From the NCBI GenBank assembly GCA_973895155.1, contig OZ316899.1:8497241-8561240 (forward strand): a stretch of DNA of 64,000 bases, in the 5' to 3' direction. The DNA comes from Marsupella aquatica. Taxonomy: Eukaryota > Plantae > Marchantiophyta. The notes below the pieces were generated by a model. It worked only from the letters and a program-made list of their open reading frames with translations, searched no databases and had not been told where the DNA came from. Positions within the stretch are counted from its first letter, which is position 1. Every line of letters begins with the position of its first letter. Positions 1 through 64,000 of this stretch are shown here, in pieces. Both the position numbers and the translations under genes were made by a program.

Positions 1-40
1 TTCACACCTACTTTTGTTTGTTTTGGTTTTGGTGGAATAG

Positions 41-846
41 GTATCCAATAGGCCTAGAACTGCGGCACAAGCACCCTATGTCCCATCACAAGGTGTTCTA
101 GATGCTATAGGCAATGAGCCTTGGGTCTAGCGGCAAGGGCCACTAGTCCTAGGGAAGTTGGGGTTGAGGCTATTGTCCCAAGAGGGAGAAAGCGTTCCAA
201 GAGGCGGGCCGGAGGGGATACTGATTTGTACAAGGCAGTGGTTACGGGTAGGTGGGGTGGTTGTGAGTTCATTGGCAGATGTGTCCCTATCATCAAGGAC
301 TGGGATCTTGAGACTCTTGGTTTGCCACAACAACTTTCCTACGGTGAGGAGGTAGAGGTTTGGGGTAGACGTTGGGTTATCAAACCTTCCACACTTGGGG
401 ATAGACATGGCTATGGAGTTTTTGCCTGTGAGGACATCATTGTGGACGCCGAGAGTGGTAGAGGTGGACGCGGCCGAGAGGGGCCTACTTTGTTTCCTTA
501 TGGTGGACCCATCTACAAGAGAAGACATTGGAACATGATCCTTGCACAACACCCTGAGTGGAAGACTTATGCATTGGACATGGATACTTTTGATGGAAAC
601 ACTACAAGGTATAGTGAGCAGCGTGTCATAGATGGGGACCCCATACGGACTGGGAATATTGCTGGTTTCATAAACAGTACCGTGGGGACTCACCCTAAGC
701 GTAAGCAAAATTGTGAGTGGGATTTCATTGAGGGTCCTCCGCCAGCACCTTATGGCCAGACATATCATCATGACCATTGCCTAGTTGTAGCGACGAGGAC
801 CATTAACTCAGGGGATGAGTTATTTACTCACTATGAGTGGGATTAG
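41..846 (+). pseudogene. SET-domain (lysine methyltransferase-like) coding exon upstream of the CACTA transposase
   Basis: ORF 121-846 has SET motifs in order: GYGVFA, PYGG, YAL..IDG, GNIAGFINS (cf. RFINHS), VVATRTINSGDELFTHY (cf. GEELTFDY). Pyrimidine-rich tract + AG at 39-40 suggests an exon start at 41, with a probable frameshift near 118-121. Confidence 0.8.
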
Positions 847-1020
847 GGTTAAGTTAAGGGTCATAGGTGGTATGTTGCATATCAAATGACACTACATATG
901 GCCTTTGGCCACATTTTGTATTTGCACCACAACCAATATTATTTCATTTTTGCACACCCCTAGCCCATTTTTGTGTGTTCTCTTTGCAATATAACTTTCA
1001 ATTGTTTGCTTTGTTTTTAG

Positions 1021-4000
1021 AATGTGCGACCCTCTCCAAATATGTTACCACGGAGATTGAGAGCAACATATCAAGAAATGGGTATGCCAGAAGAAGGACA
1101 TGGATCAGAGTCACACTCCTCATCAAGTGCTAGTGGAAGCAATAACCCTGATGAAGAGGTACCTCAGACGGATGAACAAGTAACTGATGACCAGGATAGC
1201 GCCATGGATGACATTATGGTTGATTGGTTTGGTGCCAACAACCCTGGTGATGACCTTCCCAATGAAGGGCAGGTGCCCCCCAATGATCCACGCCCAAGAC
1301 ATACCCCTGAGGGACAACGCCAATGGGAAGAAGCAGAGGAACATGCTCGAACACCTATCTATGAGGGTGCTCGTTTGAGTCGTCTTTCAGCCATCTTGGG
1401 GTTGATGAACCTACAGGCCAAACACAAGGCAAGCAATGCCTTGTTATCTGATATGTTTGCACTTTGCCATGACCTTATGTTACCCACTGAGAATGTGTTG
1501 TCAGCAACTTGGAAAGAGGCAAAGAGTGTTCTCTCATCTATTGGCATGGAATATCATATTGTTCATGCATGTGTGAATGATTGCATGTTATTTCATGGGG
1601 CCAATGCAAACATGACACAATGTACAACATGTGATAAGCCTCGCTATGACCCCAACATGCTAACAAAGAAGGTGCCAAGGAAGGTTGTTCGTTGGTTTCC
1701 CATCATTCCTTGGTTGTTGCACATGTATCGGTGTTCTGACTTGGCAGAGTTGATGGTATGGCATAAGACTCATTGATCAGAGTCTGGTGTCATGCGGTTG
1801 CCAGTTGACTCCCCTGCTCACAAACATATTGAGGCAACATGGCCAGACTTTGCACATGATCCTCGCCATGTGAGGCTAGGATTGGCATCTGATGGAGTTA
1901 GCCCTCATTCACTTGGAGGAAAGGGGCAACCTACATCAGTTTGGCCTATGGTTGTCATGAATTATTACCTCCCACCATTGCTATCCATGAAGAAGGGGTT
2001 CCTTTTATTGTCTTTGATTATCCCAGGTCCAAAAAAGGTGAAAAACTTTGACACTTACTTGGCACTATTGGTTGGAGAACTTCAAAAATTATGGGATGGA
2101 GTGTGAGCATATGATGGTAGGAAAATTACAGGAGGTTTTCCACGTGTCTTTCAATTGAGAGGGATCATTTGTTGGACAATGCATGACTATCCTGGTAAGA
2201 TGACTTCCATGCCATTTGCAACCCTTCAATAATGTGTAGTTCCTATTGTTGTTTCTCATGTGACAACCCTAACATAAAGTTTGCATGGTTTGATTTCTTT
2301 TGTGTAAGCAGGGTTTGGTTTTGTCTCTGGATTGCAAACTCAGGGGTACAAAGCTTGCTCTACTTGTGGCCCAAGCTTAGAGGACATGGTCACATATTGG
2401 TCATGGATTAGAAAGATTGTTTATATTGGGCATACAAAGTTTCTTCCCATGAGGCATGAGATGAGGTTTGACCCACTTCTATTCTCCTCCTTTGACATGC
2501 CATTTGGTGACCGATGAACATGAAATTCCTGATGCAACAAGTTTTGCACATTGGAAGTCACTAGCTGATAGGGTGGCAGACCCAAATGATTCCTTCACCT
2601 TTGATAGGACAGGTTTGACCAGGTGGAGTATACTAGCCACTTTGCCCTATTGGTCTGAGTTGAAGATCCGCCATCTCTTAGACCCCATGCACATAGAGGG
2701 AAATGTGGGGAAGGCTTTGATAAAGCATTTTTATGGGGAGAAGGACACTAATTTTAGGGAGGCATGCGAGGAGATGGAAATGCATCCAGATGTTTGGGTG
2801 ACAACTGATCCTATCACAGGTGTGGAGAATTGTCCTTCTGCTCCTTGGGTGTTGAGTGTTGGCCAAAGACGTGAATTTTGGAACCGTATAGGAGAGATGC
2901 GGTTTCCTACAGGCTATGGTGCCAACCTTTGGAAAGCTTTTGGGATGGAGGACAATCACAAGTGGCCATGATATCTGAAGACACATGACTATCATCGCCT
3001 ATTGCAGCATATATAGCTAGTGGCAATTATAGGTATAGGGAGTGAAGAAGTGCAAGATGCCATCTGGTCATTGGGTCATTTGTTGAGATGGAAATGCTCA
3101 AAGGAGCAATATGTAGAAGAGATCCCTGGGATGGAGGTATTGGTAGCTGAGGTGGTATGCAAGTTGGAGAAAGCCCTTCCTCCTTCCTTCTTTGATTGTC
3201 AGGTTCATTTACTTGTGCATCTTGTGCGGGAGGTTGCCATTGTTGGTCCAGTGCATTGTAGATGGATGTATTGGCTTGAGCGTTACATGGCGGTGTTGAA
3301 GGCTTATGTACGTAACCGTGCACGGGTGGAGGGAAGCATAGCTACATGATACTTGGCAGCAGAGAGTATGTTTTATTGTAGTAACATCTTGGCCACCATT
3401 GATCCTACTTGTCCACGTACTTGGATGGAATAAAGAGAAGAGGAGGAGGACCGTTTAACAGGTGCCACAAAAACACGCATGTTGACATCAACAGAGTGGT
3501 CATAGTGGACAACATTTATGTTGAGTAATAGTAATATCATGGAGAAATGGAGAGAGCTTTATGAGAATGCCAAGAGAACAAGTCAAAGAGCAAGAATTTA
3601 TCCTAAGATGCATGAGTATATGAAGCAAAAGTTGCTTGAGTTGGATGACATGGTGACACAAGGAGGAGATGTGTCCCACTTTCCTACCATCACAGATGAC
3701 GTTCAGACCATTGTTCATGGCCCTTTGAGAGTGGTGACATCCAAGACGGCTATGTGGACACAAGGGAGACACTTCAGGTCCACTAGTACCTAACATTTCT
3801 TCCTCTATTAATTCATGTAGACCTTATTTTGATTAGTTATTTCTATTGTTTAAACACTTTCTATTATCATTAATGACATCCATAACTATAATGTTGGCTT
3901 CTATATTTATGCCATAGGCCATGTGGGTTTTGGCTATTTAGGGATGGGTGTCATATTTTGATGATTATTACATTAATGGTATCTTTTGTGTAATAAAAAT

Positions 4001-4512
4001 TTGTGGGTTTTGTTAATTTCAGGGTTTCTTCCCTTGATGAGAAGAGGGGTCGTACTTTTGATTGTGGAGTTCAAGGGGAATTTTCTCAAGACTCCAGAAG
4101 TAACCGCCATGACAGGAACATTGTTAGAGATGTTGTGCCACACTATGGGAAGATAGAGGAGATCTTGGTGGTATCATATGACAACCATTCAAAGTTTGAG
4201 GAATATGTCTTCAAGTGCAAGTGGTTCAAAGTGAACCTTGTTGGTCAAAATTGCACTGTACTTCAAGATGAGAGTGGGTTTACACGGTTGAAGACAAGTG
4301 CCACTAGTGTTCAAGCATCTCATTGGCAAACATCAGAACCATTTGCTTTCCCATCACACTTGGAGCAATGTTTCTACATTCCATACCCCTTAGACACCGA
4401 GTGGTCAATTGTCATCATCTATGTGCCACGTTCTCGTTCCATTGTTTCTGAGAAGCCAGATGTTATTGTATCAGACCTAGATGACCTTGAGGCCGATGAG
4501 GACCAAGTGTGA
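1021..4512 (+). pseudogene. CACTA/EnSpm TnpD-type transposase (Transposase_21, DUF4218, DUF4216 regions), disrupted
   Basis: Motifs IVHACVNDCMLF, RHVRLGLASDG, DYPG/FGFVSGLQTQGYKAC, LDPMHIEGNV, FFDCQVHLLVHL, RWMYWLERYM, YGKIEEI, FKCKWF. GT-AG introns at 2195-2311 and 3778-4022 restore the frame. Several in-frame stops (1774, 2104, 2969, 3347) and a frameshift near 2500. Confidence 0.92.
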
Positions 4513-6513
4513 GGGACATATTTATATGCACTTGGGTCCAGCCTAGACATTTGTTCATGTTATATTTGATTTGTTCATGTTTGGTGATATAAAAAAAATT
4601 ATTGCCTATATTTATATTTGTCATTCACTTTTGAATGAGTCATACTCATGACATATGTATTGTATTGTTTTATTGTGATCACTTGTGAATTTTACATGCA
4701 ACTTTCTATCTAACCTTTGTTGCTCAATATAACTTTATTTCCTACTTATTCCATAATTTTCATTGTCACCCTCATGTTTCCCTCCTCCGTGGTACGTCTG
4801 TCCCTCCTCCTCCCTTCCTCTTTCTCCTCCCTCCTTCCTCTTCCATTGTACTCCCTCCTTTTCCATCTTTCATTGTACCTCCCTCCATCCTCCCTTCCTC
4901 TTCCCTCCTGCCCCATCCATATATTGGACCATCCACCCTCTTCATTAATTGTCTCACCTCACAATAATCTTAATTTTTAGTTTGCGAACAATTTGCGAAG
5001 CTCACAAAATCTCACCGAACTCGCAATTTCTATGAAGCTTCTCGTTTCTCAATATTTTCATACTATACTATTTGCAAACTTAATTGTGATGCAAAATCAA
5101 TCACAAATTTCAAATTCTCACCGTTTCGCAAATCTTCCATCCTCCGACATTCTTAAACTTGTCAAACAACTACTATCGCAAAACATTTTCAATCCAACCT
5201 TCTTCGCAAATATTTACATCAATTAGTTTTGGAGTCGGCGAGCGATTTTGGCATCTTCAGAAGGCGCCTTTCCATTCGGCGCGTTTCGGCAAAACTTGCA
5301 AAATCACTTACTTCACAACGTATTAGCGATATAATGCGCTTCAAGTATTATCTTTGCGATAGGGATAGAATCGCAAATTGCGATGCGGGTTGATTCACAA
5401 ATTATGCCAAGCGCCGCCCATCGGAAATACAAGAGCGTCGACAAAAATACCTTCGCAAAAGTGTCAAATATGTTTGTAGTGCCAGCGAATAAAAATGAGT
5501 CATGGCAATGTGACTGAATTGGGGTAAGACGGGAAGATCTACAAAGCTCATCCACTCATTGGATACTATAAGGTGGGAGGTGAAGTAGGGATTGAAGATC
5601 ACACACATCTCATTCCTCTCCGTATCGTGCCATCTTGCCATTTGGAGAAAGGTAACCAGACGAGGAAGGGTATACTTCCCATAGTTGGCTTGGATCTCCC
5701 TTGTCGCCCAAGACTTCATAATTACCTCCACTAAATCAAAAACTTTCCTATGTAATGCTAAACTATAGAACTAGTGAAGTCTCCATGCTGGGCAGTCGGG
5801 ATGCGTGGTGTTTGCATCCGCCATTAGCACTATGTAATGAGGGTGGCCAGTGTGCTCTCTATCCAGTTTGGATAGCAAGATTTGCGTGACTCTGATGTTG
5901 GCCCTCCCTCTTAATCTAAAGTATAAGTCTTTGGGTTGGGTGAACCCTATAGCTCCTGACCACTCAAAGAATGGCAGCATAAACCTGATCCGGACCAAGA
6001 TGTCATACCATATCCACTCACAATCGTCTAGGCAAATGGCCCTCTTGCTAATCCCTGCTGTAGCTAAAATAAGACAAAGGGTTTCTAAACCCATAGCTTC
6101 ATCAACCTCGATAGCATGCATTCCGGGATGCTATCTTCTGTCCCATGAATATTCTCCACAAGTTTATGCTCACCTTCTTAAGTTGTTCCAGCTTCCTCTT
6201 GTGCACCGGATCTGCTAGTGCCTCCTTCAATAATTTAGCCATCGTGGCAGCTTTGTCTTGCAAGCTCTGTACTTCTAGATCCTAGACCTTGTAAGTGTCC
6301 TTTGGGATCCAAACCACCTTACTGCATTGCTGGATGAGCTCCTTAGTAGCTACATCTTGCAGCCATCTAGTCCTCTCCCTCTCTTCTTTCTTCTTCTTTT
6401 TCTAACGCAACAACGTATGTCTGCTTCTCCTCTAATTGTCCTTGTAGCTCACAATTGGTTTTCCTCACTTATTGGAGCTTCTTTTCCCACTCTAAGGCCC
6501 CCAATCTGGCTTA

Positions 6514-6856
6514 GGGTATAGCGACGAAGACAAGAAGTAGGTAAACAGGAAATTTTTTCCTGTTTTTAATATGTTGTTACCAGGAAAAAATCACTATTAC
6601 CAGGAAAAATGACAATTTAAAAATGTCTCCTAAAACATGTTATTTCCATAAAAATTAACAATGCAACATTTTTGGCTAGCTTTGGGCGCTAGCAAAAAAA
6701 ACTGATCGACCAAAACAAAAAAAAGTGATTTTCTCAACAAAAAAAATTCCAAAAAAAAATTCCAAAAAAATTCCAAAAAAATTTCCACCCATTTTCCTGT
6801 TACCATTTTCTGTTATTAAATCCTGATTCCTGTTTGCTATCTTTTGTAAACACCTC
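6514..6856. mobile_element. Small non-autonomous DNA transposon (MITE-like), copy 1
   Basis: Flanked by direct repeat CTGGCTTA (6506-6513, 6857-6864). A-rich body with ACAGGAAA/TTCCTGT motifs. Similar in inverted orientation to 10969-11344. Confidence 0.75.
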
Positions 6857-6972
6857 CTGGCTTACGCCTCTTTCTCAGCGAGCACTTCCGTAGTTTTCCC
6901 TTGCGCAGCCAGCTGGTCAAACAACCGAATTGCCAATTGTTCTCCTTCTCCTATTCTCTGCTCCAATTTTTC

Positions 6973-7907
6973 CTTACAACATTTTGTATATTTTTAATAT
7001 AGTGGCCACGAAAACCCTGTGGTAGAGGAGACACACATAGCCAAAAGACACACCCAAACATCCATCAGCAAAAAAGGCCACTCTGAGGCCCAGACCAGGT
7101 GCTCATTACGCCCCATCCACAATGCCCACAACATCTGAAACAACACTACCATCATTACTGTCTTACTATGGTGCCTTCCAATAGCAGAATCCAACAGCCC
7201 AATCAGTCCCCCAGCGTATCCCGCAAACATTCCCCCAAATCCTTGTGCGCAGAGAGCCCAACATTTTGTGCATGTGGGCAGTCCAAGAATAGGTGCACGA
7301 TGGACTCTATTCTTCCCAGGCATAGCTTACTGTCCACACTTCCTTTACCAATCTTAACAGCCCTCACCCTAGTGAATAGCCCCAAAGCAATTACCCTCCA
7401 CAGAAAGGTCTTTGCCCGCAGTGACATGCTTGCCCCCCACAACCCTGCCCAGCACACCTTCCATTCCATCTCAGTCTTATTAGTACCCACGTCTTGTTCA
7501 GACTGAGCGCCTCCTCCAAAACTGGTCTTAGTAGGTGGTAAGCTCTCCGATTGGGTAACTTGAAGCACTTCAAAGGGGCAGAATTATCAGCCCAGCACCA
7601 GCAACCGGGTCTTGGTTCAAATCTCCACTCACATTGTGCAATTTCATATAAGGCCTCCATGAAACTCCTGCCAAGAGTCTGGTGCTCAGGTGTGAATCCC
7701 CTCAAATGCTCCCATTGTCCTTCCATCCTTTTCCAATCCTGTCTGTCCTCCGACTAGAGATCCTGTATACATCTTATACCCAATCCCCCGCAGAGCACCG
7801 TAGTAGCAGCCATATCCACATTGCTCCAAGACTGAAAGCCCTTCAGACATCGGAGTACATCCCCAACAGACCACCTCCCCGTTATCCTTCCCGTTGGGCA
7901 AAATATT
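6973..7907 (-). mobile_element. 5'-truncated LINE (L1-type ORF2 C-terminus with zf-RVT)
   Basis: zf-RVT motif KTFLWRVIALGLFT...CLGRIESIVHLFLDCPHA, then LWALWMGRNE. Degenerate A-rich tail near 6975-7000. 14-bp TSD with one mismatch: TGCTCCAATTTTTC (6959-6972) and TGCTCCAATCTTTC (7908-7921). Confidence 0.85.
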
Positions 7908-9634
7908 TGCTCCAATCTTTCAATTTCCCTTTGCAGCTTGTTGGCCTTTTGTTGGGATATAGAGCCACATAACACATGTTGGGCGGTCACCTCCTTTAAC
8001 TCCTCACTAAGTTTCCGTTGGACGACTTGTTTGTGTTGCAACCGCTGGTCCATCTGTTCAATGGCTGCTTTAGTCTTCCGGATCTCAGTTTGTAGATCCG
8101 CTTCTCCTTCTTTGGCGGTGGCCATGCAGTGGCCCCATTCTTCCTCCTTGTCAACCAGCAGTTTTTGCAACTTCTCTCTCTCCTACTGGGCTCTTCCTAG
8201 CTTGATCGTTAGTGCTTGTGTCCCAACCCTCTCTGTCCAGACCTCCTCTTGGGCCTGCTGCAGGGTTGTGGTTGCTTCTTCATTTTTTCTTTCTCTCCTT
8301 CTCTAGTAATTCTTCTGTTTCCGTCAACTGCTTCAATATGATCTTGTTAGATGCAGACTTCTTATGTACCTTTGCAAGGAGTCGCTCAACCTTCTCTACT
8401 GCTTCTCTCAGCTTCTCTAAGTTGCGAGTCTTGCCCTCAGACTCTATGACTATTATCCTTGCCATTGCCTTGGCCTCCTTCAACTCCCTCAACCAGTAGC
8501 GTAGGTCCTTGGTGTTGGGGGCTGGCTTCCCTATAAAAGCCAGGCGTTGGACAAAAGTCTTCAATTCTGCCAGGGTGGTAGTGCCCGGGAGTTCGGACAA
8601 CGTGGGTTGTTGGAAGGTGGCTTCCCTCCTTTCTTCTTCTTCTTCTTCTTCTTCATCTAGGAGGTTCACCGCCCTCCTTTTCCTCTTGAATGAGACTCTT
8701 ACAACATTGTTTGGCTTGCTCGCTCAGGTTCTGTAGGGCCTCTGCTCCTCCTTTGCTTTTTGCATCCAAATTTAGGGGTGCCTCCCCCTCGTCTTCCTCT
8801 TCATTGTCCTCAAAGTCCTCCTTGTTGTACTCCGATGGATCCACATTGATGTTGGTTGTGGATCCCAACGCAATCCCAACTTGCATTGTCCACTGGGCCT
8901 CTACTTGATCTTCAGGCTCCGATTCACCTACGTCTGAATTGTTCGATGGAGCTCTATAGATTGCCTCCTGGACACCAAACACATTGTGCACTACAACCCC
9001 CAATTGATATGCTAATAGCGACGGGAACTTTGAACAGCCCTTTGAATTGATCACAACGGATACACTTGCATTCCATAATTGAAGCGGGTGGAGGCATCCC
9101 ACAAACAAAGCTCTTGTGACAACAATTCTTGGTAATGTGGCGTGATGGTATCCGCTCTTAACCATCACCCACTTGGTGCAAAACTCTATGAAGTTCCGAT
9201 ACTCCCTCTGCTGGATGGCTCCATACTGCATGTTTCCTTGGTTTATCCGAACCTCTGTCTGTTGCAAGAAGGTTGCCATGCCCTCTTTCTTGATTGGGTC
9301 TCTTGGTAAGTGAGCAGCAACTCCCCCGCCCTGGGTAGTCCAAACATGTCACATAGCTTTGGGTTGGAGAAAGTATAAGTCTTCCCCTTGTATGTAATGA
9401 ACATCCCCTCGGGTGACATTGTCACCTTAGTAATTTGCGAGCAAATTTCTCCTGCTTGAGAGGTCAATAGATAGCAGTTTATCTAGACCAAGCCATAAAT
9501 CCTGGCTCTAACGAATATTGCTCGGCTCTCCTCAATGCATTGTACCTCCGTAATGGAGTTGCGGATCTTCTCCTCTAAAGACAGAGCTCCCTTCTTGTTT
9601 TTAGATGGGGGAACCTCTGCTCTCTATGCTCCTG

Positions 9635-11506
9635 AGTCGCAAAATGCGACTACCTTAACACTTAGCTCCGGCGTCACTAACTCTGACGCCAAGCTCCATT
9701 ATGGTCCAGGCCCAGATAGGCCATCCGGGGAGGACTTAGCATGGGGAGACTTGTGGGCAATGAGACATGGCACTAGCGAAGGGGCAAAAAGCCAAGCTGG
9801 TGATACACATTAAGGACTTAGGCTAGCCGAGAGCTGGTCGGGTCAAGGGGAAAAGGGGCCGGGCTCAAGGTCAACCGTCCGGACCCCTGGACGTACTTTG
9901 AGTTCTGAGGACTTGAGTGTGAGTGCCTCTTGGGCCCAAGGTCAATGGAGTTGACGCCATGGGCAACGGACGCTTGGGGCACGAGTTATGGCCCGATCTG
10001 GGTTTGGCCGATTGGGGATCCCAAGTGGCTATGAGACCTGAGGGCCTAGTCATGAGCACTGGGTCGGCCCGATCACAATGGGCTAAGGCACTCCGCTTAC
10101 GGACTCCTAACGAGAAAGTTATGGGCGTTGCCAGTTGGTGGCGCGCCCACTGTGCTCGATAGGATCCGGGTTGGAGGCCAAAAGTTTAGGGACCAAAGTT
10201 GATCTGGGGGTGGCAGGTCTCCAAAAGCATATATGAGGGGAGTGGTGTTTCCCTGGGGGCTAAGGGTGAGCCGAAGTTGTGAGCCGCGGCAGTAGCGACA
10301 CTAAGGGAAAATGCCAAACAGAAACGGTGATATCTTCCCAACGGGAAGTCCGTTGGAGGACTTATTGGGTGCATTGGAAAGCTCTCAAGGAGGGATACAT
10401 ACTCCTGAGCTCATTTGGGTCTGGGGTGCCATGGGTTCTCAAGGTTTGCGGGTCTTAGCCCGCCCGCTTGCCAAATCCTACCGAACAACAGCCAAGCCAC
10501 GTTCAATCTCCCAAGGGAGCTTGCGTTGGGGAGGCAAGGCCAAGTAGGCATGGAGGTTGAGTTCCAAGGGTGATCGGCCCTAGACCATCAGTGGGGAAAA
10601 CCGGGAGTTGGCTGCTAGAGTCGGGGTCATTCTGGTCCCAACGTGTTGGGACAAGCTTTAGGACAAGTTACGCTATTTGGGCCATGAGTATGTCCTTGGG
10701 TCAGGGCGGTCAGTTGGTGATGGATAGGTACAAGGGGGAACCCAGGCCGCGCCCAAGGAAGGAGCTATTTTGGACGAACAGTGGGCGTGGGGTCTGGTTC
10801 TGGCTTATGGCATCGGGAGGACCTATCGCTGACTTATTTTCCAATGTCTGTTGAGCTTGAGTTAGGATGCTAGAATTGGTGAGTTCTAGATCCTGAAGGG
10901 TTACTTACCAAGGTGCTTGGTTGCTTGTGTAGACAATGAGGACCATTGAGTAGCGGTCGTGTTGGAGAGGGGTATTTACAAACGACAGGAAACAGGAAAC
11001 AGTAACAGGAAACAGTAACAGGAAACAGTTACTGGTAACAGGAAAGTGGGTGGTAATTTTTTTGGATTTTTTTTTTTGGATTTTTTTTTGAACATTTTTT
11101 TGGGGGGAATTTTTTTTGTTTTGGTTTGTCATCATCATATTGCTAGCGCCCGAAGCTAACAATAGCAGCGCTTGGCGCTCGCAAAAAAACCCATGATTTT
11201 AATTATTTTGAAAAATAAGACTTTAAATGGTACATTTTTAGATCGTGTTTTTTATTGGTAATAGTAAAATTTCCTGGTAATAGGAAACTTTTTGCTGGTA
11301 CCAGTAATCCTGTTTTCCTGTTTCCTATCTTGGTGGTGATGCCCGTGTTGGAGAGCAAGTGCGGCTTCATATGGGAGAGGCCGCTAGCGGAGCAAGGCGA
11401 ACTAGGTTGCTTGCTCAAGGTATTCCGTGAAGGCGTTTGGGCACCAGGGGCACTAAGGCATGAGTGTTGGGATTGGTGAGGGCACTAGGTGGCAAGGTCC
11501 ACCACT
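9635..11506 (+). repeat. 5' LTR of the chromovirus (contains a MITE insertion)
   Basis: Colinear direct repeat of 15435-16885 apart from the 10969-11344 insert and small indels; ends AGT...ACT. Confidence 0.92.
10969..11344. mobile_element. MITE-like element, copy 2, inserted in the 5' LTR
   Basis: Absent from the 3' LTR (empty site ATGTTGGAGAGCAAG). Duplicated target GTGTTGGAGA(G) on both sides. Ends GGGGTATTTAC...GATGCCC. Confidence 0.85.
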
Positions 11507-11508
11507 TG

Positions 11509-11520
11509 TGGTATCAGAGC
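11509..11520 (+). promoter_or_regulatory. Primer binding site (tRNA-iMet)
   Basis: TGGTATCAGAGC, 2 nt after the LTR end. Confidence 0.93.
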
Positions 11521-11558
11521 GATTGCTAGCATAGACACCGGGCCGGGGTTGTGCTAGG

Positions 11559-14500
11559 TTGGAATCCAAAAATCTTAACGGATTTTTGCGGGGACCTAGT
11601 GCTTCAACGGGCCCGGCGGGTCAACTGCGGGCAGATTTGGTTGCTGGGGACATGGCAAAAAACACTCAATCAAAGAGTGGCAAACAGGCTCCCCCCGCCA
11701 AGGGGAGAGCCCAAGTTCAAGAAGAACATAAGGGGGACGGGTCAACTTCCCTAGATAAATGTTACAAGCAGGACGACAAAGACGTGGCGGCCAAACCGTT
11801 GACCACCACAACGAACACATCAAGTGCAACGCGCCATTGACTTAAAGGGAAGGAGGTGGCCGATCCTTCAGAGGATGAGTCGGACGATGATGGCTCCGAC
11901 GCGGATGGAAGCGGCGACAGTGCAAAAGCTGAATTGGAGGAAGAGGGTCAGGACCTGGAGGAGGAACTGATCCCAACCTTGAGAGGGTTGGATGCGGAAC
12001 CAGAGGATGACATTGATCCGGATGTCATTGTGGATAATCTAACCAAGCAGAACCAAGGCAATGCGGGTGAGGCCTCAACCCCGAGAGGTCATGGTGCCCG
12101 CAAGATGTAGGGGGTGTCACCAAAATCCACAAAGGAACCTAAGGACAGGCGGCTTGCAAAGGAAAGACGGTTGGAGGACCGTCTGCATACAACCCGCAAG
12201 GGCCCAGCTGTTGATGACGGTTTGGGTCCGTTTACTCAAGACCAACAACTCATTTATGAGCACTTGGAACACAACAAGGGGGCCCAGATTAAGTACTTGC
12301 TTAGTCTGGGTAGTCAAAGTGCAACGCGTCCCAAGGGGGGAATGGTAGTTGGACGGAGTATGTTCCAAGTGAACCAGCTACCAACTCCTCCAACTTACGA
12401 TGGGGCCTATGAGCAAAGTGGACAAAAGTTCTTGAGTTGGCTCTCCACGATGGAGATTCATCTCCAAGCGTGCATTGAGCGTTCCACTTGGGCTACTGCA
12501 GCCGCTCCTTGCCTAAAGGACGATCCCTTGGAAGAAGTCGCAAGAGGACTCCTCCTTGCCGTTAACTTGGAAAAACCTGGTTGAGGGTCTCCGTGCTCAT
12601 GTCACCACTAAGTACCCGGAGCGGCACGCTCAGAAATGTGTAACAGAGATGAGTTTCCGGGGTGATATCCAAAAGTTCATCACGTATTACTAGAACCAGT
12701 TGGCGTGTATCCCGGTGGGACAGGAGACCCTACATACGCAGCTTCACAACTTTATAGTGAAGCTCCCACCGTTGCTCAGGGAAAAGTTGCAGGTAAAGCG
12801 TCACAAGTTTAAAATGATTTCTGACACCTTCGTCAAGGCCACTACGTTGGTGAATAACCGGTCGGCCTTGGCGAAGGTGGGTGGCAAGGGAACCGAGGGG
12901 GAAGCTGGGAAAGCAAAAGGTCCTGGGAATAAGCGTAAGCAACCTGAGGGGGCGGGGTCGGTGGTTTGCATCCCTAGCCCCAGAATGGAGAAGCCAAGCA
13001 AAACCAGAAGGCTAGCAACTTCAAGAAAGGAACCTCATTGGCGCATAAAGCAAAGAAGCAGGCGCTCACAGAGCAAAGGCGGGCTGAAGGTTTGTGCTAC
13101 ACATGTGGCGCCATGGGCCATTAAAGTAAGGACTGCCCCTCAAAGGGAGGCAAGTTGAGCGAAGATGGAGGGCACAAGGGCATTAAGGTAAGTATTGCTC
13201 TAATCAAACCCTTAGTAATTGACGAGGTCCCTATAGGGATGTTCTTGTCGGAGAGAAGGGGTTGTTGCGAGAGAAGATACCTAAAGTTAAGACAAGGGAT
13301 CCTGAAAAGCTGATTTTTGTGAATGTCACTTCTAACGGTAATCTGGGTGTTGCTTTGGTGGATACAGGCGCGACGTGCAAGAGTTGCTACAACCATTAGT
13401 GTGCAAGTTTGCCAACAACATGAAAGGGATAGTGTCGAGAGTGGTACATAGACTTCAAGTAGAGGTCATAGGCAAGCAGCAAAATTTTGTTAGTCAAGAG
13501 ATATTCTACGTTCTAGACGGTCTAGTCGTAAACTTCATATTGTCGGTAGGTTATCTCAGAAAGCACAAAGTTACCTTGAAATTGGGGGATGAGGTGCTCC
13601 ATTTTCCCAATAAGGGCGGTGAGCCCACCGTTCTACACAAAATTACCAAAAGTAAAGAAAGATTTCTCAAAGTAAGTAAAGTGTCGTGGTTGTCTCCGTG
13701 TGTATCGGCAAAGCAATGGTGGAAAGACTTCAAGGGTGGACATGAATGTTTCTTCTTTCATCTCCACCCAGTTAAGGAGGTTGCTTTGTAGCCAAAGGTT
13801 AAGTCAGCTAAGGTCGGGCCCGATTGCGGTCAAATTCCTGAAATTTTAGAGGAATTCAATGACGTGCTCTCGCAGAAGCTACCTAATGGTTTACCCCCAC
13901 GGAGAGAAGTGGATCACCAAGTTGAGTTGGAGCTAGGTTTGGCTCCTCAAGCTAAAGCTCCTTATTGTCTGAACCTGAACAAACAAATGATGTTGAAGAA
14001 CGCCTTGGAAGAGTTGATCGACCAAGGGTTCATTTGTCCTAGTAAGAGTCCTTATGGGGCGCCCGCGTTGTTTGTGTCCAAAAAGGATGGTACTTTGAGA
14101 TTGTGCGCAGATTATTGGGCCCTCAATAAACAAATGGTAAAGAATAAGTACCCGTTACCTCATATGGGTGACCTCTTTGATTGCCTCTCTGGGGCTAAGA
14201 AGTTTTCTAAGCTGGACTTGCGGTCTGGGTATTACCAAATCTGCATGGCTAAGGGAGACGAGTATAAGACCGCGATGTGCACAAGGTTCGGATCCTACAA
14301 ATTTTTGGTTATGCCGTTCGGGTTGTGTAATGCAACCGCAACATTCATGAAGATGATGAATACCATCTTTCGTGACTTGTTGGACCAAGGAGTAGTCGTC
14401 TTTATTGACGACATCCTAATCTACTCAAAAATGTTGGAGGAACTTGAGTAGTTGCTTAGAGAAGTGTTCTCTTGCCTTCGTAAGGCTCGTCTCTTTGCTA

Positions 14501-14998
14501 AACCTGGCAAGTGCGAGTTTGCGATGAACGAGATTCAGTTCCTTGGCCATACCTTTACCCTGGAGGGGATTACGCCTAGTCAAGACCCTAAACATAAGTA
14601 GGAAGCTGGCTCCTAGATATCCTGGGCCCTATCGCATCATACGATGGGCCTACAAGGATAATCCGGTTTTGGGGGTGTTGGAGACACCCAAGGAAATGGG
14701 CGTGGGCAAAAGCTACCATGTTAGTCAACTCAAGAAATTTGTCAAAGATGATAATCCCAACCGGGATCCGGTCTTGCGTCCGGACGCCATGCTGGTGGAG
14801 GACGCGGAGGAGTTTGAAGTGGAGGCAATTCTAGACCACCGTTACAAACGCAAGTTGGGAAGGCAAATCTTAGAGTATTTGGTGAAGTGGACTGGCTATG
14901 ATCAGGCCGAGAGTACTTGGGAACCGAAAGAAAATTTGGGTACTGCCTCAGAGATCCTTGGAAGCTATTGTAAGCAAAGTAGTCTACCGCCGTTGTGA
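11559..14998 (+). pseudogene. Chromovirus gag-pol remnants: gag, protease, RT, integrase GPY/F tail and chromodomain
   Basis: Protease ALVDTGAT near 13350. [42 protein letters not shown]. After FLGH the sequence jumps near 14575 to KLAPRYPGPY and chromodomain EFEVEAILDHR...YLVKWTGY...STWEP. Confidence 0.92.
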
Positions 14999-15434
14999 AC
15001 TGGTGCACGCAATTGTAGCTACCTTTGTGAGTTGTACCCTAGTTTCACTCCTCTCGGCCTCTTAAGGATAAAGTCAGATTGCGTTGGTGCTAGAGGTTGT
15101 TGAGCGGCCGATTTGCTTTTTGTGAGTGGAAGTTGATGGTGCCCGCCTTACATCTGTGGGCGGGTTGGTTCGAACCAAAGGGGAGTACCCCAAGGGGAGG
15201 ACAATGGGTCCAACGAGTTTGGAGTTAGCTTACCCGCTTGGACTGGCATCCTACTTGGATAAGTGGGATAGGTTGGATTTCCTAAGTTTGGAATGCGCAC
15301 ACCAACCTGGTTTGCATTAGCCTTATGGGCAAACCATTTGTTACCTCATAAAGTTTTAAGACCCAAAGTAGTCTAGGCGTGCTGGAACGTTTACTGAGGT
15401 CACGCGGACGTGACCATTTTTAAGGGGGGGCGCA

Positions 15435-16885
15435 AGTCGCGGAACGCAACTACCTTAACTATTAGCTCCGGCGTTGCTGACTCCAACGCCGAGCTCCCTT
15501 ATGGTCCAGGCCCGGATAAGGCATCCGGGGAGGACTTAGCATGGGGAGACTTGTCGGCAATGAGATGTGGCACTAGCCAAGGGGCAAAGAGTCAAGCTGG
15601 TGATACACATTAAGGACTTAGGCTAGCCGAGAGCTGGTCGGGTCAAGGGGAAAAGGGGTCGGGCTCAAGGTTGACCGTCCGGACCCCTGAACGGACTTTG
15701 AGTTCTGAGGACTTGAGTGTGAGCTCCTCTTGGGCCCAAGGCCAATGGAGTTGATGCCATGGGCAACGGACGCTTGGGGTGCGAGTTATGGCCCAATCCG
15801 GGTTAGGCCGATTGGGGACCCCAAGCGACTATGAGACCTGAGGGCCTAGGCCCAATCACAATGGGCTAAGGCACTCCACTTGTGGACGCCTAACGAGAAA
15901 GTTATGGGCGTTGACAGTTGGTGGCGAGCCCACTGTGCTCGATAGGATCCGGGTTGGAGGCCAAAAGTTTAGGGACCAAAGTTGGTCCGGGGGTGGAAGG
16001 TCCCCAAAAGCATATATGAGGGTGAGCCGAAGTCGTGAGCCACGGCCGTCGCGATACTAAGGGAAAACGTCAAACAGAAACAACAATATCTTCCCAATAG
16101 GAAGTCCGTTGGAGGATTTATTGGGTGAGTTGGAAAGCTCTCGAGGTGAGCTACATCCTCTTGAGATCAGCTAGGTCTGGGGGTGCCATGGGTTCTTGAG
16201 GTTTGTGGGTGTTAGCCCGCCCGCTTGCCAAATCCTGCTGAATAGTAGCCAAGCCACGTTCAATCTCCCAAGGGAGCTTGCGTTGGGGAGGCAAGGCCAA
16301 GTAGGCGTGGAGGTTGAGTTCCAAGGGTGATCAGCCCTAGACCATCAGTGGGGCAAACCAGGAGTTGGTTGCTAGAGTTGGGGCCATTCTGGTCCCGGCG
16401 TGTTGGGACAAGCTTGGGACAAGCTTTAGGATAAGCTACACTATTTGGGCCATGAGTATGTCCTGGTGTTAGGGCGGTCAGTTGGTGATGGATAGGTACA
16501 AGGGGGAACCCGGGCCGCCCAAGGAAGGAGTTGTTCTGGACAAACAGTGGGCGTGTGTTTTGGTTCCGGCTTATGGCATCGGGAGGACCTATCGCTGACC
16601 TATTTACCAATGTCTGTTGAACTTGAGTAGGATGCTAGACTTGGTGAGTTCTAGATCCTAAAGGGTTACTTACCAAGGCGCTTGGTTGCTTGTGCAGACA
16701 ATGAGGACCATTGAGTAACGATCATGTTGGAGAGCAAGTGCGGCTTTGTATGGGAGGGGCCGGTAGCGGTGCAAGGGGCACTAGGTTGCTTGCTTGAGGT
16801 ATTCTGTGGAGGCGTTTGGGCACCAGGGGCACTAAGGTGTGAGTGTTGGGATTGGTGAGGGTGTTGGGTGGCAAGGTCCATCACT
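15435..16885 (+). repeat. 3' LTR of the chromovirus
   Basis: Follows PPT TAAGGGGGGG (15421-15430); direct repeat of the 5' LTR. Confidence 0.92.
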
Positions 16886-17815
16886 TCCTGCCACCTCCAT
16901 TTTTGCTCAATGAAATTAGTAATGTAAATGAGGAGTGAGTGGACAGTTGTGTCATGATCCAGCGTATGCTTTTGTTGGGAGGGACGGACGATGAGTGCTC
17001 GAATGCTTTGTGAGGCAAATCTAGCCCGCCTTTCTGCGTTAAGCTCAAAGGATTTTCTACTTTGGTTTGTGAATGTCCAGAAGGGCGAGATAGTCCCTAT
17101 CTCGTAAGCGTGAGGCATCTTGGTCAAGCGCCCTATTGATGATGGCCCTGATCATGGTGTTATTCTGGGGGCTACTTATGAATACCCTCTACTCATGACT
17201 TAGTAAAGGCACGGCACCTGACGTGGTTGTGTATGCAGCTCCCTCTTGTTACGACCGGCGGCAATACCTTAAGTACCCATTATGGCTATCCCAACTGTAT
17301 TAAGATAATAATTGTGCTTTACTAAAATGACAAAAAGATTGGGGTCCGCACAATGTGTTAGTGAGATGTACAGTACTTTATCCTATGAGATTTGTTCTTG
17401 ATTTTTTGGATGAGTCGGTGTCTATCGACCCAATTGGCAATCTGGAGATGCTCGATTGAGCCAATTGCTAGTGCAATTTAGTAGACCTGTGGGAGGTCCT
17501 AAATCTGCACCATTGTCTTTGGCAACATTCAGTAGTTTGATTACTGGATCTGATGATTTGATTGAAGGTAACGCACATGCAGCAGATGTTCCGACAATGG
17601 AGGAGCCATGTAAAGAACACATGATGGGTGTATTACCTATTGATACTATTGTGGCACCAATATAGGGTACTAGAGAGGCCTTGCAACAAAATGCGGCCCA
17701 ATTGATACATGATGCCTGGTGTCATGCTTTCACACCGGAGTCAGGAGCACAACAACCTTTTGTAGATGGATTGGTGACCCTTTCACCATTTGATACCACT
17801 CCTATTGCATGGTAA

Positions 17816-18740
17816 TATCCAGAGGAGGATATTTGTTTGTTGGATCTATTTGGCACGTGGTTACTTGTACGTGGAAAATGATGAGATAACACGGAGGATC
17901 TCACTACGTCATGTCGTGATGTTGGTGGAACGTTATCCACAGTTGTTGCCAGTGGATGTCGTTCATGGTTATCGGCATGCACTGCCTGCTGATATTTCAT
18001 TATTGGGGGTAGATCATTCGGATTGTGTTGGCCCCATTGATTTGGTGATTGCGGGTTGGCCATGTCAGGGTCAATCTTGGGCTGGAATTGGACATGGATT
18101 TCATGATCCAAGATCTGCATTATTTTGGAAGATGTTAAGTGTGTTGCGCCATCTCCATATGCATCATACACATTCTCTTACATATGTTTTGGAGAATGTG
18201 CCATTATTGGGTGATGATCATCATCAAATTGTTGCTAGTGTTCATCAAGTTCGATCTTGGATTGGACCTGCTATGTTATTGGATGTTGCACGTGTGGGTT
18301 CTTGTGCACATTGCCCATGATTGTGGTGGACTAATTTGTTACCATGTGAGGTCTTGAAGCGAGCATTTGATGGTGTACCTCGCTCAACAACCTTTGTGGT
18401 GGATGGTATTTTGGATCAAGGGCGTCATGCACAAAGTGTTACCCAATCTAATCAACCCCCATTGGCAGTGGTGAATGTAATTGGGCGTCTGCGTTGTGCA
18501 TTACCCATTTTTGTGAGTCATTCTGCTTCATACGCATTTTGAGCAGATTGCCCTGGACTTGTGTGGGATACAGCTCTACAAAGACTAGTAGAGCCTACCG
18601 CTAATGATAGAGAGCGGGCTATGGGATTTTTGACCAGCACCACGGCAGTGACCTTGGTGTTGGAGCATTCATGTCGTCAGATCCTTGGTCAAGCCATGGA
18701 TTTGAATTGCTTGACTTGGATTATCAGCTTGGGATTAGCT
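17816..18740 (+). pseudogene. C5-cytosine DNA methyltransferase domain (DNMT3/DRM-like) within Gypsy pol
   Basis: Motif I remnant EEDICLLDLFG (other frame, deletion follows); motif IV IDLVIAGWPCQG; DPRSALF; motif VI YVLENV; motif VIII region AHCP*LWWTN; motifs IX-X RERAMGF...RQILGQAMD. Confidence 0.9.
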
Positions 18741-18944
18741 GAAAAATTGCAAATGCGCACTTCTGATGTTACAGGTCGTCCATTGGTGAGCTTGAGGCCT
18801 ACCAAGACAGTAGCAGCCATAGCTGGGGGCAAGCAGACAATTGATGGAGCTATGGCAAGATTGGCTAAGGCATAACAGATTGTTGAGCAAAGGAGGTTGC
18901 TCAAACCATTGATAAATAGCAACGAGGGACTGACTCTTCCATCC

Positions 18945-19135
18945 ACAGGCCACGGCTTGTGCCCTCTTCAACTCCAAAGGAAGACGTCATAGTTTTGATT
19001 GAGAGTCACAGTCCATAGCCTGTGACCTTCAACTCCCAAGGAAGATGTCATAGTTACTTTGATGGATAGTCACAGCCCACAGCTTGTGGCCTCTTCAACT
19101 CCAAAGGAAGACATCACAACTTTGATGGAGAGTTG
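18945..19135 (+). repeat. Three tandem ~60-65 bp repeats between methyltransferase and RT
   Basis: CTTCAACTCC(A/C)AAGGAAGA(C/T)(G/A)TCA recurs three times. Confidence 0.8.
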
Positions 19136-19229
19136 AGAACCACAGATTGGTCCTAAGTTGACCGGGAGGGAGAGATGTTGCAGGTATCAATTCTTGAAGA
19201 GTTATTGAAATTGTTTTGCATTTAGTATG

Positions 19230-20243
19230 AAGGATTTGGGGACATTGAAGGGCCTTGGTATTCAAATCAAATTGGCTAGTGATGCGCCAATCTTTCAACG
19301 ACCGTGTTGATATAGTGACATGGAGAGGGCTTTGATCCAGAGTAGAACTCAAGATTTGTTGGAGGCTGGTTTGGTGGAGATCTCATATGGGGAGTATGCA
19401 TCTGCCATAGTGATGCCAGCCAAGAAGGATGTGCATGACAATTATATAGATAGGCAAATGTGTGGTGATTATCAACCTAAGTATTAATTGTCAGACAAAA
19501 TCTAATTGATATGCCATGCCCACACCGGAGGAGATCTTTGATGTTGTAGGGCATGCAAAGATATTTAGTTTGTTGGACCTCAAGGCGGGGTACCATCAAT
19601 TGCCAATTAGGCATTCTGATAGATCCAAGACAACATCTTGGGGAATTGATTCTTATGGCAAAGATGGTTTGTATCAGTGGTTGTTCTTACCATTTGGATT
19701 GAAGAATGCACCAACTGAATTCCAAAGAGTCATGGATCAAATTCTTGTAGGTTTAGATTTTGTGAGATGTTACATTGATGATATTTTTTGGTCTATTCTT
19801 CTACTATGGAAGAACATCAAAGACACTTGTAGATTATGTTGGAGAGATTGAGAGAGTTATACAAACCATGAAGAGAGGATTGCGTAAGTATGGCTTGCAG
19901 GTTGGTCATTTGGGAGATTGGGATCTCCAGCTACCGTTTCAGTCGACAAGCATCACTTGCATCCTTCTCACCTTATTTCTTGCTCTATGGTAGAGAGCCA
20001 GATTTTCCAATGGCTATTAATCATGATGTGGCAATTGTTGTGGATTTGGATGATCCCGATGTTTGGGTCAAGGTGTATTCAGAAAGGGCATTAGTTTTTG
20101 AGAGAGTCATGCCCATGGCCTTTGACAACCTTGCCATTGCCCAACATCTTGATACTTTAAGGTATGCCACTATTTGTGGAGGAGGTTATCGTGCAAGGAT
20201 TCAACGATTTCATCCTGGAGATTTTGTTTATTGTAGCAAATAG
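19230..20243 (+). pseudogene. Gypsy RT and integrase C-terminal remnants
   Basis: LDLKAGYHQL, LPFGLKNAPTEFQRVMD, YIDDI. Jump near 19848 to ERVIQTMKRGL...SPYFLLYGREP, so RNase H and most of integrase are missing. Confidence 0.88.
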
Positions 20244-20424
20244 CACCAACAACACTTGATGTGACCGCAGGTCGGAAAATCTTACGTGTGCATGAAGTGT
20301 TGTCTTCTGGTGTCCTAATGTTGGAAGGACGTGATGGTATGGTTTGGAAGGATCATGTGCGCAATTGTGCACCATGTCATCTTTCAAACATTGATGGTAC
20401 TGTAGATCCAAGTTTGGCTCATGT

Positions 20425-20581
20425 TCATGCCAGCTTGAAGTGTATGTTGTGTGGATCTGCTCAAGGAGCAACCACTATGTTGATTTGTGATAAGTGTTCT
20501 AGAGGATGGCACATGTCGTGTTTGACATCACCATTAGAGTTGATTCCTAGTGGATCATGGTTGTGTTCTCAATGTTGGTGA
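20425..20581 (+). CDS. PHD finger at the integrase C-terminus
   Basis: CMLC...MLICDKCSRGWHMSCL...IPSGSWLCSQC = C4HC3 pattern. Confidence 0.9.
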
Positions 20582-21705
20582 AACTGACTAGTTACCATTG
20601 GTGTTCTCATGGAAGGTACATAGATTGCAGGAAGGTGATTGATGGGGCTCACTTCCACCCGGCCTCTTGATCTCCACACTTAAAAAGGTGTATATCAACC
20701 TTGTAGAACTTATGGCTAGTTAGAGTTAGGGGACCTCACTCCCAACTAGGGGGGCGATTGTGGGTTTTGGACATGTGTGGATAGGAGTTTCATTTGTACT
20801 CCATTCTCTTATGTTTGTGATATTGATTGTGACTATGTTTAGATATGTGTGACAAGCAATGTATGTGGTGTAGCGATGTTTAAGCGCACAACAACATACA
20901 CAAAAGATATGTCAAGCCCCTGCCCATTTAGTAGCACTTTACAAGAAAAGCCTAAGGCCATCCAAACTTGAAACACATGGTACCTTTCTTGAATCTGTTG
21001 AGGTCTTCCTGGAGATTCACTTAGTAATGCAGTCCCCTACCGTTGATGACCCATATTTCTGCATAGTAGATAGTAGGACATCCCACACTATCCTGCAAAA
21101 TAGAAAATATTTTAGGGAGATAACCTCTTCCAATAGGAGAGTAACAACTATTATGGGACAACACCAGATTGAGGAAGGACATGGTCCCGCCACAGTAATC
21201 CTCCCAAAAGGCAGAGCTATACATATAAAATCTGCAATATATGGCCCAAAAGCCACGAGGAACCTCCTCAGCTTTTAAGACATACGGGCTAACAACCTGC
21301 ACATAGACACAAATATCATCAACTCCCAAAAGGTGATCACATCATTGCTAAAACCCACACCGAAAATGATATAAGAGAAACCCTATCTGCCTACCCATTG
21401 GGATACTATGCCACAAAAACTTGCTATCATGCAGTATCACATTCTAACTCCATCACAAACTTATGGCATAGGAGACTGGGCCACCCAAGCACCAGTATGT
21501 TCCATAAAATCATTTGAGACACAAAGGGAATACCAAATATAGTGCATCCAAGGTCCTTGAAGGACCCATGCATAGCATCTTCGCAAGGCAAGGTGACCAC
21601 CAAGCCATCTCCATCAACAATAGAAAGAAACATCCCAAAATTCTTGGAGAGGCTTGATGCTGATGTTTGCAACCCCATAGATCCCCCTAGTGGGCCATTC
21701 CAATT

Positions 21706-24700
21706 TGTGACGCCACCGGTACGGCGGTTAATGAGTGATTCGGTCTAACTGCGCTTAGCACGTGCATTAGGAGTGTCTTAGGCCGCTATTATTAGCATAA
21801 CGACAGTATTTAGGTAATCATTATGGGTAGGACATCATTAGGCAATAAGGGGGAATTCAGGTTCGGACTGGCGGCGGGTCGCTATTCGCACACCCGGGTT
21901 ACGAGCGTGGAGGGGCCCCTCCCTCGGGTCCGTATAACGTACTTAAGAAGCGGCCACTGACACGCGCTGACTCAGACCGGCGGAGTGGCCGGTACACCAC
22001 AAGCGTGAGCGGTTCAGCCTATGGGCGTCGAGGAGACGTCGGGGGACCGACAAGCCCTCAAGGTATAAAAGGGGAGCCAACCCTTTGTAGTGCACCAGTC
22101 CATCAGTCCACGCGCCAGCTTCGACCCCAGCTCTCTCGTTCGCTCTAAGTTGCCACTACTATCTCCTCTGAATGTCGCACACGATCCTCTCCAGCTCGGC
22201 CATTCGATTCTGGACGCAGTTCCTATCTACCGGAAGGCACTTGGCCGACTCATTGAAACACGCCAACCCGCGCCGATACGAAATCGAATGCGAGTACGAG
22301 AGAGCCATCCGCCTAGCAGGACGACACCACTACATCCTTAACTTTAACTACCCGTCTCAGAGCGAGCTTTACCGACCAGCATAAGTATCTGGGTACTTCT
22401 TCAACGGAGACAAATATATCGGTTTCTGGGAAGCATTGCTTCGGCTTCCAGACGAGGTCTTCAATATCCCGGGTACGATCGACTTGCAACGACATCACTT
22501 CGACCACATCCCTGCTCAGGTTCGGGCTATCATCAACAGCGAGTCCAACACTACCCATTCGACAAGGTCGTCTACACTTGCTTTGGAGAACTTCTACCAG
22601 CATCTACAGAGCTTCATGGGAACTCGGCCATCAACCAACATGACCAACTCAGTCGAACCCATACCCGTACCTATACCCGTACCCATGCAACCTCAGGCTC
22701 AGCTTCAGCTTTAGCCTCAGCCGCAGCCTAGCCAAACCCCACCACCGATCGCCCAGCCAGCACAAGTACGCTCCGTCATCAACGCCGTGGATCTTAGCGA
22801 TGACGACGAGGCTACCCCACCCTTGACCAGGCGGCCCAGAGGAACAAGCGCTCAGGGGGCCGACACTATATCGTCCCCACCCCCTGCTCTGACCCCAGGA
22901 GCGGCCCCGACAGACAACATGGTGACCATGGTCGCCCCGGGCCCGTTACTAACGGCAGTGGCACTACCCAGGCCCGATCGGGAGGATGGGGAAGTGTCAC
23001 CTTCCCCGAGCCAGTCACGGGGGAAGAAGAGGAAGGAATCCACCACTACATCCGGGTTACCGTTGGCCACGGTAGCCGTAGCCAAGGTGACGATGCACCG
23101 CATGGGGGAAAATGCTCACAAAAACATCCTCCATCCCAAGCATGCGGTGTACCTGAAGACTCAGGGATTCGAGCACCTCGCCTCCCTCCCCTGGAACACT
23201 TGCAGGTACTATGGGGAGGACATGACGGAGTTAATCAGGAATTATGATGACGCGCGTCAACATACTCGGCTACGGGGAAGGAGTATGTCCCTCACGGAAG
23301 AACGGCTCAGGATGATCTTCGGGTTACCCGAAGATGACCATCGAGTCGAATCACGGGCTCCCGGGGGCAAGGGAGCCAAGTACCAATCTTCAAGTTTTCC
23401 CTCAGAGGGAGCAGTGGACAACGGGTTCGTGATGAAGACCTGCCTCATCCCCGAGATAGCTGAGCGACTGGAGTTCCAGAGGTACGCCCTCCACATGATG
23501 GAACCCCGGGGGGAGATCTCCGCCGCCCAAGTTATCCAGGTCGAGAACTATCGACCTAGGAAGTGGGCGTCGTACTTCGCTAAGAAATTCCATGAAGAGA
23601 TGGAGCGGCGAAGGAAGACGCTGTACATTGGCGGGAAGGCGTATTTCGCTAGCCACATCGAGATCATTCTTGAGTGGTACGCCCGGTTTGATCGACGAAC
23701 CCTTCCCCGTGTCAACGTTACAAAGCTGGTCCCAACTAGGTGGGTTTTCCCGGCCTTGGAGAGACGGCCCCAACCCGAGGCCCGAAGTCCAGCGGACACG
23801 CCAGCTTCACCCACCCCACCTCCACAAGTAGCTATAGTCGTAACCGAGGAGGTACCGCATGGGTTGGTTGTCGCAACCATTGATGCGACCCAACAAGCCG
23901 AGCTAAGTACAGAAGTTGGTACGGCGGAGGTCTTACCCGAGCCCGGGTCTCCCAAAGACCCACCGGTGGCTATTCCGGAGAACAAGACATTGCTGCAGGA
24001 GGACACTCCAGCCCCTTCCAACGTTACGTCCCCAGGGCTGGACGTCACTGCCCCGGCCCCCGCGCGTGTTGACGTCTGCCTGTGCCCAACTCCGGACAGG
24101 CACAACCTGGACCACCCGGAACTCTTCGTACCGGGTACATTTCTGAACGGGCTTCTGGGAGATTTCTCTCATCAAATTTCCCGGGATACCGGGGAGTTCA
24201 TGGCCCGGAAGGTAGCCTGTTTCTTCAATCAGGAATTGGTTGCCGCAGTAAAGGTAGGTCGGGCCCAATCAGAGGCCCTTCAGAGGATAGAGCGGTACCG
24301 GGTGGAGTCCATGTACCTAAAGAATGAAGTTGCGGCTCAAGAGGCTGAGCTTCTGCAACTACGACCCAAGGTTGCAGCCGCCGATGAGTTGTTAGCAAAG
24401 GCGCACGCTCTTACCGCCCTAGCCGAACAGGCCAAAGCTAGGAACGAGGCCGAGATTACACGACTCCGGAACCAGATTGACAGTTTGAAGAATCAAACCG
24501 TCACCTGGCAGAAAGACCTGGAGGAGACCGAGGAACGGGCCCAGCGAGACACGGCGGAGATAGCCATGCTGCAGGCCGAGGTGGCGCGGCTCCAAACCAA
24601 GGCCGAGAAGCAGGACCAGCTAGCGGGTAAACTGACGAGCGACGCCCAGCAGCTGGAGGAGGCATGTCAGGAGGTAGCAGGGAGACGGACGCGGCGAGGT

Positions 24701-25717
24701 GAGAGAACGAATCTCTGCTGGACCAGGTCCAGCTCCTCAAGGCGGACAATGACAGGCTTCGAAGGCAGCAGGATGGCCGCTCCCATTCGGGCGGCTCTGG
24801 CAAGCGTGCCAGGCATTAGCAGCGGAGTAGGAATAGATTAGGATTAGGACTGGCTTAGTCAGGCTCTTGGGACAGGCACCTGCCTTAGGTACAGCAGCGC
24901 TGCCATGCTGTCCAGCCTGCGTAGATTAGGATCTTCTAATAAGACACAACCGTTTTCCGGCCTGACTGTCAGCTTAGTTAGGACCTTAGTCAGCAAATCT
25001 TCGGCGAGAGGACACCCCGTCCCTCGTCCCTTAGTATTTAGTGCACCCCTCGGTAGAGGCGGGGGGGGGGGTTTAGTTGCAGAGTTGGACGTCCGCGGTA
25101 TGTGCGGGGAGTCCCGACCTCTGGGAATGAAAGAGTACCAAGGGGAGGGGGTAGGACTAAGCTCGCCGGGCGAGTGCGGAGCCGAGCTCCGTTGTAGTGT
25201 GCACCCTCGGCCTTGAACCTGTTCATTCCGGGGCTGTCGGGTCAACTAAGTGTACGCATATGTTCCCTTTGTAGAAAAATCCTTTCCCATCATTTTCCTT
25301 TGTGTAAATTGAGATTGTATGCATGTGCGCGTGTATGTGTGTGGGTTTCTCGTATATGGGTGGCAGCGCCAGGCCGAACGCACTACCCGAGACATGCACA
25401 GGGTGCAGCCTACGGGTAAGTGGTTGCCAGCACGGGTTGAGGACCAATATCATCGAATCTGGATCGAAGGCGGACAGCACGAAGGCTTAGAAGCCCTTAA
25501 GCCGGGGTCGATCCTGCTATCGACTAAGGTACGTTCCGGTGGCGGAACACAAACCATACCTAGGAGGTGTCCGTATTTAGTAGTATGCGCACTTAGCGCT
25601 AGTTTACGAGAATAAGGTGCATTACGTGCTTCCCTTCCTGCCCGAACCCTCAAATTTACGAGGGATGTGCCCGTCTAAGCTGAAGTCTGAGTTAAGGCCG
25701 CAGCCGACGACGTGACA
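21706..25717 (+). repeat. 5' LTR (4012 bp)
   Basis: Near-identical to 29686-33591 from position 21820 on; TATA box TATAAAA near 22064; same ends as the solo LTR. Confidence 0.93.
22172..24819 (+). pseudogene. LTR-encoded ~880-aa protein, 5' LTR copy
   Basis: ORFs at 22172, 22436 and 22787 share one frame, broken by stops at 22382 and 22712 and a 1-bp deletion near 24680; all three sites are intact in the 3' LTR copy. Confidence 0.85.
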
Positions 25718-25729
25718 TAGCCTTTGTTT

Positions 25730-25747
25730 TGGCGCTAGATGGAGGGG
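25730..25747 (+). promoter_or_regulatory. Primer binding site (tRNA-Asn-like)
   Basis: TGGCGCTAGATGGAGGGG, one mismatch to the TGGCGCTAGAAGGAGGG PBS type I recall for plant Tat elements. Confidence 0.75.
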
Positions 25748-25840
25748 GCACTCTACATATCGTAGAGGGGAGACATGTGCGTATTCACCTAGGCAGGATA
25801 CATCAGGACGTAGTACTAACCATCACATTTATATGAGTAA

Positions 25841-27463
25841 ATGCCCGTCACTCATTCTCAAGCAGCTTACTTGAGGAGATTGACCAGCGAACGAGAAAGT
25901 GCAACCACGACAAGTTCCGATTCTTCGGGCTCGGAGGACTCGCAATCGCCCCGACGTATGAACATACCCCCGGGACCTTCGGGGTCCGGTTCGACCGGTC
26001 CTGCTGCGGTTCCTCCGCCACCACCACCACCACCGCCACCTCCACCACCACCTATGGCAGCCGCTTCATTGATGGCCCGCGCTGCTCAAGCTCCTCCACA
26101 AATATCGCAACGATCGCAATTTCATTATCGACCTTTCAAGGGGCGTCATGGGGACGATCCGGATGAATGGTTGGATGAGTTTGAAGCCACTGCTAAAGCT
26201 AATGGGGAAGACGCCATTAAGCTAACCGTCCTCCCGGGGGTGATGCGGGGAGAAGCTCGTCCATGGTACAACTCGTTGCCACCCGGGACTACATGGGCAC
26301 AATTCCAAGCTCCATTGCTGCAGGAGTTTCGTGCCATTGGATCAGAACAACGTTCTCTATTAAAGATTGGCCAGCTTCGCATGGGAAAGAAGGAGTCCCT
26401 GCGGAAGTTCATTCAGAAGTTTCAGAAACTTGCGGCCAAGATCTGGCCCAGGCCGGGAGACGCGCTCCAGCTTACATGCTTCCTTCATGGTTTGCCCACG
26501 AATATGCAATTATGGGTACGCCAGAATAATCCAATTTCAATGCAGGCGGCCATAGCGTGCGCTGAAACTTACCGGGAGTCCACCTATAACTCCTGGCGGA
26601 GCCAGCGAGCACGCCGCAAGAAGGGTAAGTACGAGACCTTCAGTGACAGTGACTCCGAATCGGACGACGAGAGGAAGAAGAAATGCAAGAAGAAGAAGAA
26701 ACATCATTCGACCTCGTCCAGCTCTGAGACGGAATCCAGTTCGGATTCAGCTTCAAGCACCGGATCCTCTACCTCCAGTTCATCAGGAAGTGACTCGGAG
26801 GGCGGAAGCCGGAGCAAAAAGAAGAAGAGACGAGTGAAGAAGGAGGGGAAGATCAAACCCCGGGCGCGAAGAACAATACCAGATCCAAAGGCTACCGAAG
26901 CAGACAAGCTGAACGAAATCACGGATCGCCTCAAAGCACTGTCAGTACATCTTGCGGAAAATCCGGTGGAGAAGAAGAAGCCATCTGAGATTCGAGCCCA
27001 TGCGTGGTGTTCAAAGTGCTTCCAATCCGGCCATGTGGTGCAGGAATGCCCAAGGTGGAAGAACCGAGTTCACCAAGTAGAGCTGGATGATGTTGACAAC
27101 CCGGGTCCCGAATCGGAGTCCACGGAGTATTTCTTTGAGGACCCTCTTGATTCCGTGTACCAGATTTCAACGATAGGTCCGCGTAATTTAGCGGGTAGAA
27201 CTGCATACCCCTACCCAAACAATGGCCGGAGTTTCCAGGTTATCAGTAACCCGAGCATCCCTCCTAAGCCAGGGATTTGGCGATCCCCGGTTTGTTATAA
27301 CTGTGAAAAGCCAGGACACTTTGCGAGGGAATGCACCGAACCAAGACGTCAGGGAGATGGCCGAGGCACACCACTATGTCAAGTCTGCAAAATGGAGGCT
27401 CATTCCACGGCCAACTGTCCGTTGGTAATCGCTGCTCGAACGAGCACAGCTAGACCGGCCTAG
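25841..27463 (+). CDS. gag (retrotransposon gag domain, Ser/Lys-rich tract, three CCHC-type knuckles)
   Basis: DPDEWLDEFE, GEARPWY, QLRMGKKESLRKFIQKF, FLHGLP; CSKCFQSGHVVQEC, CYNCEKPGHFAREC, CQVCKMEAHSTANC. Confidence 0.92.
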   Translation: MPVTHSQAAYLRRLTSERESATTTSSDSSGSEDSQSPRRMNIPPGPSGSGSTGPAAVPPPPPPPPPPPPPPMAAASLMARAAQAPPQISQRSQFHYRPFKGRHGDDPDEWLDEFEATAKANGEDAIKLTVLPGVMRGEARPWYNSLPPGTTWAQFQAPLLQEFRAIGSEQRSLLKIGQLRMGKKESLRKFIQKFQKLAAKIWPRPGDALQLTCFLHGLPTNMQLWVRQNNPISMQAAIACAETYRESTYNSWRSQRARRKKGKYETFSDSDSESDDERKKKCKKKKKHHSTSSSSETESSSDSASSTGSSTSSSSGSDSEGGSRSKKKKRRVKKEGKIKPRARRTIPDPKATEADKLNEITDRLKALSVHLAENPVEKKKPSEIRAHAWCSKCFQSGHVVQECPRWKNRVHQVELDDVDNPGPESESTEYFFEDPLDSVYQISTIGPRNLAGRTAYPYPNNGRSFQVISNPSIPPKPGIWRSPVCYNCEKPGHFARECTEPRRQGDGRGTPLCQVCKMEAHSTANCPLVIAARTSTARPA

Positions 27464-27496
27464 GCTGGACCGGCCACAAGCGATGCAGTCGTCCAA

Positions 27497-29685
27497 ATGA
27501 TTGTTGTAGAATGGCAAGATGACAACACCGAGTGGGTGAATCTGGTGGACGTGGCGGAACACCCTAATCCATCTGACGAGGCTGAGTGCTATCGTGTGTC
27601 AACAAGAGCTGAACGGAAGGAAGAGAAGCAGGAGGAGAAACGCAGGAAAAAGCAAGATACTACTCCGGTGCAGCCAGCGATAGATATACCCCCGAAGAAG
27701 GACGATGACTACCGACGGGACGACCCGAAGCTATTTTTCCCTCGCATCGAAGAATTGGTAAAGAAATAGCTGGAGGCTTATGAAGCTCAGGAATACCAGA
27801 AGGCAATCGATAAGGACATCAAAGCAGCCGAGACAGCCCGGCAACAGGAGCAAGAAAAGCAAGATAAACAAGAGGAAGCCAAGCAGCAGCCGAAGGAAGA
27901 AACGAAGGAGGACTATGATATTAAGGAGGACGTGAAGAGTTGCCCGGTTACAGCAACGGTGGGGCAACTGCTGCAGAACAACCCATAGTACAGACGGCAA
28001 CTAAGGGAGTTGCTCATGGGTCGCCGAAGGAGGAGACTACCCCGAGTTGGGATCGCGGACTGCAACATGATATGCGAGGACCTTGGAGCGCCGGACATCT
28101 CGATCAAAATTAATAATTGTACCATCAAGATGGTTCTTGTAGACGGAGGAGCGGGAGTCAACATCATGACTGAAGAAACGTATCAACCCACAACCCAAGC
28201 TATCAGATTAGCAAACGGGGCAAGGGTCCTCCCATTAGGCACGCTCACACGAGTGCTCACTCTGGTGGGAGGGGTGGAGTTCTATCTCAACTTCCTAGTT
28301 ATGAGGCCGGTTCATCCCTCCTCTTACCCGGTTCTTCTGGGCAAGCCGTGGCTGTACGGTGGCCGCGTAGTCACGGATTGGGGAAAGAAGGAGCTACGGT
28401 TCGGGGAACCCACCGTACGGGTATCATGGGCAATGGACGATTATCAGGGAGAAACCCCACAAGGACCCGAGGAATATGATTCGGAGACCTCGGAGGAAGA
28501 GGAACTCAATATGATTGAACTCATCTCGTCCCTGTCCGAGGAAGATGTCTTCGGAGTTGAAGCAACCCGCGAAACACATCTCCTAAATTACCCGAGGGCT
28601 GCCATTGAGTCCACCCCAAGCACATCTACTGCCGGGGATGAGGAAACGCACAAACAACTCGTCGAGACGGAGGACAAGGCTCCAAGTAAGCAGGGAGCCG
28701 AGACTGCTTCTACCGTTGCAGAGCCTCGTGACCACGAACCAGTCCAACAACCGCCCGAGGCCAAAAACTCAAGACCGAGACATAAGAAACGAGTCTCATG
28801 GGATCCGTCCATTCCGCAATTGGAGGAAGTAACTCCAATCCCGAGACCAATCCCGGTTCCACCCATGTACGGAGGAGTTCGGTTAGCTGAGCTTGATGCG
28901 AGCCTGGACCCGAGCCTGCAAAACCAGGTTGAAGTCATCAGGAAGGAGCACTACCGGAAGTACACCATTGGGATGGACAAATCTTTTAACCTGGGCCACG
29001 CTCTGACAGGGGAGGCTGAAAAATCCATCCAAGCTTTGCTCAAGGAATGTGAAGATGTGTTTGCATGGAGTCATCATGATTTAACAGGCGTCTCCCCCAA
29101 GTTGGGAGAACACACGATCGATCTGAACCTAGGAACCCATGCGGTACGGCAGCGACAACGTCGCATGAACCCGAGGTACTCCATCTTAGTGAAGGAGGAA
29201 ATTGATCGTCTCCTCGCCGCCGATATCATCTACCCGGTAATGGCCAGCGACTGGGTCTCTCCCATTGTCATTGTACCAAAGAAGGGAGGTACGGATGGAA
29301 AACCTAAGATTCGTATCTGTCAGGACTACCGTAAGCTTAACGACGCAACCCGAAAAGACCATTTATCATTACCATTCACGGATATGGTTCTAGATATGGT
29401 CGCCCGAAATGAAATCTATACATTTCTTGACGGGTATTCAGGTTATAACCAAATCTGGATTCGCCTCGCGGATCAGCTCAAAACAACTTTCACTATGGAG
29501 TGGGGGACTTTCGCATTTCGGAGGATGCCTTTCGGTCTGTGTAACGCCCCGGCCATGTTTCAACGCCTTATGATGAATATCTTCCAGGATTTCCTACGGG
29601 AATTTCTGGAGATATTTATCGATGACTTTGCCATCTTCGGAACCGTTGCCATGCACCCCGAACACCTAAGACGAACGTTGCAACG
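27497..29685 (+). pseudogene. pol: aspartic protease and truncated RT
   Basis: VLVDGGAGVNIM, VLLGKPWL; [47 protein letters not shown]; cut at 29685. Confidence 0.93.
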
Positions 29686-32600
29686 ATTATGGGTAGGACA
29701 TCATTAGGCAATAAGGGGGAATTCAGGTTCGGACTGGCGGCGGGTCGCTATTCGCACACCCGGGTTACGAGCGTGGAGGGGCCCCTCCCTCGGGTCCGTA
29801 TAACGTACTTAAGAAGCGGCCACTGACACGCGCTGACTCAGACCGGCGGAGTGGCCGGTACACCACAAGCGTGAGCGGTTCAGCCTATGGGCGTCAAGGA
29901 GACGTCGGGGGACCGACAAGCCCTCAAGGTATAAAAGGGGAGCCAACCCTTTGTAGTGCACCAGTCCATCAGTCCACGCGCCAGCTTCGACCCCAGCTCT
30001 CTCGTTCGCTCTAAGTTGCCACTACTATCTCCTCTGAATGTCGCACACGATCCTCTCCAGCTCGGCCATTCAATTCTGGACGCAGTTCCTATCTACCGGA
30101 AGGCACTTGGCCGACTCATTGAAACATCCCAACCCGCGCCGATACGAAATCGAACGCGAGTACGAGAGAGCCATCCGCCTAGCAGGACGACACCACTACA
30201 TCCTTAACTTTGACTACCCGTCTCAGAGCGAGCTTTACCGACCAGCAGAAGTATCTGGGTACTTCTTCAACGGAGACAAATATATCGGTTTCTGGGAAGC
30301 ATTGCTTCGGCTTCCGGACGAGGTCTTCAATATCCCGGGTACGATCGACTTGCAACGACATCACTTCGACCACATCCCTGCTCAGGTTCGGGCTATCATC
30401 AACAGCGAGTCCAGCACTACCCGTTCGACAAGGTCGTCTGCACTCGCTTCGAAGAACTTCTACCAGCACCTATAGAGCTTCATGGGAACTCGGCCATCAA
30501 CCAACATGACCAACTCAGTCGAACCCGTACCCGTACCCGTACCCGTACCCGTACCCATGCAACCTCAGGCTCAGCTTCAGCTTCAGCCTCAGCCACAGCC
30601 TAGCCAAACCCCACCACTGATCGCCCAGCCAGCACAAGTACGCTCCGTCATCAACGCCGTGGATCTTAGCGATGACGACGAGGCTACCCCACCCTTGACC
30701 AGGCGGCCCAGAGGAACAAGCGCTCAGGGGGCCGACACTATATCGTCCCCACCCCCTGCTCTGACCCCAGGAGCGGCCCCGGCAGACAACATGGTGACCA
30801 TGGTCGCCCCGGGCCCGTTACTAACGGCAGTGGCACTACCCAGGCCCGATCGGGAGGATGGGGAAGTGTCACCTTCCCCGAGCCAGTCACGGGGGAAGAA
30901 GAGGAAGGAATCCACCACTGCATCCGGGTTACCGTTGGCCACGGTAGCCGTAGCCAAGGTGACGATGCACCGCATGGGGGAAAACGTTCACAAAAACATC
31001 CTCCATCCCAAGCATGCGATGTACCTGAAGACTCAGGGATTCGAGCACCTCGCCTCCCTCCCCTAGAACACTTGCAGGTACTACGGGGAGGACATGACGG
31101 AGTTCGTCAGGAATTATGACGACGCGCGTCAACATACTCGGCTGCGGGGAAGGAGTATGTCCCTCACGGAAGAACGGCTCAAGATGATCTTCGGGTTACC
31201 CGAAGGTGACCATCGAGTCGAATCACGGGCTCCCGGGGGCAAGGGAGCCAAGTACCAATCTTCAAGTTTTCCCTCAGAGGGAGCAGTGGACAACGGGTTC
31301 GTGATGAAGACCTGCCTCATCCCCGAGATAGCTGAGCGACTGGAGTTCCAGAGGTACGCGCTCCACATGATGGAACCCCGGGGGGAGATCTCCGCCGCCC
31401 AAGTTATCCAGGTCGAGAAATATCGACCTAGGAAGTGGGCGTCGTACTTCGCTAAGAAATTCCATGAAGAGATGGAGCGGCGAAGGAAGACGTTGTACAT
31501 TGGCGGGAAGGCGTATTTTGCTAGCCACATCGAGATCATTCTTGAGTGGTACGCCCGGTTTGATCGACGAACCCTTCCCCGTGTCAACGTTACAAAGCTG
31601 GTCCCAGCTAGGTGGGTTTTCCCGGCCTTGGAGAGACGGCCCCAACCCGAGGCCCAAAGTCCAGCGGACACGCCAGCTTCACCCACCCCACCTCCACAAG
31701 TAGCTGTAGTCGTAACCGAGGAGGTACCGGATGGGTCGGTTGTCGCAACCGTTGATGCGACCCAACAAGCCGAGCTAAGTACAGAAGTTGGTACGGCGGA
31801 GGTCTTACCCGAGCCCGGGTCTCCCAAAGACCCACCGGTGGCTATTCCGGAGAACCGGACATTGCTACAGGAGGACACTCCAACCCCTTCCAATGTTACG
31901 TCCCCGGGGCTGGACGTCACTGCCCCGGCCCCCGCGCGTGTTGACGTCTGCCCGTGCCCAACTCCGGACAGGCACAACCTGGACCACCCGGAACTCTTCG
32001 TACCGGGTACATTTCTGAACGGGCTTCTGGGAGATTTCTCTCATCAAATTGCCCGGGATACCGGGGAGTTCATGGCCCGGAAGGTAGCCTGTTTCTTCAA
32101 TCAGGAGTTGGTTGCCGCAGTAAAGGCAGGTCGGGCCCAGTCAGAGGCCCTTCAGAGGATAGAGCGGTACCGGGTGGAGTCCGTGTACCTAAAGAACAAA
32201 GTTGTGGCTCAAGAGGCTGAGCTTCTGCAACTACGACCCAAGGTTGCAGCCGCCGATGAGTTGTTAGCAAAGGCGCACGCTCTTACCGCCCTAGCCGAAC
32301 AGGCCAAAGCTGGGAACAAGGCCGAGATTACACGACTCCGGAACCAGATTGACAGTTTGAAGAATCAAACCGTCACCTGGCAGAAAGACCTGGAGGAGAC
32401 CGAGGAACGGGCCCAGCGGGACACGGCGGAGATAGCCACGCTGCAGGCCGAGGTGGCGCGGCTCCAAACCAAGGCCGAGAAGCAGGACCAGCTGGCGGGT
32501 AAACTGACGAGCGACGCCCAGCAGCTGGAGGAGGCATGTCAGGAGGCAGCAGAGGAGACGGACGCGGCGAGGCGAGAGAACTAATCTCTGCTGGACCAGG

Positions 32601-33591
32601 TCCAGCTCCTCAAGGCGGACAATGACAGGCTTTGAAGGCAGCGGGATGGCCGCTCCCATTCGGGCGGCTTTGGCAAGCGTGCCAGGCATTAGCAGCGGAG
32701 TAGGAATAGATTAGGATTAGGACTGGCTTAGTCAGGCTCTTGGGACAGGCACCTGCCTTAGGTACAGCAGCGCGGCCATGCTGTCCAGCCTGCGTAGATT
32801 AGGATCTTCTAATAAGACACAACCGTTTTCCGGCCTGACTGTCAGCTTAGTTAGGACCTTAGTTAGCAAATCTTCGGCGAGAGGACACCCCGTCCCTCGT
32901 CCCTTAGTATTTAGTGCACCCCTCGGTAGAGGCGGGGGGGGGGGTTTTAGTTGCAGAGTTGGACGTCCGCAGTATGTGCGGGGAGTCCCGACCTCTGGGA
33001 ATGAAAGAGTACCAAGGGGAGGGGGTAGGACTAAGCTCGCCGGGCGAGTGCGGAGCCGAGCTCCGTTGTAGTGTGCACCCTCGGCCTTGAACCTGTTCAT
33101 TCCGGGGCTGTCGGGTCAACTAAGTGTACGCATATGTTCCCTTTGTAGTAAAATCCTTTCCCATCATTTTCCTTTGTGTAAATTGAGATTGTATGCATGT
33201 GCGCGTGTATGTGTGTGGGTTTCTCGTATATGGGTGGCAGCGCCAGGCCGAACGCACTACCCGAGACGTGCACAGGGTGCAGCCTACGGGTAAGTGGTTG
33301 CGAGCACGGGTTGAGGACCTGTATCATCGAATCCGGATTGAAGGCGGACAGCACGAAGGCTTAGAAGCCCTTAAGCCGGGGTTGATCCTGCTATCGACTA
33401 AGGTACATTCCGGCGGCGGAACACAAACCATACCTAGGAGGTGTCCGTATTTAGCAGTATGCGCACTTAGCGCTAGTTTACGAGAATAAGGTGCATTACG
33501 TGCTTCCCTTCCTGCCCGAACCCTCAGATTTACGAGGGATGTGCCCGTCTAAGCTGAAGTCTGAGTTAAGGCCGCAGCCGACGACGTGACA
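29686..33591 (+). repeat. 3' LTR lacking its first ~114 bp
   Basis: ATTATGGGTAGGACATC at 29686 matches 21820; ends GTGACA followed by the TSD. Confidence 0.93.
30038..32692 (+). pseudogene. LTR-encoded protein, 3' LTR copy (885 codons, no frameshift)
   Basis: Single frame with stops at 30473, 31064, 32582 and 32633, each a sense codon in the 5' LTR copy. Confidence 0.85.
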
Positions 33592-35195
33592 CAATTCTTC
33601 ATAGGAATCATAGACGCATCCTCAAAGTGGTCACAGGTATCACTATTATCAACTCACAAGGATACTGACACATATTTTAAAACTGAAAGCATTTCCCAAA
33701 GCATCCAATCAAGATCCTTAGAGTTGACAACGCTTGTGAATTTACATCCAAGACATTCAACAACTTTTGCATGACAACCCGATCGCCCATGTGCATTTTC
33801 CATATGGAATTGCAGAGTCCTTCATCAAGAGGCTCATCAATTATAGGTCTTTCAATATAATCTTCAATAGATCCAAATAGCGATCGACGCCAACAACACA
33901 CTCTCTCCAATCTTGAACTAAAACTCCTAGAGACCCTTCAACTTATCAATATATCCTCACACCCTGATAGTTCTGCTTCAACACCTCAAAGATTTCCACC
34001 ACATGGTTAAATGTTGGCGCAACTCTAGTCTCTGCCACAATTGCAACGGTAGGAGTAACGATGGATGCTGCTGAAGTGCTACTAGTGGATGGTGTGTCAC
34101 TTTGGTTGGTGCTACTAGAAGAAGCAACAGTTGTGGCAATGGGTTGGGGAGCTGCACTAGTGCCATAGGTGACGGACATATAATTAGGCGACCAATGCTA
34201 TCTCCATGCCTCAATCTCAACCAAATGAGCCTTCCAAAACTCATGGTAGTCATCCATGGATGCCCCTCCAAATGTTGAAATAATCCTTTTCATGCCATAA
34301 AAGGGGTAAACAATGAGGCTTACGTACGTAATGTTTGTATATTGCACCATGTATCAAACTCTTGGATGAAATCATCCAGATCAATCGTGCCAACTGCACC
34401 GGAGTATCTCTTTGCGCCCTTTGTAGCCCCATACATCTCTTCCATGTCCACAACAAAGGTACAATCACTTGATGACGAGGAGAACTGGTCATAGAGTCCT
34501 CATCAGAATCATTGTTTGAGGCTATAATGCTGACTACTGCTACCAATGTCATTGGCCAAAATTTCACCCTAGTTTGAGTGGAACCGGTCCGTTGTCCATT
34601 GGGTAGCCCCGCAGCACCAAAAAAATCCGTGATGACCAATCTACTCAAACCATAGCCATCAATCTAATGTAGGTGCTAATCCTAACAGGGCAATCTATCC
34701 TTGACAACACCACAATCACTCACCATGGTGTGTTGGGCATCATTTCAACATTGCCATGAGAGAAATACACAGCACAACTAGAGTGTCCGGTTGCAAACTC
34801 AAATTACTCATATGAAATCAAGAGCCCACACCAAACTAACATGATGCATATGTAGGAAGCATGTGTGGAGAGGATCCAATAATAAGAATGGACATAGCAT
34901 AACTCTCCACTCAAAAGTAATTGCAATTTCATACAATGATGTTCATAAGGTTCAATGAAGAGCCTTCATAATACGCTTCACAATGCTCTAATGTTGTAGA
35001 TGAGAATTCATGCAAAATTGATTTTAGCTATGCATCTAGATGGACACAAGAGCATCAAAAACCCAAAGACACCTTCTAATTTGGCCCAGATAGGCCTCTA
35101 AACAAACTGGGCAGTGCATAAAGCCCCCTAATGCTTCAATCTAGACAACGAGTTGTGAAAGCTAGTGTGTACACAAGATGTGATAAAAACCTATT

Positions 35196-35290
35196 AGGTA
35201 AGCGCTTGCGGTTGGGAGTAGCCTCGGGATGGGTGACCTTGCACTTCACCTTGCGTTCGCGAATAACAATAGTCCCAGGATGGGTGACCT
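35196..35290 (+). other. 5S rRNA internal-promoter-like fragment (box A...box C, box C duplicated)
   Basis: AGGTAAGC-N23-GGATGGGTGACCT against plant 5S AGTTAAGC-N23-GGATGGGTGACCT; second GGATGGGTGACCT at 35278-35290. Confidence 0.7.
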
Positions 35291-35354
35291 CTCACTTGTC
35301 ATTATGCACCAAATCTTACACTAAAAAATGCAACACTTATCAGCCTATTCATTA

Positions 35355-35652
35355 AAAGTGTATTATTATTTAATTTATGTACATTTGGGCAATGAAAAAT
35401 ATATTTTTGGGCTTGGAAAAGTGTATATTTGGCCAATAAAGAGTGTACATTTGGGCAATGAAAAGTGTAAATTTGAACATCAAAATATGTACATTTGGCT
35501 TTAAAAGTGTACATTTGGCCTAGAAAGTATACATTTGAGTGAAAAATACATACATTCGACTTAAAAAGTGTACATTTAAGTGTATTTGGTCTAGGAAGTG
35601 TAACTTTTAGTGCAACAAAGTGTACATTTGGCCTAAAAAGTGTACATTTTCC
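35355..35652 (+). repeat. Left subterminal array of AAGTGTACATTT(G)
   Basis: About a dozen degenerate copies at ~22-bp spacing. Confidence 0.85.
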
Positions 35653-36237
35653 TACCAACTCTTATTACGGACTTCCATGAGAGGTCTCTTGCAAATTCCC
35701 TGCCACGAGGTTGTGCCACATTACCACAACCAGCCACAAACGTGCACATTCCTGTTTGTGGCAAAAACAACGTAATTTTGGGGGCGCCATGCCGTAAATA
35801 TTAAACGTCAAAAACCAAAATACAAAGGGAGATATGTCATTTAATAAAATAAAGTTACCATTTTGATGTTTGTCAAAGATATATCAGTGTTTTATATCAA
35901 AATGCTTATATTTTTTAATTGTTTGCAAGTTTGAAAAACCAACCAATAGAAATGTACATAGTTAAAACCCCTTTGGCTTCACATTGTAAAATTAAATAAT
36001 CAATCTCCTTAGTACTTGATAAAATTTGTCAATGTTTAATTCATTGAAAAACTCAAGATCAAGATTTAGAAACTCGTGACCTCTTTAGTAGTGTCTTGAT
36101 AAAATCTCTCAATGTCACACTCATTGGAAAACTAAAGTAAAATTAAAAACTCATCATCTCCTTGGAACTTGACAAAATCTATCAATGTTAGGTTCATTGG
36201 AAAGCTAGAGAAATTCAGATACTCATGATCTCTCTAA

Positions 36238-39200
36238 TGTTGAGCATAGACGACATTTGTAACGGCAAGTCCATGAACCATCCAACGCACAAGAGTCGAC
36301 ACAAAGAGATATGTGGTTCACCTCCACATGAGGTTACGTCCATGGGAACACACAATAGCTTTACTGCACTCTAAGCCGACCGCCCATACCAAGCATCCAC
36401 AGCACAAGCTCTCCCTATCTCTCAACTAACTCCGTAACAATGAGCCTAAGTTCCACCAGGGTCTAGCATCAGCCCTGGCTATATCCACAACAGCACTACC
36501 GCTAACATTAGCTAACTCCTAACCCGAGTTAGACTAACTATGGTTAGCTCATGAGTCACAAGACTAGAGCAATATCTAACAAACTCCCTCTTGACTCTTG
36601 TCTTGGGGACTAGACTAAATGCTACCATATGGAATCCTCAGCGGGAAGTTCTAGACAATCACCAAACCAGGTATCCCCCTAAAAACCACAAGGGTTAACT
36701 AAGGGTTAACTAGAACTAAGCCATAACCAAACAGGAATGAATAATCCATATACAAATAGTCACACATTGCTAAATAACTCTACTTGCACTACAACTGCAA
36801 AACCTGCAAAGTAGTACGGTGTCTTGAGAAACTCTCCAAAGGAATCACTTTGGTAAAGGCATCAGCAGGATTGAGCTTTCCATCAATCTTGACTAGCTCA
36901 AAAGTTTTATCAGACATTGTTTGCCTGATAAAATGGTACCTGATATCAATGTGCTTCACCCTGCTATCCATTACCTGGTTAGCAGCCAAGTGAAGAGCAC
37001 TCTAACTATCACAGTTTAAAGTCATTTTGTCATGTTCTAAACCCATCTTCGCGATCAACTTGTCCAACCAAATTGCTTCATTTGCTGCTTTTGTTGCTGC
37101 AACATACTCTGCTTTTGTAGTAGACTGAGATATACACTTCTGCAAGGTAGATTTTCAACTGATACATCCTCCTCCAAGAGTAAATACAAACCCAGTTGTA
37201 GACTTCCTTGTATCCAGACAGCCTCCATAGTCAGAATCTACATAGCCAACTAACGTTCTATCTTATCTGTTATCAAATAGTAATCCATAGTCCTGTGTTC
37301 CCTTCAGATACTTGAGAATCCACTTCACAGCTTCCCAATGTACCTTCCCTGGATTTGACATGAATCTGCTAACCTTGCCCATCGCTAGGGCCAAGTCAGG
37401 CCTAGTACAAGTCATCAAATATATCAGACTGTCTACTGCCTTCTCATAAGGAATCTTAGCCATTAGACCTTTCTCCACAGCATCCGTAGGAGAGAAAGCC
37501 GATGATAACTTGAAATGTGAAGCTAAAGGAATACTCACTGGCTTACAATTTTCCATGTTGAATTGTGCAAGTACTTTCCTTGCATACTGGCCTTGACTCA
37601 AACACAACTGTCCAGTATCAGAGTTTCTAAAAATCTCCATCCCTAAGATCCTCTTGGCCTTACCAAGATCCTTCATCTTGAATTTAGCACTCAATTTTGC
37701 CTTGAGACTGTGAACCTCAGATTGATCTTTAGTCACAATCAGCATGTCATCCACATAGATCACCAAAATGATGAAACCAAACACATCATTCTTGACTGAT
37801 TTTGTATACACACAATGATCATATACCATCCTTGTAAAACCTTGAGCAAGCATGAAATCATCAAACCGCTTGTTCCACTGTCTGGGAGACTGCTTCAATC
37901 CATACAAGGACTTGAGCAATCTGCAAACTAAGTTCTCTTGGCCCTTCTTCATAAAGCCTAGTGGCTGTCTCATGAAGATCAACTCTTCCAAGTTGCCATA
38001 GAGAAAAGCACTAACAACATCCATCTGATCCATCACCAGACCAAAAAACACAACAAACTGACACAGGATCCAAATTGTGGAATACTTAGCCACCGATGAA
38101 AAGACCTCATTGTAGTCCACTCCTTTCTCCTGAGTGAACCCCTTGGCAATAAGCCTTGCCTTGTAGATCTTGTCTCCACCCTCTGAAGGACTGTCCTTTA
38201 ACTTGTAAATCCACTTGCTGTCCATCACTTGCTGACCTCTTGGAAGCTCCACCAACTTCCTCTGCATTGCTGCATTCCACTCATGCTTCTGCTATGAAGC
38301 ACAAGCCTCATTGTACAAAGAAGGCTCTCCTTCTTCCAAGATCAAAGCCATATCATCTTCATCAGGTGCAATGTCCATATCATCTAGCTTAGATGAGTCT
38401 GTCCATTGACCATACCTGGTAGGAGCTCTAGTAGAACGACTGAAAGTTCTTCTAGTCGATGATTCAGGTTGATTTGTTGCTGCTGCTGGCTGAATTTGAG
38501 GTACCCCAACAACAATCTGCTCCTCTTGTTCCATCATAGGAACCAGCTCCAAGCTCGGAGCTTCTCCATCTCTCCTGTCATGAACAACATCATGACTAAT
38601 CTCCCCCTCAACCCGGTCCGGGATGAGAGATTTCCCCTTGTCAATATGGGAGTCCTGAGAACTCTCCCCCTCCTTTGATGATCTGGATTCATTAAAGGAC
38701 ACATCTCTACTGACAATTAGTGTACAGGTTACTGGATCTCACAACCTATAATCCTTCACACCTTTCTGATAGCCAAGGAAAATGCACTTCTTCGACTTGG
38801 ACTCTAGCTTGGATTGAAGTTGGGAAGGTGTAAGCACATTAGCATCACATCCAAAAATCCTCAGATGTGAGTAATCTGCTAGACGCCCGTACCTCATTTC
38901 AAATGGCGTCTTGAATCCAATAGAACTGGATGGAGAAAATTTTACCAAATAAGCTGCAGTGTTGACAGCTTCAGCCCAAAACTCATGTGGTAAGCATGAT
39001 TGACTCAACATACTCCTCGAGCGGTCCAATAGTGTTCGGTTGAGTCTCTCAGAAACACCATTCTGCTGAGGAGTATAACTTGTTGTGAGATGGCGGGTAA
39101 TCCCCTACTCCTTACAATATGTTCCAAATTCTCCGGAACTGTATTCACCGCCATTATTCGATCAAAGATATCTCACCTTATTACCAATCTGATTCTTTAC

Positions 39201-42200
39201 TTGGGCTTTCCGCTCCTTAAAAGTGGCAAAAACATCAGACTTATTGTGTAGAAAGTATATCCACACATACCTTGAGTAATCGTCTATGAACGTGACATAG
39301 TATAACCGTCCAAAATGTGAGGGAGTAGGGGCTGGATCCCACACATCACTATGTACATACTCAAGTACCTCCTTGCTGGTGTGAGTTCCAACTCCAAAGG
39401 ATTTTTTGTGCTGCTTCCAAAGCACACAATGCTCACAAAATTCCAACTTACAAGATTGCAAATTAGAAAGTAATCCTTTCTTCTGAAGAATAACCAAACC
39501 TTTTTCACTCATGTGGCCCAAACGGAAGTGCCATAGCCGGGCCTTCTCCTCATGAGATAAGGTTATATTGGCTTCATCACAAACTACACTACCCTCCAAA
39601 ACATATAGATTGTTATGTCTCTTTCGCTTCAATACAACTTTAGTACTAGTTGAAACCGTAAGGACACCATTAGCAGAACTCCACTGATGGCCATTTGCTT
39701 CTAAAACTCCAAGTGAAATGAGATTTTTTATCATGCTGGGAATATGTCTCACATTCCTAACATTCTTATAGCACCATCAAACATCTAAAATCTTACAGAT
39801 CCAAGTCCAACAACTTGACATGGGATTCCATTTCCCATCAACACTGACCCGTTAGAAACCATGTAAGAACTGAAAAAATCTCTCCTAGAACAAATGTGAA
39901 AAGTACATGCACTATCTAGAATCCAGTCATCACTACTTGGATTTGACACTACGTTGAGAGCATAACCTTGGCATCACAATATGTCATCACCATCGAGTAA
40001 ATCTACCTCATGCAAACTCAATGCCGCGTTAGCAGATGCAGTAGGGTTCTTTACTCGACAATCCCTTTTCATGTGGCCAGGCTTGCCACAATTCCAACAT
40101 GCAAGAGACTTCCTCTCTTGTGATTTCCCTCTGGATTTAGATCTCCCCCGTGATGTAGATCTAAACCTGTTCTGCCCATTTGAGCGCTACGCTGCTCTCC
40201 CACGGTTCACGTTTAGGAGAGTGCCAGAAGAAGATGTTGTCTGTGATTGACCCAACTTCTTCTGAGCATCATCAAACAGTAAAGAGCTCACCACCTCATT
40301 ATACGAAATGAACTTCAGATCTCTATACAAGAGCACCTATTTTAAGCCCTGATATGATGGCGGTAAGGAGCTTAGCAGAAGCAAGGCCTTATCCTCATCT
40401 TCAACTCTTTTTCCCAGGTTTGACAGATCCATCGCTAGACTGTCAAACTCATCTAGGTGATCCTGCATCTTGCTCCCTTCCTTGAGCCTGAGGCTTATCA
40501 AGAGAGACTTCTTGTATAGCCGGTCTGACGTATCTTCCCGGTAGTACTTCTCTTGTAGAGTCTTGAACAGTGATGCACAGTTCGCATAATCATCCAGCTT
40601 CTTGATGATGTGCGACTTGAGATAAGGCATCATTGCATTGACAGCAATCACCTGTTCCTCTCTCCACTGCTTCTTTGAGATCTCCTATTCTCCATCATAC
40701 TGCTCTCGTGAAGAGAGCAGATGAGCTAAGCCCATGGCCCAAAGAACACCCTTCACTTGCTTCTCCCATAGCAAGTAATCAATACGACCATCGTACTTCT
40801 CCACCTCAAACTTCACTCCTCCGAATCTAGCCATCTCCCTCTTCTTCCCCACTATCAATAGCTCTAGTAGTAGAACAGCTTCCTCCATTGCACGCTGCAC
40901 CGGTGATCATACCAGTGACACTAGTTCTTCCTCAAACGGTAGCAGCTCCTCCTCAAACTCTCCGTCTAACCTTCGCGATCCTGAAGCTTCACCGACACCA
41001 ATTCTTCCAATATCCTCCAAGTCACTCATATGAAACAATCACAAAAAAACGTCTTTTTTCAAAACTTCTCATAAAACTCATAACTCAACACTGCCGCGTA
41101 GTCCACGAAGCTAGGAGTCCAATATTGAAAGCCAAAATCAAAATCAAAATTTGACGAAAAATTTATTCAAATTTTGGTCGGGGTGGGTAAACCTTGGGAA
41201 ACTCCCCTGTTTTGACCACCTCAGGGAATAACCAAATTACCAAGTACAACCCGTTGTTGGAATCGCGATGTGATTGGTGCGTCGCGTTGCCAACTTCAAT
41301 GGCTACGTGCTCGCCAAAAAAGAACCAAAAACGTTACTGTTTGGCAGACAAAATCTTTGTCGGATGGCCAAAAAACAGCTCTCTATTTTTTGGGAATATT
41401 CCTGCATAGTCCGACAGGTCTCACAGGGGGCCGGTCCCCCTGTCGGGGAGGTTAAAATGGAGGGCGGCAGGTCCCGACACCAAGTTAAACAAGAGGGAGG
41501 AAAAAATTGTTATTAAAAGTGCCCTAAAGGGGGTGCTAAAGCCCCTTAACAAAAATATACACCTTAAAAATGCGCATCCGCGTCGCGCAGACGCGAGGCA
41601 GGCCAGGCAGGGTATAGAAAGGGCATGTGGTTGGGGGCCTACCCGAGTGGCTGCGTATGCAGCCACGTACGTACAGTCGGCGCGAGTGAGGCGGGGCAAT
41701 AACCGGCCGACAGCTTCCGATGGTGGCAGGGCCGCGCACACGCTAGGCTCAGGCGAGGAGCAAGGCCTCAACTTAACGGGGTAAGGAGGCTGGCCGGGCA
41801 AAGGAGGGTGACCTGGGGTTAGGCACGTCTCGGGCGCAAATAGGGACGTGGGGGTGCGGAGGGTAAGTAGTGGGCCGTGGGTGCGGGGCAAACATAAGGG
41901 CAGCTGCCGGGCGACAGATTTTGCGCCGGCCGGCGCTGCGATGTTCCTCAAGAAACGGGGGTGCGGGGGAGGGGGAAAACGAGTACACGGGGCCGGGGGT
42001 CGTGTGTTGGTACACACACAAGGGCCCAAGTTAACCCCCCTTAAAGCCAAAAAGCTCCCCCTAAAAAACTTGAATGGAAAAACTCATCAATTAAAGCCGC
42101 AGTTTGAAACAAAGAAAGTGAACGCCGCCGACGGAAAAAGTTTCCAAATTTCACCGGTACAGTCTGCAACTCCAGCATTGTAAAAGCTTCCACCGCGACA

Positions 42201-43105
42201 CCTTCACTCCGCGTCAAGTGCCAATCCCGGACTCAAAACGACCGTCTCGCCGTGATCAAACCGTTGAGCCGTAGCACTTCACGATTCTTCCACCGAGTTG
42301 GACGTCACGAAGAGTAATCCAGTTCAGGGAAAAACAACACCATAGCTTGTCAAAAAACCAGAACTCAAGTTTCACTCGTCACGATGCACTTGCTAACAAC
42401 TCGGCAGCAACTCAGCTACCAAAACGACCAGCTCGCTTCAACCTTCAACTTAAGCTATAATGTGCGATCCCTCCCGCACCGCATAGCTCACACCGTTGAA
42501 AACCGCAAACACTGGTCACTCCCCCAAAATACCATCGAACACAAATAAACCCTGAATGATGCAAACTTCAATTCCTCCGCACCACGGATACCGATCAGCG
42601 AGTTCTAACCACCGTTAGAAAGCCCTCTCACTAACCTATCTGCATAGCCGCATACATTCAAGTTTCATGCGACAAAACTCCGAATGTACCTCCGACAATG
42701 AACGTTGGAAAAAACCGTCACAAAAAAACCTCATCACCTCCCAGGCATGCTCTGATACCACTTATTGAGCATAGACGACATTCGTAACGGCAAGCCCATG
42801 AACCATCCAATGCACAAGAGTCGACATAGAGAGATACGTGATTCACCTCCACATGAGGCTATGTCCACGGGAACACACAAGAGCTTTACTGCACTCTAGG
42901 CCGACCGGCCATACCAAGGATCCACAGCACAAGCTCTCCCTATCTCTCAACTGCTCCGTAACAATGAGCCTAAGTTCCACCAGGGTCTGGCATCAGCCCT
43001 GGCTATATGCACAACAGCACTACCGCTAACATCAGCTAAGTCCTAACCCAAGTTAGACTAACTATGGTTAGCTCATGAGTCACAAGACTAGAGCAATATC
43101 TAACA
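36238..43105 (-). mobile_element. Full-length Ty1/Copia (Tnt1/Tork-like), decayed
   Basis: LTRs 36238-36581 and 42763-43105; TSD TCTAA (36233-36237, 43106-43110); PBS tRNA-iMet at 42749-42760; PPT next to 36582. Confidence 0.96.
36789..40835 (-). pseudogene. Copia gag-pol polyprotein with stops
   Basis: KFEVEKYDG..YLLW, LLLLSSLP, LWHFRLGHMSE, YVHSDVW, FIDDYSR, FWAEAVNTA, QMDVVSAFLYG, YVDDML, KHIDIRYHFIR, NPADAFTK. Confidence 0.96.
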
Positions 43106-45761
43106 TCTAATTCTTGACGAATAATCTCAATGTCACACATTAGAAAGCTAGAGAGATTGAAAACCTCATGATCTCTTTAGTATCGTGACAAAATCTGACA
43201 TGAAATTTGTCAATGTCGGACTCAATATTGGAAAGCTAAAAGAATTCATGGACTCATGATCAAAATTTCTTATACTCACACTCATTGGAAAGGCAAAGAA
43301 ATTCAAAAACTCATTTGGAACTTGACAAAATTTGTCAATCTGAGGCTCATTTGAAACCCTTTCTCGATTAAGAGATATCACAATCTCATCACTGTCACAA
43401 ACTTAGCCGTTGAAAATTGATTTCTTTGATTATGTTGCCATGCCTTGTCCACAATGCTTGCTTCCCGACTTGAATTGTTTGCATTCCTCTAGTCTTCAAC
43501 TGAAGCTCACTCTGAACATAGGTTGACGCCAAATGTAGCCTCTATGTCAAAGAAACAATTGTTGGTCTCCCCCTCACACCATAGCTTTCTTAAATTAAAA
43601 AACTACAAATCCTTCATGTGAAGCAATGGCTTGCTTGTTTTGTGTGTTCTTCCCACCAAATTGGCAAGCGCTCTTTCGCCATTAGCTAAGTGTTGTCCTC
43701 TAGTCTGTCTTGTGGCGGTAATGCTCAATGTAACTCACAAACGACCAATCAAGAATGATAGAAACACGATTTCTCCAATGTGTAAGCAAAAATCATCACA
43801 AAACTCAATTCCTCCATATTCAACCTTCCGTTGATAAATCTCCTCTATCTTTTGAGCGTTTTCTTTTGTACGAGCACACACCGAGACCATCGGGAGACTC
43901 AAAACCGTCGATTACCACCTTGTTGAAAATTGATTTCACTTCATCAAACACACATTCCTTGGATGAACATAGGGGTCCACGAATTAATTATAATCATTTA
44001 AAAGAAAGGAATGAATAGAAAAACATTTTTAATTATGTAGAAAAAGCAAACATTCATATTCATAATGATCAAAAGTTTATAAAATGAGGAGATAGTATCA
44101 CATTAAAACTATTAGAATAGTAAATAACTAGTACGTAAATTACTATGTTTGAATGAGTGACTATCTTAGTTACATAAAAACTAGTAACTATCTATTTAAT
44201 TATTATAGTTTCTAACAACTAAGTCTACTTGTCCATCCTTTGAAGATAATTTTGTACAGTTTGTAGAACATTTCGAGGGATCTTCAAACCTCTACCCGCC
44301 ATGTTTTCTTCTTTCATTTCAGATTTAAAACCATACATTGCAGAATTTGCATACTGCCAATGTTGAGTATTCTCACCAAACCCTGGATCTCGTTCCCATG
44401 TCTTAGTGGACATGAAACAATTTAGATACCGTGTACTCTCAGTCACATCAACTTTAGAGTGTTTAGGCCTCCACCATTCAATTGGGAACATTGGAGCGTA
44501 TTGCCGAGGCAGAGAAGGGTTTGTTGAAGATGTAGTTGGGACTTCATGCTTTGGGTCCACCAAACCCAAAGCTCTCACCAACCAAAAATGACCTCCGCCA
44601 TTTTTATTCTCCCAGTCATCCTCAGGTCGAAGAAATACAAAGTTTCCTTCACAAATATCCTGTAAGGGAATCCATCGTCCTTGTTCTCTCTTAGCTCGAG
44701 ATCCAACAAATGGTGCTGCTTGATCTTCCATCTCTTCCAAGACCTCATTTTGAAGAGCCGTCATCTCTGCATTCTCCTCATCTTCACTTGGAGGACCACT
44801 TTGTTCCGGTTGATTTACCTTGTAACCAGTGCCGTGGTTAGTCTTAGGCCAAAATCTGTTTTTCAAGGGAAATTGAGTACTTCCCTCCCCTTCTAGTGCG
44901 AGCCCATTTGTCAACAACTCCACAATTCTCTCCCAATATTTCACAAGAGGAAATCTTTCCTTATATGCTATAGATGTCTCATCAGTGCAACTCCTTCTCA
45001 AAAAATCAAGGTACTTGTTAAGAAATGGGATAATCTCTTCAAATTGTGTGTGTATCTCTCCAATGGATTTAGCTAAGGGCTCTCCACTAGGTAAAAGAAG
45101 AGAATTTGTTGTCAGATCTGTTGCCCAAATGCACCTTCCACCAACTGGAGCCCAAGCTTGCTTTACATGGGACTTATACTAAAATATTGGTACATTATCT
45201 CTCATAGAGAAAAGAATTGGTGACCTTGAATATCTTTCACCTTGAAAGTTTGAAGATATTCTTTGTAAGATGCAACTTCTTGTATCAATCTGGGAACTGG
45301 ATGAATGCTCTCGCATACCCATACCTCTGCCATAAGAGCAAGGAGGGTTGCAACTTCTTTGTGCTGAACTTGATATGATACCTTTGAAAAGAGTGCATCA
45401 ACATCTTCGTGCGTATGACCAACCATTAGAAAAGACATTTGAACAGTTTCAAATACTCCTCTACTCACAAGCTTGCTACAAAATGCCATGACAGTCTGGT
45501 TTTTGTTCTCCTTTGCTAAATTATCCATCTGCAATGTTAGGTGCCTTGGCAAGGGCTTGAACAATGGACTGCCTTGCTCTCCATGCATGTCTTCTTCATC
45601 ATCCTCATCTTGCCGGTTTGGGACGGTCTCAGTCCGACTCTCAGCTCCATCTTCGGAACCAATATACCTATTCACCGGTATATTCTTTGGCTCCAAATAA
45701 CCCGTCAAAAATGCTTCAAAGTCAAGTAGGGCTTGAAAGAAAGGTCTGTGAGGTTCCCAAT

Positions 45762-47388
45762 CACTAGTACAGAATTCACCTTTAATCCAATTCTCCTCAA
45801 ATCGGACCCCTTCGGCGGATTGTTGTAGCTTTTACCGATGTTCCGATTGAAGTCGCATCGTATCATCCAATCCCCAAACAATCGGGTTAGCGTTATCGGA
45901 TCGAGATTGGACTTGTCCAATTAAACTAGTATCGGAAAGACGCATTCAATTCAAAAGAAATGGCAAACAATTGTCCAATTATGTGAGAATGGCATGACCA
46001 TTTCCAAGTACTTCGCAATCGGAAACTATTGTGCTATTGTACTACAATGGGACAGGGGTCCCAATTAGAATCAAATCAAAAATTGAAGTGCGATTACCCC
46101 AATTGGCGGCCCTAGCGCTGCCCCGGCCTGATCCTACTCCTCCACGGGTTGCATATCACTAGCTAACTGGTGTATTCTTTTGTGTGAGGCTTCAAGTCTT
46201 AGCAAGACTGTGGGCTACTAGAGATGTGGGCTACTAGAGAAGTCAGGTCACCCATCCCAAACACTATTCCTCTCAATAGGTGCTTAACTTCCTAGTTCTT
46301 AGCTCTTGCGTTGTACATGCAACCTTAGGCACATTTGATGTTTCTTATAGAGTGCCTGGGGTTTTTATACACCTCTGAGTTCATGTAGATCCACAGTTTG
46401 GGCCAATTCTTGATGAATTCTTGCGTATCATGACATTGGGTTGCGTGGTCAATTATGAAAGCTCTATGTTGACCATATGGGAACCAATTTACCTATCAAT
46501 GTTAGATTGCCAAACAAACCAATGTCCTCCTCAAATTGCTACAATTCCTTTTGGGGCGTGGTTAAGTTCATTTAGGGATTCAATATATATAGAATTTTGA
46601 CCTAGATGACAATGAAGACAACTATATTTGTTGACCGCAAGAATTTTTTTCATCGAGTCAAAAGGCTTTGACTTACAATTTAACGAAAACTTTTGGTAAC
46701 CATTATAGGGTAGTGCATTGTAAAGATAGGAATGGCCATTGGCATAAGATTTCTCATCCTAGGAACACAGACTACAAAGGCTATGCTACACATGATCCAG
46801 GACCGGTCAATACTTTCCATGAGCAAATGAGGGATGACCCTGGCCTTGCCAAAGGTTCCAATTCTAAATGAATCGTAGACACACTTCCAATTCCCAAAGA
46901 GTTGGACCACAAAGTCCATTGCACCAACAATTGGACCAAGATCTCATTGTATTTGTATTGCAAATATGAATCCCATTGCCTACCACTTGGAAACAATTGT
47001 CCAATCCTGAAAACCTTGGAATATCCAATTCCATGCGCATCGAAAACTTCCAATTTGTATTGAATGGCAACTTCCAATTCCAATTTGATCGGAAAATGTG
47101 CTTACGTTTTTCTTTGGAAAGGGGTTCCAATTCATCTAGCATTGGAGAAGAATTGGACCAAGCGGTCCAATTGTTTCTGGCTTTGACAAACAATCCAACT
47201 TTTCCTACATCGTAGTGACGGCCCGTTTGTGATTGGGTTGGAATGGTGATAGTCCGATTCTAGTTTAATGGCAAGGTCCGATACGCATTGGCTTGGACGG
47301 TTGGATCGTACATCCAATTAGAATAGAATCGGAAACCTTGGCATCATCGGAAGGTGAGAATCGGACTAGGCCCCAAAATGTACTAGTG
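45762..47388. mobile_element. Non-autonomous CACTA element
   Basis: TIRs CACTAGTACA / TGTACTAGTG; 3-bp TSD AAT (45759-45761, 47389-47391); CCGAT/CCAATT subterminal motifs; interrupts the transposase. Confidence 0.93.
46104..46395 (-). other. 5S-promoter-containing, Cassandra-LTR-like segment
   Basis: Minus strand AGAACT....AGTTAAGC-N24-GGATGGGTGACCT (46299-46245); segment bounded by TG...CA; no TSD found. Confidence 0.6.
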
Positions 47389-49651
47389 AATGAAGGCCAT
47401 CCAACATGTCACTTGTCTTGTCGCCATTGTACTCTTCAAGGTCTCGAAGATACTTAGCCAAGGATGTCACCGTGAAATTGGCATCTCCTAGCCAAAGGCC
47501 AATGACACTAAAGTGTGCATAAACTCTTGGATCCCTCCCGTGGGTCAACATCCCTGTGAGAGCAATAGGTAGCGGCATTCCATGACCCAAAAGAGATTTA
47601 GGAGTACTAACCATTTTTGGAATCCATGTCTTTGCTTGATCCATCTTGTTGTGAATAATGCAAAGATATTCTCTTGGGTGTTGTTTGGCCATCACTCGAT
47701 GAGCGTAGTAAACATATCTACCTGACATTTGCTCACAAAGATGTTGCGCTCATTTTTCTTCAATTTTAGCACGTTCTTTTTTCCTTCTTTCTTGCATCAA
47801 ACTGTCTTTGTATTCACAACAAAGAGTACACTTGGCAAATGCACCATCTTTATGAAAACTGAAGTTTGCAAATGAGTTGTTCCAGATCTTGTAGAGAGTA
47901 TTCTCTGTGACAGGAGGAAGCCCTTCTTCCTTCATCTTTGTTCTCACATCTTCTAGAATCTCTAGCTTCTTGTAACACGCCGAAAGACGGTACTCAATAG
48001 AGTCTGTCCCATATGCCCCTCCATAAGGCATATGAGGCATGGGCTCTGCATTTCAAGTCAAAAAAGCCTCCAATCGTGCATGCAAGGTATTTGCCCTTGT
48101 TTTCATCAAGCCCGTATTGCCATGGAACCCAATTTTGCAACCCTCCACATATCTCCTTTTGTAATCATAATATTTGGTGTGGCTAAAACGGTGGATAATT
48201 GCAAATGCATGTCTGCATACAACCATACCCTTAAGAACATGGTGTCCCTTATCACGAACATCATCCTCTCTATAGTGAAAGACGTTGAAAATGTTTGACA
48301 TTTTTGACTCGCTTGACATCCCATGAAATTCCATCCTAATATCTTCAATGTTTTCCCTTGGCATAATGAGACAACATTTTTGCTTGCAACAATTTTCTCT
48401 TTTCACGTCATCAATTGACGCCTCTGTTGTTTTTGAAATTGCCTTGGTTTCCAACAACCTCCTCTTCTTTTCATTTGGATCTACTTGATTCCTCTTGTTA
48501 AAATTGTAGGGCCTTGAACGCAGTACTCCTCTATCACTTACATCCGCATTGAGTTCATCCCTATCCATTGAGTCCATCCTCTCAGAACCTTCCACCAAAA
48601 CGTCTGACAAAATTTTCCATTTGCAACTAGTTTTGTTGAATCAAACCGCCATCAAATCAAACTCACTACTCCCTTGTGGATGTTGGGAAAGTATTGTGAT
48701 GCCACAACATCTTTCATAGCAATCCCAACATGGTCATCAACAAGAATTTCATCATCAACTACCCCCGTCACTTGAGGGACAATGATCGTTCCAGTGGCAA
48801 CCATTTTGGTTCGATCCAAACCAGTGTAGAGTTCAACCAACTCTGACATCCAGTTTGCCCGATGAAAATATTCACACTTAGTGTCTGTGGTGTTCACCGA
48901 ACAAGACTGTGAAACAAAATCCGCCTTGTCGTTCTGCTTCTTAGAGGAAGATTTGTTGCTCCCATCGATATCAACATTCCATACTTTATTGTGGACGTCA
49001 GCCACATCCCATAGAACCCAGGAGCCCTTTGCCTCTTCAATTGTTGCAGCTCCACCATGTGCGTAAGGTAAAGTCTTACTACCATGAATCACATATGTGA
49101 TTTTTACACTAACCCTAGACTCACCAAGTAATATGTTATGACATCTCTCCATTGGATCAGTCTTGAAAACAACTCCAAAGGCCACACAATGGCCAGAGAT
49201 AAACATTTCAACCTCATCGCCTGGCCTTAGGGTGGTCGAAGCATCCTCCTGTACATTTGCAGAATTATGGATGTTGGTATCTTTTCGAGTCGAACAACTA
49301 CCAATACTGATGCGTTTTTGAGTAATCTTATCCGCAAATTGATATGCACATGACATATCCCAAATGACACATGAGTCAATGACATCATGACGATTTTCCG
49401 CCCTAGGCATTGGAAAAGGGAGCTTCCTGGTCTCACCAAAGGCCTTCTCAATGAGAACCCCAATTCGATTCTCTCCCAACACAATATTTTGAACACTCTC
49501 TCGCGGATCTATCTTTTGAACTGTCCCATTTCCAACGTCATAACCATCCATTGTCAAGGTCACATCATCGCCCCTAGAAAACCTTTGAGACATCCTTTTC
49601 CTACTATCCTGCACACTGAAAAAAATGGATTAAAACCAAAGTCGAGCAAAT

Positions 49652-50370
49652 TTTGATTCGGACTGCAATCCTCCAAGTCTGGATTTGGACTACGATCCTC
49701 CAATTCCAGATTTGGACTAGGACCATCCGAGTCCGGATTTGGACCGAGACCATCCAAGTCCGGATTTGGACTACGATCCTCCGATTCTGGATTTGGACTG
49801 GGGCCATCCGAGTTTGGATTTGGACCGAGAGTATCCAAGTCTGGATTTGGACTGCAATCCTCCAAGTCTGGATTTGGACTACGATCCTCCGATTTTGGAT
49901 TTGGACTAGGACCATCCGAGTCTGGATTTGGACTGCAATCCTTCGAGTCTGGATTTGGACTATGATCCTCCAATTCTGATTTTGAACTGGGACCATTTGA
50001 GTCCGGATTTGGACTGGGACCATCCTAGTCCAAAGTTGGACTAGGACCATCCCAATCCAAACTAGGACTCGGACCATCCCAATCCAAACTAGGACTTGGG
50101 CCAACCCAATCCAAACTAGGACTCAAACCATCCCAATCAAAACTAGGACTTGGACCATCCAAGTCCAAAGTTGGACTCGGACCATCCCAATCCAAAGTTG
50201 GACTCAAATGATCCCAATGCAAAGTTGGACTCGGATGCCCGCTCGGATGATCCCAATGCAAAGTTGGACTTGGATGATCCCAATCCAAACTTGGACTCGG
50301 ATGATGCTAATCCAAACTTGGACTCGGATGATCCTAATCCAAACTTGGACTAGGACCATCCTAGACCAAC
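49652..50370. repeat. 27-bp minisatellite with a palindromic core
   Basis: About 26 units related to TTGGACT(A/G)GGACCATCC(C/T)AGTCCAA. Confidence 0.92.
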
Positions 50371-51159
50371 CCATGATGTAATGGGGGATAAACAAAAATC
50401 CAAATTTAGGAAGACTCCGTATTTTACGGATCTCCCTATATAGTGTAGCCTAAAGTTTGCGTGGTCTTAAGACAGACCCTAATGTCTACATACAATTTCA
50501 TGAAATAAAGGAACCTTATACTCACCTTAGTATTAAGATCTGGTAGAAGATGAATATCACATCCAAGGGGTATACATTGTTGTCTGTAGATTGGTAAAAA
50601 CTTTCCCAGAACCTTGAAATACAAGCTATATGCCACTAAATCTTGGGAGTAAAAAACAAACTGAACCCTAAACCACACATGTCTGTAAAAGATAAACTGA
50701 GAGGACTCCAAAAGTCAAGAAGCTAGCTAAGCTGACCCATTGAAGGTAAGTGGCTCAATACATAACACTTTAAGAGAAACTCTGGATTACATGGAGCTTA
50801 GATTTGGGAAACTAGAACAAGAATGAGCTCCGAAGTGGGCGTCTCCCAAATTATACCCTTTGCTCAAGTCGACTCAAACGGAAATCGCATGAAGATAAGG
50901 GTCGAGTACCCCTTCACCTTAGCTTGCAGTCACACCTTATCTTCACGAGCCTAATTGCGCGGGGACTACCATGCAAGGCTATTAGGTAGGCAGGACATCA
51001 AGGAAGGAGGCCCATATGCAAGGTGAGGGCAACGGGCCAAATGCAGGAGCAGGCCGTACGTAAGATCAGGCCGTACACAAGAGAAGGAGGCAACCGGCCG
51101 TACGCAGGCCGGGGTGAGGTAGGAGGGGGTAAAGGGACGGAGAGGTCCAGCCAGGACCT

Positions 51160-51340
51160 CATTCTCATTCTCTCACTCTGAGACTCCTTGCTCTCTTGCT
51201 CTCCTCTCGCTCTCCTCCTCACTCTCCTCCTCGCTCTCCTCCTCGCTCTCTCGCTCTCCTCCCGCTCTCCTCGCTCTCCGCTCTCTCTCCGCCTCTCCGC
51301 CTCCCCGCCTCCACCTGCCTCCGCCTTCCGCCTCCACCTC
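51160..51340 (+). repeat. CT-rich low-complexity tract, probably 5' leader of the plus-strand cargo gene
   Basis: (CTCTC/CTCGC)n run upstream of the plus-strand ORFs. Confidence 0.6.
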
Positions 51341-51750
51341 CATTATTTTTCATTGCCCAAGATTGGACGCCTGCTAAGATGCCACGTGTCACGCTGTCAT
51401 GCGTCAGAAAGATGGAAGTGAATTGCGTCCTTGTGATGTCCTCCGTGGAAGAAACGGAGGAGTTTGACCTCTCCTCTATGAGCGACAGTGTAGAACTGGC
51501 ACTTGAAGACTCCAGACAATTTCAATCACGAATCCCTAGTAAGTATCCATCACCTATCCTCCCTAAGTCTTAGAGGACTTGGATGGTTGGACTCGGATGA
51601 TCCCAATCCAAACTTGGACTCGGATGATCCCAATCCATCCAGGAGATTGAATCCCGATTGTAGGAGCAAGTCTAAAACCCTCTCAAGTTGGACTAGGACC
51701 ATCCTAATCCAACAAGAGTTATTCAAATGTTTTAAAGGTTTTAAGTCTAA

Positions 51751-52387
51751 CATGGATGACGTTTATGATGTAGGGAGCGATCTTGTTGGTTTCAAACCCG
51801 TGATTGCACCGACCAACTGCCTGGACGGATTCTTACTAGATGAGAGATCCCCAAGCTTCCGATGGGGGCTTGAGTTCTCAAGAACCCCGCTTAATAATGA
51901 AGTGCCATCAACCATGATTGAACCTATTTTGACCTTAAAGTGCAGAGCAAATGATAGCCTGACTTTTGTTTGTGGACCTGTGGTCTCTGTTGGCATTGGA
52001 GGGAGAGGGATGATTTCGGTCATTTTGGAAATGCACGATAGGTCTTGTTGGGTTAAAGTTAACCTTCTGTCAAAGGCATACTCCTCTGAATTCAATGTTG
52101 AATGGCACGCAAGTGGGGAATTGAGCATTTTGTCAATGGGATTTTTTCCAAAGACCTATGACACAAAGAAGTTGGTCGCCAGGGTAACTGGTATGCTTCC
52201 AGTCGACATTATGTATGGGTTTCAATATTTGAAACTCAACATGATGAAGCACCAAGGCAATTTCTCTTTTGCAACTACTTGGACGTTAAGCAATTTACTT
52301 GAGAAAGCTGGATTGTTATCATTGGAGTCGGAGGAGCCTGGTGTTTTAATTAATAAGGATGTAAGTTGCATTTGCTCCCAAGTTTGA
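51751..52387 (+). CDS. Unknown ORF/exon inside the DNA transposon
   Basis: Open frame 51503-52387 with protein-like composition from the ATG near 51751; no motif recognised. Confidence 0.4.
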
Positions 52388-52405
52388 TTTAGTCAAAGCA
52401 AAGCA

Positions 52406-55400
52406 ATGGATAGAATCTTAAGTTTGTCCAAGACGAGAAAGCTTCCAGCGGTGAATACAAACCCCATGCCTGAGCAAGCGCCAAAGAAAGCTCCAGAACC
52501 TACAATAGAGACCGCGGGAACTACAGCAGCGACCTCTCAAAGAGCAATGGGAAAACGAAAACAAAGCCAAAGGAAACCTCCGGTTGAGAAGAAACTTCCA
52601 GTTGAGAAGCCGGTTGAGAAGCTGAGTACGAGAAGCCAAGTTGAGAAGCCAGTTGAGAAGCCGAGTACGAGAAGCCGAGTACGAGAAGCCGAGTACGAGA
52701 AGCCGAGTACGAGAAGCCGAGTACGAGAAGCCGAGTTGAGAAGCCAATTGAGAAGAAACGTCCGGTTGAGAAGCCAAGTGCAAGTGGAAAGAGGCCAAGA
52801 CAGAAGAAGAAACAGAAAATTGACAGTGCCATCATGGATGACACTACAAAAAACCTGACAGTGCATTCACAAGATGTGGACGAGCAGTTGGACACTCCTG
52901 AGGAGAAGAAGGTCTTAGAAGGTAATGAGGTACTACAACAAATGGAGCAATATTATACGTTTGGGATCAATTCGATATTTTCTATTCCCGTAGAGAGTAT
53001 TTTCCCTGCGTCGGCAAGACTCTGTTACAGAATGTTGAATGCAGACCATGTAAAGGAGGTGGCCAATTCCATGATAAGAAATTTGGGGCATGAACCACAC
53101 ATAGCAGACTTGATTCCTTACACTGCAAAACATAGAAACCTAATGCAGTATGACAACATGAAATCAGATAGGAGGGACTTTGTAGTAGCTGTGAAAAAGG
53201 GCGAGGTTCAATTCCTTGCCATTAGCGGTCAACATTCGGCTAGAGCAGCTAGATGGATTCGAGAATGGGCAAACAAGGATGCCAAGCTAACAACATTGGC
53301 AAAAAAGCTGGAATTTTGAAAGTCAAGAATATTATCTCATCGAATACCATCGTCAATATTAGTTGAGCATTCAATGCAATCTAATGCTATCAATAGCATG
53401 ATGGTGTTTCAGTCATGCTTCAAAGATACACTCGTTCATGCTAGGCGACAATTTGTGGAATGTGGAAGACCTAGCCGGCCAAAACATGGGGACAACAAAA
53501 CAAACGCTCAAGACAATCAAAAATTTCAGGTACAAAGTGTTACTGCTTGATGGGTACAATACCGTAGACTCTCCATATGTGGTTACAATTGAGATGGTAG
53601 TCTTTGACCACAAAGCTTCAAGTTTGGTTTGGATTGAGATGGTCCAAGTCCAAATGGATACATGCACATTAAGTAGAATATTTCCACTGATATCGTCTAG
53701 TTTTGTGTTGGACTGGGATGGTCCCAGTCCAAATGGATTCATGCACATTCAATATACTATTTCCATTGATATCGTCTAGTTTTGTGTTGGACTGGGATGG
53801 TCCCAGTCCAAAATGCATTCGATCGTACACATTCAGTAGAATATTTTTCCATTGATACTGTCTAGTTTTGTTTGGACTGGGATGGTCCCAGTCCAAACTA
53901 AATCATGCACATTCAATAGAATATTTCCACTGATACTATCTAGTTCTATGTTGGACTGGGATGGTCTCAGTCCGCACTTGAGTGCTTTCAAACAATTGAG
54001 TTATGGAGAACTAACAGACTTTCCTTTGCAATTGTAGGATTGGTTGGCTCTTGCAAGAATGACCATGGGAAGGAAAGATTGTCGAAATGTTTACTGGTTA
54101 CTGTTTGCAGACAATGCTCTTTTTGATTTATGGAGTTTGGTATGCCAATTGTGGTTGGATGGGAAACTTCCCGATGGAGCTGGGGTAGAAGGAAATGAGA
54201 AGTCTGAAAAAGCAATTACCATTGCCATGTTTTGTTGTTTTGATGGTGAGTTGATCTCACAACGAGACATCACAAGAATACTGATGCGGGTGAAGTCAGG
54301 AAAGGTATTGCTAAAGAAAGATGCCTCTAATAAATCAGACATGCCATCTATAGAGGAGTTGGCCAAAGATGTGAAGATCGTGCGGAAACTGAAGTCCCTT
54401 ATTGAAGACTATTATTGCACCAAGGATGCGGTGAATTTCCCAACAAATACTAATTGGGGGAAAGTAGTTGAGGTTCTTCCTACGCTAGCAATTGATTCAG
54501 AGTTCAGCAGGTGTCGAAGAGCCGCTGGCGAGGTCTATCTTGCCAACCTTTTAAAGCCAAATCATACGCGGGAGAGCGCAATCTTGCCGACAACATTGGT
54601 ATTCTGCCTAGATGATATATACTCCCAGAGATTTGGCGGAGGATCACGTTCTCGGACCCTACCATGGGTTACATGTTTTAGCGACAATCTCATGAAGACC
54701 ATTGATCCAGAGTCATTGCAAGAAGCTCCTCCGACCTGCCCTCTTGCCATTGTTGATTTTAGCCGGCTTCCGCAAAAATAGTGGACTGAAGCAGAGATTC
54801 TTGTTCTCTTTGAATACATTGTGGAGCTTCCACAAAATCCCACGATTGTTGTGACGATAACAGTTCATCCTGGACAACTTGCATTGAATGTCCATGGTGC
54901 CCTTCGTAAATTGGGACAAGAGAAAGTTTTGACCATTCATATTGAGTATGGGAGTTATTCCCAAGATGATCAACCGCACCCTCATGACTCATGTTGGGGT
55001 GGGGGGATTGAAGAAGTTATCTTTGCGGGGATTTCTCGAGATGAAGATGTCAATTGGAATGAAGTTTTCAAGCCCAACTATCCAAAGCCAAAATTCTTGT
55101 AAACTTCAAAGGATGTTGATTACGAAGTATGCAAGATCGACAAGGGAAAGGCTAAGGAATCAGATGAGGGAACACAAAACGATGACCTAAAAGTGGTTTT
55201 GGACCTGGAAGAGGCCGTCAAGATTATGAATATGGCCCCTCGATTTGAGACAGTTGGCAGTCGTGGAGGGTGGGTTAATGCTCATGCCAAACCCACGTAG
55301 ATGATCCGAAGGATTATTGAATCCTTGTCAGAACCGGGAGATTTGGTTCTAGATTTTTTCTCTGGTGGCCAAGTCATGAAGACATCATTTTTTTGCGATA

Positions 55401-56404
55401 GGGAATGATTTGTTTATTGTGACTCTCAGTCCAAGAGGCATTTTGTGGAAGCTTTTGCTTCCTACCTTTGCAAGAGAGTTCCCTCACTTAAAGCCCATTG
55501 TAAATCACTTGCTGAAAATTCTTGACAATGGGCTACCACTGTTGCGGCTGTAGCTGTCGGTGTTGAATCCGACGGTTCTGAGTCTGAAAATGTTGCTGAC
55601 AAAGTGGCTGAAGGCGTAGAGGCATCAGAGGAGGCATATGTCAAGAATTTGGATGATCGTGTTGGTCAAGGTGAGCCTTACGATGTAGATCATGATATTG
55701 GACTTGCACCAAACCGTTCATCTAGTTTAGATGACATCCCTCTAGGGCCCAATGAAGTTCAAGTTGATGATAACTTGGACAAGGATGATCCCAATCCAAC
55801 AACGTTGGGAGGACAGATGGAGCAAATGGAAGGGGAAAGGGTTGATACGTTTGATCATCTTTCTTCAACCAATCTGATCAATGAAGGTGCAACAAGGCTT
55901 GGAGATTCAAATGAAGCTGAAACTCAAGAATTGACTCGGGGGGAGACTGGTGGATTGCCTGACATTCCCATCAATCCAGGAGAAAATGCATCAACGGTTG
56001 TTGACAACCAGGCAGGTGCTTCAACTTGTCCTAACACACTCTTTTCAGCTTTTGATGACAAATTGGTGTTCGTTTGTTCACACTCGGGGAGTCCTGTTGT
56101 CCTTCCGCTCTCAAAAAAGAAAGGGAATAGAGTTGGATCAACTGGATGGAGGTCATTGGAATGCGATGCACGATGTTATGTGTGGAAAAGTGGGCCAAAT
56201 CAAGGCCAAGAAATATCATTGGATGCTGCTCCTTCAATTCTCAATAAGGAGGAGTATAAGAGGGGCGAATTGGGGTTGATAACTCCTGTTTGGACTTCAC
56301 CTTATTGGGTAGAACAAAGTACTTCAAATGTCAATTTTGAAATCCAACAGGAGCTTGGTGTTGACATGATTATTGATGAATACGGATCTCTTATTTCGGA
56401 ATGA
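52406..56404 (+). pseudogene. Cargo gene: basic repeat N-terminus, ParB/Srx-like domain, N4C/N6A methyltransferase-like fold, acidic tail
   Basis: YRMLNADHVKEVANSM...FLAISGQHSARA (ParB-like). Intron 53530-54037 (GT, CTAAC, AG) keeps the frame. One frame 54038-56404 with a few stops contains AKPT*MIRRIIESLSEPGDLVLDFFSGG at 55286-55369. Confidence 0.72.
53620..53975. repeat. Intronic ~78-bp tandem repeats, each carrying the 25-bp palindrome
   Basis: TTGGACTGGGATGGTCCCAGTCCAA recurs 4-5 times. Confidence 0.88.
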
Positions 56405-56669
56405 AATTCAGCCTTTGACTTTCTATTTATTCATATCAATCTAAAATACTTCTCGGTCTCACAGAATGCGCTCACCAATTAAAGTCTCCATATCCGTCTA
56501 CACATTGTGCGGCTTCTAAAAACAGTATGTAGGTTAATTTTCTTTTTTTCAGCCACTGTCTTGTATTTTTGGACTGAGACAATCCTAATCCAAAGTTCAC
56601 TTTTGGTCTTTTCTCTGAGAATGGTGTTTGGTGCACTTGTAGAATTGAGACCTGGTCTCGTCAAGCTAG

Positions 56670-57307
56670 CGGAAGTTGCTGATTTTGGACCTTAATAAAA
56701 TACTTTGGGATTCTATTGAATTCCAAAGCAAGGGCACATCCAGGAATATTGTCACCTCAAGTGGAGTGCATTGGGATAGAAACAATGGTATTAGTCGCAT
56801 GTATACAGAACGACCAGGGCTCCATGAGTTTCTAAAGTTGGTTTTTGACAGATTTGACGTTGCAATTTGGACATGTGTTGGGATCCCACAAACAATGAAA
56901 TGTTGAACATGATGTTCACTGATGAGGAGAGGTCAAAACTCCAGTTTGTATTCACACAGGTGGAAGCTTTTGACACAGGCATTCAAAGGCGTGACATTAC
57001 AAACGAAAAGACAAATGTGCTACCGAAGGATTTTCAGGTGGTATGGAATGCATTTGGAAATCTATATGATGAAACCAACACCCTCCTTGTGGATGACTCC
57101 CCCCTTAAGGCATTTGTCAACCCAGACATGACCGGATTATTTCCAGTGCCCTACACGCATGCCAATCGTGGAGATAATTTTCTTCTAGCAATTCTTTGGC
57201 CATGTCTTGAGAAACTATCACATGCAAGTAACATTCGATGTTATCTTCTTCTCAACTCTCCAAAGTGGTCTCTTTTGCACATGAAGAGAGACAAGGCAAA
57301 AAAATGA
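56670..57307 (+). pseudogene. FCP1/NIF-family HAD phosphatase-like domain
   Basis: RKLLILDLNKIL, ERPGLHEFLKLVFDRFDVAIWT, KDFQVVW, NTLLVDDSPLKAFVNP; frameshift near 56880-56900. Confidence 0.85.
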
Positions 57308-57780
57308 GATTACTTATGATCAACTTAGCAAGAGATTTGCATCAAAAATTTGGAAGTCACAATTTACGCATAGTGTGTTGGACCTCAACAACAATGAGAT
57401 CCCTTGGAATGTAAAGCACCGTATATGTAGTTTACGTCCTGAGGCGAAACTTGACAATGCACTTGTCAACTCACTTGCTAAATCATTTTTAGGAAAGGAC
57501 TATTCAGGTCCATATAGAGAAAATCTCAGACACTTTTTGCGAGAGGTTATAGCCATTAGGAACAACACCACTAGATTTCAACTCCCTAAAAATAAAGGGC
57601 GTTGCAACCATGACAATAGGGTAGATAGGAAAGGAGACAGGGGCACATGCTCAAATACACATTGTACGGAGCACTTGGTTTAGATATTTAATTGACTTGT
57701 GTTAAGCCCCTTGGATAGTACTAGAAATATGTTTGTATTCATTGTAAATTTGCAGATAATTGTATAAAGATATTTTATAA

Positions 57781-57903
57781 TCTATTTGGAATGATGTTAC
57801 TTTGTTCACATAGTATCTGGTCCTTAAATGGGGATGAAATATTCTATTTGGAATGATGTTATTTTGTTCACACAGTATCTGGTCCTTAAATGGGGATGAA
57901 TAT
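57781..57903 (+). repeat. ~62-bp tandem duplication
   Basis: TCTATTTGGAATGATGTTA...CCTTAAATGGGGATGAA occurs twice. Confidence 0.9.
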
Positions 57904-57997
57904 TTTTATAAGTTCCTATCCTCCACTTCTTTGTGAATTATTAAATAAAATAATATTTATTATTTATTAATATAATACTAATGTGATTTGGCCTATA

Positions 57998-58076
57998 AAG
58001 TGTACATTTAGAGACACAAAAGTGTACATTTGGGTGTCTTGAAGTGTACATTTGGGGCCATGAAAGTGTACATTTC
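57998..58076 (+). repeat. Right subterminal array of AAGTGTACATTT
   Basis: Four copies at ~22-bp spacing next to the right TIR. Confidence 0.85.
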
Positions 58077-58321
58077 AAGACTCATTTGTGAATAAAAGAA
58101 AATACACTTTTAATGAATAGGTTGATACTTGCAAATTCTCCTCACGGACTTGCTAGCCCGCTCTCTCCTGCTCCGCCCTCACGTCCCTTGTCCCAAGTGA
58201 CCACAAGTTGCCTCAAAACATTGAGATGAGCCAAAGAGTGAGCCCGCAATGCTTCGCTACACCAAGACTCATTTCCAGGTTGGCAACATTTGGCCGCCCT
58301 CCCCATTTCCTTCACAAAAAT

Positions 58322-61300
58322 TGTCACGTCGTCAGCCTAGGCCTTAACCCGGGCTTCGGCTTAGACAGGCACATCCTTCGTAAATATGAGGGTTTGGGAA
58401 GCACGAAATGCACCTAACTCATGTAAACTAGCGCTAAGTGTGTCTACTGTTATTTATGGACACCTCCTAGGTATGGTTTGTGTTCTGCCGCCGGAACGTA
58501 CCTTAGTCGATAGCAAGATCGACCCCGGCTTAAGGGCTTCTAAGCCTTTGTGTTGTCTGCCTTTGATCCGGATTTGATGATACAGTTACTCAACCCATGC
58601 TTGCAACCACTTACCCGCAAGCTGCACCCCGTGCACGGTTTGGGTAGTGCGTTCGGCCAAGCGTTGGCATCCATACATGAGATTCACACATGCACACGCA
58701 CAAGCATACAATCTCGATTTACACGAAGGAAATAATGGGAAATGATTTTACTACATAGGGGACATACACGTACACTTAGTTGACCCAAAAGCTCTTGAAT
58801 GAATAGGTCCAAGGCCGAGGGTGTACACTACAACGGAGCCTGGCTCCGCACTCGCCCAACGAGCTTAGTCTTACCCCCTCCCCTTGATACTCTTTCACTC
58901 ATAGAGGTTGGGACTCCCCGCACATACCGCGGATGTCCGACTCTGAGACTAAAACCCCCTGCCTCTACCAAGGGGTGCACTAAATACTAAGGGTTGAGGA
59001 TTGGAGTGGCCTCGCGCTCGTAGATTCGCTAACTAAGATCCTAACTAAGCTGGCTGTCAGGCTAGAAAATGGCTTGTCTTATTAGAAGATCCTAATCTAC
59101 GCAGGTTGGACAGTATGGCAGGGCTGCTTTAACTAGGATAGGCGCTTGTCCCTATAGCCCAATTTAGCTACTCCTAACTCTATTTTAATCCTACTCCGTT
59201 GCTAATGCCTGGCACACTTGCCAGAGCCGCCCAAGTGGGAGCGGCTATCCCGCTACCTCCTGAGCCTGTCAGTATCTTGCTTGAGTAGTTGGACTTGGTC
59301 CAGTAGAGATTCGTTCTCACGCTTCGCCGCGTCCGTCTCTTCCGTGGCCTCCTGACATGCCTCCTCCAATTGTTGGACGTCACTCGTCAACTTATCCACC
59401 AATTGGGCCTGCTTTGTGGCTTCTCCTTGAAGCCCGCCACCTCTGTCTTCAGGGTGTCAATCTTGGTTGCGTCCCGGTGAGACCGAGAGTTAGCTTCCTC
59501 TAGATCCTTCTGCCAAATGACGGCTTGTCCCTTCAAACCATCGATCTTGGTCCAAAGCCCTGTGATCTTGGCGTCCTTTCCGAGTCTGGCCTGTTCTGCA
59601 AAGGCTGCCCGGGCTCTGGCTTTGACAACCTGATCCTCCATGGCCGTTACCTGAGGTTGCAGTTGCTGGAGTTCAATCTCCACGGCTACCACTTTGTCCT
59701 TCAGGTAGGCAGACTCAACCCGGTATCGCTCTATTCTTTGCGCTGTCTCCACCTGTGCATGTCTTGCCTTTACGGCCGCAACCAACTCCTGGTTGAAGAA
59801 GTAGGCCACCTTCCGTGCCATGTATTCCCCTGTATCCTGTGAGATCTGTTGCGAGAAATCTCCCAACAACCCATTTAGAGATATGCCCGGCGCAAAGAGT
59901 TCTGGATGGTCCAGACTATGTCCATCTGGATTCGGGCACGGGTAGACCCCAGCCCGCGAGGGAGTAGGAGTGGAAACATCCAGCCCTTGAGGTAAGTTGG
60001 TCGAAGGGGCTGGTTCCACCGGGCGGTTCTCCTGCACGGCCATGGGGGATGGCGGGATCTCCTCGGCCACCGTAGTGTCGGGTTTGGGTCCGGCCTCAGC
60101 CGGCCCGGCTTTGATTGCGTTGACCCGGTTGATCGCTTCCAAGGTTGCGATAACTGCATCCATGGGTACGCTTGGTGGGGAGGTAGTGGCTGGTTGCGGG
60201 GCCAGAGAAGCAGGTCCTGCGGCTGTCAGGCTTTGGGCTGTGGTTGCCTCTCTTGAGCTGGGAATACCCACTTTGACGGAGTCAATTCCGTCTCGTTGCA
60301 ATAGGGAAGGCTTCGGCGGTCAAAACGGGCGTATCATTCAATGATAATCTTGATGTGGCTCGCGAAGTACGCCTTTCCGCCAAGGTACAAGGTCTTCCTT
60401 CTCCGCTCCATCTCTTTGTGGAACTTCTTAACGAAGAAGGACGCCCACTTACTAGGCCAAAAGTTCTCTACTTGTATGACCTGGGCGGCGGATAGTTTGC
60501 CCCGTGGTTCCATCATATGGAGGGCATACCGCTGGAACTCCAGGCATTCAACTACCTCCAATGAGGCACGTCCTCATCAAGAATCCGTTGTCCACTGCTC
60601 CCTCGGTCGGGAAGCTAGAAGACTGGTATTTAGCTCCCTTGCCCCGAGGAGCCCGCGACTCTACCCGGTTTATCCCCTCGGATAGGCCAAAAATCATCTT
60701 CAAACGTGCCTCATTGAGACACATCACTCTCCCGTGCACTCGGGTTTGTTGGCAGGCCTCGTCCAAGTTCTGAATGAACTCCGTCATATCCTGCCCGTAG
60801 TACCTGCTTCCATTCCAAGGGAGAGAGGCAAGGTGCTCAAACCCTTGGGTCTTCAGATAGCATGCATGCTTGGGGTGGAGGATGTTCTTGTGAACATTCT
60901 CCCCCATGCGATGCATGGTCAGCTTGGCCACTGCAACCGTGGCCAGAGGCAACCCTGATATAGCTGCGGGTTCCTTTCTCTTTCTACCGGCCCCGAGACT
61001 GATTCCCGGGGTGACTAGAAGAGGGGGACATCTCTCCTTCCTCCCGGTCAGGCGGTGGTAGCGCTACTATCGTGAGTATTGGTGTCGGGGCCGCTAGAGT
61101 CACCGTGTTATCCCCTCGGGCTTGTTGGAGTGGCGTCGGGTTGCTTGGCGCCTCTTGAGTTGTACCCGGCAGCTGTCAATTCAGAGGAGGGTGAGATTCC
61201 TCATCTTTGGAGCTAATATTCACCGCATTCACCATGGATCGTACTTGGAGAGGTGGTGCGACCGGTGGTGGGGATCGGCTTGGTTGAGGCCGAGGCGGTG

Positions 61301-62256
61301 TTGGTGCGGACACGGATTGGTGGGCGCTAGTTGCAGCTGGGGGAGGCATCATTAGGTTCAAGTAGTTCCTGGGGAAGTCGAGTGATGTTAGGATAGGAGT
61401 CTCACTTGTTTGAGCAGGGCCAAACTGACAGTCAATGGAGGCTTGAACCCGGGCGGGGATATGGTCGTAATGGTGTGGCTGCAAGTCTATTGTGCCCGGG
61501 AGATGGTAAACCGTGTCTGGAAGCAAAAGAAGTGCTTCCCAAAATCCGACGTACTTCTCATCGACAAAGAAGTATTTGCTGATTTTGTCGACTCGGCAAA
61601 GCTCACTCTGAAAGGGAGGGCAAAGTCATGGTTATAGTGATTTCGGCCAGCTAAACGAATGGCTCTCTCGTAAGCTCATTCGGTCTTGTATTGGCGCGGG
61701 TTTACTTTGGCTAAGGACTTGGCTAAGTGACTTCCTACGGATAGGAATTGCAGCCAAAATTGAAGGGCCAAATTGGACAATATTGTGACAGACATCCAGG
61801 AGTGACGGTGGGCGACTAAGGAGGGACGAAGTGGCTGAGGTCAAAGCTGGCACGCGGAATGGAGTGTGAGTGTAATGCGAGAGAATGGCCCTCCTTTTAT
61901 ACTCTGAGGGCTCATCGTCTGACCGGCCCCTCCTCTCTTCCCATAGGCCAAGCTTTTCACACTCCCAATGTACTGGCCACTCGCAGGTCCAGTTCAGAGC
62001 GTGTCAGCAGCCACCTTCAAGAATTTGTTATATGGACCCGAAGTGTCCCCTTACACGCTCATAACCCGAGAGTACGAATGGCGCTCCGCCGCCATCCCGA
62101 ACATAAATGCCCCTTATTAACTAATGATTCCCTAGTCATAAGTACTACCTACTTAGTGTTGTTATGCTAATAACTACGGCCTATGGTGCCCCTAACGAGC
62201 GTGCTAAGCACGGCTAAGCCGAATCAATCATTAACCGCCGTGCTGGTGGCGTCACA
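58322..62256 (-). mobile_element. Solo LTR (3935 bp) of a diverged relative of the Tat-like family
   Basis: Ends are reverse complements of TGTGACGCCACC and GACGACGTGACA; perfect 5-bp TSD AAAAT (58317-58321, 62257-62261); colinear with 21706-25717. Confidence 0.93.
59202..61795 (-). pseudogene. LTR-encoded protein homologue in the solo LTR
   Basis: Fragments MHRMGENVHKNILHPKH, LEFQRYALHMMEPRG, LDHPELF.PG..LNGLLGDFS, FFNQELVAAVK match the 22172-24819 protein. Confidence 0.85.
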
Positions 62257-64000
62257 AAAATACAGGATGTTGTCGGTGCGCAATTCAAGCTTCCATCGTC
62301 AACATTGCTACATATTCAACAACACTCATGCCTATTTCTTTCACAGAAATGCAAGTTCGGTTATTCTTGTACAGTCAATGGTTAAATGTTTAAAACACAA
62401 CATTTGGAGCCACTTCCCTTCATAGAACATGTGCGAGTTGGTGCTCCTAGCTCGCAGCAAACAACCGCAATGCAATTTTGCAACTTCTGAGTCAAGTTAC
62501 TTCCAAGACAACCAGACAACAAATCGCAAGCGCATGACAATTTCTTCACGGACAACAGACGATGACCAAATCAGCCTTTGCGGAATGATTACAGGTTTGC
62601 TGGTCTTTCCAAAAAACGCAATAAATCCATCAACCATCAAACCAATATCCTCACGAAATAGTACTCCTGATCAGCCCAATGATGCTTCACAACGCTTCAC
62701 ATTGATCGGACAGCAACTCAGATCTGAGCAACTTAGATTGGGAAAACTTCAAGCTCTAGATCCAATTGCACTTTCTCAACACCAACTGTAGCAAATCGCA
62801 ATACCAACAATCTGAGCTACCACAAACCATCGCCAAACACAATCAAACTAAAAATTGAAGCTCTGTCTGACAGCAACAGAGTTTGGCCTCACTTCTTTTA
62901 TGTAATCTTAACACAATCAAACCACAATCAATGCCAAACACACCTCATGCTATGAGGAATCCACGTTATGTATACATGAAACTGGCCAGCCACACCACAG
63001 CCGCCAAAGCTCATGCGCAAAGGCTCAACATTGAAAGATAACCTTTCAATGCCTCACAAGGGAGAACTACTCTCCCACACAAACCTAACATAATCTTACC
63101 GGCTTATATAGCACACATACTAAACATTTAGACCAAACCTTATAGGACTGAGGCCACTAAGTCCTTTTTTCATACTTAAAATGATTCGGAACCATTGCAC
63201 CGGTTCACATGAACACTAGAAAAGACTATGAGTGCTTTCTAGTTTATGATAAGACTGGGAAAAGTCAACTTTCTACTTTGTGAAGGGTGAAACTCTTAAT
63301 GTTGGCTTTTGATAATGGTTGTGCATTGGGGGGGGGGGGGGTGCACAACAAAAATGGGAAATTGCCCCAATGTGTCATATATACCCAACAAGGCCATGCT
63401 TTAATCACTAAGCAACTTGTCATCCCCCAAGAACATGTCGTGTTTAGGGTCAATTTGGTCAAGATTGAAGTTATTTTTACAACAACAGGGCAAGCAACCA
63501 AATTAGGATAACTTGTGCTTTGGTACATACCCCAAATTCATTTGTATCATATATGTTGGGAAACATAAGTATAAGGGATTCAAGAGGACAATGTTCACTT
63601 ATATTCAGGAGGGGCATATCTCATTAAATGGCCTCATTTGTGACCAAAACATGTTTGGGTTACATGAAGTTAAGTTTGCTCTTAATTCATCCCACATATA
63701 ACGCTTACTGCCAACGTATTGCTTTAGGGTTTAAACCGTTTAACTACCCTAATATGTCACAGTTCAGAATACTTGAGTTCACGAGGGAGTGAGGTGCGAG
63801 ATTTTATTCATGCACCATTACCACATTGGCAAACTTTGGTAAGGGAATCCCAAGGGGGCTTCAGATACTTGCACGATTGTTGGAGGGGAACAAGTCGGAG
63901 CAACCGTTGGAGGGTCAACTTTGCATACACTTTGCACCTCCATACTTTGTTGCACCCTAATCCCGCCACATTTCTAACTTTTTGCATATCCAGCCAGTGG

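Follow-up and report, generated by a model that had tools for sequence, protein, structure and literature searches.

According to the passages cited here, KnitGypsy-Dnmt3 of Klebsormidium nitens (PMC5890265) is a Gypsy element with an intronless, non-permuted Dnmt3-type DNA methyltransferase (DNMT) domain under purifying selection, and its Gypsy domains are combined with DIRS-like split repeats in the order A-coding-B-A-B. The same 2018 paper describes SymbioDIRS-Dnmt3, a retroelement with this repeat layout and a tyrosine recombinase, whose Dnmt3 methylates CG de novo in yeast; the K. nitens Gypsy enzyme gave no methylation in yeast, an outcome that its authors call inconclusive. The EpiLTRs/DAM-LTRs of a preprint (bioRxiv 10.64898/2026.05.21.726589), with Cymbomonas among the hosts, are LTR elements that likewise join a DNA methyltransferase to a chromatin reader, but theirs are DAM, a DNMT4-related enzyme, and a chromodomain, and by the preprint's own account they are separate from the Gypsy-DNMT3 elements of streptophytes. 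In Tf1/Sushi elements and plant Tcn1 chromoviruses (PMC6317226), predicted self-priming replaces the tRNA primer and the integrase ends in a histone reader. For PFV and HIV-1 there is precedent for integrase cutting the palindromic LTR-LTR junction of two-LTR circles into processed ends (PMC1180852, PMC4372172). According to a 2019 opinion article (PMC6338049), land plants “such as tracheophytes” have no methylase-coding transposons.

The element described here resembles KnitGypsy-Dnmt3 in its domain type and repeats, but it belongs to a family of bryophyte-type elements; its DNMT lies before a conserved stop, whereas the wording of PMC5890265 places the domain in the Pol frame; it has a PHD finger, absent from the text and three supplements of that paper; and its family has a likely self-primer, a putative att palindrome, and a 4-bp target site duplication (TSD), which the passages of that paper do not mention. 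Unlike SymbioDIRS-Dnmt3, the family combines a DDE integrase (PF00665) with a polypurine tract (PPT) and target duplications. Its predicted reader is a PHD finger, whereas Tf1/Sushi and Tcn1 have a chromodomain, ordinary LTRs, and no DNMT. The retroviral junction is a true end-to-end one and a side route, whereas the palindrome here lies inside the LTR, is inherited, and marks the ends of all integrated copies examined.

A decayed Gypsy copy in Marsupella aquatica

We analyzed a 64,000-nucleotide stretch of Marsupella aquatica DNA (the window). Positions 17353 to 20893 of its plus strand are a decayed Ty3/Gypsy copy, a dead member of an abundant retrotransposon family with relatives in liverworts and peat moss. 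The order at the site is protease (PR) tail, DNMT3-like domain, stop, reverse transcriptase (RT), integrase (IN) tail, PHD finger, PPT, and a 136-bp end repeat (Table 1). An earlier note, made from the sequence alone, had placed the parts it named on this strand in this order, and Pfam profile hits and motif positions bear it out: PF00145 (E=4.9e-9, 17778-18317) and PF00628 (20237-20578), the profiles it proposed, both matched, as did RVT_1 (E=2.5e-14, 19510-19848). Its end at 20581 was too short, and the note had missed the split end repeats and the likely self-primer. The element continues to 20893, where contigs from public runs split into unrelated flanks and depth falls; one contig each in runs X1 and X2 spans this junction with 0 differences, and the B-only right junction is genuine.

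Table 1. Features of the element and its surroundings in the window
Feature	Position	Strand	Basis
Protease-region C-terminal tail (aspartic)	17353..17432	+	61% identity to P0001 residues 188-215
Coding linker between PR and DNMT, interrupted by stops	17420..17830	+	58% identity to P0001 212-356
DNMT3-like C5 cytosine methyltransferase domain, non-permuted	17831..18743	+	PF00145; 71% identity to P0001
Motif I	17831-17854	+	
GWPCQ	18054-18068	+	
ENV	18192-18200	+	
Motif VIII	18306-18335	+	
Motif IX	18603-18629	+	
Motif X	18681-18701	+	
TAG CAA, putative Gag-PR-DNMT frame end and likely readthrough site	18917..18922	+	Register with P0001/P0205 end
Three tandem 61-bp units in pre-RT leader	18944..19133	+	Score of 220 in Tandem Repeats Finder
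RT leader and reverse transcriptase, frameshifted, cut by deletion	19137..19853	+	RVT_1; 68-77% identity to P0272 8-244
RT motif YIDD	19771	+	
Integrase C-terminal part, fused to RT over ~525-codon deletion	19850..20440	+	P0272 alignment
C4HC3 PHD finger at integrase end, then stop	20441..20581	+	PF00628 E=2.3e-10
Polypurine tract	20748..20757	+	Aligned to PPT of L068; relatives have same tract before B
End repeat B, 136 bp	20758..20893	+	Aligned to B of L068; depth drop and flank divergence at 20893
Target: Copia-type element, entered in Gag/protease region	20894..21700	+	PF22936, PF13976
Separate Gag N-terminal remnant, same family	33955..34445	-	69% identity to Marchantia P0008 1-71; 66% to P0274

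The copy is dead, as the note had said, and carries stops, frameshifts, and deletions. Nothing is left upstream of 17353, where the 5′ half with repeat A, Gag, the zinc knuckles (ZK), and the catalytic half of PR is missing (the PR domain, PF13650, spans residues 107-165 in the closest relative, P0001). A deletion in Pol at about 19853 took out the RT end, RNase H (RH), and most of the integrase including its core. In the intact Pol protein P0272 this stretch is residues 245-769, which have no match at the site; residues 770-1030 align to 19814-20575. The DNMT domain keeps the catalytic Cys (18063-18065) and ENV but has two in-frame stops. The six motifs that the note had listed (I, IV, VI, VIII, IX, and X) stand only in part: the GWPCQ Cys, ENV, IX, and X are there, whereas motif I is half left, a deletion of ~16 codons and a frame change at 17854/17856 having removed the glycine loop, and neither arginine of motif VIII survives, one having become Cys and the other a stop.

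The B terminus reads CACAACA, a decayed right attachment end, and no A-B follows. Contigs of the target Copia-type family start at 20895, and ACAT at 20894-20897 stands where the right copy of a 4-bp target duplication is expected; the left copy is lost. The TG..CA-bounded stretch 16950-17352 was rejected as repeat A; its summed contig depth, which was not taken as copy number, is far under that of B, and it shares only 9 letters of the conserved A start. A search of viral contigs gave no match, and the ESM Atlas matches, all scoring under 0.8, are leads only.

The methyltransferase and the conserved stop

By profile and predicted fold, the domain is DNMT3-like. The family profile matches DNMT3A (E=7.5e-27) better than DRM-type enzymes (7e-18) and M.HhaI (5e-9), and the top fold matches of the structure model (pLDDT 89.6) are DNMT3A/B. 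The motif order I, IV, VI, VIII, IX, X is not the circularly permuted arrangement of plant DRM (VI-X before I-V), and DRM is matched by only part of the profile.

The complete order Gag-ZK-PR-DNMT-RT-RH-IN-PHD is found in 10 of 80 related loci and DNMT followed by RT in 54, counts that are not independent, because most loci are of one family and several represent the same insertion. At E<=1e-30, 269 representatives were found. The DNMT has the same position in proteins from Marchantia, Sphagnum, Closterium, Klebsormidium, and Mesostigma, and the named relatives in Marchantia, Calypogeia, and Sphagnum uphold the earlier proposal that presence in land plants extends the known range. The catalytic residues are retained in nearly all of 131 relatives (Cys 130/131, Glu 131/131, motif VIII Arg 129/131 and 128/131), and dN/dS of the DNMT between families is 0.12 to 0.21 in the 9 measurable of 12 pairs, with dS near saturation. 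The shared order in many copies, the named bryophyte relatives, and these ratios show that the methyltransferase is no chance insertion and support the DNMT as a constant component of a Gypsy lineage, maintained by selection. The features that the note held would speak for a captured insert, a TSD or introns of the DNMT's own and its absence from other copies, were looked for and not found.

The K. nitens protein P0123 (KFL_013780020; ZK-PR-DNMT), presumably one of the KnitGypsy-Dnmt3 copies of the 2018 paper, shows 31% identity to P0001 over 572 aa; its sequence is labeled partial and stops 12 aa past the DNMT. In a FastTree tree with a long-branch warning on P0123 and no host DNMT3 outgroup, it falls in the 40-row group of DNMTs located before RT (support 100). 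Since the DNMT groups with a K. nitens protein, the element is likely the KnitGypsy-Dnmt3 lineage (PMC5890265) in land plants. The RT tree (FastTree), with two outgroup rows from the window only, is a weak test. Relatives have the Gypsy order PR-RT-RNase H-IN with a DDE integrase (PF00078, PF17917, PF17921, PF00665), together with a PPT, a likely self-primer, TG..CA ends, and a short TSD; Pfam scans of relatives gave no tyrosine recombinase family of the DIRS type, and PF00665 is present instead. In the openly readable texts that it covered, the literature search found no printed report of the family in bryophytes and no Selgy or Phygy element with a PHD; one could still stand in a subscription journal, a figure, a supplement on bioRxiv, or the main supplement of PMC5890265.

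The single continuous polyprotein frame that the note had assumed does not hold: TAG CAA parts DNMT from RT and, once a local shift of frame near 18890 is allowed for, is in register with the C terminus of P0001/P0205. An in-frame stop stands at the equivalent place in 52 of the 54 loci with both DNMT and RT matches, and the contexts over 57 loci in all are TAG CAA (37), TAA CAA (15), TAG TAA (4), and TAG TAG (1). The stop is common to families whose synonymous sites are near saturation; intact ORF1 proteins terminate 51 to 144 aa past the DNMT, and intact ORF2 proteins begin at the RT leader, without PR or DNMT. As read from these frames, the conserved stop assigns the DNMT to the Gag-PR frame, not to Pol, an arrangement not found in print in the literature search. 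The continuous PR-DNMT-RT frame that the note suggested looking for does exist in P0064, P0202, P0203, and P0238, and in 77 distant proteins the DNMT sits after RNase H within Pol; a Gag-level supply of DNMT is therefore not needed lineage-wide. Pol is likely produced by readthrough at TAG-CAA. CAR-YYA is a stop-codon readthrough motif; it is fully matched by L031 only, and a literature search for it found nothing. In the main family, CAA CCC follows the stop and is itself followed by an ATG in frame, at which re-initiation could occur.

The integrase-end PHD finger and the split end repeats

The PHD finger is predicted to bind histones; its nearest solved structures are those of DPF3, CHD4, ATXR5, KDM5B, PHF21A, AIRE, and UHRF1. 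H3K4me3-reading PHD fingers have a cage Trp at the position two before His, where 74 of 77 selected proteins here have Gly. Being fused to the integrase, the finger more likely guides integration than methylation. It takes the place of the integrase-end chromodomain that is the hallmark of chromoviruses (Tcn1), and the literature search found no integrase-fused PHD in print.

The relatives end as A...B-A-B or A...B, a permuted B+A LTR, and no single full LTR is repeated at both ends. B-A follows the PPT in seven loci (six B-A-B, one B-A up to the contig end), and of the 8 loci in which both ends are present, 7 have a 4-bp TSD. The PPT lies exactly ahead of the first B and the self-primer site exactly behind the first A, and no PPT precedes the last B. 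In 10 of 11 loci the self-primer match falls at position 167-172 of A, and in four it covers 11/11 nt; it pairs in the predicted fold of L068, whose leader fold overall is not unusual (z -1.28), and no tRNA primer site was seen. For the host's own family the B-A-B layout, shown in relatives, is suggested by 12 to 29 contigs per public run in which B is preceded by non-PPT sequence.

The internal B/A junction is a palindrome, CACGACA-GC-TGTCATG, and the A...B-A-B ends with 4-bp duplications suggest integration at this site. At the last A/B joint, L052/L053 keep 9 nt of the PBS, and L045 has a remnant resembling a PPT, plus filler, which would fit the junction of an end-joined circle. Because a two-LTR circle contains two equivalent palindromes, A-B-A-internal-B copies would also be expected; none was seen among the 23 loci having a 5′ end, a result that speaks against this route. 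The idea that A-internal-B copies are direct products of one-LTR circles was dropped; the right flank and the TGTG duplication are common to L027 (B only) and L080 (B-A-B), which makes B-only forms secondary in at least some cases, through recombination or assembly collapse. The NCGN insertion preference of Phygy (REXdb; PMC6317226) is not seen here, with a central CG in 0 of 7 matched TSDs. In the literature search, no split repeats with an integrase, no such likely self-primer, and no A...B-A-B ends with a 4-bp TSD were found in print.

A proposed life cycle and its alternatives

The reading that we slightly favor from these layouts is that particles take up the DNMT at levels like those of Gag, that the enzyme methylates the cDNA newly made by the element itself, and that a readthrough integrase-PHD inserts this cDNA at the LTR palindrome. 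Repeat A has a TATA box, and transcription would begin ~31 nt past it; the transcript could then prime itself, its first 11 nt pairing with the 11 nt that follow A, and both sites are visible in the layout. Most ribosomes would halt at the observed TAG-CAA to give Gag-ZK-PR-DNMT (about 1250-1350 aa), and rare readthrough would give RT-RH-IN-PHD (about 1035-1056 aa). Priming at the PBS and PPT would yield cDNA with an LTR of B+A, whose ends are joined, and the particle DNMT would methylate its cytosines before integration. A staggered integrase cut at the internal B/A palindrome would then leave the observed A-internal-B-A-B layout and 4-bp duplication, and the PHD, by binding H3 tails unmethylated at K4, may bias integration away from active promoters.

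The same DNMT could instead act on host chromatin at or after integration, on element RNA, or only as a nucleic-acid-binding scaffold. The retention of all catalytic residues is compatible with any substrate, the negative yeast result for the K. nitens domain is in keeping with such roles, and RNA methylation and host benefit are left open by the authors (PMC5890265); its position in the Gag-PR frame, however, links the DNMT to the particle, fold and sequence are nearest to DNMT3 rather than DNMT2, and its DNMT3 relatives in DIRS elements are DNA methyltransferases of CG sites; we regard these roles as unlikely. A chance passenger, a host DNMT3 piece captured by or nested in one dead element, might be suspected from the badly broken copy in the window, but it is refuted by the same position in dozens of copies and five named genera, by purifying selection, by the absence of introns, and by the 269 representatives, and is given virtually no credence.

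The split repeats could also be copied from RNA in the DIRS style, the transcript entering the last B and template switches yielding a linear A-internal-B-A-B whose ends are trimmed by integrase, with no circle cut. This would account for the absence of A-B-A-internal-B copies, and the 2018 paper itself compares the repeats to DIRS (PMC5890265). It is nonetheless somewhat unlikely: the PPT before the first B and the self-primer after the first A define an ordinary B+A LTR, the last B has no PPT ahead of it, and the remnants at the last A/B joint (two cases, one in a rearranged copy) suggest end joining.

Split repeats combined with clean target duplications suggest that a DDE integrase here works on another kind of substrate, and the stop codon predicts both the amount of the enzyme and its site of action. 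At a practical level, LTR finders will misplace the ends of this split-repeat element, and several Marchantia and Sphagnum gene models named “PHD-type” or “DNA methyltransferase” are fragments of it. How a retrotransposon profits from carrying a DNMT is a question that the 2018 paper did not settle, and it could not demonstrate activity of the Gypsy enzyme (PMC5890265); whole-reading-frame copies in Marchantia-related families bring this question into a transformable land plant, and the bryophyte copies narrow the absence claimed in 2019 (PMC6338049). We tentatively extend the reading, as a possibility short of an even chance, to a living lineage across green plants that packs DNMT3 in coat-protein quantities by a leaky stop and so integrates cDNA that is methylated beforehand, reads unmodified H3 through the PHD, primes itself, and routinely integrates from end-joined, palindrome-opened cDNA. 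If so, the end-joined cDNA route, treated as marginal in retroviruses, would be the rule here, and the Marchantia copies would allow these four traits to be tested in a genetic model.

Gene order and decay of the methyltransferase-carrying copy

Three-frame translation and Pfam searches found on one strand, in the order that the earlier note had claimed, a protease tail, a C5 methyltransferase (DNMT), a reverse transcriptase (RT), an integrase tail, a C4HC3 PHD finger and a polypurine tract (PPT), and both profiles named there for checking, PF00145 and PF00628, match. The observation of a Gypsy element with DNMT and PHD is real. The copy is also dead, as had been proposed: its 5' half is absent, motif I of the DNMT has lost about 16 codons with a change of frame, the DNMT contains two stops and neither motif VIII arginine is left, and internal deletion has removed further coding sequence. 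P0001, the closest protein found, shows 71% identity across the DNMT and runs collinear with the window from the protease tail on. The right end was placed at its position because depth drops, other contigs diverge to unrelated flanks, and contigs from two of the four public sequencing runs (X1 and X2) span the boundary with a Copia-type element at zero differences. A 4.3-kb stretch is covered by 1175 to 5122 contigs in each of the four runs, most of them less than 99% alike, which indicates a high copy number of the family both in the host and in a second organism.

Features of the window, with matches and coordinates
Feature	Position	Strand	Detail
DNMT/PHD Gypsy copy	17353-20893	+	5' truncated
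C5 methyltransferase		+	PF00145, E=4.9e-9
RT		+	Pfam, E=2.5e-14
C4HC3 PHD		+	PF00628, E=2.3e-10
In-frame stop	18917		TAG CAA
Deletion	near 19853		~525 codons (RT end, RNase H, integrase core)
Gag N-terminal remnant	33955-34445	-	DNMT-carrying family
Low-copy repeat	16950-17352		TG..CA bounds; adjoins truncated protease
Chromovirus-type element	9635-16890		RT, chromodomain; deletion between RT and integrase tail; long LTRs ~87% alike
tRNA-Met-like primer site of chromovirus	near 11510		by eye
Extra 5' LTR stretch of chromovirus	near 10970-11345
Young Gypsy element with long repeat	21704-33591 and 58322-62258
Long repeat of young Gypsy	21820-25717 vs 29686-33591		97.6% over 3.9 kb
Third copy of that repeat			inverted, ~74% alike
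Open frame in young Gypsy LTR	22715-24838		708 codons; Pfam: weak coiled-coil matches only
Copia-type element	36240-43105	-	342-bp LTRs, 93.9% alike
Tandem array	49574-50403		27-bp unit, open frames
22-bp repeat family	35378-35649 and 57956-58066		two sites

Among the neighboring features, a 5' repeat of the Gag remnant was looked for and none was found. The low-copy repeat is likely a solo LTR from another family, and no target duplication was seen around it. The 708-codon frame is a protein gene within the LTR.

The methyltransferase as part of a Gypsy lineage

A DNMT query matched 20 proteins, nine named Marchantia polymorpha and one Sphagnum, and a query of integrase tail plus PHD matched 29, whose names include Marchantia, Calypogeia fissa and Sphagnum fallax; the consecutive gene numbers Mp8g15430 and Mp8g15440 denote Gag-protease-DNMT and integrase tail-PHD, respectively. 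From 98 confirmed metagenome stretches, 80 loci were kept, mostly of one family and some representing the same insertion; DNMT is followed by RT in 54, and 10 run from Gag through PHD on a single contig. Absence from other copies, which the earlier note had set against its reading, is thus not what was found, and the DNMT belongs to the element. Its dN/dS between families is 0.12 to 0.21 in 9 of 12 pairs (the other three are saturated), and the 0.42 to 0.69 seen inside the main family is expected because copies decay after insertion. The family profile best matches DNMT3A (7.5e-27), followed by DRM-type enzymes and M.HhaI, and the predicted structure of the related protein P0003 (pLDDT 89.6) has DNMT3A/B as its closest folds. 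Of 131 aligned domains, 130 retain the catalytic Cys and all retain the Glu; for the pair of motif VIII arginines the counts are 129 and 128.

A whole-library search (E<=1e-30) gave 269 representatives with two DNMT positions, between protease and RT (before-RT) or between RNase H and integrase (after-RH), and most carry the same PHD. A FastTree was built from 131 DNMT domains, leaving aside 15 rows that were near-duplicates or chimeras, any domain shorter than 230 aa and rows of undeterminable layout. In it, the 40 before-RT rows make up one side of a branch with support of 100; named among them are Marchantia, six Closterium, Klebsormidium nitens KFL_013780020 (with a long-branch warning) and Mesostigma. 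Names in the after-RH layout are Cymbomonas and Haematococcus. The large after-RH group, with a related DNMT, includes P0057, P0067, P0235 and P0242, and P0067 adds a Tudor-like domain (PF21743) C-terminal to the PHD. In this tree, unrooted by host DNMT3, the window DNMT sits in a 12-row group including Marchantia (support, 99), and K. nitens lies on the before-RT side. The RT tree, with two outgroups only, is compatible with a single lineage. This placement makes a bryophyte host likely.

The window element very probably belongs to the lineage of KnitGypsy-Dnmt3, the K. nitens element described with DIRS-like repeats, Ka/Ks below 0.2 and an enzyme that showed no activity in yeast (De Mendoza 2018, PMC5890265); split repeats are found in the present relatives as well; the portions of that text and the three supplements searched mention neither PHD nor Marchantia. 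In the parts consulted, PMC12344493 and bioRxiv 10.64898/2026.05.21.726589 cite "streptophytes" as carrying a Gypsy-DNMT3 element without detail, PMC6338049 states that land plants such as tracheophytes lack methylase-coding elements, and PMC10952607, PMC9516144, PMC12885004, PMC11244446 and bioRxiv 10.1101/2021.11.30.470311 do not describe the family. A literature search covering few subscription papers turned up no published description of copies from bryophytes, nor of the stop, the self-primer or the internal palindrome.

The stop before RT and the PHD finger

Of the 54 loci that have both DNMT and RT, 52 carry an in-frame stop 14 to 20 codons upstream of the RT leader (57 loci in total do); in the remaining two, the junction is deleted (L020) or was missed by the search pattern (L062). 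The contexts are TAG CAA (37 loci), TAA CAA (15), TAG TAA (4) and TAG TAG (1), and L031, of a separate family, has TAG CAA CCA in a frame otherwise almost open. The window stop is in register with the C-terminal end of P0001 and P0205; intact ORF1 proteins terminate shortly past the DNMT, and the intact ORF2 proteins P0246 and P0272 start at the RT leader. The continuous protease-DNMT-RT frame envisaged earlier holds for P0064 and P0238, which have no stop there, and fails at most loci. CAR-YYA is a readthrough motif, and we read the stop, from its CAR-YYA-like context, as a putative readthrough site; our literature search found no paper on this motif. Ribosomes would only rarely read through the TAG-CAA-type stop into Pol, so that DNMT would be made at Gag amounts. 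Against such production as a general rule, P0064 and P0238 lack the stop and the DNMT stays within Pol in the after-RH group.

The PHD lies at the end of the integrase, not of the DNMT, and its nearest solved relatives are the fingers of DPF3, CHD4, ATXR5, KDM5B, PHF21A, AIRE and UHRF1. PHDs that read H3K4me3 carry a cage Trp; Gly stands two positions ahead of His in 74 of 77 pattern-selected PHD proteins, indicating a finger without this Trp, and binding of unmethylated H3K4 is predicted.

End repeats and the proposed integration mechanism

Relatives begin with repeat A (~340 bp) and end with PPT-B-A-B (six loci), B-A to the contig end (one) or B (~115 bp) alone (ten loci, eight sites); a matching 4-bp target duplication is present in seven of the eight loci having both outer ends. 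In 10 of 11 loci, the 11 nt that follow the first A can pair with a site in A lying ~31 nt past a TATA box, an arrangement suggestive of Tf1-like self-priming (compare the part of PMC6317226 consulted). Placed so, primer site (PBS) and PPT delimit an ordinary LTR of B+A, of which the integrated form is a circular permutation. The last A|B joint retains PBS letters in L052 and L053 and a PPT-like remnant in L045. L052 (12674-13570) and L053 are a rearranged copy with an internal inversion and loss of integrase-PHD, in which the A tail plus 9 nt of PBS joins B and the CACA target duplication still matches. None of 23 5' ends shows the mirror product A-B-A, which cutting of a two-LTR circle should also yield. 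The window B aligns with B of the related locus L068. Each run has 12 to 29 contigs in which something other than a PPT precedes B, and this would fit a second B in the family of the host.

The sequences of the outer ends, TGTCATG and CACGACA, recur back to back, 2 bp apart, at the inner B|A joint; staggered cleavage there, following each CA, would leave a pair of processed ends. Cutting of palindromic LTR-LTR junctions by integrase is described for PFV and HIV-1 (PMC1180852 and PMC4372172, in the parts consulted). Taken whole, the mechanism, in which the element would make DNMT at Gag amounts for its own cDNA, Pol by readthrough, and integrate by palindrome cutting, is one we favor by a narrow measure.

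Follow-up and report, generated by a model that had tools for sequence, protein, structure and literature searches.

A selected gene with a VANC21-like predicted core inside the long terminal repeats of an Athila-like retrotransposon of Marsupella aquatica

The window, a 64,000-nucleotide stretch of the Marsupella aquatica genome, holds a Ty3/gypsy retrotransposon of Athila-like type (21706-33591) and a related solo long terminal repeat (LTR) read on the minus strand (62256-58322; Table 1). The retrotransposon has 4,012-bp LTRs with TG..CA ends, a target-site duplication (TSD) and a primer-binding-site (PBS)-like sequence, and shows the gag-PR-RT order of Ty3/gypsy elements (RH and INT are deleted here). 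The left LTR runs from TGTGACG to CGTGACA, and the direct repeat (21820-25717 and 29686-33591) is 97.6% identical over 3,906 columns. Family contigs from four public runs start the repeat at 21706 and have heterogeneous flanks, and the left LTR boundary is therefore family-wide. The copy itself is broken: RT ends at 29685 and is joined to the 3′ LTR 114 bp inside that LTR, a deletion that explains why RH, INT, the PPT and the TG end of the 3′ LTR are missing, while RT continues past this point in X2 and X4 contigs. The solo LTR is 3,935 bp long, ~75% identical to the left LTR, and has its own TSD, a sequence of low complexity (ATTTT). The first-pass annotation had taken these repeats for true LTRs from their TG..CA ends, TSD, PBS and solo LTR with its own TSD, and this description stands, the PBS as a PBS-like site.

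Table 1. Features of the retrotransposon and the solo LTR (window positions).
Feature	Position	Strand	Basis
Left TSD, CAATT	21701..21705	+	both flanks match
5′ LTR, 4,012 bp, TG...CA	21706..25717	+	direct repeat; left boundary family-wide in four runs
Cluster of 6 TTAG words at LTR start; weak candidate binding sites	21755..21841	+	
TATA box TATAAAAG, then C/T-rich leader	22064..22071	+	sole TATA[AT]A match in LTR; kept in solo LTR
LTR gene, 5′ copy; two stops and 1-bp deletion	22172..24819	+	
Stop-free PMD/VANC-like core of the 5′ copy (model spans 23048-23776)	23081..23707	+	homologues, model, fold match
Conserved non-coding 3′ part of LTR	24820..25717	+	84.6% identity to solo LTR
PBS-like sequence TGGCGCTAG	25730..25741	+	candidate site
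gag (Retrotrans_gag, CCHC knuckle)	25841..27463	+	Pfam domains
pol remnant cut by deletion: protease region, RT (N-terminal part)	27989..29685	+	
3′ LTR without first 114 bp	29686..33591	+	direct repeat
LTR gene, 3′ copy, 884 codons, four in-frame stops	30038..32692	+	
Right TSD, CAATT	33592..33596	+	
Solo LTR, sister subfamily, decayed copy of LTR gene; TSD ATTTT	58322..62256	-	

Each LTR carries one long gene, with its ATG at 22172 in the 5′ copy and at 30038 in the 3′ copy, and the 884 codons of the latter make up 66% of the LTR. This agrees with the earlier description of a ~880-codon frame filling about two thirds of the LTR, and the start that had been put ~100 bp after a TATA box lies 108 bp past the start of the TATA match at 22064. 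The copies also carry different lesions, as had been claimed: the 5′ copy has lost 1 bp near 24680 and is interrupted by stops at codons 71 and 181, and the 3′ copy has stops at codons 146, 343, 849, and 866. These lesions are private to each LTR copy, and all three gene copies in the window are broken. The encoded protein (3′ copy) comprises an N-terminal domain (residues 1-125) without a Pfam or ESM Atlas match, a Pro-rich linker with KKRK, a core (293-530), a further Pro-rich linker, a conserved block (641-700), a predicted coiled coil and a C-terminal KRAR. The core is basic (38 K+R versus 26 D+E), and KKRK and KRAR are predicted nuclear-localisation-like words.

The LTR gene was under purifying selection. 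Compared with the solo LTR, its dN/dS is 0.30 (bootstrap 0.24-0.36; 825 of 884 codons compared), with 194, 158, and 389 differences at the three codon positions; the core gives 0.15 (0.09-0.22), the folded parts range over 0.12-0.38, and shifted-frame controls give 1.4 and 1.9. Between the twin LTRs the differences are spread 23/18/22 (dN/dS 0.79). The first-pass annotation had staked its proposal on dN/dS across copies departing from 1, and the value against the solo LTR bears out a real accessory gene inside true LTRs. We found 36 homologues, in the liverwort Calypogeia and other assemblies, among them P0159, whose open frame encodes 906 aa and shares this layout (33% identity over 564 columns of the N-terminal domain and core). 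A word-indexed search with the ORF returned no homologue among proteins of 486-1547 aa and no match among those of 1587-4530 aa, the latter being weak evidence against a gag-pol fusion; in viral contigs the core had one 15-residue match and RT none. A passenger frame, left in an ancestral LTR by a nested DNA transposon or gene fragment and since copied without selection, would suit the broken state of all three window copies, as it would the fact that VANC, the nearest structural match (below), belongs to Mutator-like DNA transposons. However, the dN/dS of the folded parts already largely refutes such a passenger, open homologues keep the same layout, and the sequence links lead to 3′ ORFs of gypsy elements; we consider it very improbable.

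The core was modelled with AlphaFold (pLDDT 86.5, pTM 0.82; single-sequence folding reached pLDDT 31) and searched with Foldseek, a check proposed at the outset, and the top match was the VANC21-DNA structure 9LNJ (probability 0.85, TM 0.51, E 0.11, identity 10%). Among 48,161 chains compared with VIA-align, 9LNK scored Z 8.7 (rmsd 4.2, 215 residues aligned; next Z 2.5), which is only just above the range of 7-8 that the tool calls common. VANC21 bound to DNA is the sole clear PDB match of the predicted core. ESM Atlas gave DUF1985 (0.90) and PMD (0.89), the family profile found only coiled coils among PDB sequences, and a search of BFVD gave no clear match. VANC proteins carry DUF1985 (PMC5735166) and match MAIN structurally (PMC13547354). 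At the profile level, the core matches the 3′ ORF of L003 (E 4.7e-12), which itself weakly matches Transposase_32 (2.5e-4), and the Transposase_32 ORF of L061 (1.8e-33) aligns to the core with 78% probability; in these Athila-like relatives the Transposase_32 ORFs are internal, 3′ of pol. No PMD-type Pfam match rose above the curated cut-off for the window protein or the 30 of 36 homologues scanned. The resemblance to PMD and Transposase_32 first noted for this protein thus holds for predicted fold and transitive profiles but not as a direct Pfam match, and by these two routes—shared fold in the model and transitive profile homology—the core joins the PMD/DUF1985/Transposase_32 group. The 3′ ORFs of Athila often bear the label envelope-like, and a protein of that kind would fit the links, by position and by profile, with the 3′ ORFs that Athila-like elements carry in sense orientation. 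Yet P0001, P0159, P0171, and P0162 have no hydrophobic segment above 1.3 (19-residue hydropathy maxima 0.9-1.3), and the fold match is a nuclear DNA-binding protein, leaving this label scarcely credible.

In an RT tree without named lineage references, the window RT groups with sequences from Calypogeia, Riccia, and Marchantia in a clade of 25 rows (99/87) that is separate from the Athila-like rows of seed plants. A metagenome scan (11 of 64 parts, 80 of 494 matches, 79 loci) yielded L002, the closest among the matches listed (61% RT identity) and the only metagenome locus placed in the tree that fell in this clade. In L002, pol is followed after ~90 bp by a purine tract and by an inverted LTR end that is perfect over 9 bp, and an ORF lies ~510 bp further in; L002 therefore seems to hold its ORF within the LTR too, as judged from an LTR drawn from one truncated contig, and the link of that ORF to the core is weak (23% probability; 1 of 500 shuffles scored higher). 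L004 and L012 have internal ORFs and LTRs of 1.4-1.6 kb, and in L003 PPT-like tracts follow pol as well as the ORF. A 6,190-bp terminal repeat of L004, considered as a second giant LTR with a 1,226-aa ORF, was rejected as an over-circularised contig; the real LTR lies at ~4888-6320 and the ORF is internal. In Calypogeia accession order, an ORF pair flanking pol was not seen. The PBS-like site of the window element (TGGCGCTAG), 12 nt from the LTR end, is unlike the TGGCGCCG type that lies 4-5 nt from it in L002, L004, and L012. Short LTRs with the ORF internal, which would have spoken against the original proposal, did not appear in the family data (a set without whole intact members), and PPT positions taken from loose contig ends agreed at only 0.39-0.51. 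The cassette likely entered the LTR through a change in plus-strand priming: once the purine tract used was the one immediately following pol, and no longer one behind the gene, the internal 3′ ORF usual in Athila-like elements would become LTR sequence.

We propose, with a probability of roughly 0.55, that the LTR gene with its VANC21-like predicted core encodes a likely nuclear protein that binds the DNA of its own element and so maintains its transcription against host silencing. The modelled fold suggests an accessory gene of PMD/VANC type that came to lie in the LTR, where it likely serves as a self-targeted anti-silencer or activator. Transcription of the gene would start from the TATA at 22064 and stop at a poly(A) signal that lies in the 3′ part of that LTR, making each of the two LTRs, and any solo LTR as well, a self-contained expression cassette. 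The protein would recognise short words, specific to the family, in the non-coding DNA of the LTR and would act in trans against methylation or heterochromatin. The anti-silencing idea of the first-pass annotation gains support because the sole clear structural match of the model is an anti-silencing factor. Transitions between the twin LTRs (7.0% of CG, 5.6% of CHG, and 0.6% of CHH sites) show that this copy was methylated after insertion, which counts against an anti-silencing reading. The host silencing factors MAIN and MAIL1 also share the PMD fold, and fold alone thus shows no function (PMC5418596).

The same fold could instead act at another step of the cycle: it might guide or tether integration, carry the cDNA complex into the nucleus, or simply transactivate without an effect on silencing marks. 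A targeting factor could be useful, as the Pfam lists of the relatives P0010 and P0012 (the latter 68% identical) are without a chromodomain or additional RNase H, the basic core, KKRK/KRAR and coiled coil fit any nuclear scaffold, and reviews propose such roles for extra ORFs (PMC7264820, PMC11963269); since the one structure matched is that of a DNA-bound anti-silencing factor with sequence specificity, we think this rather unlikely. Less probable by far is a protein that limits its own element, by MAIN/MAIL1-like silencing or copy-number control. Host PMD proteins do act in silencing (PMC5418596), and a repressor would increase in dose as solo LTRs accumulate, but this is a very abundant family, with a repeat depth that exceeds the flanks by two to three orders (a depth, not a copy number), and the TE-borne relatives of known function are anti-silencers.

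Where the gene lies on the genomic RNA is a separate question from what it does. MMTV sag is a U3 gene with its own promoter. By analogy, and whatever the function, the gene may sit in U3 with its own promoter while genomic RNA starts from a TATA-less promoter in the conserved 3′ 900 bp, the PBS being spliced out within an intron so that gag can be translated, and the ORF would then not lie ahead of gag; we take this to be quite possible, at a little under even odds. The 3′ ~900 bp is far more conserved between the left and solo LTRs than the 5′ 466 bp (84.6 versus 70.9% identity), donor-like sites at 25414 and 25527, downstream of the ORF, keep their consensus in the solo LTR, and no splice-donor consensus occurs between TATA and ATG; the relatives' internal ORFs also precede the LTR. 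The one conserved TATA, the single match in the LTR, favours instead a gene ahead of gag on the genomic RNA, although the conserved donor sites speak otherwise. The 3′ part (24820-25717) is also filled by poly(A)-like signals (AATAAG at 24938 and a TGTA-rich tract at 25193-25316) beside a TTAG cluster, and rice Retrosat2 combines a predicted early TATA with a 2-kb R in a 3.2-kb LTR (PMC3485330). No strong RNA structure was found in the conserved 3′ part: stretches of 150 nt went no lower than z -1.9 in the 5′ LTR and reached -2.9 once in the solo LTR.

Set beside known systems, the LTR gene resembles VANC21 (PDB 9LNJ/9LNK) of the VANDAL Mutator-like DNA transposons in predicted core fold. Sequence-specific anti-silencing is established for VANDAL DNA transposons. 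Both are transposon-encoded accessory proteins with a coiled coil (for VANC, PMC13547354), yet the LTR gene sits inside the LTR of a retrotransposon, shares ~10% identity and has an extra N-terminal domain. VANC target motifs accumulate in non-coding regions; TTAG is likewise enriched in the LTR (1 of 300 shuffles), but similar 4-mer excesses occur in an unrelated chromovirus LTR and one flank. MAIN and MAIL1 belong to the same fold group (by a published VANC-MAIN match and the ESM Atlas PMD match) but are host genes acting in silencing, and the window protein has no direct sequence match to PF10536. The extra ORFs of OTA Ty3/gypsy elements—PMD (PF10536) in Ogre, Transposase_28 in Retand, and Transposase_32 (PF20167) in the 3′ ORFs of Athila-like elements—are, like the LTR gene, accessory sense ORFs with a PMD-type domain, coiled coil and transitive profile links. 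Those ORFs are described as internal, up- or downstream of gag-pol (PMC7264820, PMC6317226, PMC11963269), whereas the LTR gene is duplicated within the LTRs. Athila shares the 5-bp TSD (PMC6317226), and its PBSs are mostly of tRNA-Asp (72%), Asn, and Ala; Phygy and Selgy differ from the window element as short elements with 4-bp TSDs and without extra ORFs. Protein genes inside LTRs are also known from animal retroviruses (MMTV sag and part of HIV nef), where they encode unrelated proteins in much shorter frames. Exact-phrase searches of the open-licence literature found no VANC-like protein in a retrotransposon and no LTR-encoded protein as a phrase.

A selected VANC-fold gene in an abundant LTR family makes the role of plant gypsy extra ORFs, described as unknown in PMC7264820 and PMC11963269, testable. 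It does the same for whether PMD domains began in gypsy elements or in host genes, a question called fully open in PMC5418596, with VANC suggested to derive from MAIN-like host genes in PMC13547354. More tentatively, and with the odds against it, a VANC-type anti-silencer may be built into the LTR, in which case the gene would be doubled at every insertion and the solo LTRs that host recombination leaves behind would still work as anti-silencing cassettes; the ‘env-like’ Transposase_32 ORFs of Athila would be the same kind of protein, and PMD/VANC counter-defence in gypsy elements would predate the liverwort-seed plant split. The LTR location would turn solo-LTR formation, normally the deletion of an element, into a way of keeping its counter-defence gene.

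Self-BLAST of the window returned a direct repeat (21820-25717 and 29686-33591; 97.6% over 3,906 columns) and an inverted third copy (~75% identical). The first-pass annotation, made from the sequence alone, had called these true LTRs accompanied by a solo LTR with its own target-site duplication, and they are: CAATT lies on both sides of the whole Athila-like Ty3/gypsy element, the third copy shares the termini of the left LTR and has ATTTT at both flanks, and a PBS-like TGGCGCTAG stands 12 nt behind the left LTR, followed by gag (Retrotrans_gag, CCHC) and then a pol remnant (RVT_1). It had overlooked a deletion in the window copy that begins mid-RT and takes the first 114 bp of the 3' LTR; RT carried on past this point in contigs of two public sequencing runs. 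In contigs of four runs (two studies) the repeat starts at 21706, where a contig depth in the thousands drops to zero or a few hundred, and each run has 10-15 loose ends that are mutually discordant, the pattern expected of many insertion sites. Element depth in run contigs, which is not a copy number, lies two to three orders above that of the flanks. Since the in-frame stops between gag and pol (27461 and 27986) are read as other bases in contigs of four runs, gag and pol probably share a single frame in this family, as in the related proteins P0010 and P0012. Just 5' of the gag ATG, within 25814-25843, a perfect TACTAAC branch-point-like word may belong to an intron whose splicing takes out the PBS, although the next AG stands in a GAG context.

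Features of the window and their positions
Feature	Position	Strand	Details
Athila-like element	21706-33591		
Left LTR	21706-25717	+	4,012 bp, TGTGACG to CGTGACA
Solo LTR	62256-58322	-	sister subfamily
Decayed chromovirus-type gypsy element	9634-16886	+	LTRs ~1.45 kb, 87% identical; 5' LTR split by 375-bp insertion (10970-11345); RH/INT apparently deleted; presumed Met-type PBS near 11510; presumed chromodomain-like frame near 14800-14998
Ty1/copia element	36240-43105	-	342-bp LTRs (94%); RVT_2 and gag_pre-integrase matches
Long frames in series	44225-49629	-	one with DUF7869 (E 5.8e-35); borders a repeat block (tandem and palindromic) at 49647-50369; may be a decayed DNA transposon
Frame with SET domain match	118-846	+	E 3.2e-6
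Several 220-297-codon frames	51494-56404	+	without Pfam matches; tandem repeat 53618-53973 among them

Each 4-kb LTR contains an 884-codon frame that opens 108 bp past the first base of TATAAAAG, the sole TATA match in the LTR and one retained in the solo LTR; the annotation had estimated ~100 bp, and its claim of different lesions in the two copies is matched by private stops and one frameshift. Differences between the 5' and 3' copies fall 23/18/22 by codon position in 873 codons (dN/dS 0.79), the even spread expected between twin LTRs after insertion. In the comparison of the 3' LTR with the decayed copy in the solo LTR (825/884 codons), the differences fall 194/158/389, with dN/dS 0.30 (0.24-0.36; counting method, transition weight 3; 0.20-0.34 across weights tried), where a ratio near 1 had been named as evidence against the annotation's reading. 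Regionally, values were 0.15 in the core (residues 293-530), 0.12 in block 641-700, 0.38 in the N-terminal domain, 0.31 in the coiled coil and 0.46 and 0.57 in the linkers; the two shifted frames gave 1.4 and 1.9. This low ratio and the position-biased changes show that the gene was kept by selection in transposing lineages, and that it was already LTR-located in both subfamilies.

The core matches 36 proteins (phmmer), with Calypogeia fissa the source of 8 of the 17 homologues looked up. One open 906-aa relative (P0159) aligns across the N-terminal domain, basic motif and core (33% of 564 columns), and its C-terminal end combines a region resembling a coiled coil with a KRAR word. The element's RT has 68% identity to proteins including Calypogeia ones and, in a tree of 53 hand-picked rows without named lineage references, groups with Calypogeia, Riccia and Marchantia in a clade of 25 rows (99/87), separate from seed-plant Athila-like rows. 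These affinities make a liverwort the probable host.

The core was modeled from a 40-row alignment (pLDDT 86.5, pTM 0.82), and Foldseek, a check the annotation had proposed, ranked first DNA-bound VANC21, the anti-silencing protein of VANDAL DNA transposons (prob 0.85, TM 0.51, E 0.11). VIA-align against 48,161 chains gave VANC21 Z 8.7 (rmsd 4.2, 215 aligned) and no other chain above Z 2.5; for the predicted fold the match is of middling Z, yet covers nearly the whole domain and is unrivaled. ESM Atlas clusters for the LTR protein carry DUF1985 (0.90) and plant mobile domain (PMD; 0.89, 14% of members). Passages of published work place DUF1985 in VANCs (PMC5735166) and report a structural match of VANCs to MAIN, a host PMD protein (PMC13547354). 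Among loci of relative elements from a metagenome scan, the core profile matches the post-pol ORF of L003 (E 4.7e-12; sole significant match among 80 loci kept from 494 scan matches), which itself hits Transposase_32 under the cut-off (2.5e-4); six of nine other post-pol ORFs match Transposase_32, five over the cut-off. The hhalign probabilities with the core were 96% (L003), 78% (L061), 48% (L012) and ≤23% (remaining six). The Atlas and profile links agree with the VANC21 match. The annotation's PMD/Transposase_32 resemblance is therefore upheld by fold, Atlas and transitive profiles, but a direct Pfam PMD-type match is absent from the window LTR protein and 30 of the 36 homologues.

Passages of earlier papers describe gypsy PMD-type extra ORFs as internal (PMC6317226, PMC7264820, PMC11963269, PMC6431247), as the annotation had stated, and report plant LTRs of 3-6 kb (PMC3485330, PMC6431247). 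Exact-phrase searches of open-licence text found no description of a plant retrotransposon with a protein gene in its LTR, or of a VANC-like retrotransposon protein. Though predicted to be similarly built, the LTR protein differs from the VANC family in its host element and on that ground is not a member.

Relatives of the seed-plant type carry the ORF internally. The LTRs of L004 (~1.4 kb) and L012 (1.6 kb) begin only after the ORF and the purine tract belonging to it; in L003, a GAGGAC-plus-purine tract occurs twice, after pol and after the ORF. In L002, of the element's RT clade, a purine tract ~90 bp past the pol stop is followed by TGTGGGAGC, an exact inverted repeat of that locus's 5' LTR end, and ~510 bp beyond it by an ORF of at least 285 codons whose relation to the core is only suggestive; we infer the L002 LTR from one contig that ends early. 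Together, these layouts suggest, without proving, that the purine tract in use changed to the upstream one, a shift that would have drawn gene and promoter into the LTR. Separately, L004/L005 (an over-circularised contig) carries an apparently intact Athila-like element with a 2,009-aa gag-pol and a 1,226-aa internal 3' ORF with repeats.

With its order of TATA, C/T-rich leader, ATG, stop, conserved AATAAG and TGTA-rich tract, each LTR looks like a complete gene. That gene may lie in R/U5 or in U3: the single TATA match favors R/U5, whereas donor consensus sites after the ORF, and a 3' 900 bp that is the most conserved LTR part (84.6%), argue against it. TTAG clusters flank the gene on both sides but are weak as candidate binding sites because an unrelated LTR in the window has an equal 4-mer excess. 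The inferred L002 LTR start (6149-6661) has nine CCGGA words (0/300 shuffles) where the window LTR has TTAG. The element is without CpG depletion (o/e 0.84-1.03 vs 0.31-0.41 in flanks), and since its insertion the window copy has acquired mutations at CG and CHG sites; neither decides the gene's function. The LTR protein has a basic core, KKRK and KRAR words and, by hydropathy of its sequence, no membrane segment. VANC binds short motifs clustered in non-coding regions and strips methylation family-specifically, according to passages of PMC5735166; by analogy, the LTR protein would likely bind its own LTR.

Follow-up and report, generated by a model that had tools for sequence, protein, structure and literature searches.

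A DNA transposon is usually pictured as a transposase flanked by its two ends. The defining features of Sola elements are a DDD transposase and a 4-bp TSD (PMC10741241), with a preference for AWWT targets as the hallmark of Sola1 (PMC3845634), and a typical Sola1 element is 2-9 kb long and carries a transposase only. A larger layout was published in 2025 in Genome Biol for Sola1-1_Ec32 of the brown alga Ectocarpus (PMC12477816), which spans 21.5 kb and carries, on the opposite strand, an accessory gene of ~1100 aa annotated as ParB-like plus N4C/N6A methylase; the best blastp hit of its transposase is Repbase Sola1-1_PPa. Furthermore, red-algal Plavaka elements possess inverted-repeat arrays beside a ParB-type accessory gene, and the authors of that study propose that the ParB-type protein both binds to the transposon that encodes it and modifies it (bioRxiv 10.1101/2025.02.11.637652). 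In Bostrychia, the Plavaka gene PAG3 (ParB-like plus 2OG oxygenase) adjoins tandem inverted-repeat arrays, while an adenine methylase and SET domains lie on a separate gene.

Here we describe a related arrangement in the liverwort Marsupella aquatica, found in a stretch of 64,000 nucleotides (contig OZ316899.1, positions 8,497,241 to 8,561,240; hereafter the window). Positions 35339-58126 of the window form one TIR element of 22.8 kb (22,788 bp), in all probability a decayed liverwort DNA transposon of the Sola1 group with two accessory genes, designated gene A and gene B, and palindrome arrays. It shares Sola group membership, a 4-bp TSD and a DDD transposase with Sola1-1_PPa of the moss Physcomitrella and with animal Sola1 elements, but is larger than a typical Sola1 and carries cargo. 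A close likeness is seen to Sola1-1_Ec32, which is also a giant Sola1 element with a 4-bp TSD. The two differ in their termini (AACCG... and a 282-bp TIR in the algal element), and neither a phosphatase-like second gene nor palindrome arrays, both of which the liverwort element has, are reported for Sola1-1_Ec32 (PMC12477816). The pairing of a ParB-like gene with repeat arrays recalls Bostrychia; however, Plavaka elements are CACTA-related and thus of another transposase superfamily, are algal rather than from a land plant, and join their ParB-like region to a 2OG oxygenase. The 2025 observations in brown and red algae are hereby extended to bryophytes, with two additions: a phosphatase-like second accessory gene, and sites that diversify by lineage while keeping their positions. 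The original prediction had taken Sola elements to be normally described with a transposase only, which is out of date in view of Sola1-1_Ec32; part of the package had already been described in the algae.

Termini and target site

The left TIR, ATCAGCCTATTCATTAAAAGTGTATT (35339-35364, plus strand), and the right TIR (58101-58126, minus strand; reverse complement ATCAACCTATTCATTAAAAGTGTATT) agree at 25 of 26 positions and are 89% identical across 35 nt. They are bordered by the same four letters, ACTT, at 35335-35338 and at 58127-58130. Next to the left TIR lies a subterminal array of nine ~22-bp units with a AAGTGTACATTTGG core (35378-35651, plus strand), and four copies in the same orientation are found near the right end (57990-58084, plus strand). 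Indeed, 13 of the 14 occurrences of AAGTGTACATTTGG in the whole window, where 0.57 would be expected by chance, are located at the two ends of the element. The TIRs, the 4-bp flanking repeat and the shared subterminal arrays thus mark a single unit, as had been predicted. The terminal consensus ATCA-N4-ATTCATTAAAAG is common to the window copy and to copies from Calypogeia fissa and Riccia. Further inwards, tandem repeats of ~80 bp that belong to the host element (36009-36237) are interrupted by a Copia insertion and resume at 43106-43366.

It could be argued that the two ends come from separate short elements, or from a Tc1/mariner-like element inserting at TA, with the enclosed genes merely juxtaposed. 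A TA target with a TIR one base shorter does fit the window taken alone, and had been noted as an option in the original prediction. However, at five other ends of the family the base 3' of ...TGA is T throughout but is itself followed by C, C, G, G or A; were TCA... taken for the terminus, the flanks on the right would read TC (neighbour of L001), TC (L002), TG (L003), TG (L004) and TA (L005). Because the T is constant but the base that follows it varies, ATCA/TGAT is TIR sequence and TA does not flank the element, which refutes the TA target. Furthermore, a complete C. fissa copy (L005, positions 1267-15178; 13.9 kb) has both TIRs and an ATAA/ATAA duplication that brackets the whole gene set, and no second TIR was found inside the element within the window. 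A comparison of the flanks with the interior of the element, made as a check for MITEs or nested self-insertion, yielded similarity at chance level, and the window holds no empty insertion site. Juxtaposition by separate ends is scarcely credible, and the reading as one Sola-type cut-and-paste element rather than two MITE ends stands.

The 4-bp TSD of Sola elements is seen in the window (ACTT/ACTT) and in L005 (ATAA/ATAA), and at L001 two ends of the family meet across a gap of exactly 4 bp. These two paired duplications and four single flanks (CTTT, CTAG, GTCT and GTGT) agree only loosely with the AWWT preference of Sola1, the sites being too few for a logo.

Transposase, nested insertions and copies in other liverworts

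The transposase pseudogene lies on the minus strand at 44228-49593, is of the Sola1 type with a DUF7869 core (E 3e-35), and aligns to residues 4-1245 of P0009, a relative of 1250 aa. Within the family the transposase measures ~1250 aa and comprises DUF7869/DUF8039 and a conserved D...D...D; its residues D673, D820 and D862 (P0009 numbering) do not vary among 19 relatives. At the level of motifs compared by eye, the liverwort transposase and that of Sola1-1_Ec32 have in common the signature ...Q.DN...ENKN...MVGHTH..ID..FS (supplement of PMC12477816). The GHTH motif is absent from the rest of that supplement file, which includes a Sola2-1_Ec32 fragment, bar one unrelated low-complexity match.

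The window copy is an old, dead, pseudogene-ridden relic of a high-copy liverwort family. Its transposase carries frameshifts near 48514-48610 and 45214 as well as in-frame stops, and its core is interrupted by a nested non-autonomous CACTA element (CACTAGTACA...TGTACTAGTG; 45762-47388, minus strand, TSD ATT). A Copia LTR retrotransposon (36238-43105, minus strand, TSD TCTAA) is nested in the left arm; its LTRs (36238-36581 and 42763-43105) are 93.9% alike, and gag-pre-integrase, rve and RVT_2 follow each other on the minus strand. Subtraction of the Copia and CACTA insertions leaves an element core of 14,285 bp (22,788 - 6,873 - 1,630), in line with the ~14 kb first estimated. At least one lesion was present in each copy inspected, so that none of these copies is demonstrably active, and the window copy is no more than a fossil of the accessory system.

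The transposase and the cargo recur in the same order at six loci of two other liverworts, among them L001, L002 and L005 of C. fissa and L003 and L004 of Riccia sorocarpa; the liverworts compared include both Marchantiopsida and Jungermanniopsida. TIR pairs hence enclose the transposase together with its cargo at independent loci, with a different TSD in the case of L005, as the original prediction would have it. The family shows a land-plant lineage retaining a Sola1 element of 14 kb and three genes, with co-inheritance of the two accessory proteins and the DNA sites that they probably use.

These copies also bear on whether the cargo plays any part in the element. Captured genes are frequent in giant transposons (PMC12477816), and gene A and gene B could be Pack-type captures from the host or a virus with no role in the element, the palindromes then being satellite-like repeats. 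We consider this improbable. The same two genes accompany the transposase in the same order in Calypogeia, Riccia and the window genome, the set showing 35-80% protein identity. Synonymous sites are saturated (pS 0.5-0.9), whereas pN is 0.1-0.45, and in the comparison of L001 with L002 the transposase and all cargo have an omega (dN/dS) of 0.10-0.27. Judging from these substitution patterns, the cargo genes evolve under purifying selection.

The accessory genes

The plus-strand cargo genes span 51.5-57.7 kb and read divergently from the minus-strand transposase. This divergent layout had been predicted correctly, but the cargo amounts to two genes and not three: the supposed separate unknown ORF is the first part of gene A, since its U2 domain and the ParB-like region are contained in a single ORF in both L001 (380 aa) and L005 (399 aa). 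The transposase, gene A and gene B have no domain in common.

Gene A proteins of the family measure ~1100-1200 aa, are encoded with at least one intron, and are composed of an N-terminal U2 domain, a ParB-like region, a beta-class DNA amino-methylase fold and a C-terminal domain. In the window, modelled exon 1 (51750-53529, plus strand; start approximate) contains the U2 domain (51851-52300, plus strand), a linker rich in K, E and P that carries 14-bp repeats, and then the ParB-like region (52855-53496, plus strand), and is damaged by stops at 52385 and 53317 and by a frameshift near 52834-52856. The modelled intron (53530-54030, plus strand) has approximate boundaries, for which the splice annotated in the C. 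fissa protein P0228 served as the guide. A search of sequencing runs for RNA evidence turned up DNA-like contig runs only, in which the joints between reads represent repeat-length variants and not introns. Exon 2 (54031-56404, plus strand) encodes a helical region, the methylase fold and the conserved C-terminal domain, all in a single reading frame that is interrupted by in-frame stops at 54779, 55100, 55298, 55406 and 55523.

Database searches with gene A were run exon by exon. For the ParB-like region, Pfam returned only DndB, as a sub-threshold match with an E-value of 0.0048 and for two of ten members; scans of all members against PHROGs and NCBIfam gave no significant match, and neither two profile searches of PDB sequences nor tblastn against phages and plasmids gave any match. 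The AF2 model of the region (pLDDT 40.8) is too low in quality for use. Two blocks, ADLIPY and FLAISGQHSxRA, are invariant or nearly so, and resemble ParB box II and DGQHR by eye only. The ParB label of the original prediction was accordingly not confirmed by the profile and fold searches performed here, and the likeness of gene A to the accessory gene of Sola1-1_Ec32 is one of annotation only. As none of these searches recognized the region, protein A is tied to the palindromes by position, by analogy and by the published algal annotation.

In bacteria, ParB-parS and KorB-operator systems employ palindromic sites of 13-16 bp or more, often clustered, which are recognized by proteins that carry a ParB N-terminal domain, and KorB represses by means of such sites in promoters. 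In addition, phages and plasmids possess ParB-N6_N4 methylase fusions in which ParB precedes a beta-class methylase, the same order as in gene A. The liverwort element differs from these bacterial systems in being a eukaryotic nuclear transposon, in the loss of methylase motif IV, in the absence of a significant sequence or fold match to ParB in the searches above, and in its sites, which at 22-31 bp are longer and which diverge from one element lineage to the next.

The methylase fold of gene A is clear. The beta-class methylase profile PF01555 is matched with 27.4 bits (cut-off 26.7) and M.RsrI with an E-value of 4e-4, while the top Foldseek matches are MboIIA, CcrM, HpyAVI, RsrI and rotifer N4CMT (E 3e-8 to 1e-5), with a Foldseek probability of 1.00 for these five and for PvuII. 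The motifs follow the circular order motif IV ... TRD ... motif I. An active amino-methyltransferase that marks the palindromes of the element at N6-adenine or N4-cytosine, as an epigenetic self-mark, would agree with this fold, and binding plus modification has been proposed for the accessory protein of the Ectocarpus Sola1-1 element (PMC12477816). Furthermore, the motif I region, GDT(V/I)LDFFSGGQ, and the acidic strand end that follows it are conserved (DFFSGGQ near 55340 in the window), and SAM binding may persist for this reason. However, the catalytic motif IV, (D/S)PP(Y/F), is missing: at its position after the beta-4 strand, DF[SGTA]R is found in every aligned Jungermanniopsid-type homologue that covers it (DFSR at 54755-54766 in the window) and DLTH in Riccia. 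The liverwort proteins thus lack DPPY, unlike Sola1-1_Ec32, and in motif I the second glycine has moved, so that GGQ stands in place of GSG. We therefore regard an active methylase as unlikely.

Gene B (56670-57683, plus strand) encodes an FCP/SCP (NIF) phosphatase-like domain followed by a Cys/His-rich tail, and its family measures ~350 aa. The full NIF profile (PF03031) is matched by the L001 ORF with an E-value of 3.5e-15 and by pieces from the window with 4e-6 and 9e-7, and UBLCP1 (3shq) is matched with 3e-5; relative to other copies, the window copy has 1-bp indels at ~56897 and ~57298. The NIF fold is accompanied by the nucleophile Asp and the DDSP motif, but not by the catalytic DxDxT, in place of which stand DLNKI (window and C. 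fissa) and DIEGL (Riccia).

Both accessory 'enzymes' appear, from their predicted proteins, to have been turned into binders. Lost catalytic motifs in both would also be expected of decaying captures; against this, the non-canonical motifs are themselves conserved. Because the canonical motifs are missing from both proteins, the 'regulatory toolkit' of the original prediction can still be offered only as a supposition.

Palindrome arrays and a candidate self-recognition module

The family palindrome of the window, TTGGACTNGGANNNTCCNAGTCCAA, has 22 matches against none expected, all of them within 49685-56593. A 27-bp tandem array of it lies directly upstream of the transposase start (49574-50403), three sites are located just upstream of gene A (51587-51712), five inside its modelled intron (53629-53975), and one between gene A and gene B (56569-56593). 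The palindrome had been expected to be scattered through both arms; it lies in the spacer at the centre and in the right arm, but not in the transposase body.

How the element might operate can be outlined as follows. The transposase would bind the TIRs and subterminal repeats, and cut and paste with a stagger of 4 bp. The product of gene A may recognize the palindromes of its own lineage, by analogy with ParB or KorB on parS or operator sites, and would control or mark only its own element by binding rather than methylating. Gene B may supply a phosphatase-like protein that binds or modulates the machinery of transcription or silencing. We propose these accessory roles tentatively, as a scheme with clearly less than an even chance of being right. 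A little more doubtful is the broader suggestion that the palindrome arrays and the ParB-like/pseudo-methylase protein constitute a self-recognition (specificity-group) module of eukaryotic transposons, which the pseudo-CTD-phosphatase would tie to RNA polymerase II or silencing. If this were true, every Sola1 lineage would regulate, shield or assemble its own copies only, in the manner of plasmid incompatibility groups based on ParB/KorB sites. The model is concrete and testable, and would give a transposon a means of distinguishing its own copies from relatives and of communicating with host transcription or silencing.

The satellite-like repeats that a capture origin of the cargo would imply fit poorly with the comparison between lineages. 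Every element lineage has its own palindrome of 22-31 bp; the sequence changes from one lineage to another, yet it is kept at three homologous places, namely in the divergent promoter region, within the intron of gene A, and between the two accessory genes.

Ends of the element and its recurrence in other liverworts

At 35339-58126 lies a fossil transposon, a copy from a three-gene family of Sola1 type. At its left end CACTT is followed by ATCAGCCTATTCATTAAAAGTGTATT, and at its right end AATACACTTTTAATGAATAGGTTGAT is followed by ACTTG. As had been described in the original prediction, the terminal inverted repeats (TIRs) are 26 bp long, with one mismatch (extended, 35 nt at 89%), and ACTT flanks the element on either side. 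A 22-bp subterminal unit is arrayed at both ends; its core, AAGTGTACATTTGG, has 14 matches in the window against 0.57 expected, of which 13 lie at the two element ends. All copies of this repeat in the element share one orientation. They are on the plus strand at both ends (35419-35651 and 57998-58077), and likewise in copies from the liverwort Calypogeia fissa; the element is thus inherently polar, although its termini are inverted.

Two clean, later insertions interrupt the element: a Copia at 36238-43105 (TG...CA LTRs 93.9% alike, TCTAA duplication; gag-pre-integrase, rve and RVT_2 domains on the minus strand) and a non-autonomous CACTA of 1,627 bp at 45762-47388, inside the transposase core, with an ATT duplication. 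Without them, the element measures 14,285 bp. In the right flank, a solo-LTR-like stretch (58322-59962), ~200 bp from the Sola1 copy described here, shows 78% identity to both LTRs (24059-25717 and 31931-33591) of a large LTR element at ~21.7-33.6 kb.

Use of the ParB-like ORF as a query identified relatives in C. fissa. Two loci of this species, L001 and L002, carry the complete window gene set with order and orientation unchanged, at 40-70% protein identity, and two Riccia sorocarpa loci (L003 and L004), reached via transposase relatives, carry the same gene set at ~25-40% identity. The termini ATCA-N4-ATTCATTAAAAG are common to all copies. A further C. fissa locus, L005, contains a complete copy at 1267-15178 (13,912 bp), in which both TIRs are present (ATCACAGTATTCATTAAAAGTGGAC, 24/25 match), with ATAA on each side, and enclose the transposase and both cargo genes, A and B. 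As the original prediction anticipated, a TIR pair therefore encloses these genes at an independent locus with a distinct target-site duplication (TSD), and the window element is one unit, not a chance juxtaposition. The ends refute the TA target previously considered as an alternative, since ...TGA is always followed by T and the base beyond it varies (C, C, G, G, A).

The identity ranking is the same for the transposase, gene A and gene B (L005 > L002 > window > Riccia), which indicates that the genes diverged together. Between copies, synonymous sites are saturated and non-synonymous differences are moderate, with an omega of 0.10-0.27 between L001 and L002 for the transposase and every cargo segment. 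Contigs in four public DNA runs contain thousands of family pieces at ≥90% identity; hence, at least two organisms carry the family in highly repeated form.

At L001:3170-3230, the gap between a related element's right end and the left end of the L001 copy is exactly 4 bp (CTTT), which suggests insertion beside a resident copy or into the resident's duplication, or a tail-to-head dimer. The neighbouring element has a further palindrome type, GAGGGTAGAGATCATCTCTACCCTC, at 2153-2556. In its right arm, the L001 copy lacks the terminal 45 bp, including the TIR, and contains an inserted GC-rich stretch (L001:15560-15900) whose translation appears to resemble part of a ribosomal-protein-type coding sequence. 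Another C. fissa locus, L006 (6489-9651 and 18887-21474), possesses two gene B-like copies downstream of gene A (35% and 65% identity to L001 gene B), suggesting nested or adjacent family members.

Transposase and cargo genes

The minus-strand ORFs of the window element contain DUF7869 (E 3e-35) and align to residues 4-1245 of P0009, a transposase relative of 1250 aa; DUF8039 is also present in the relatives. D673, D820 and a GHTHEDxD block are invariant among 19 diverse relatives, with D862 as the probable third acidic residue. By definition, Sola elements combine a DDD transposase with a 4-bp TSD (PMC10741241), and the signature ...VQVDNTVAENKN...MMVGHTHIQIDQIFS... is shared with the curated Sola1-1_Ec32 transposase printed in the supplement to the TE study on Ectocarpus, which reports a 4-bp TSD and, as top blastp match, the moss element Sola1-1_PPa of Repbase (PMC12477816). 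On these shared features, rather than on a tree, the family is accordingly placed in Sola1.

The cargo consists of two plus-strand genes. The 'unknown ORF', previously read as separate, is part of gene A, being fused with the ParB-like region in single ORFs of 380 and 399 aa in L001 and L005, respectively, where the helical, methylase-like and C-terminal parts also form a single ORF (596-767 aa). In P0228, an annotated C. fissa protein, the end of the ParB-like exon is spliced to the next exon across the palindrome cluster. Together, the fusions and the splice make gene A one predicted protein of ~1100-1200 aa.

Within the predicted ParB/MTase-like gene, for which the searches went one exon at a time, the methylase-like fold was substantiated by PF01555 (27.4 bits), M.RsrI (E 4e-4) and a fold search with an AF2 model (pLDDT 62.7, core >80), in which beta-class N6A/N4C methylases rank first (E 3e-8 to 1e-5; MboIIA, CcrM, HpyAVI, RsrI and rotifer N4CMT). 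The DPPY position after strand beta-4 is occupied by DF[SGTA]R in every aligned homologue covering it, and by DLTH in Riccia; motif I, DFFSGGQ, is conserved yet atypical. The ParB assignment found no confirming match: two of ten members gave a sub-threshold DndB match, other profile and BLAST searches gave none, and the fold attempt was unusable. The blocks ADLIPY and FLAISGQHSxRA, read directly from the sequence, are (nearly) invariant in this part. The K/E/P-rich linker of gene A holds a 14-bp/39-bp microsatellite-like repeat (GAGAAGCCGAGTAC...) at 52577-52755, with 48- and 192-bp length variants in contigs of other copies.

Gene B corresponds to the FCP1-like gene originally predicted, being in L001 a single 353-aa ORF that contains a complete NIF domain (E 3.5e-15), and its nearest solved relative is UBLCP1. 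At the DxDxT site, the window and C. fissa have DLNKI and Riccia has DIEGL. The nucleophile Asp is kept, as is the DDSP motif, and a Cys/His-rich tail lies 3' of the NIF domain. Summed contig depth, a poor measure, is several-fold higher over the NIF-like part (56725-57315) than over the remaining cargo in all four public runs, a hint that shorter derivatives or other element families may contain this segment too.

Palindromes and comparison with known elements

The palindrome TTGGACTNGGANNNTCCNAGTCCAA occurs 22 times in the window (0 expected). It had been described as scattered through both arms; the sites are indeed present, but all fall within 49685-56593. Immediately upstream of the transposase start they form a 27-bp tandem array; gene A has three sites on its upstream side, five in its modelled intron and one within its coding region (55775-55799), and one more lies between genes A and B. 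Each other lineage has a distinct palindrome in the same three kinds of place: GAGCCTCGATACSGTATCGAGGCTC in L001, GTCGCCTCGAGAyNrTCTCGAGGCGAC in L002 and L005, AAACCTCACGATSRTCGTGAGGTTT in the further C. fissa lineage L006, and GCTTCGGGACGCGTCCCGAAGC and GCTTGGCGACGCGTCGCCAAGC at the Riccia loci L003 and L004. Fixed positions with diverging sequences would be the pattern expected of binding sites co-evolving with an element-encoded protein, and self-recognition by the accessory module through the element's own palindromes is plausible but unproven.

Sola1-1_Ec32 of Ectocarpus (21.5 kb) carries a 1104-aa ParB-like and N4C/N6A methylase gene on the strand opposite the transposase (PMC12477816). 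In Plavaka elements of the red alga Bostrychia, the partner domain is instead a 2OG-oxygenase; this ParB-like gene adjoins tandem inverted-repeat arrays, and the authors propose self-binding (bioRxiv 10.1101/2025.02.11.637652). The premise that Sola elements possess a transposase only is therefore outdated. The original prediction, confirmed in its observation, is supported only in part in its interpretation. A literature search returned no report of such a family for liverworts. Three features of the liverwort family appear to be new: the host group; the second, phosphatase-like gene; and a conserved loss of the two canonical catalytic motifs, combined with palindromes that keep their positions but are specific to each lineage.

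Decay of the window copy

The window copy is a dead fossil. Its transposase is interrupted by the CACTA, carries in-frame stops and is frameshifted near 48514-48610 and 45214. Gene A has stops at 52385, 53317, 54779, 55100, 55298, 55406 and 55523, and its reading frame shifts near 52834-52856. Gene B differs from other copies in the public runs by 1-bp indels at ~56897 and ~57298. Differences from the run copies are biased: positions that are G or C in the family tend to be A or T in the window, the outcome expected of cytosine deamination acting on a silenced repeat.
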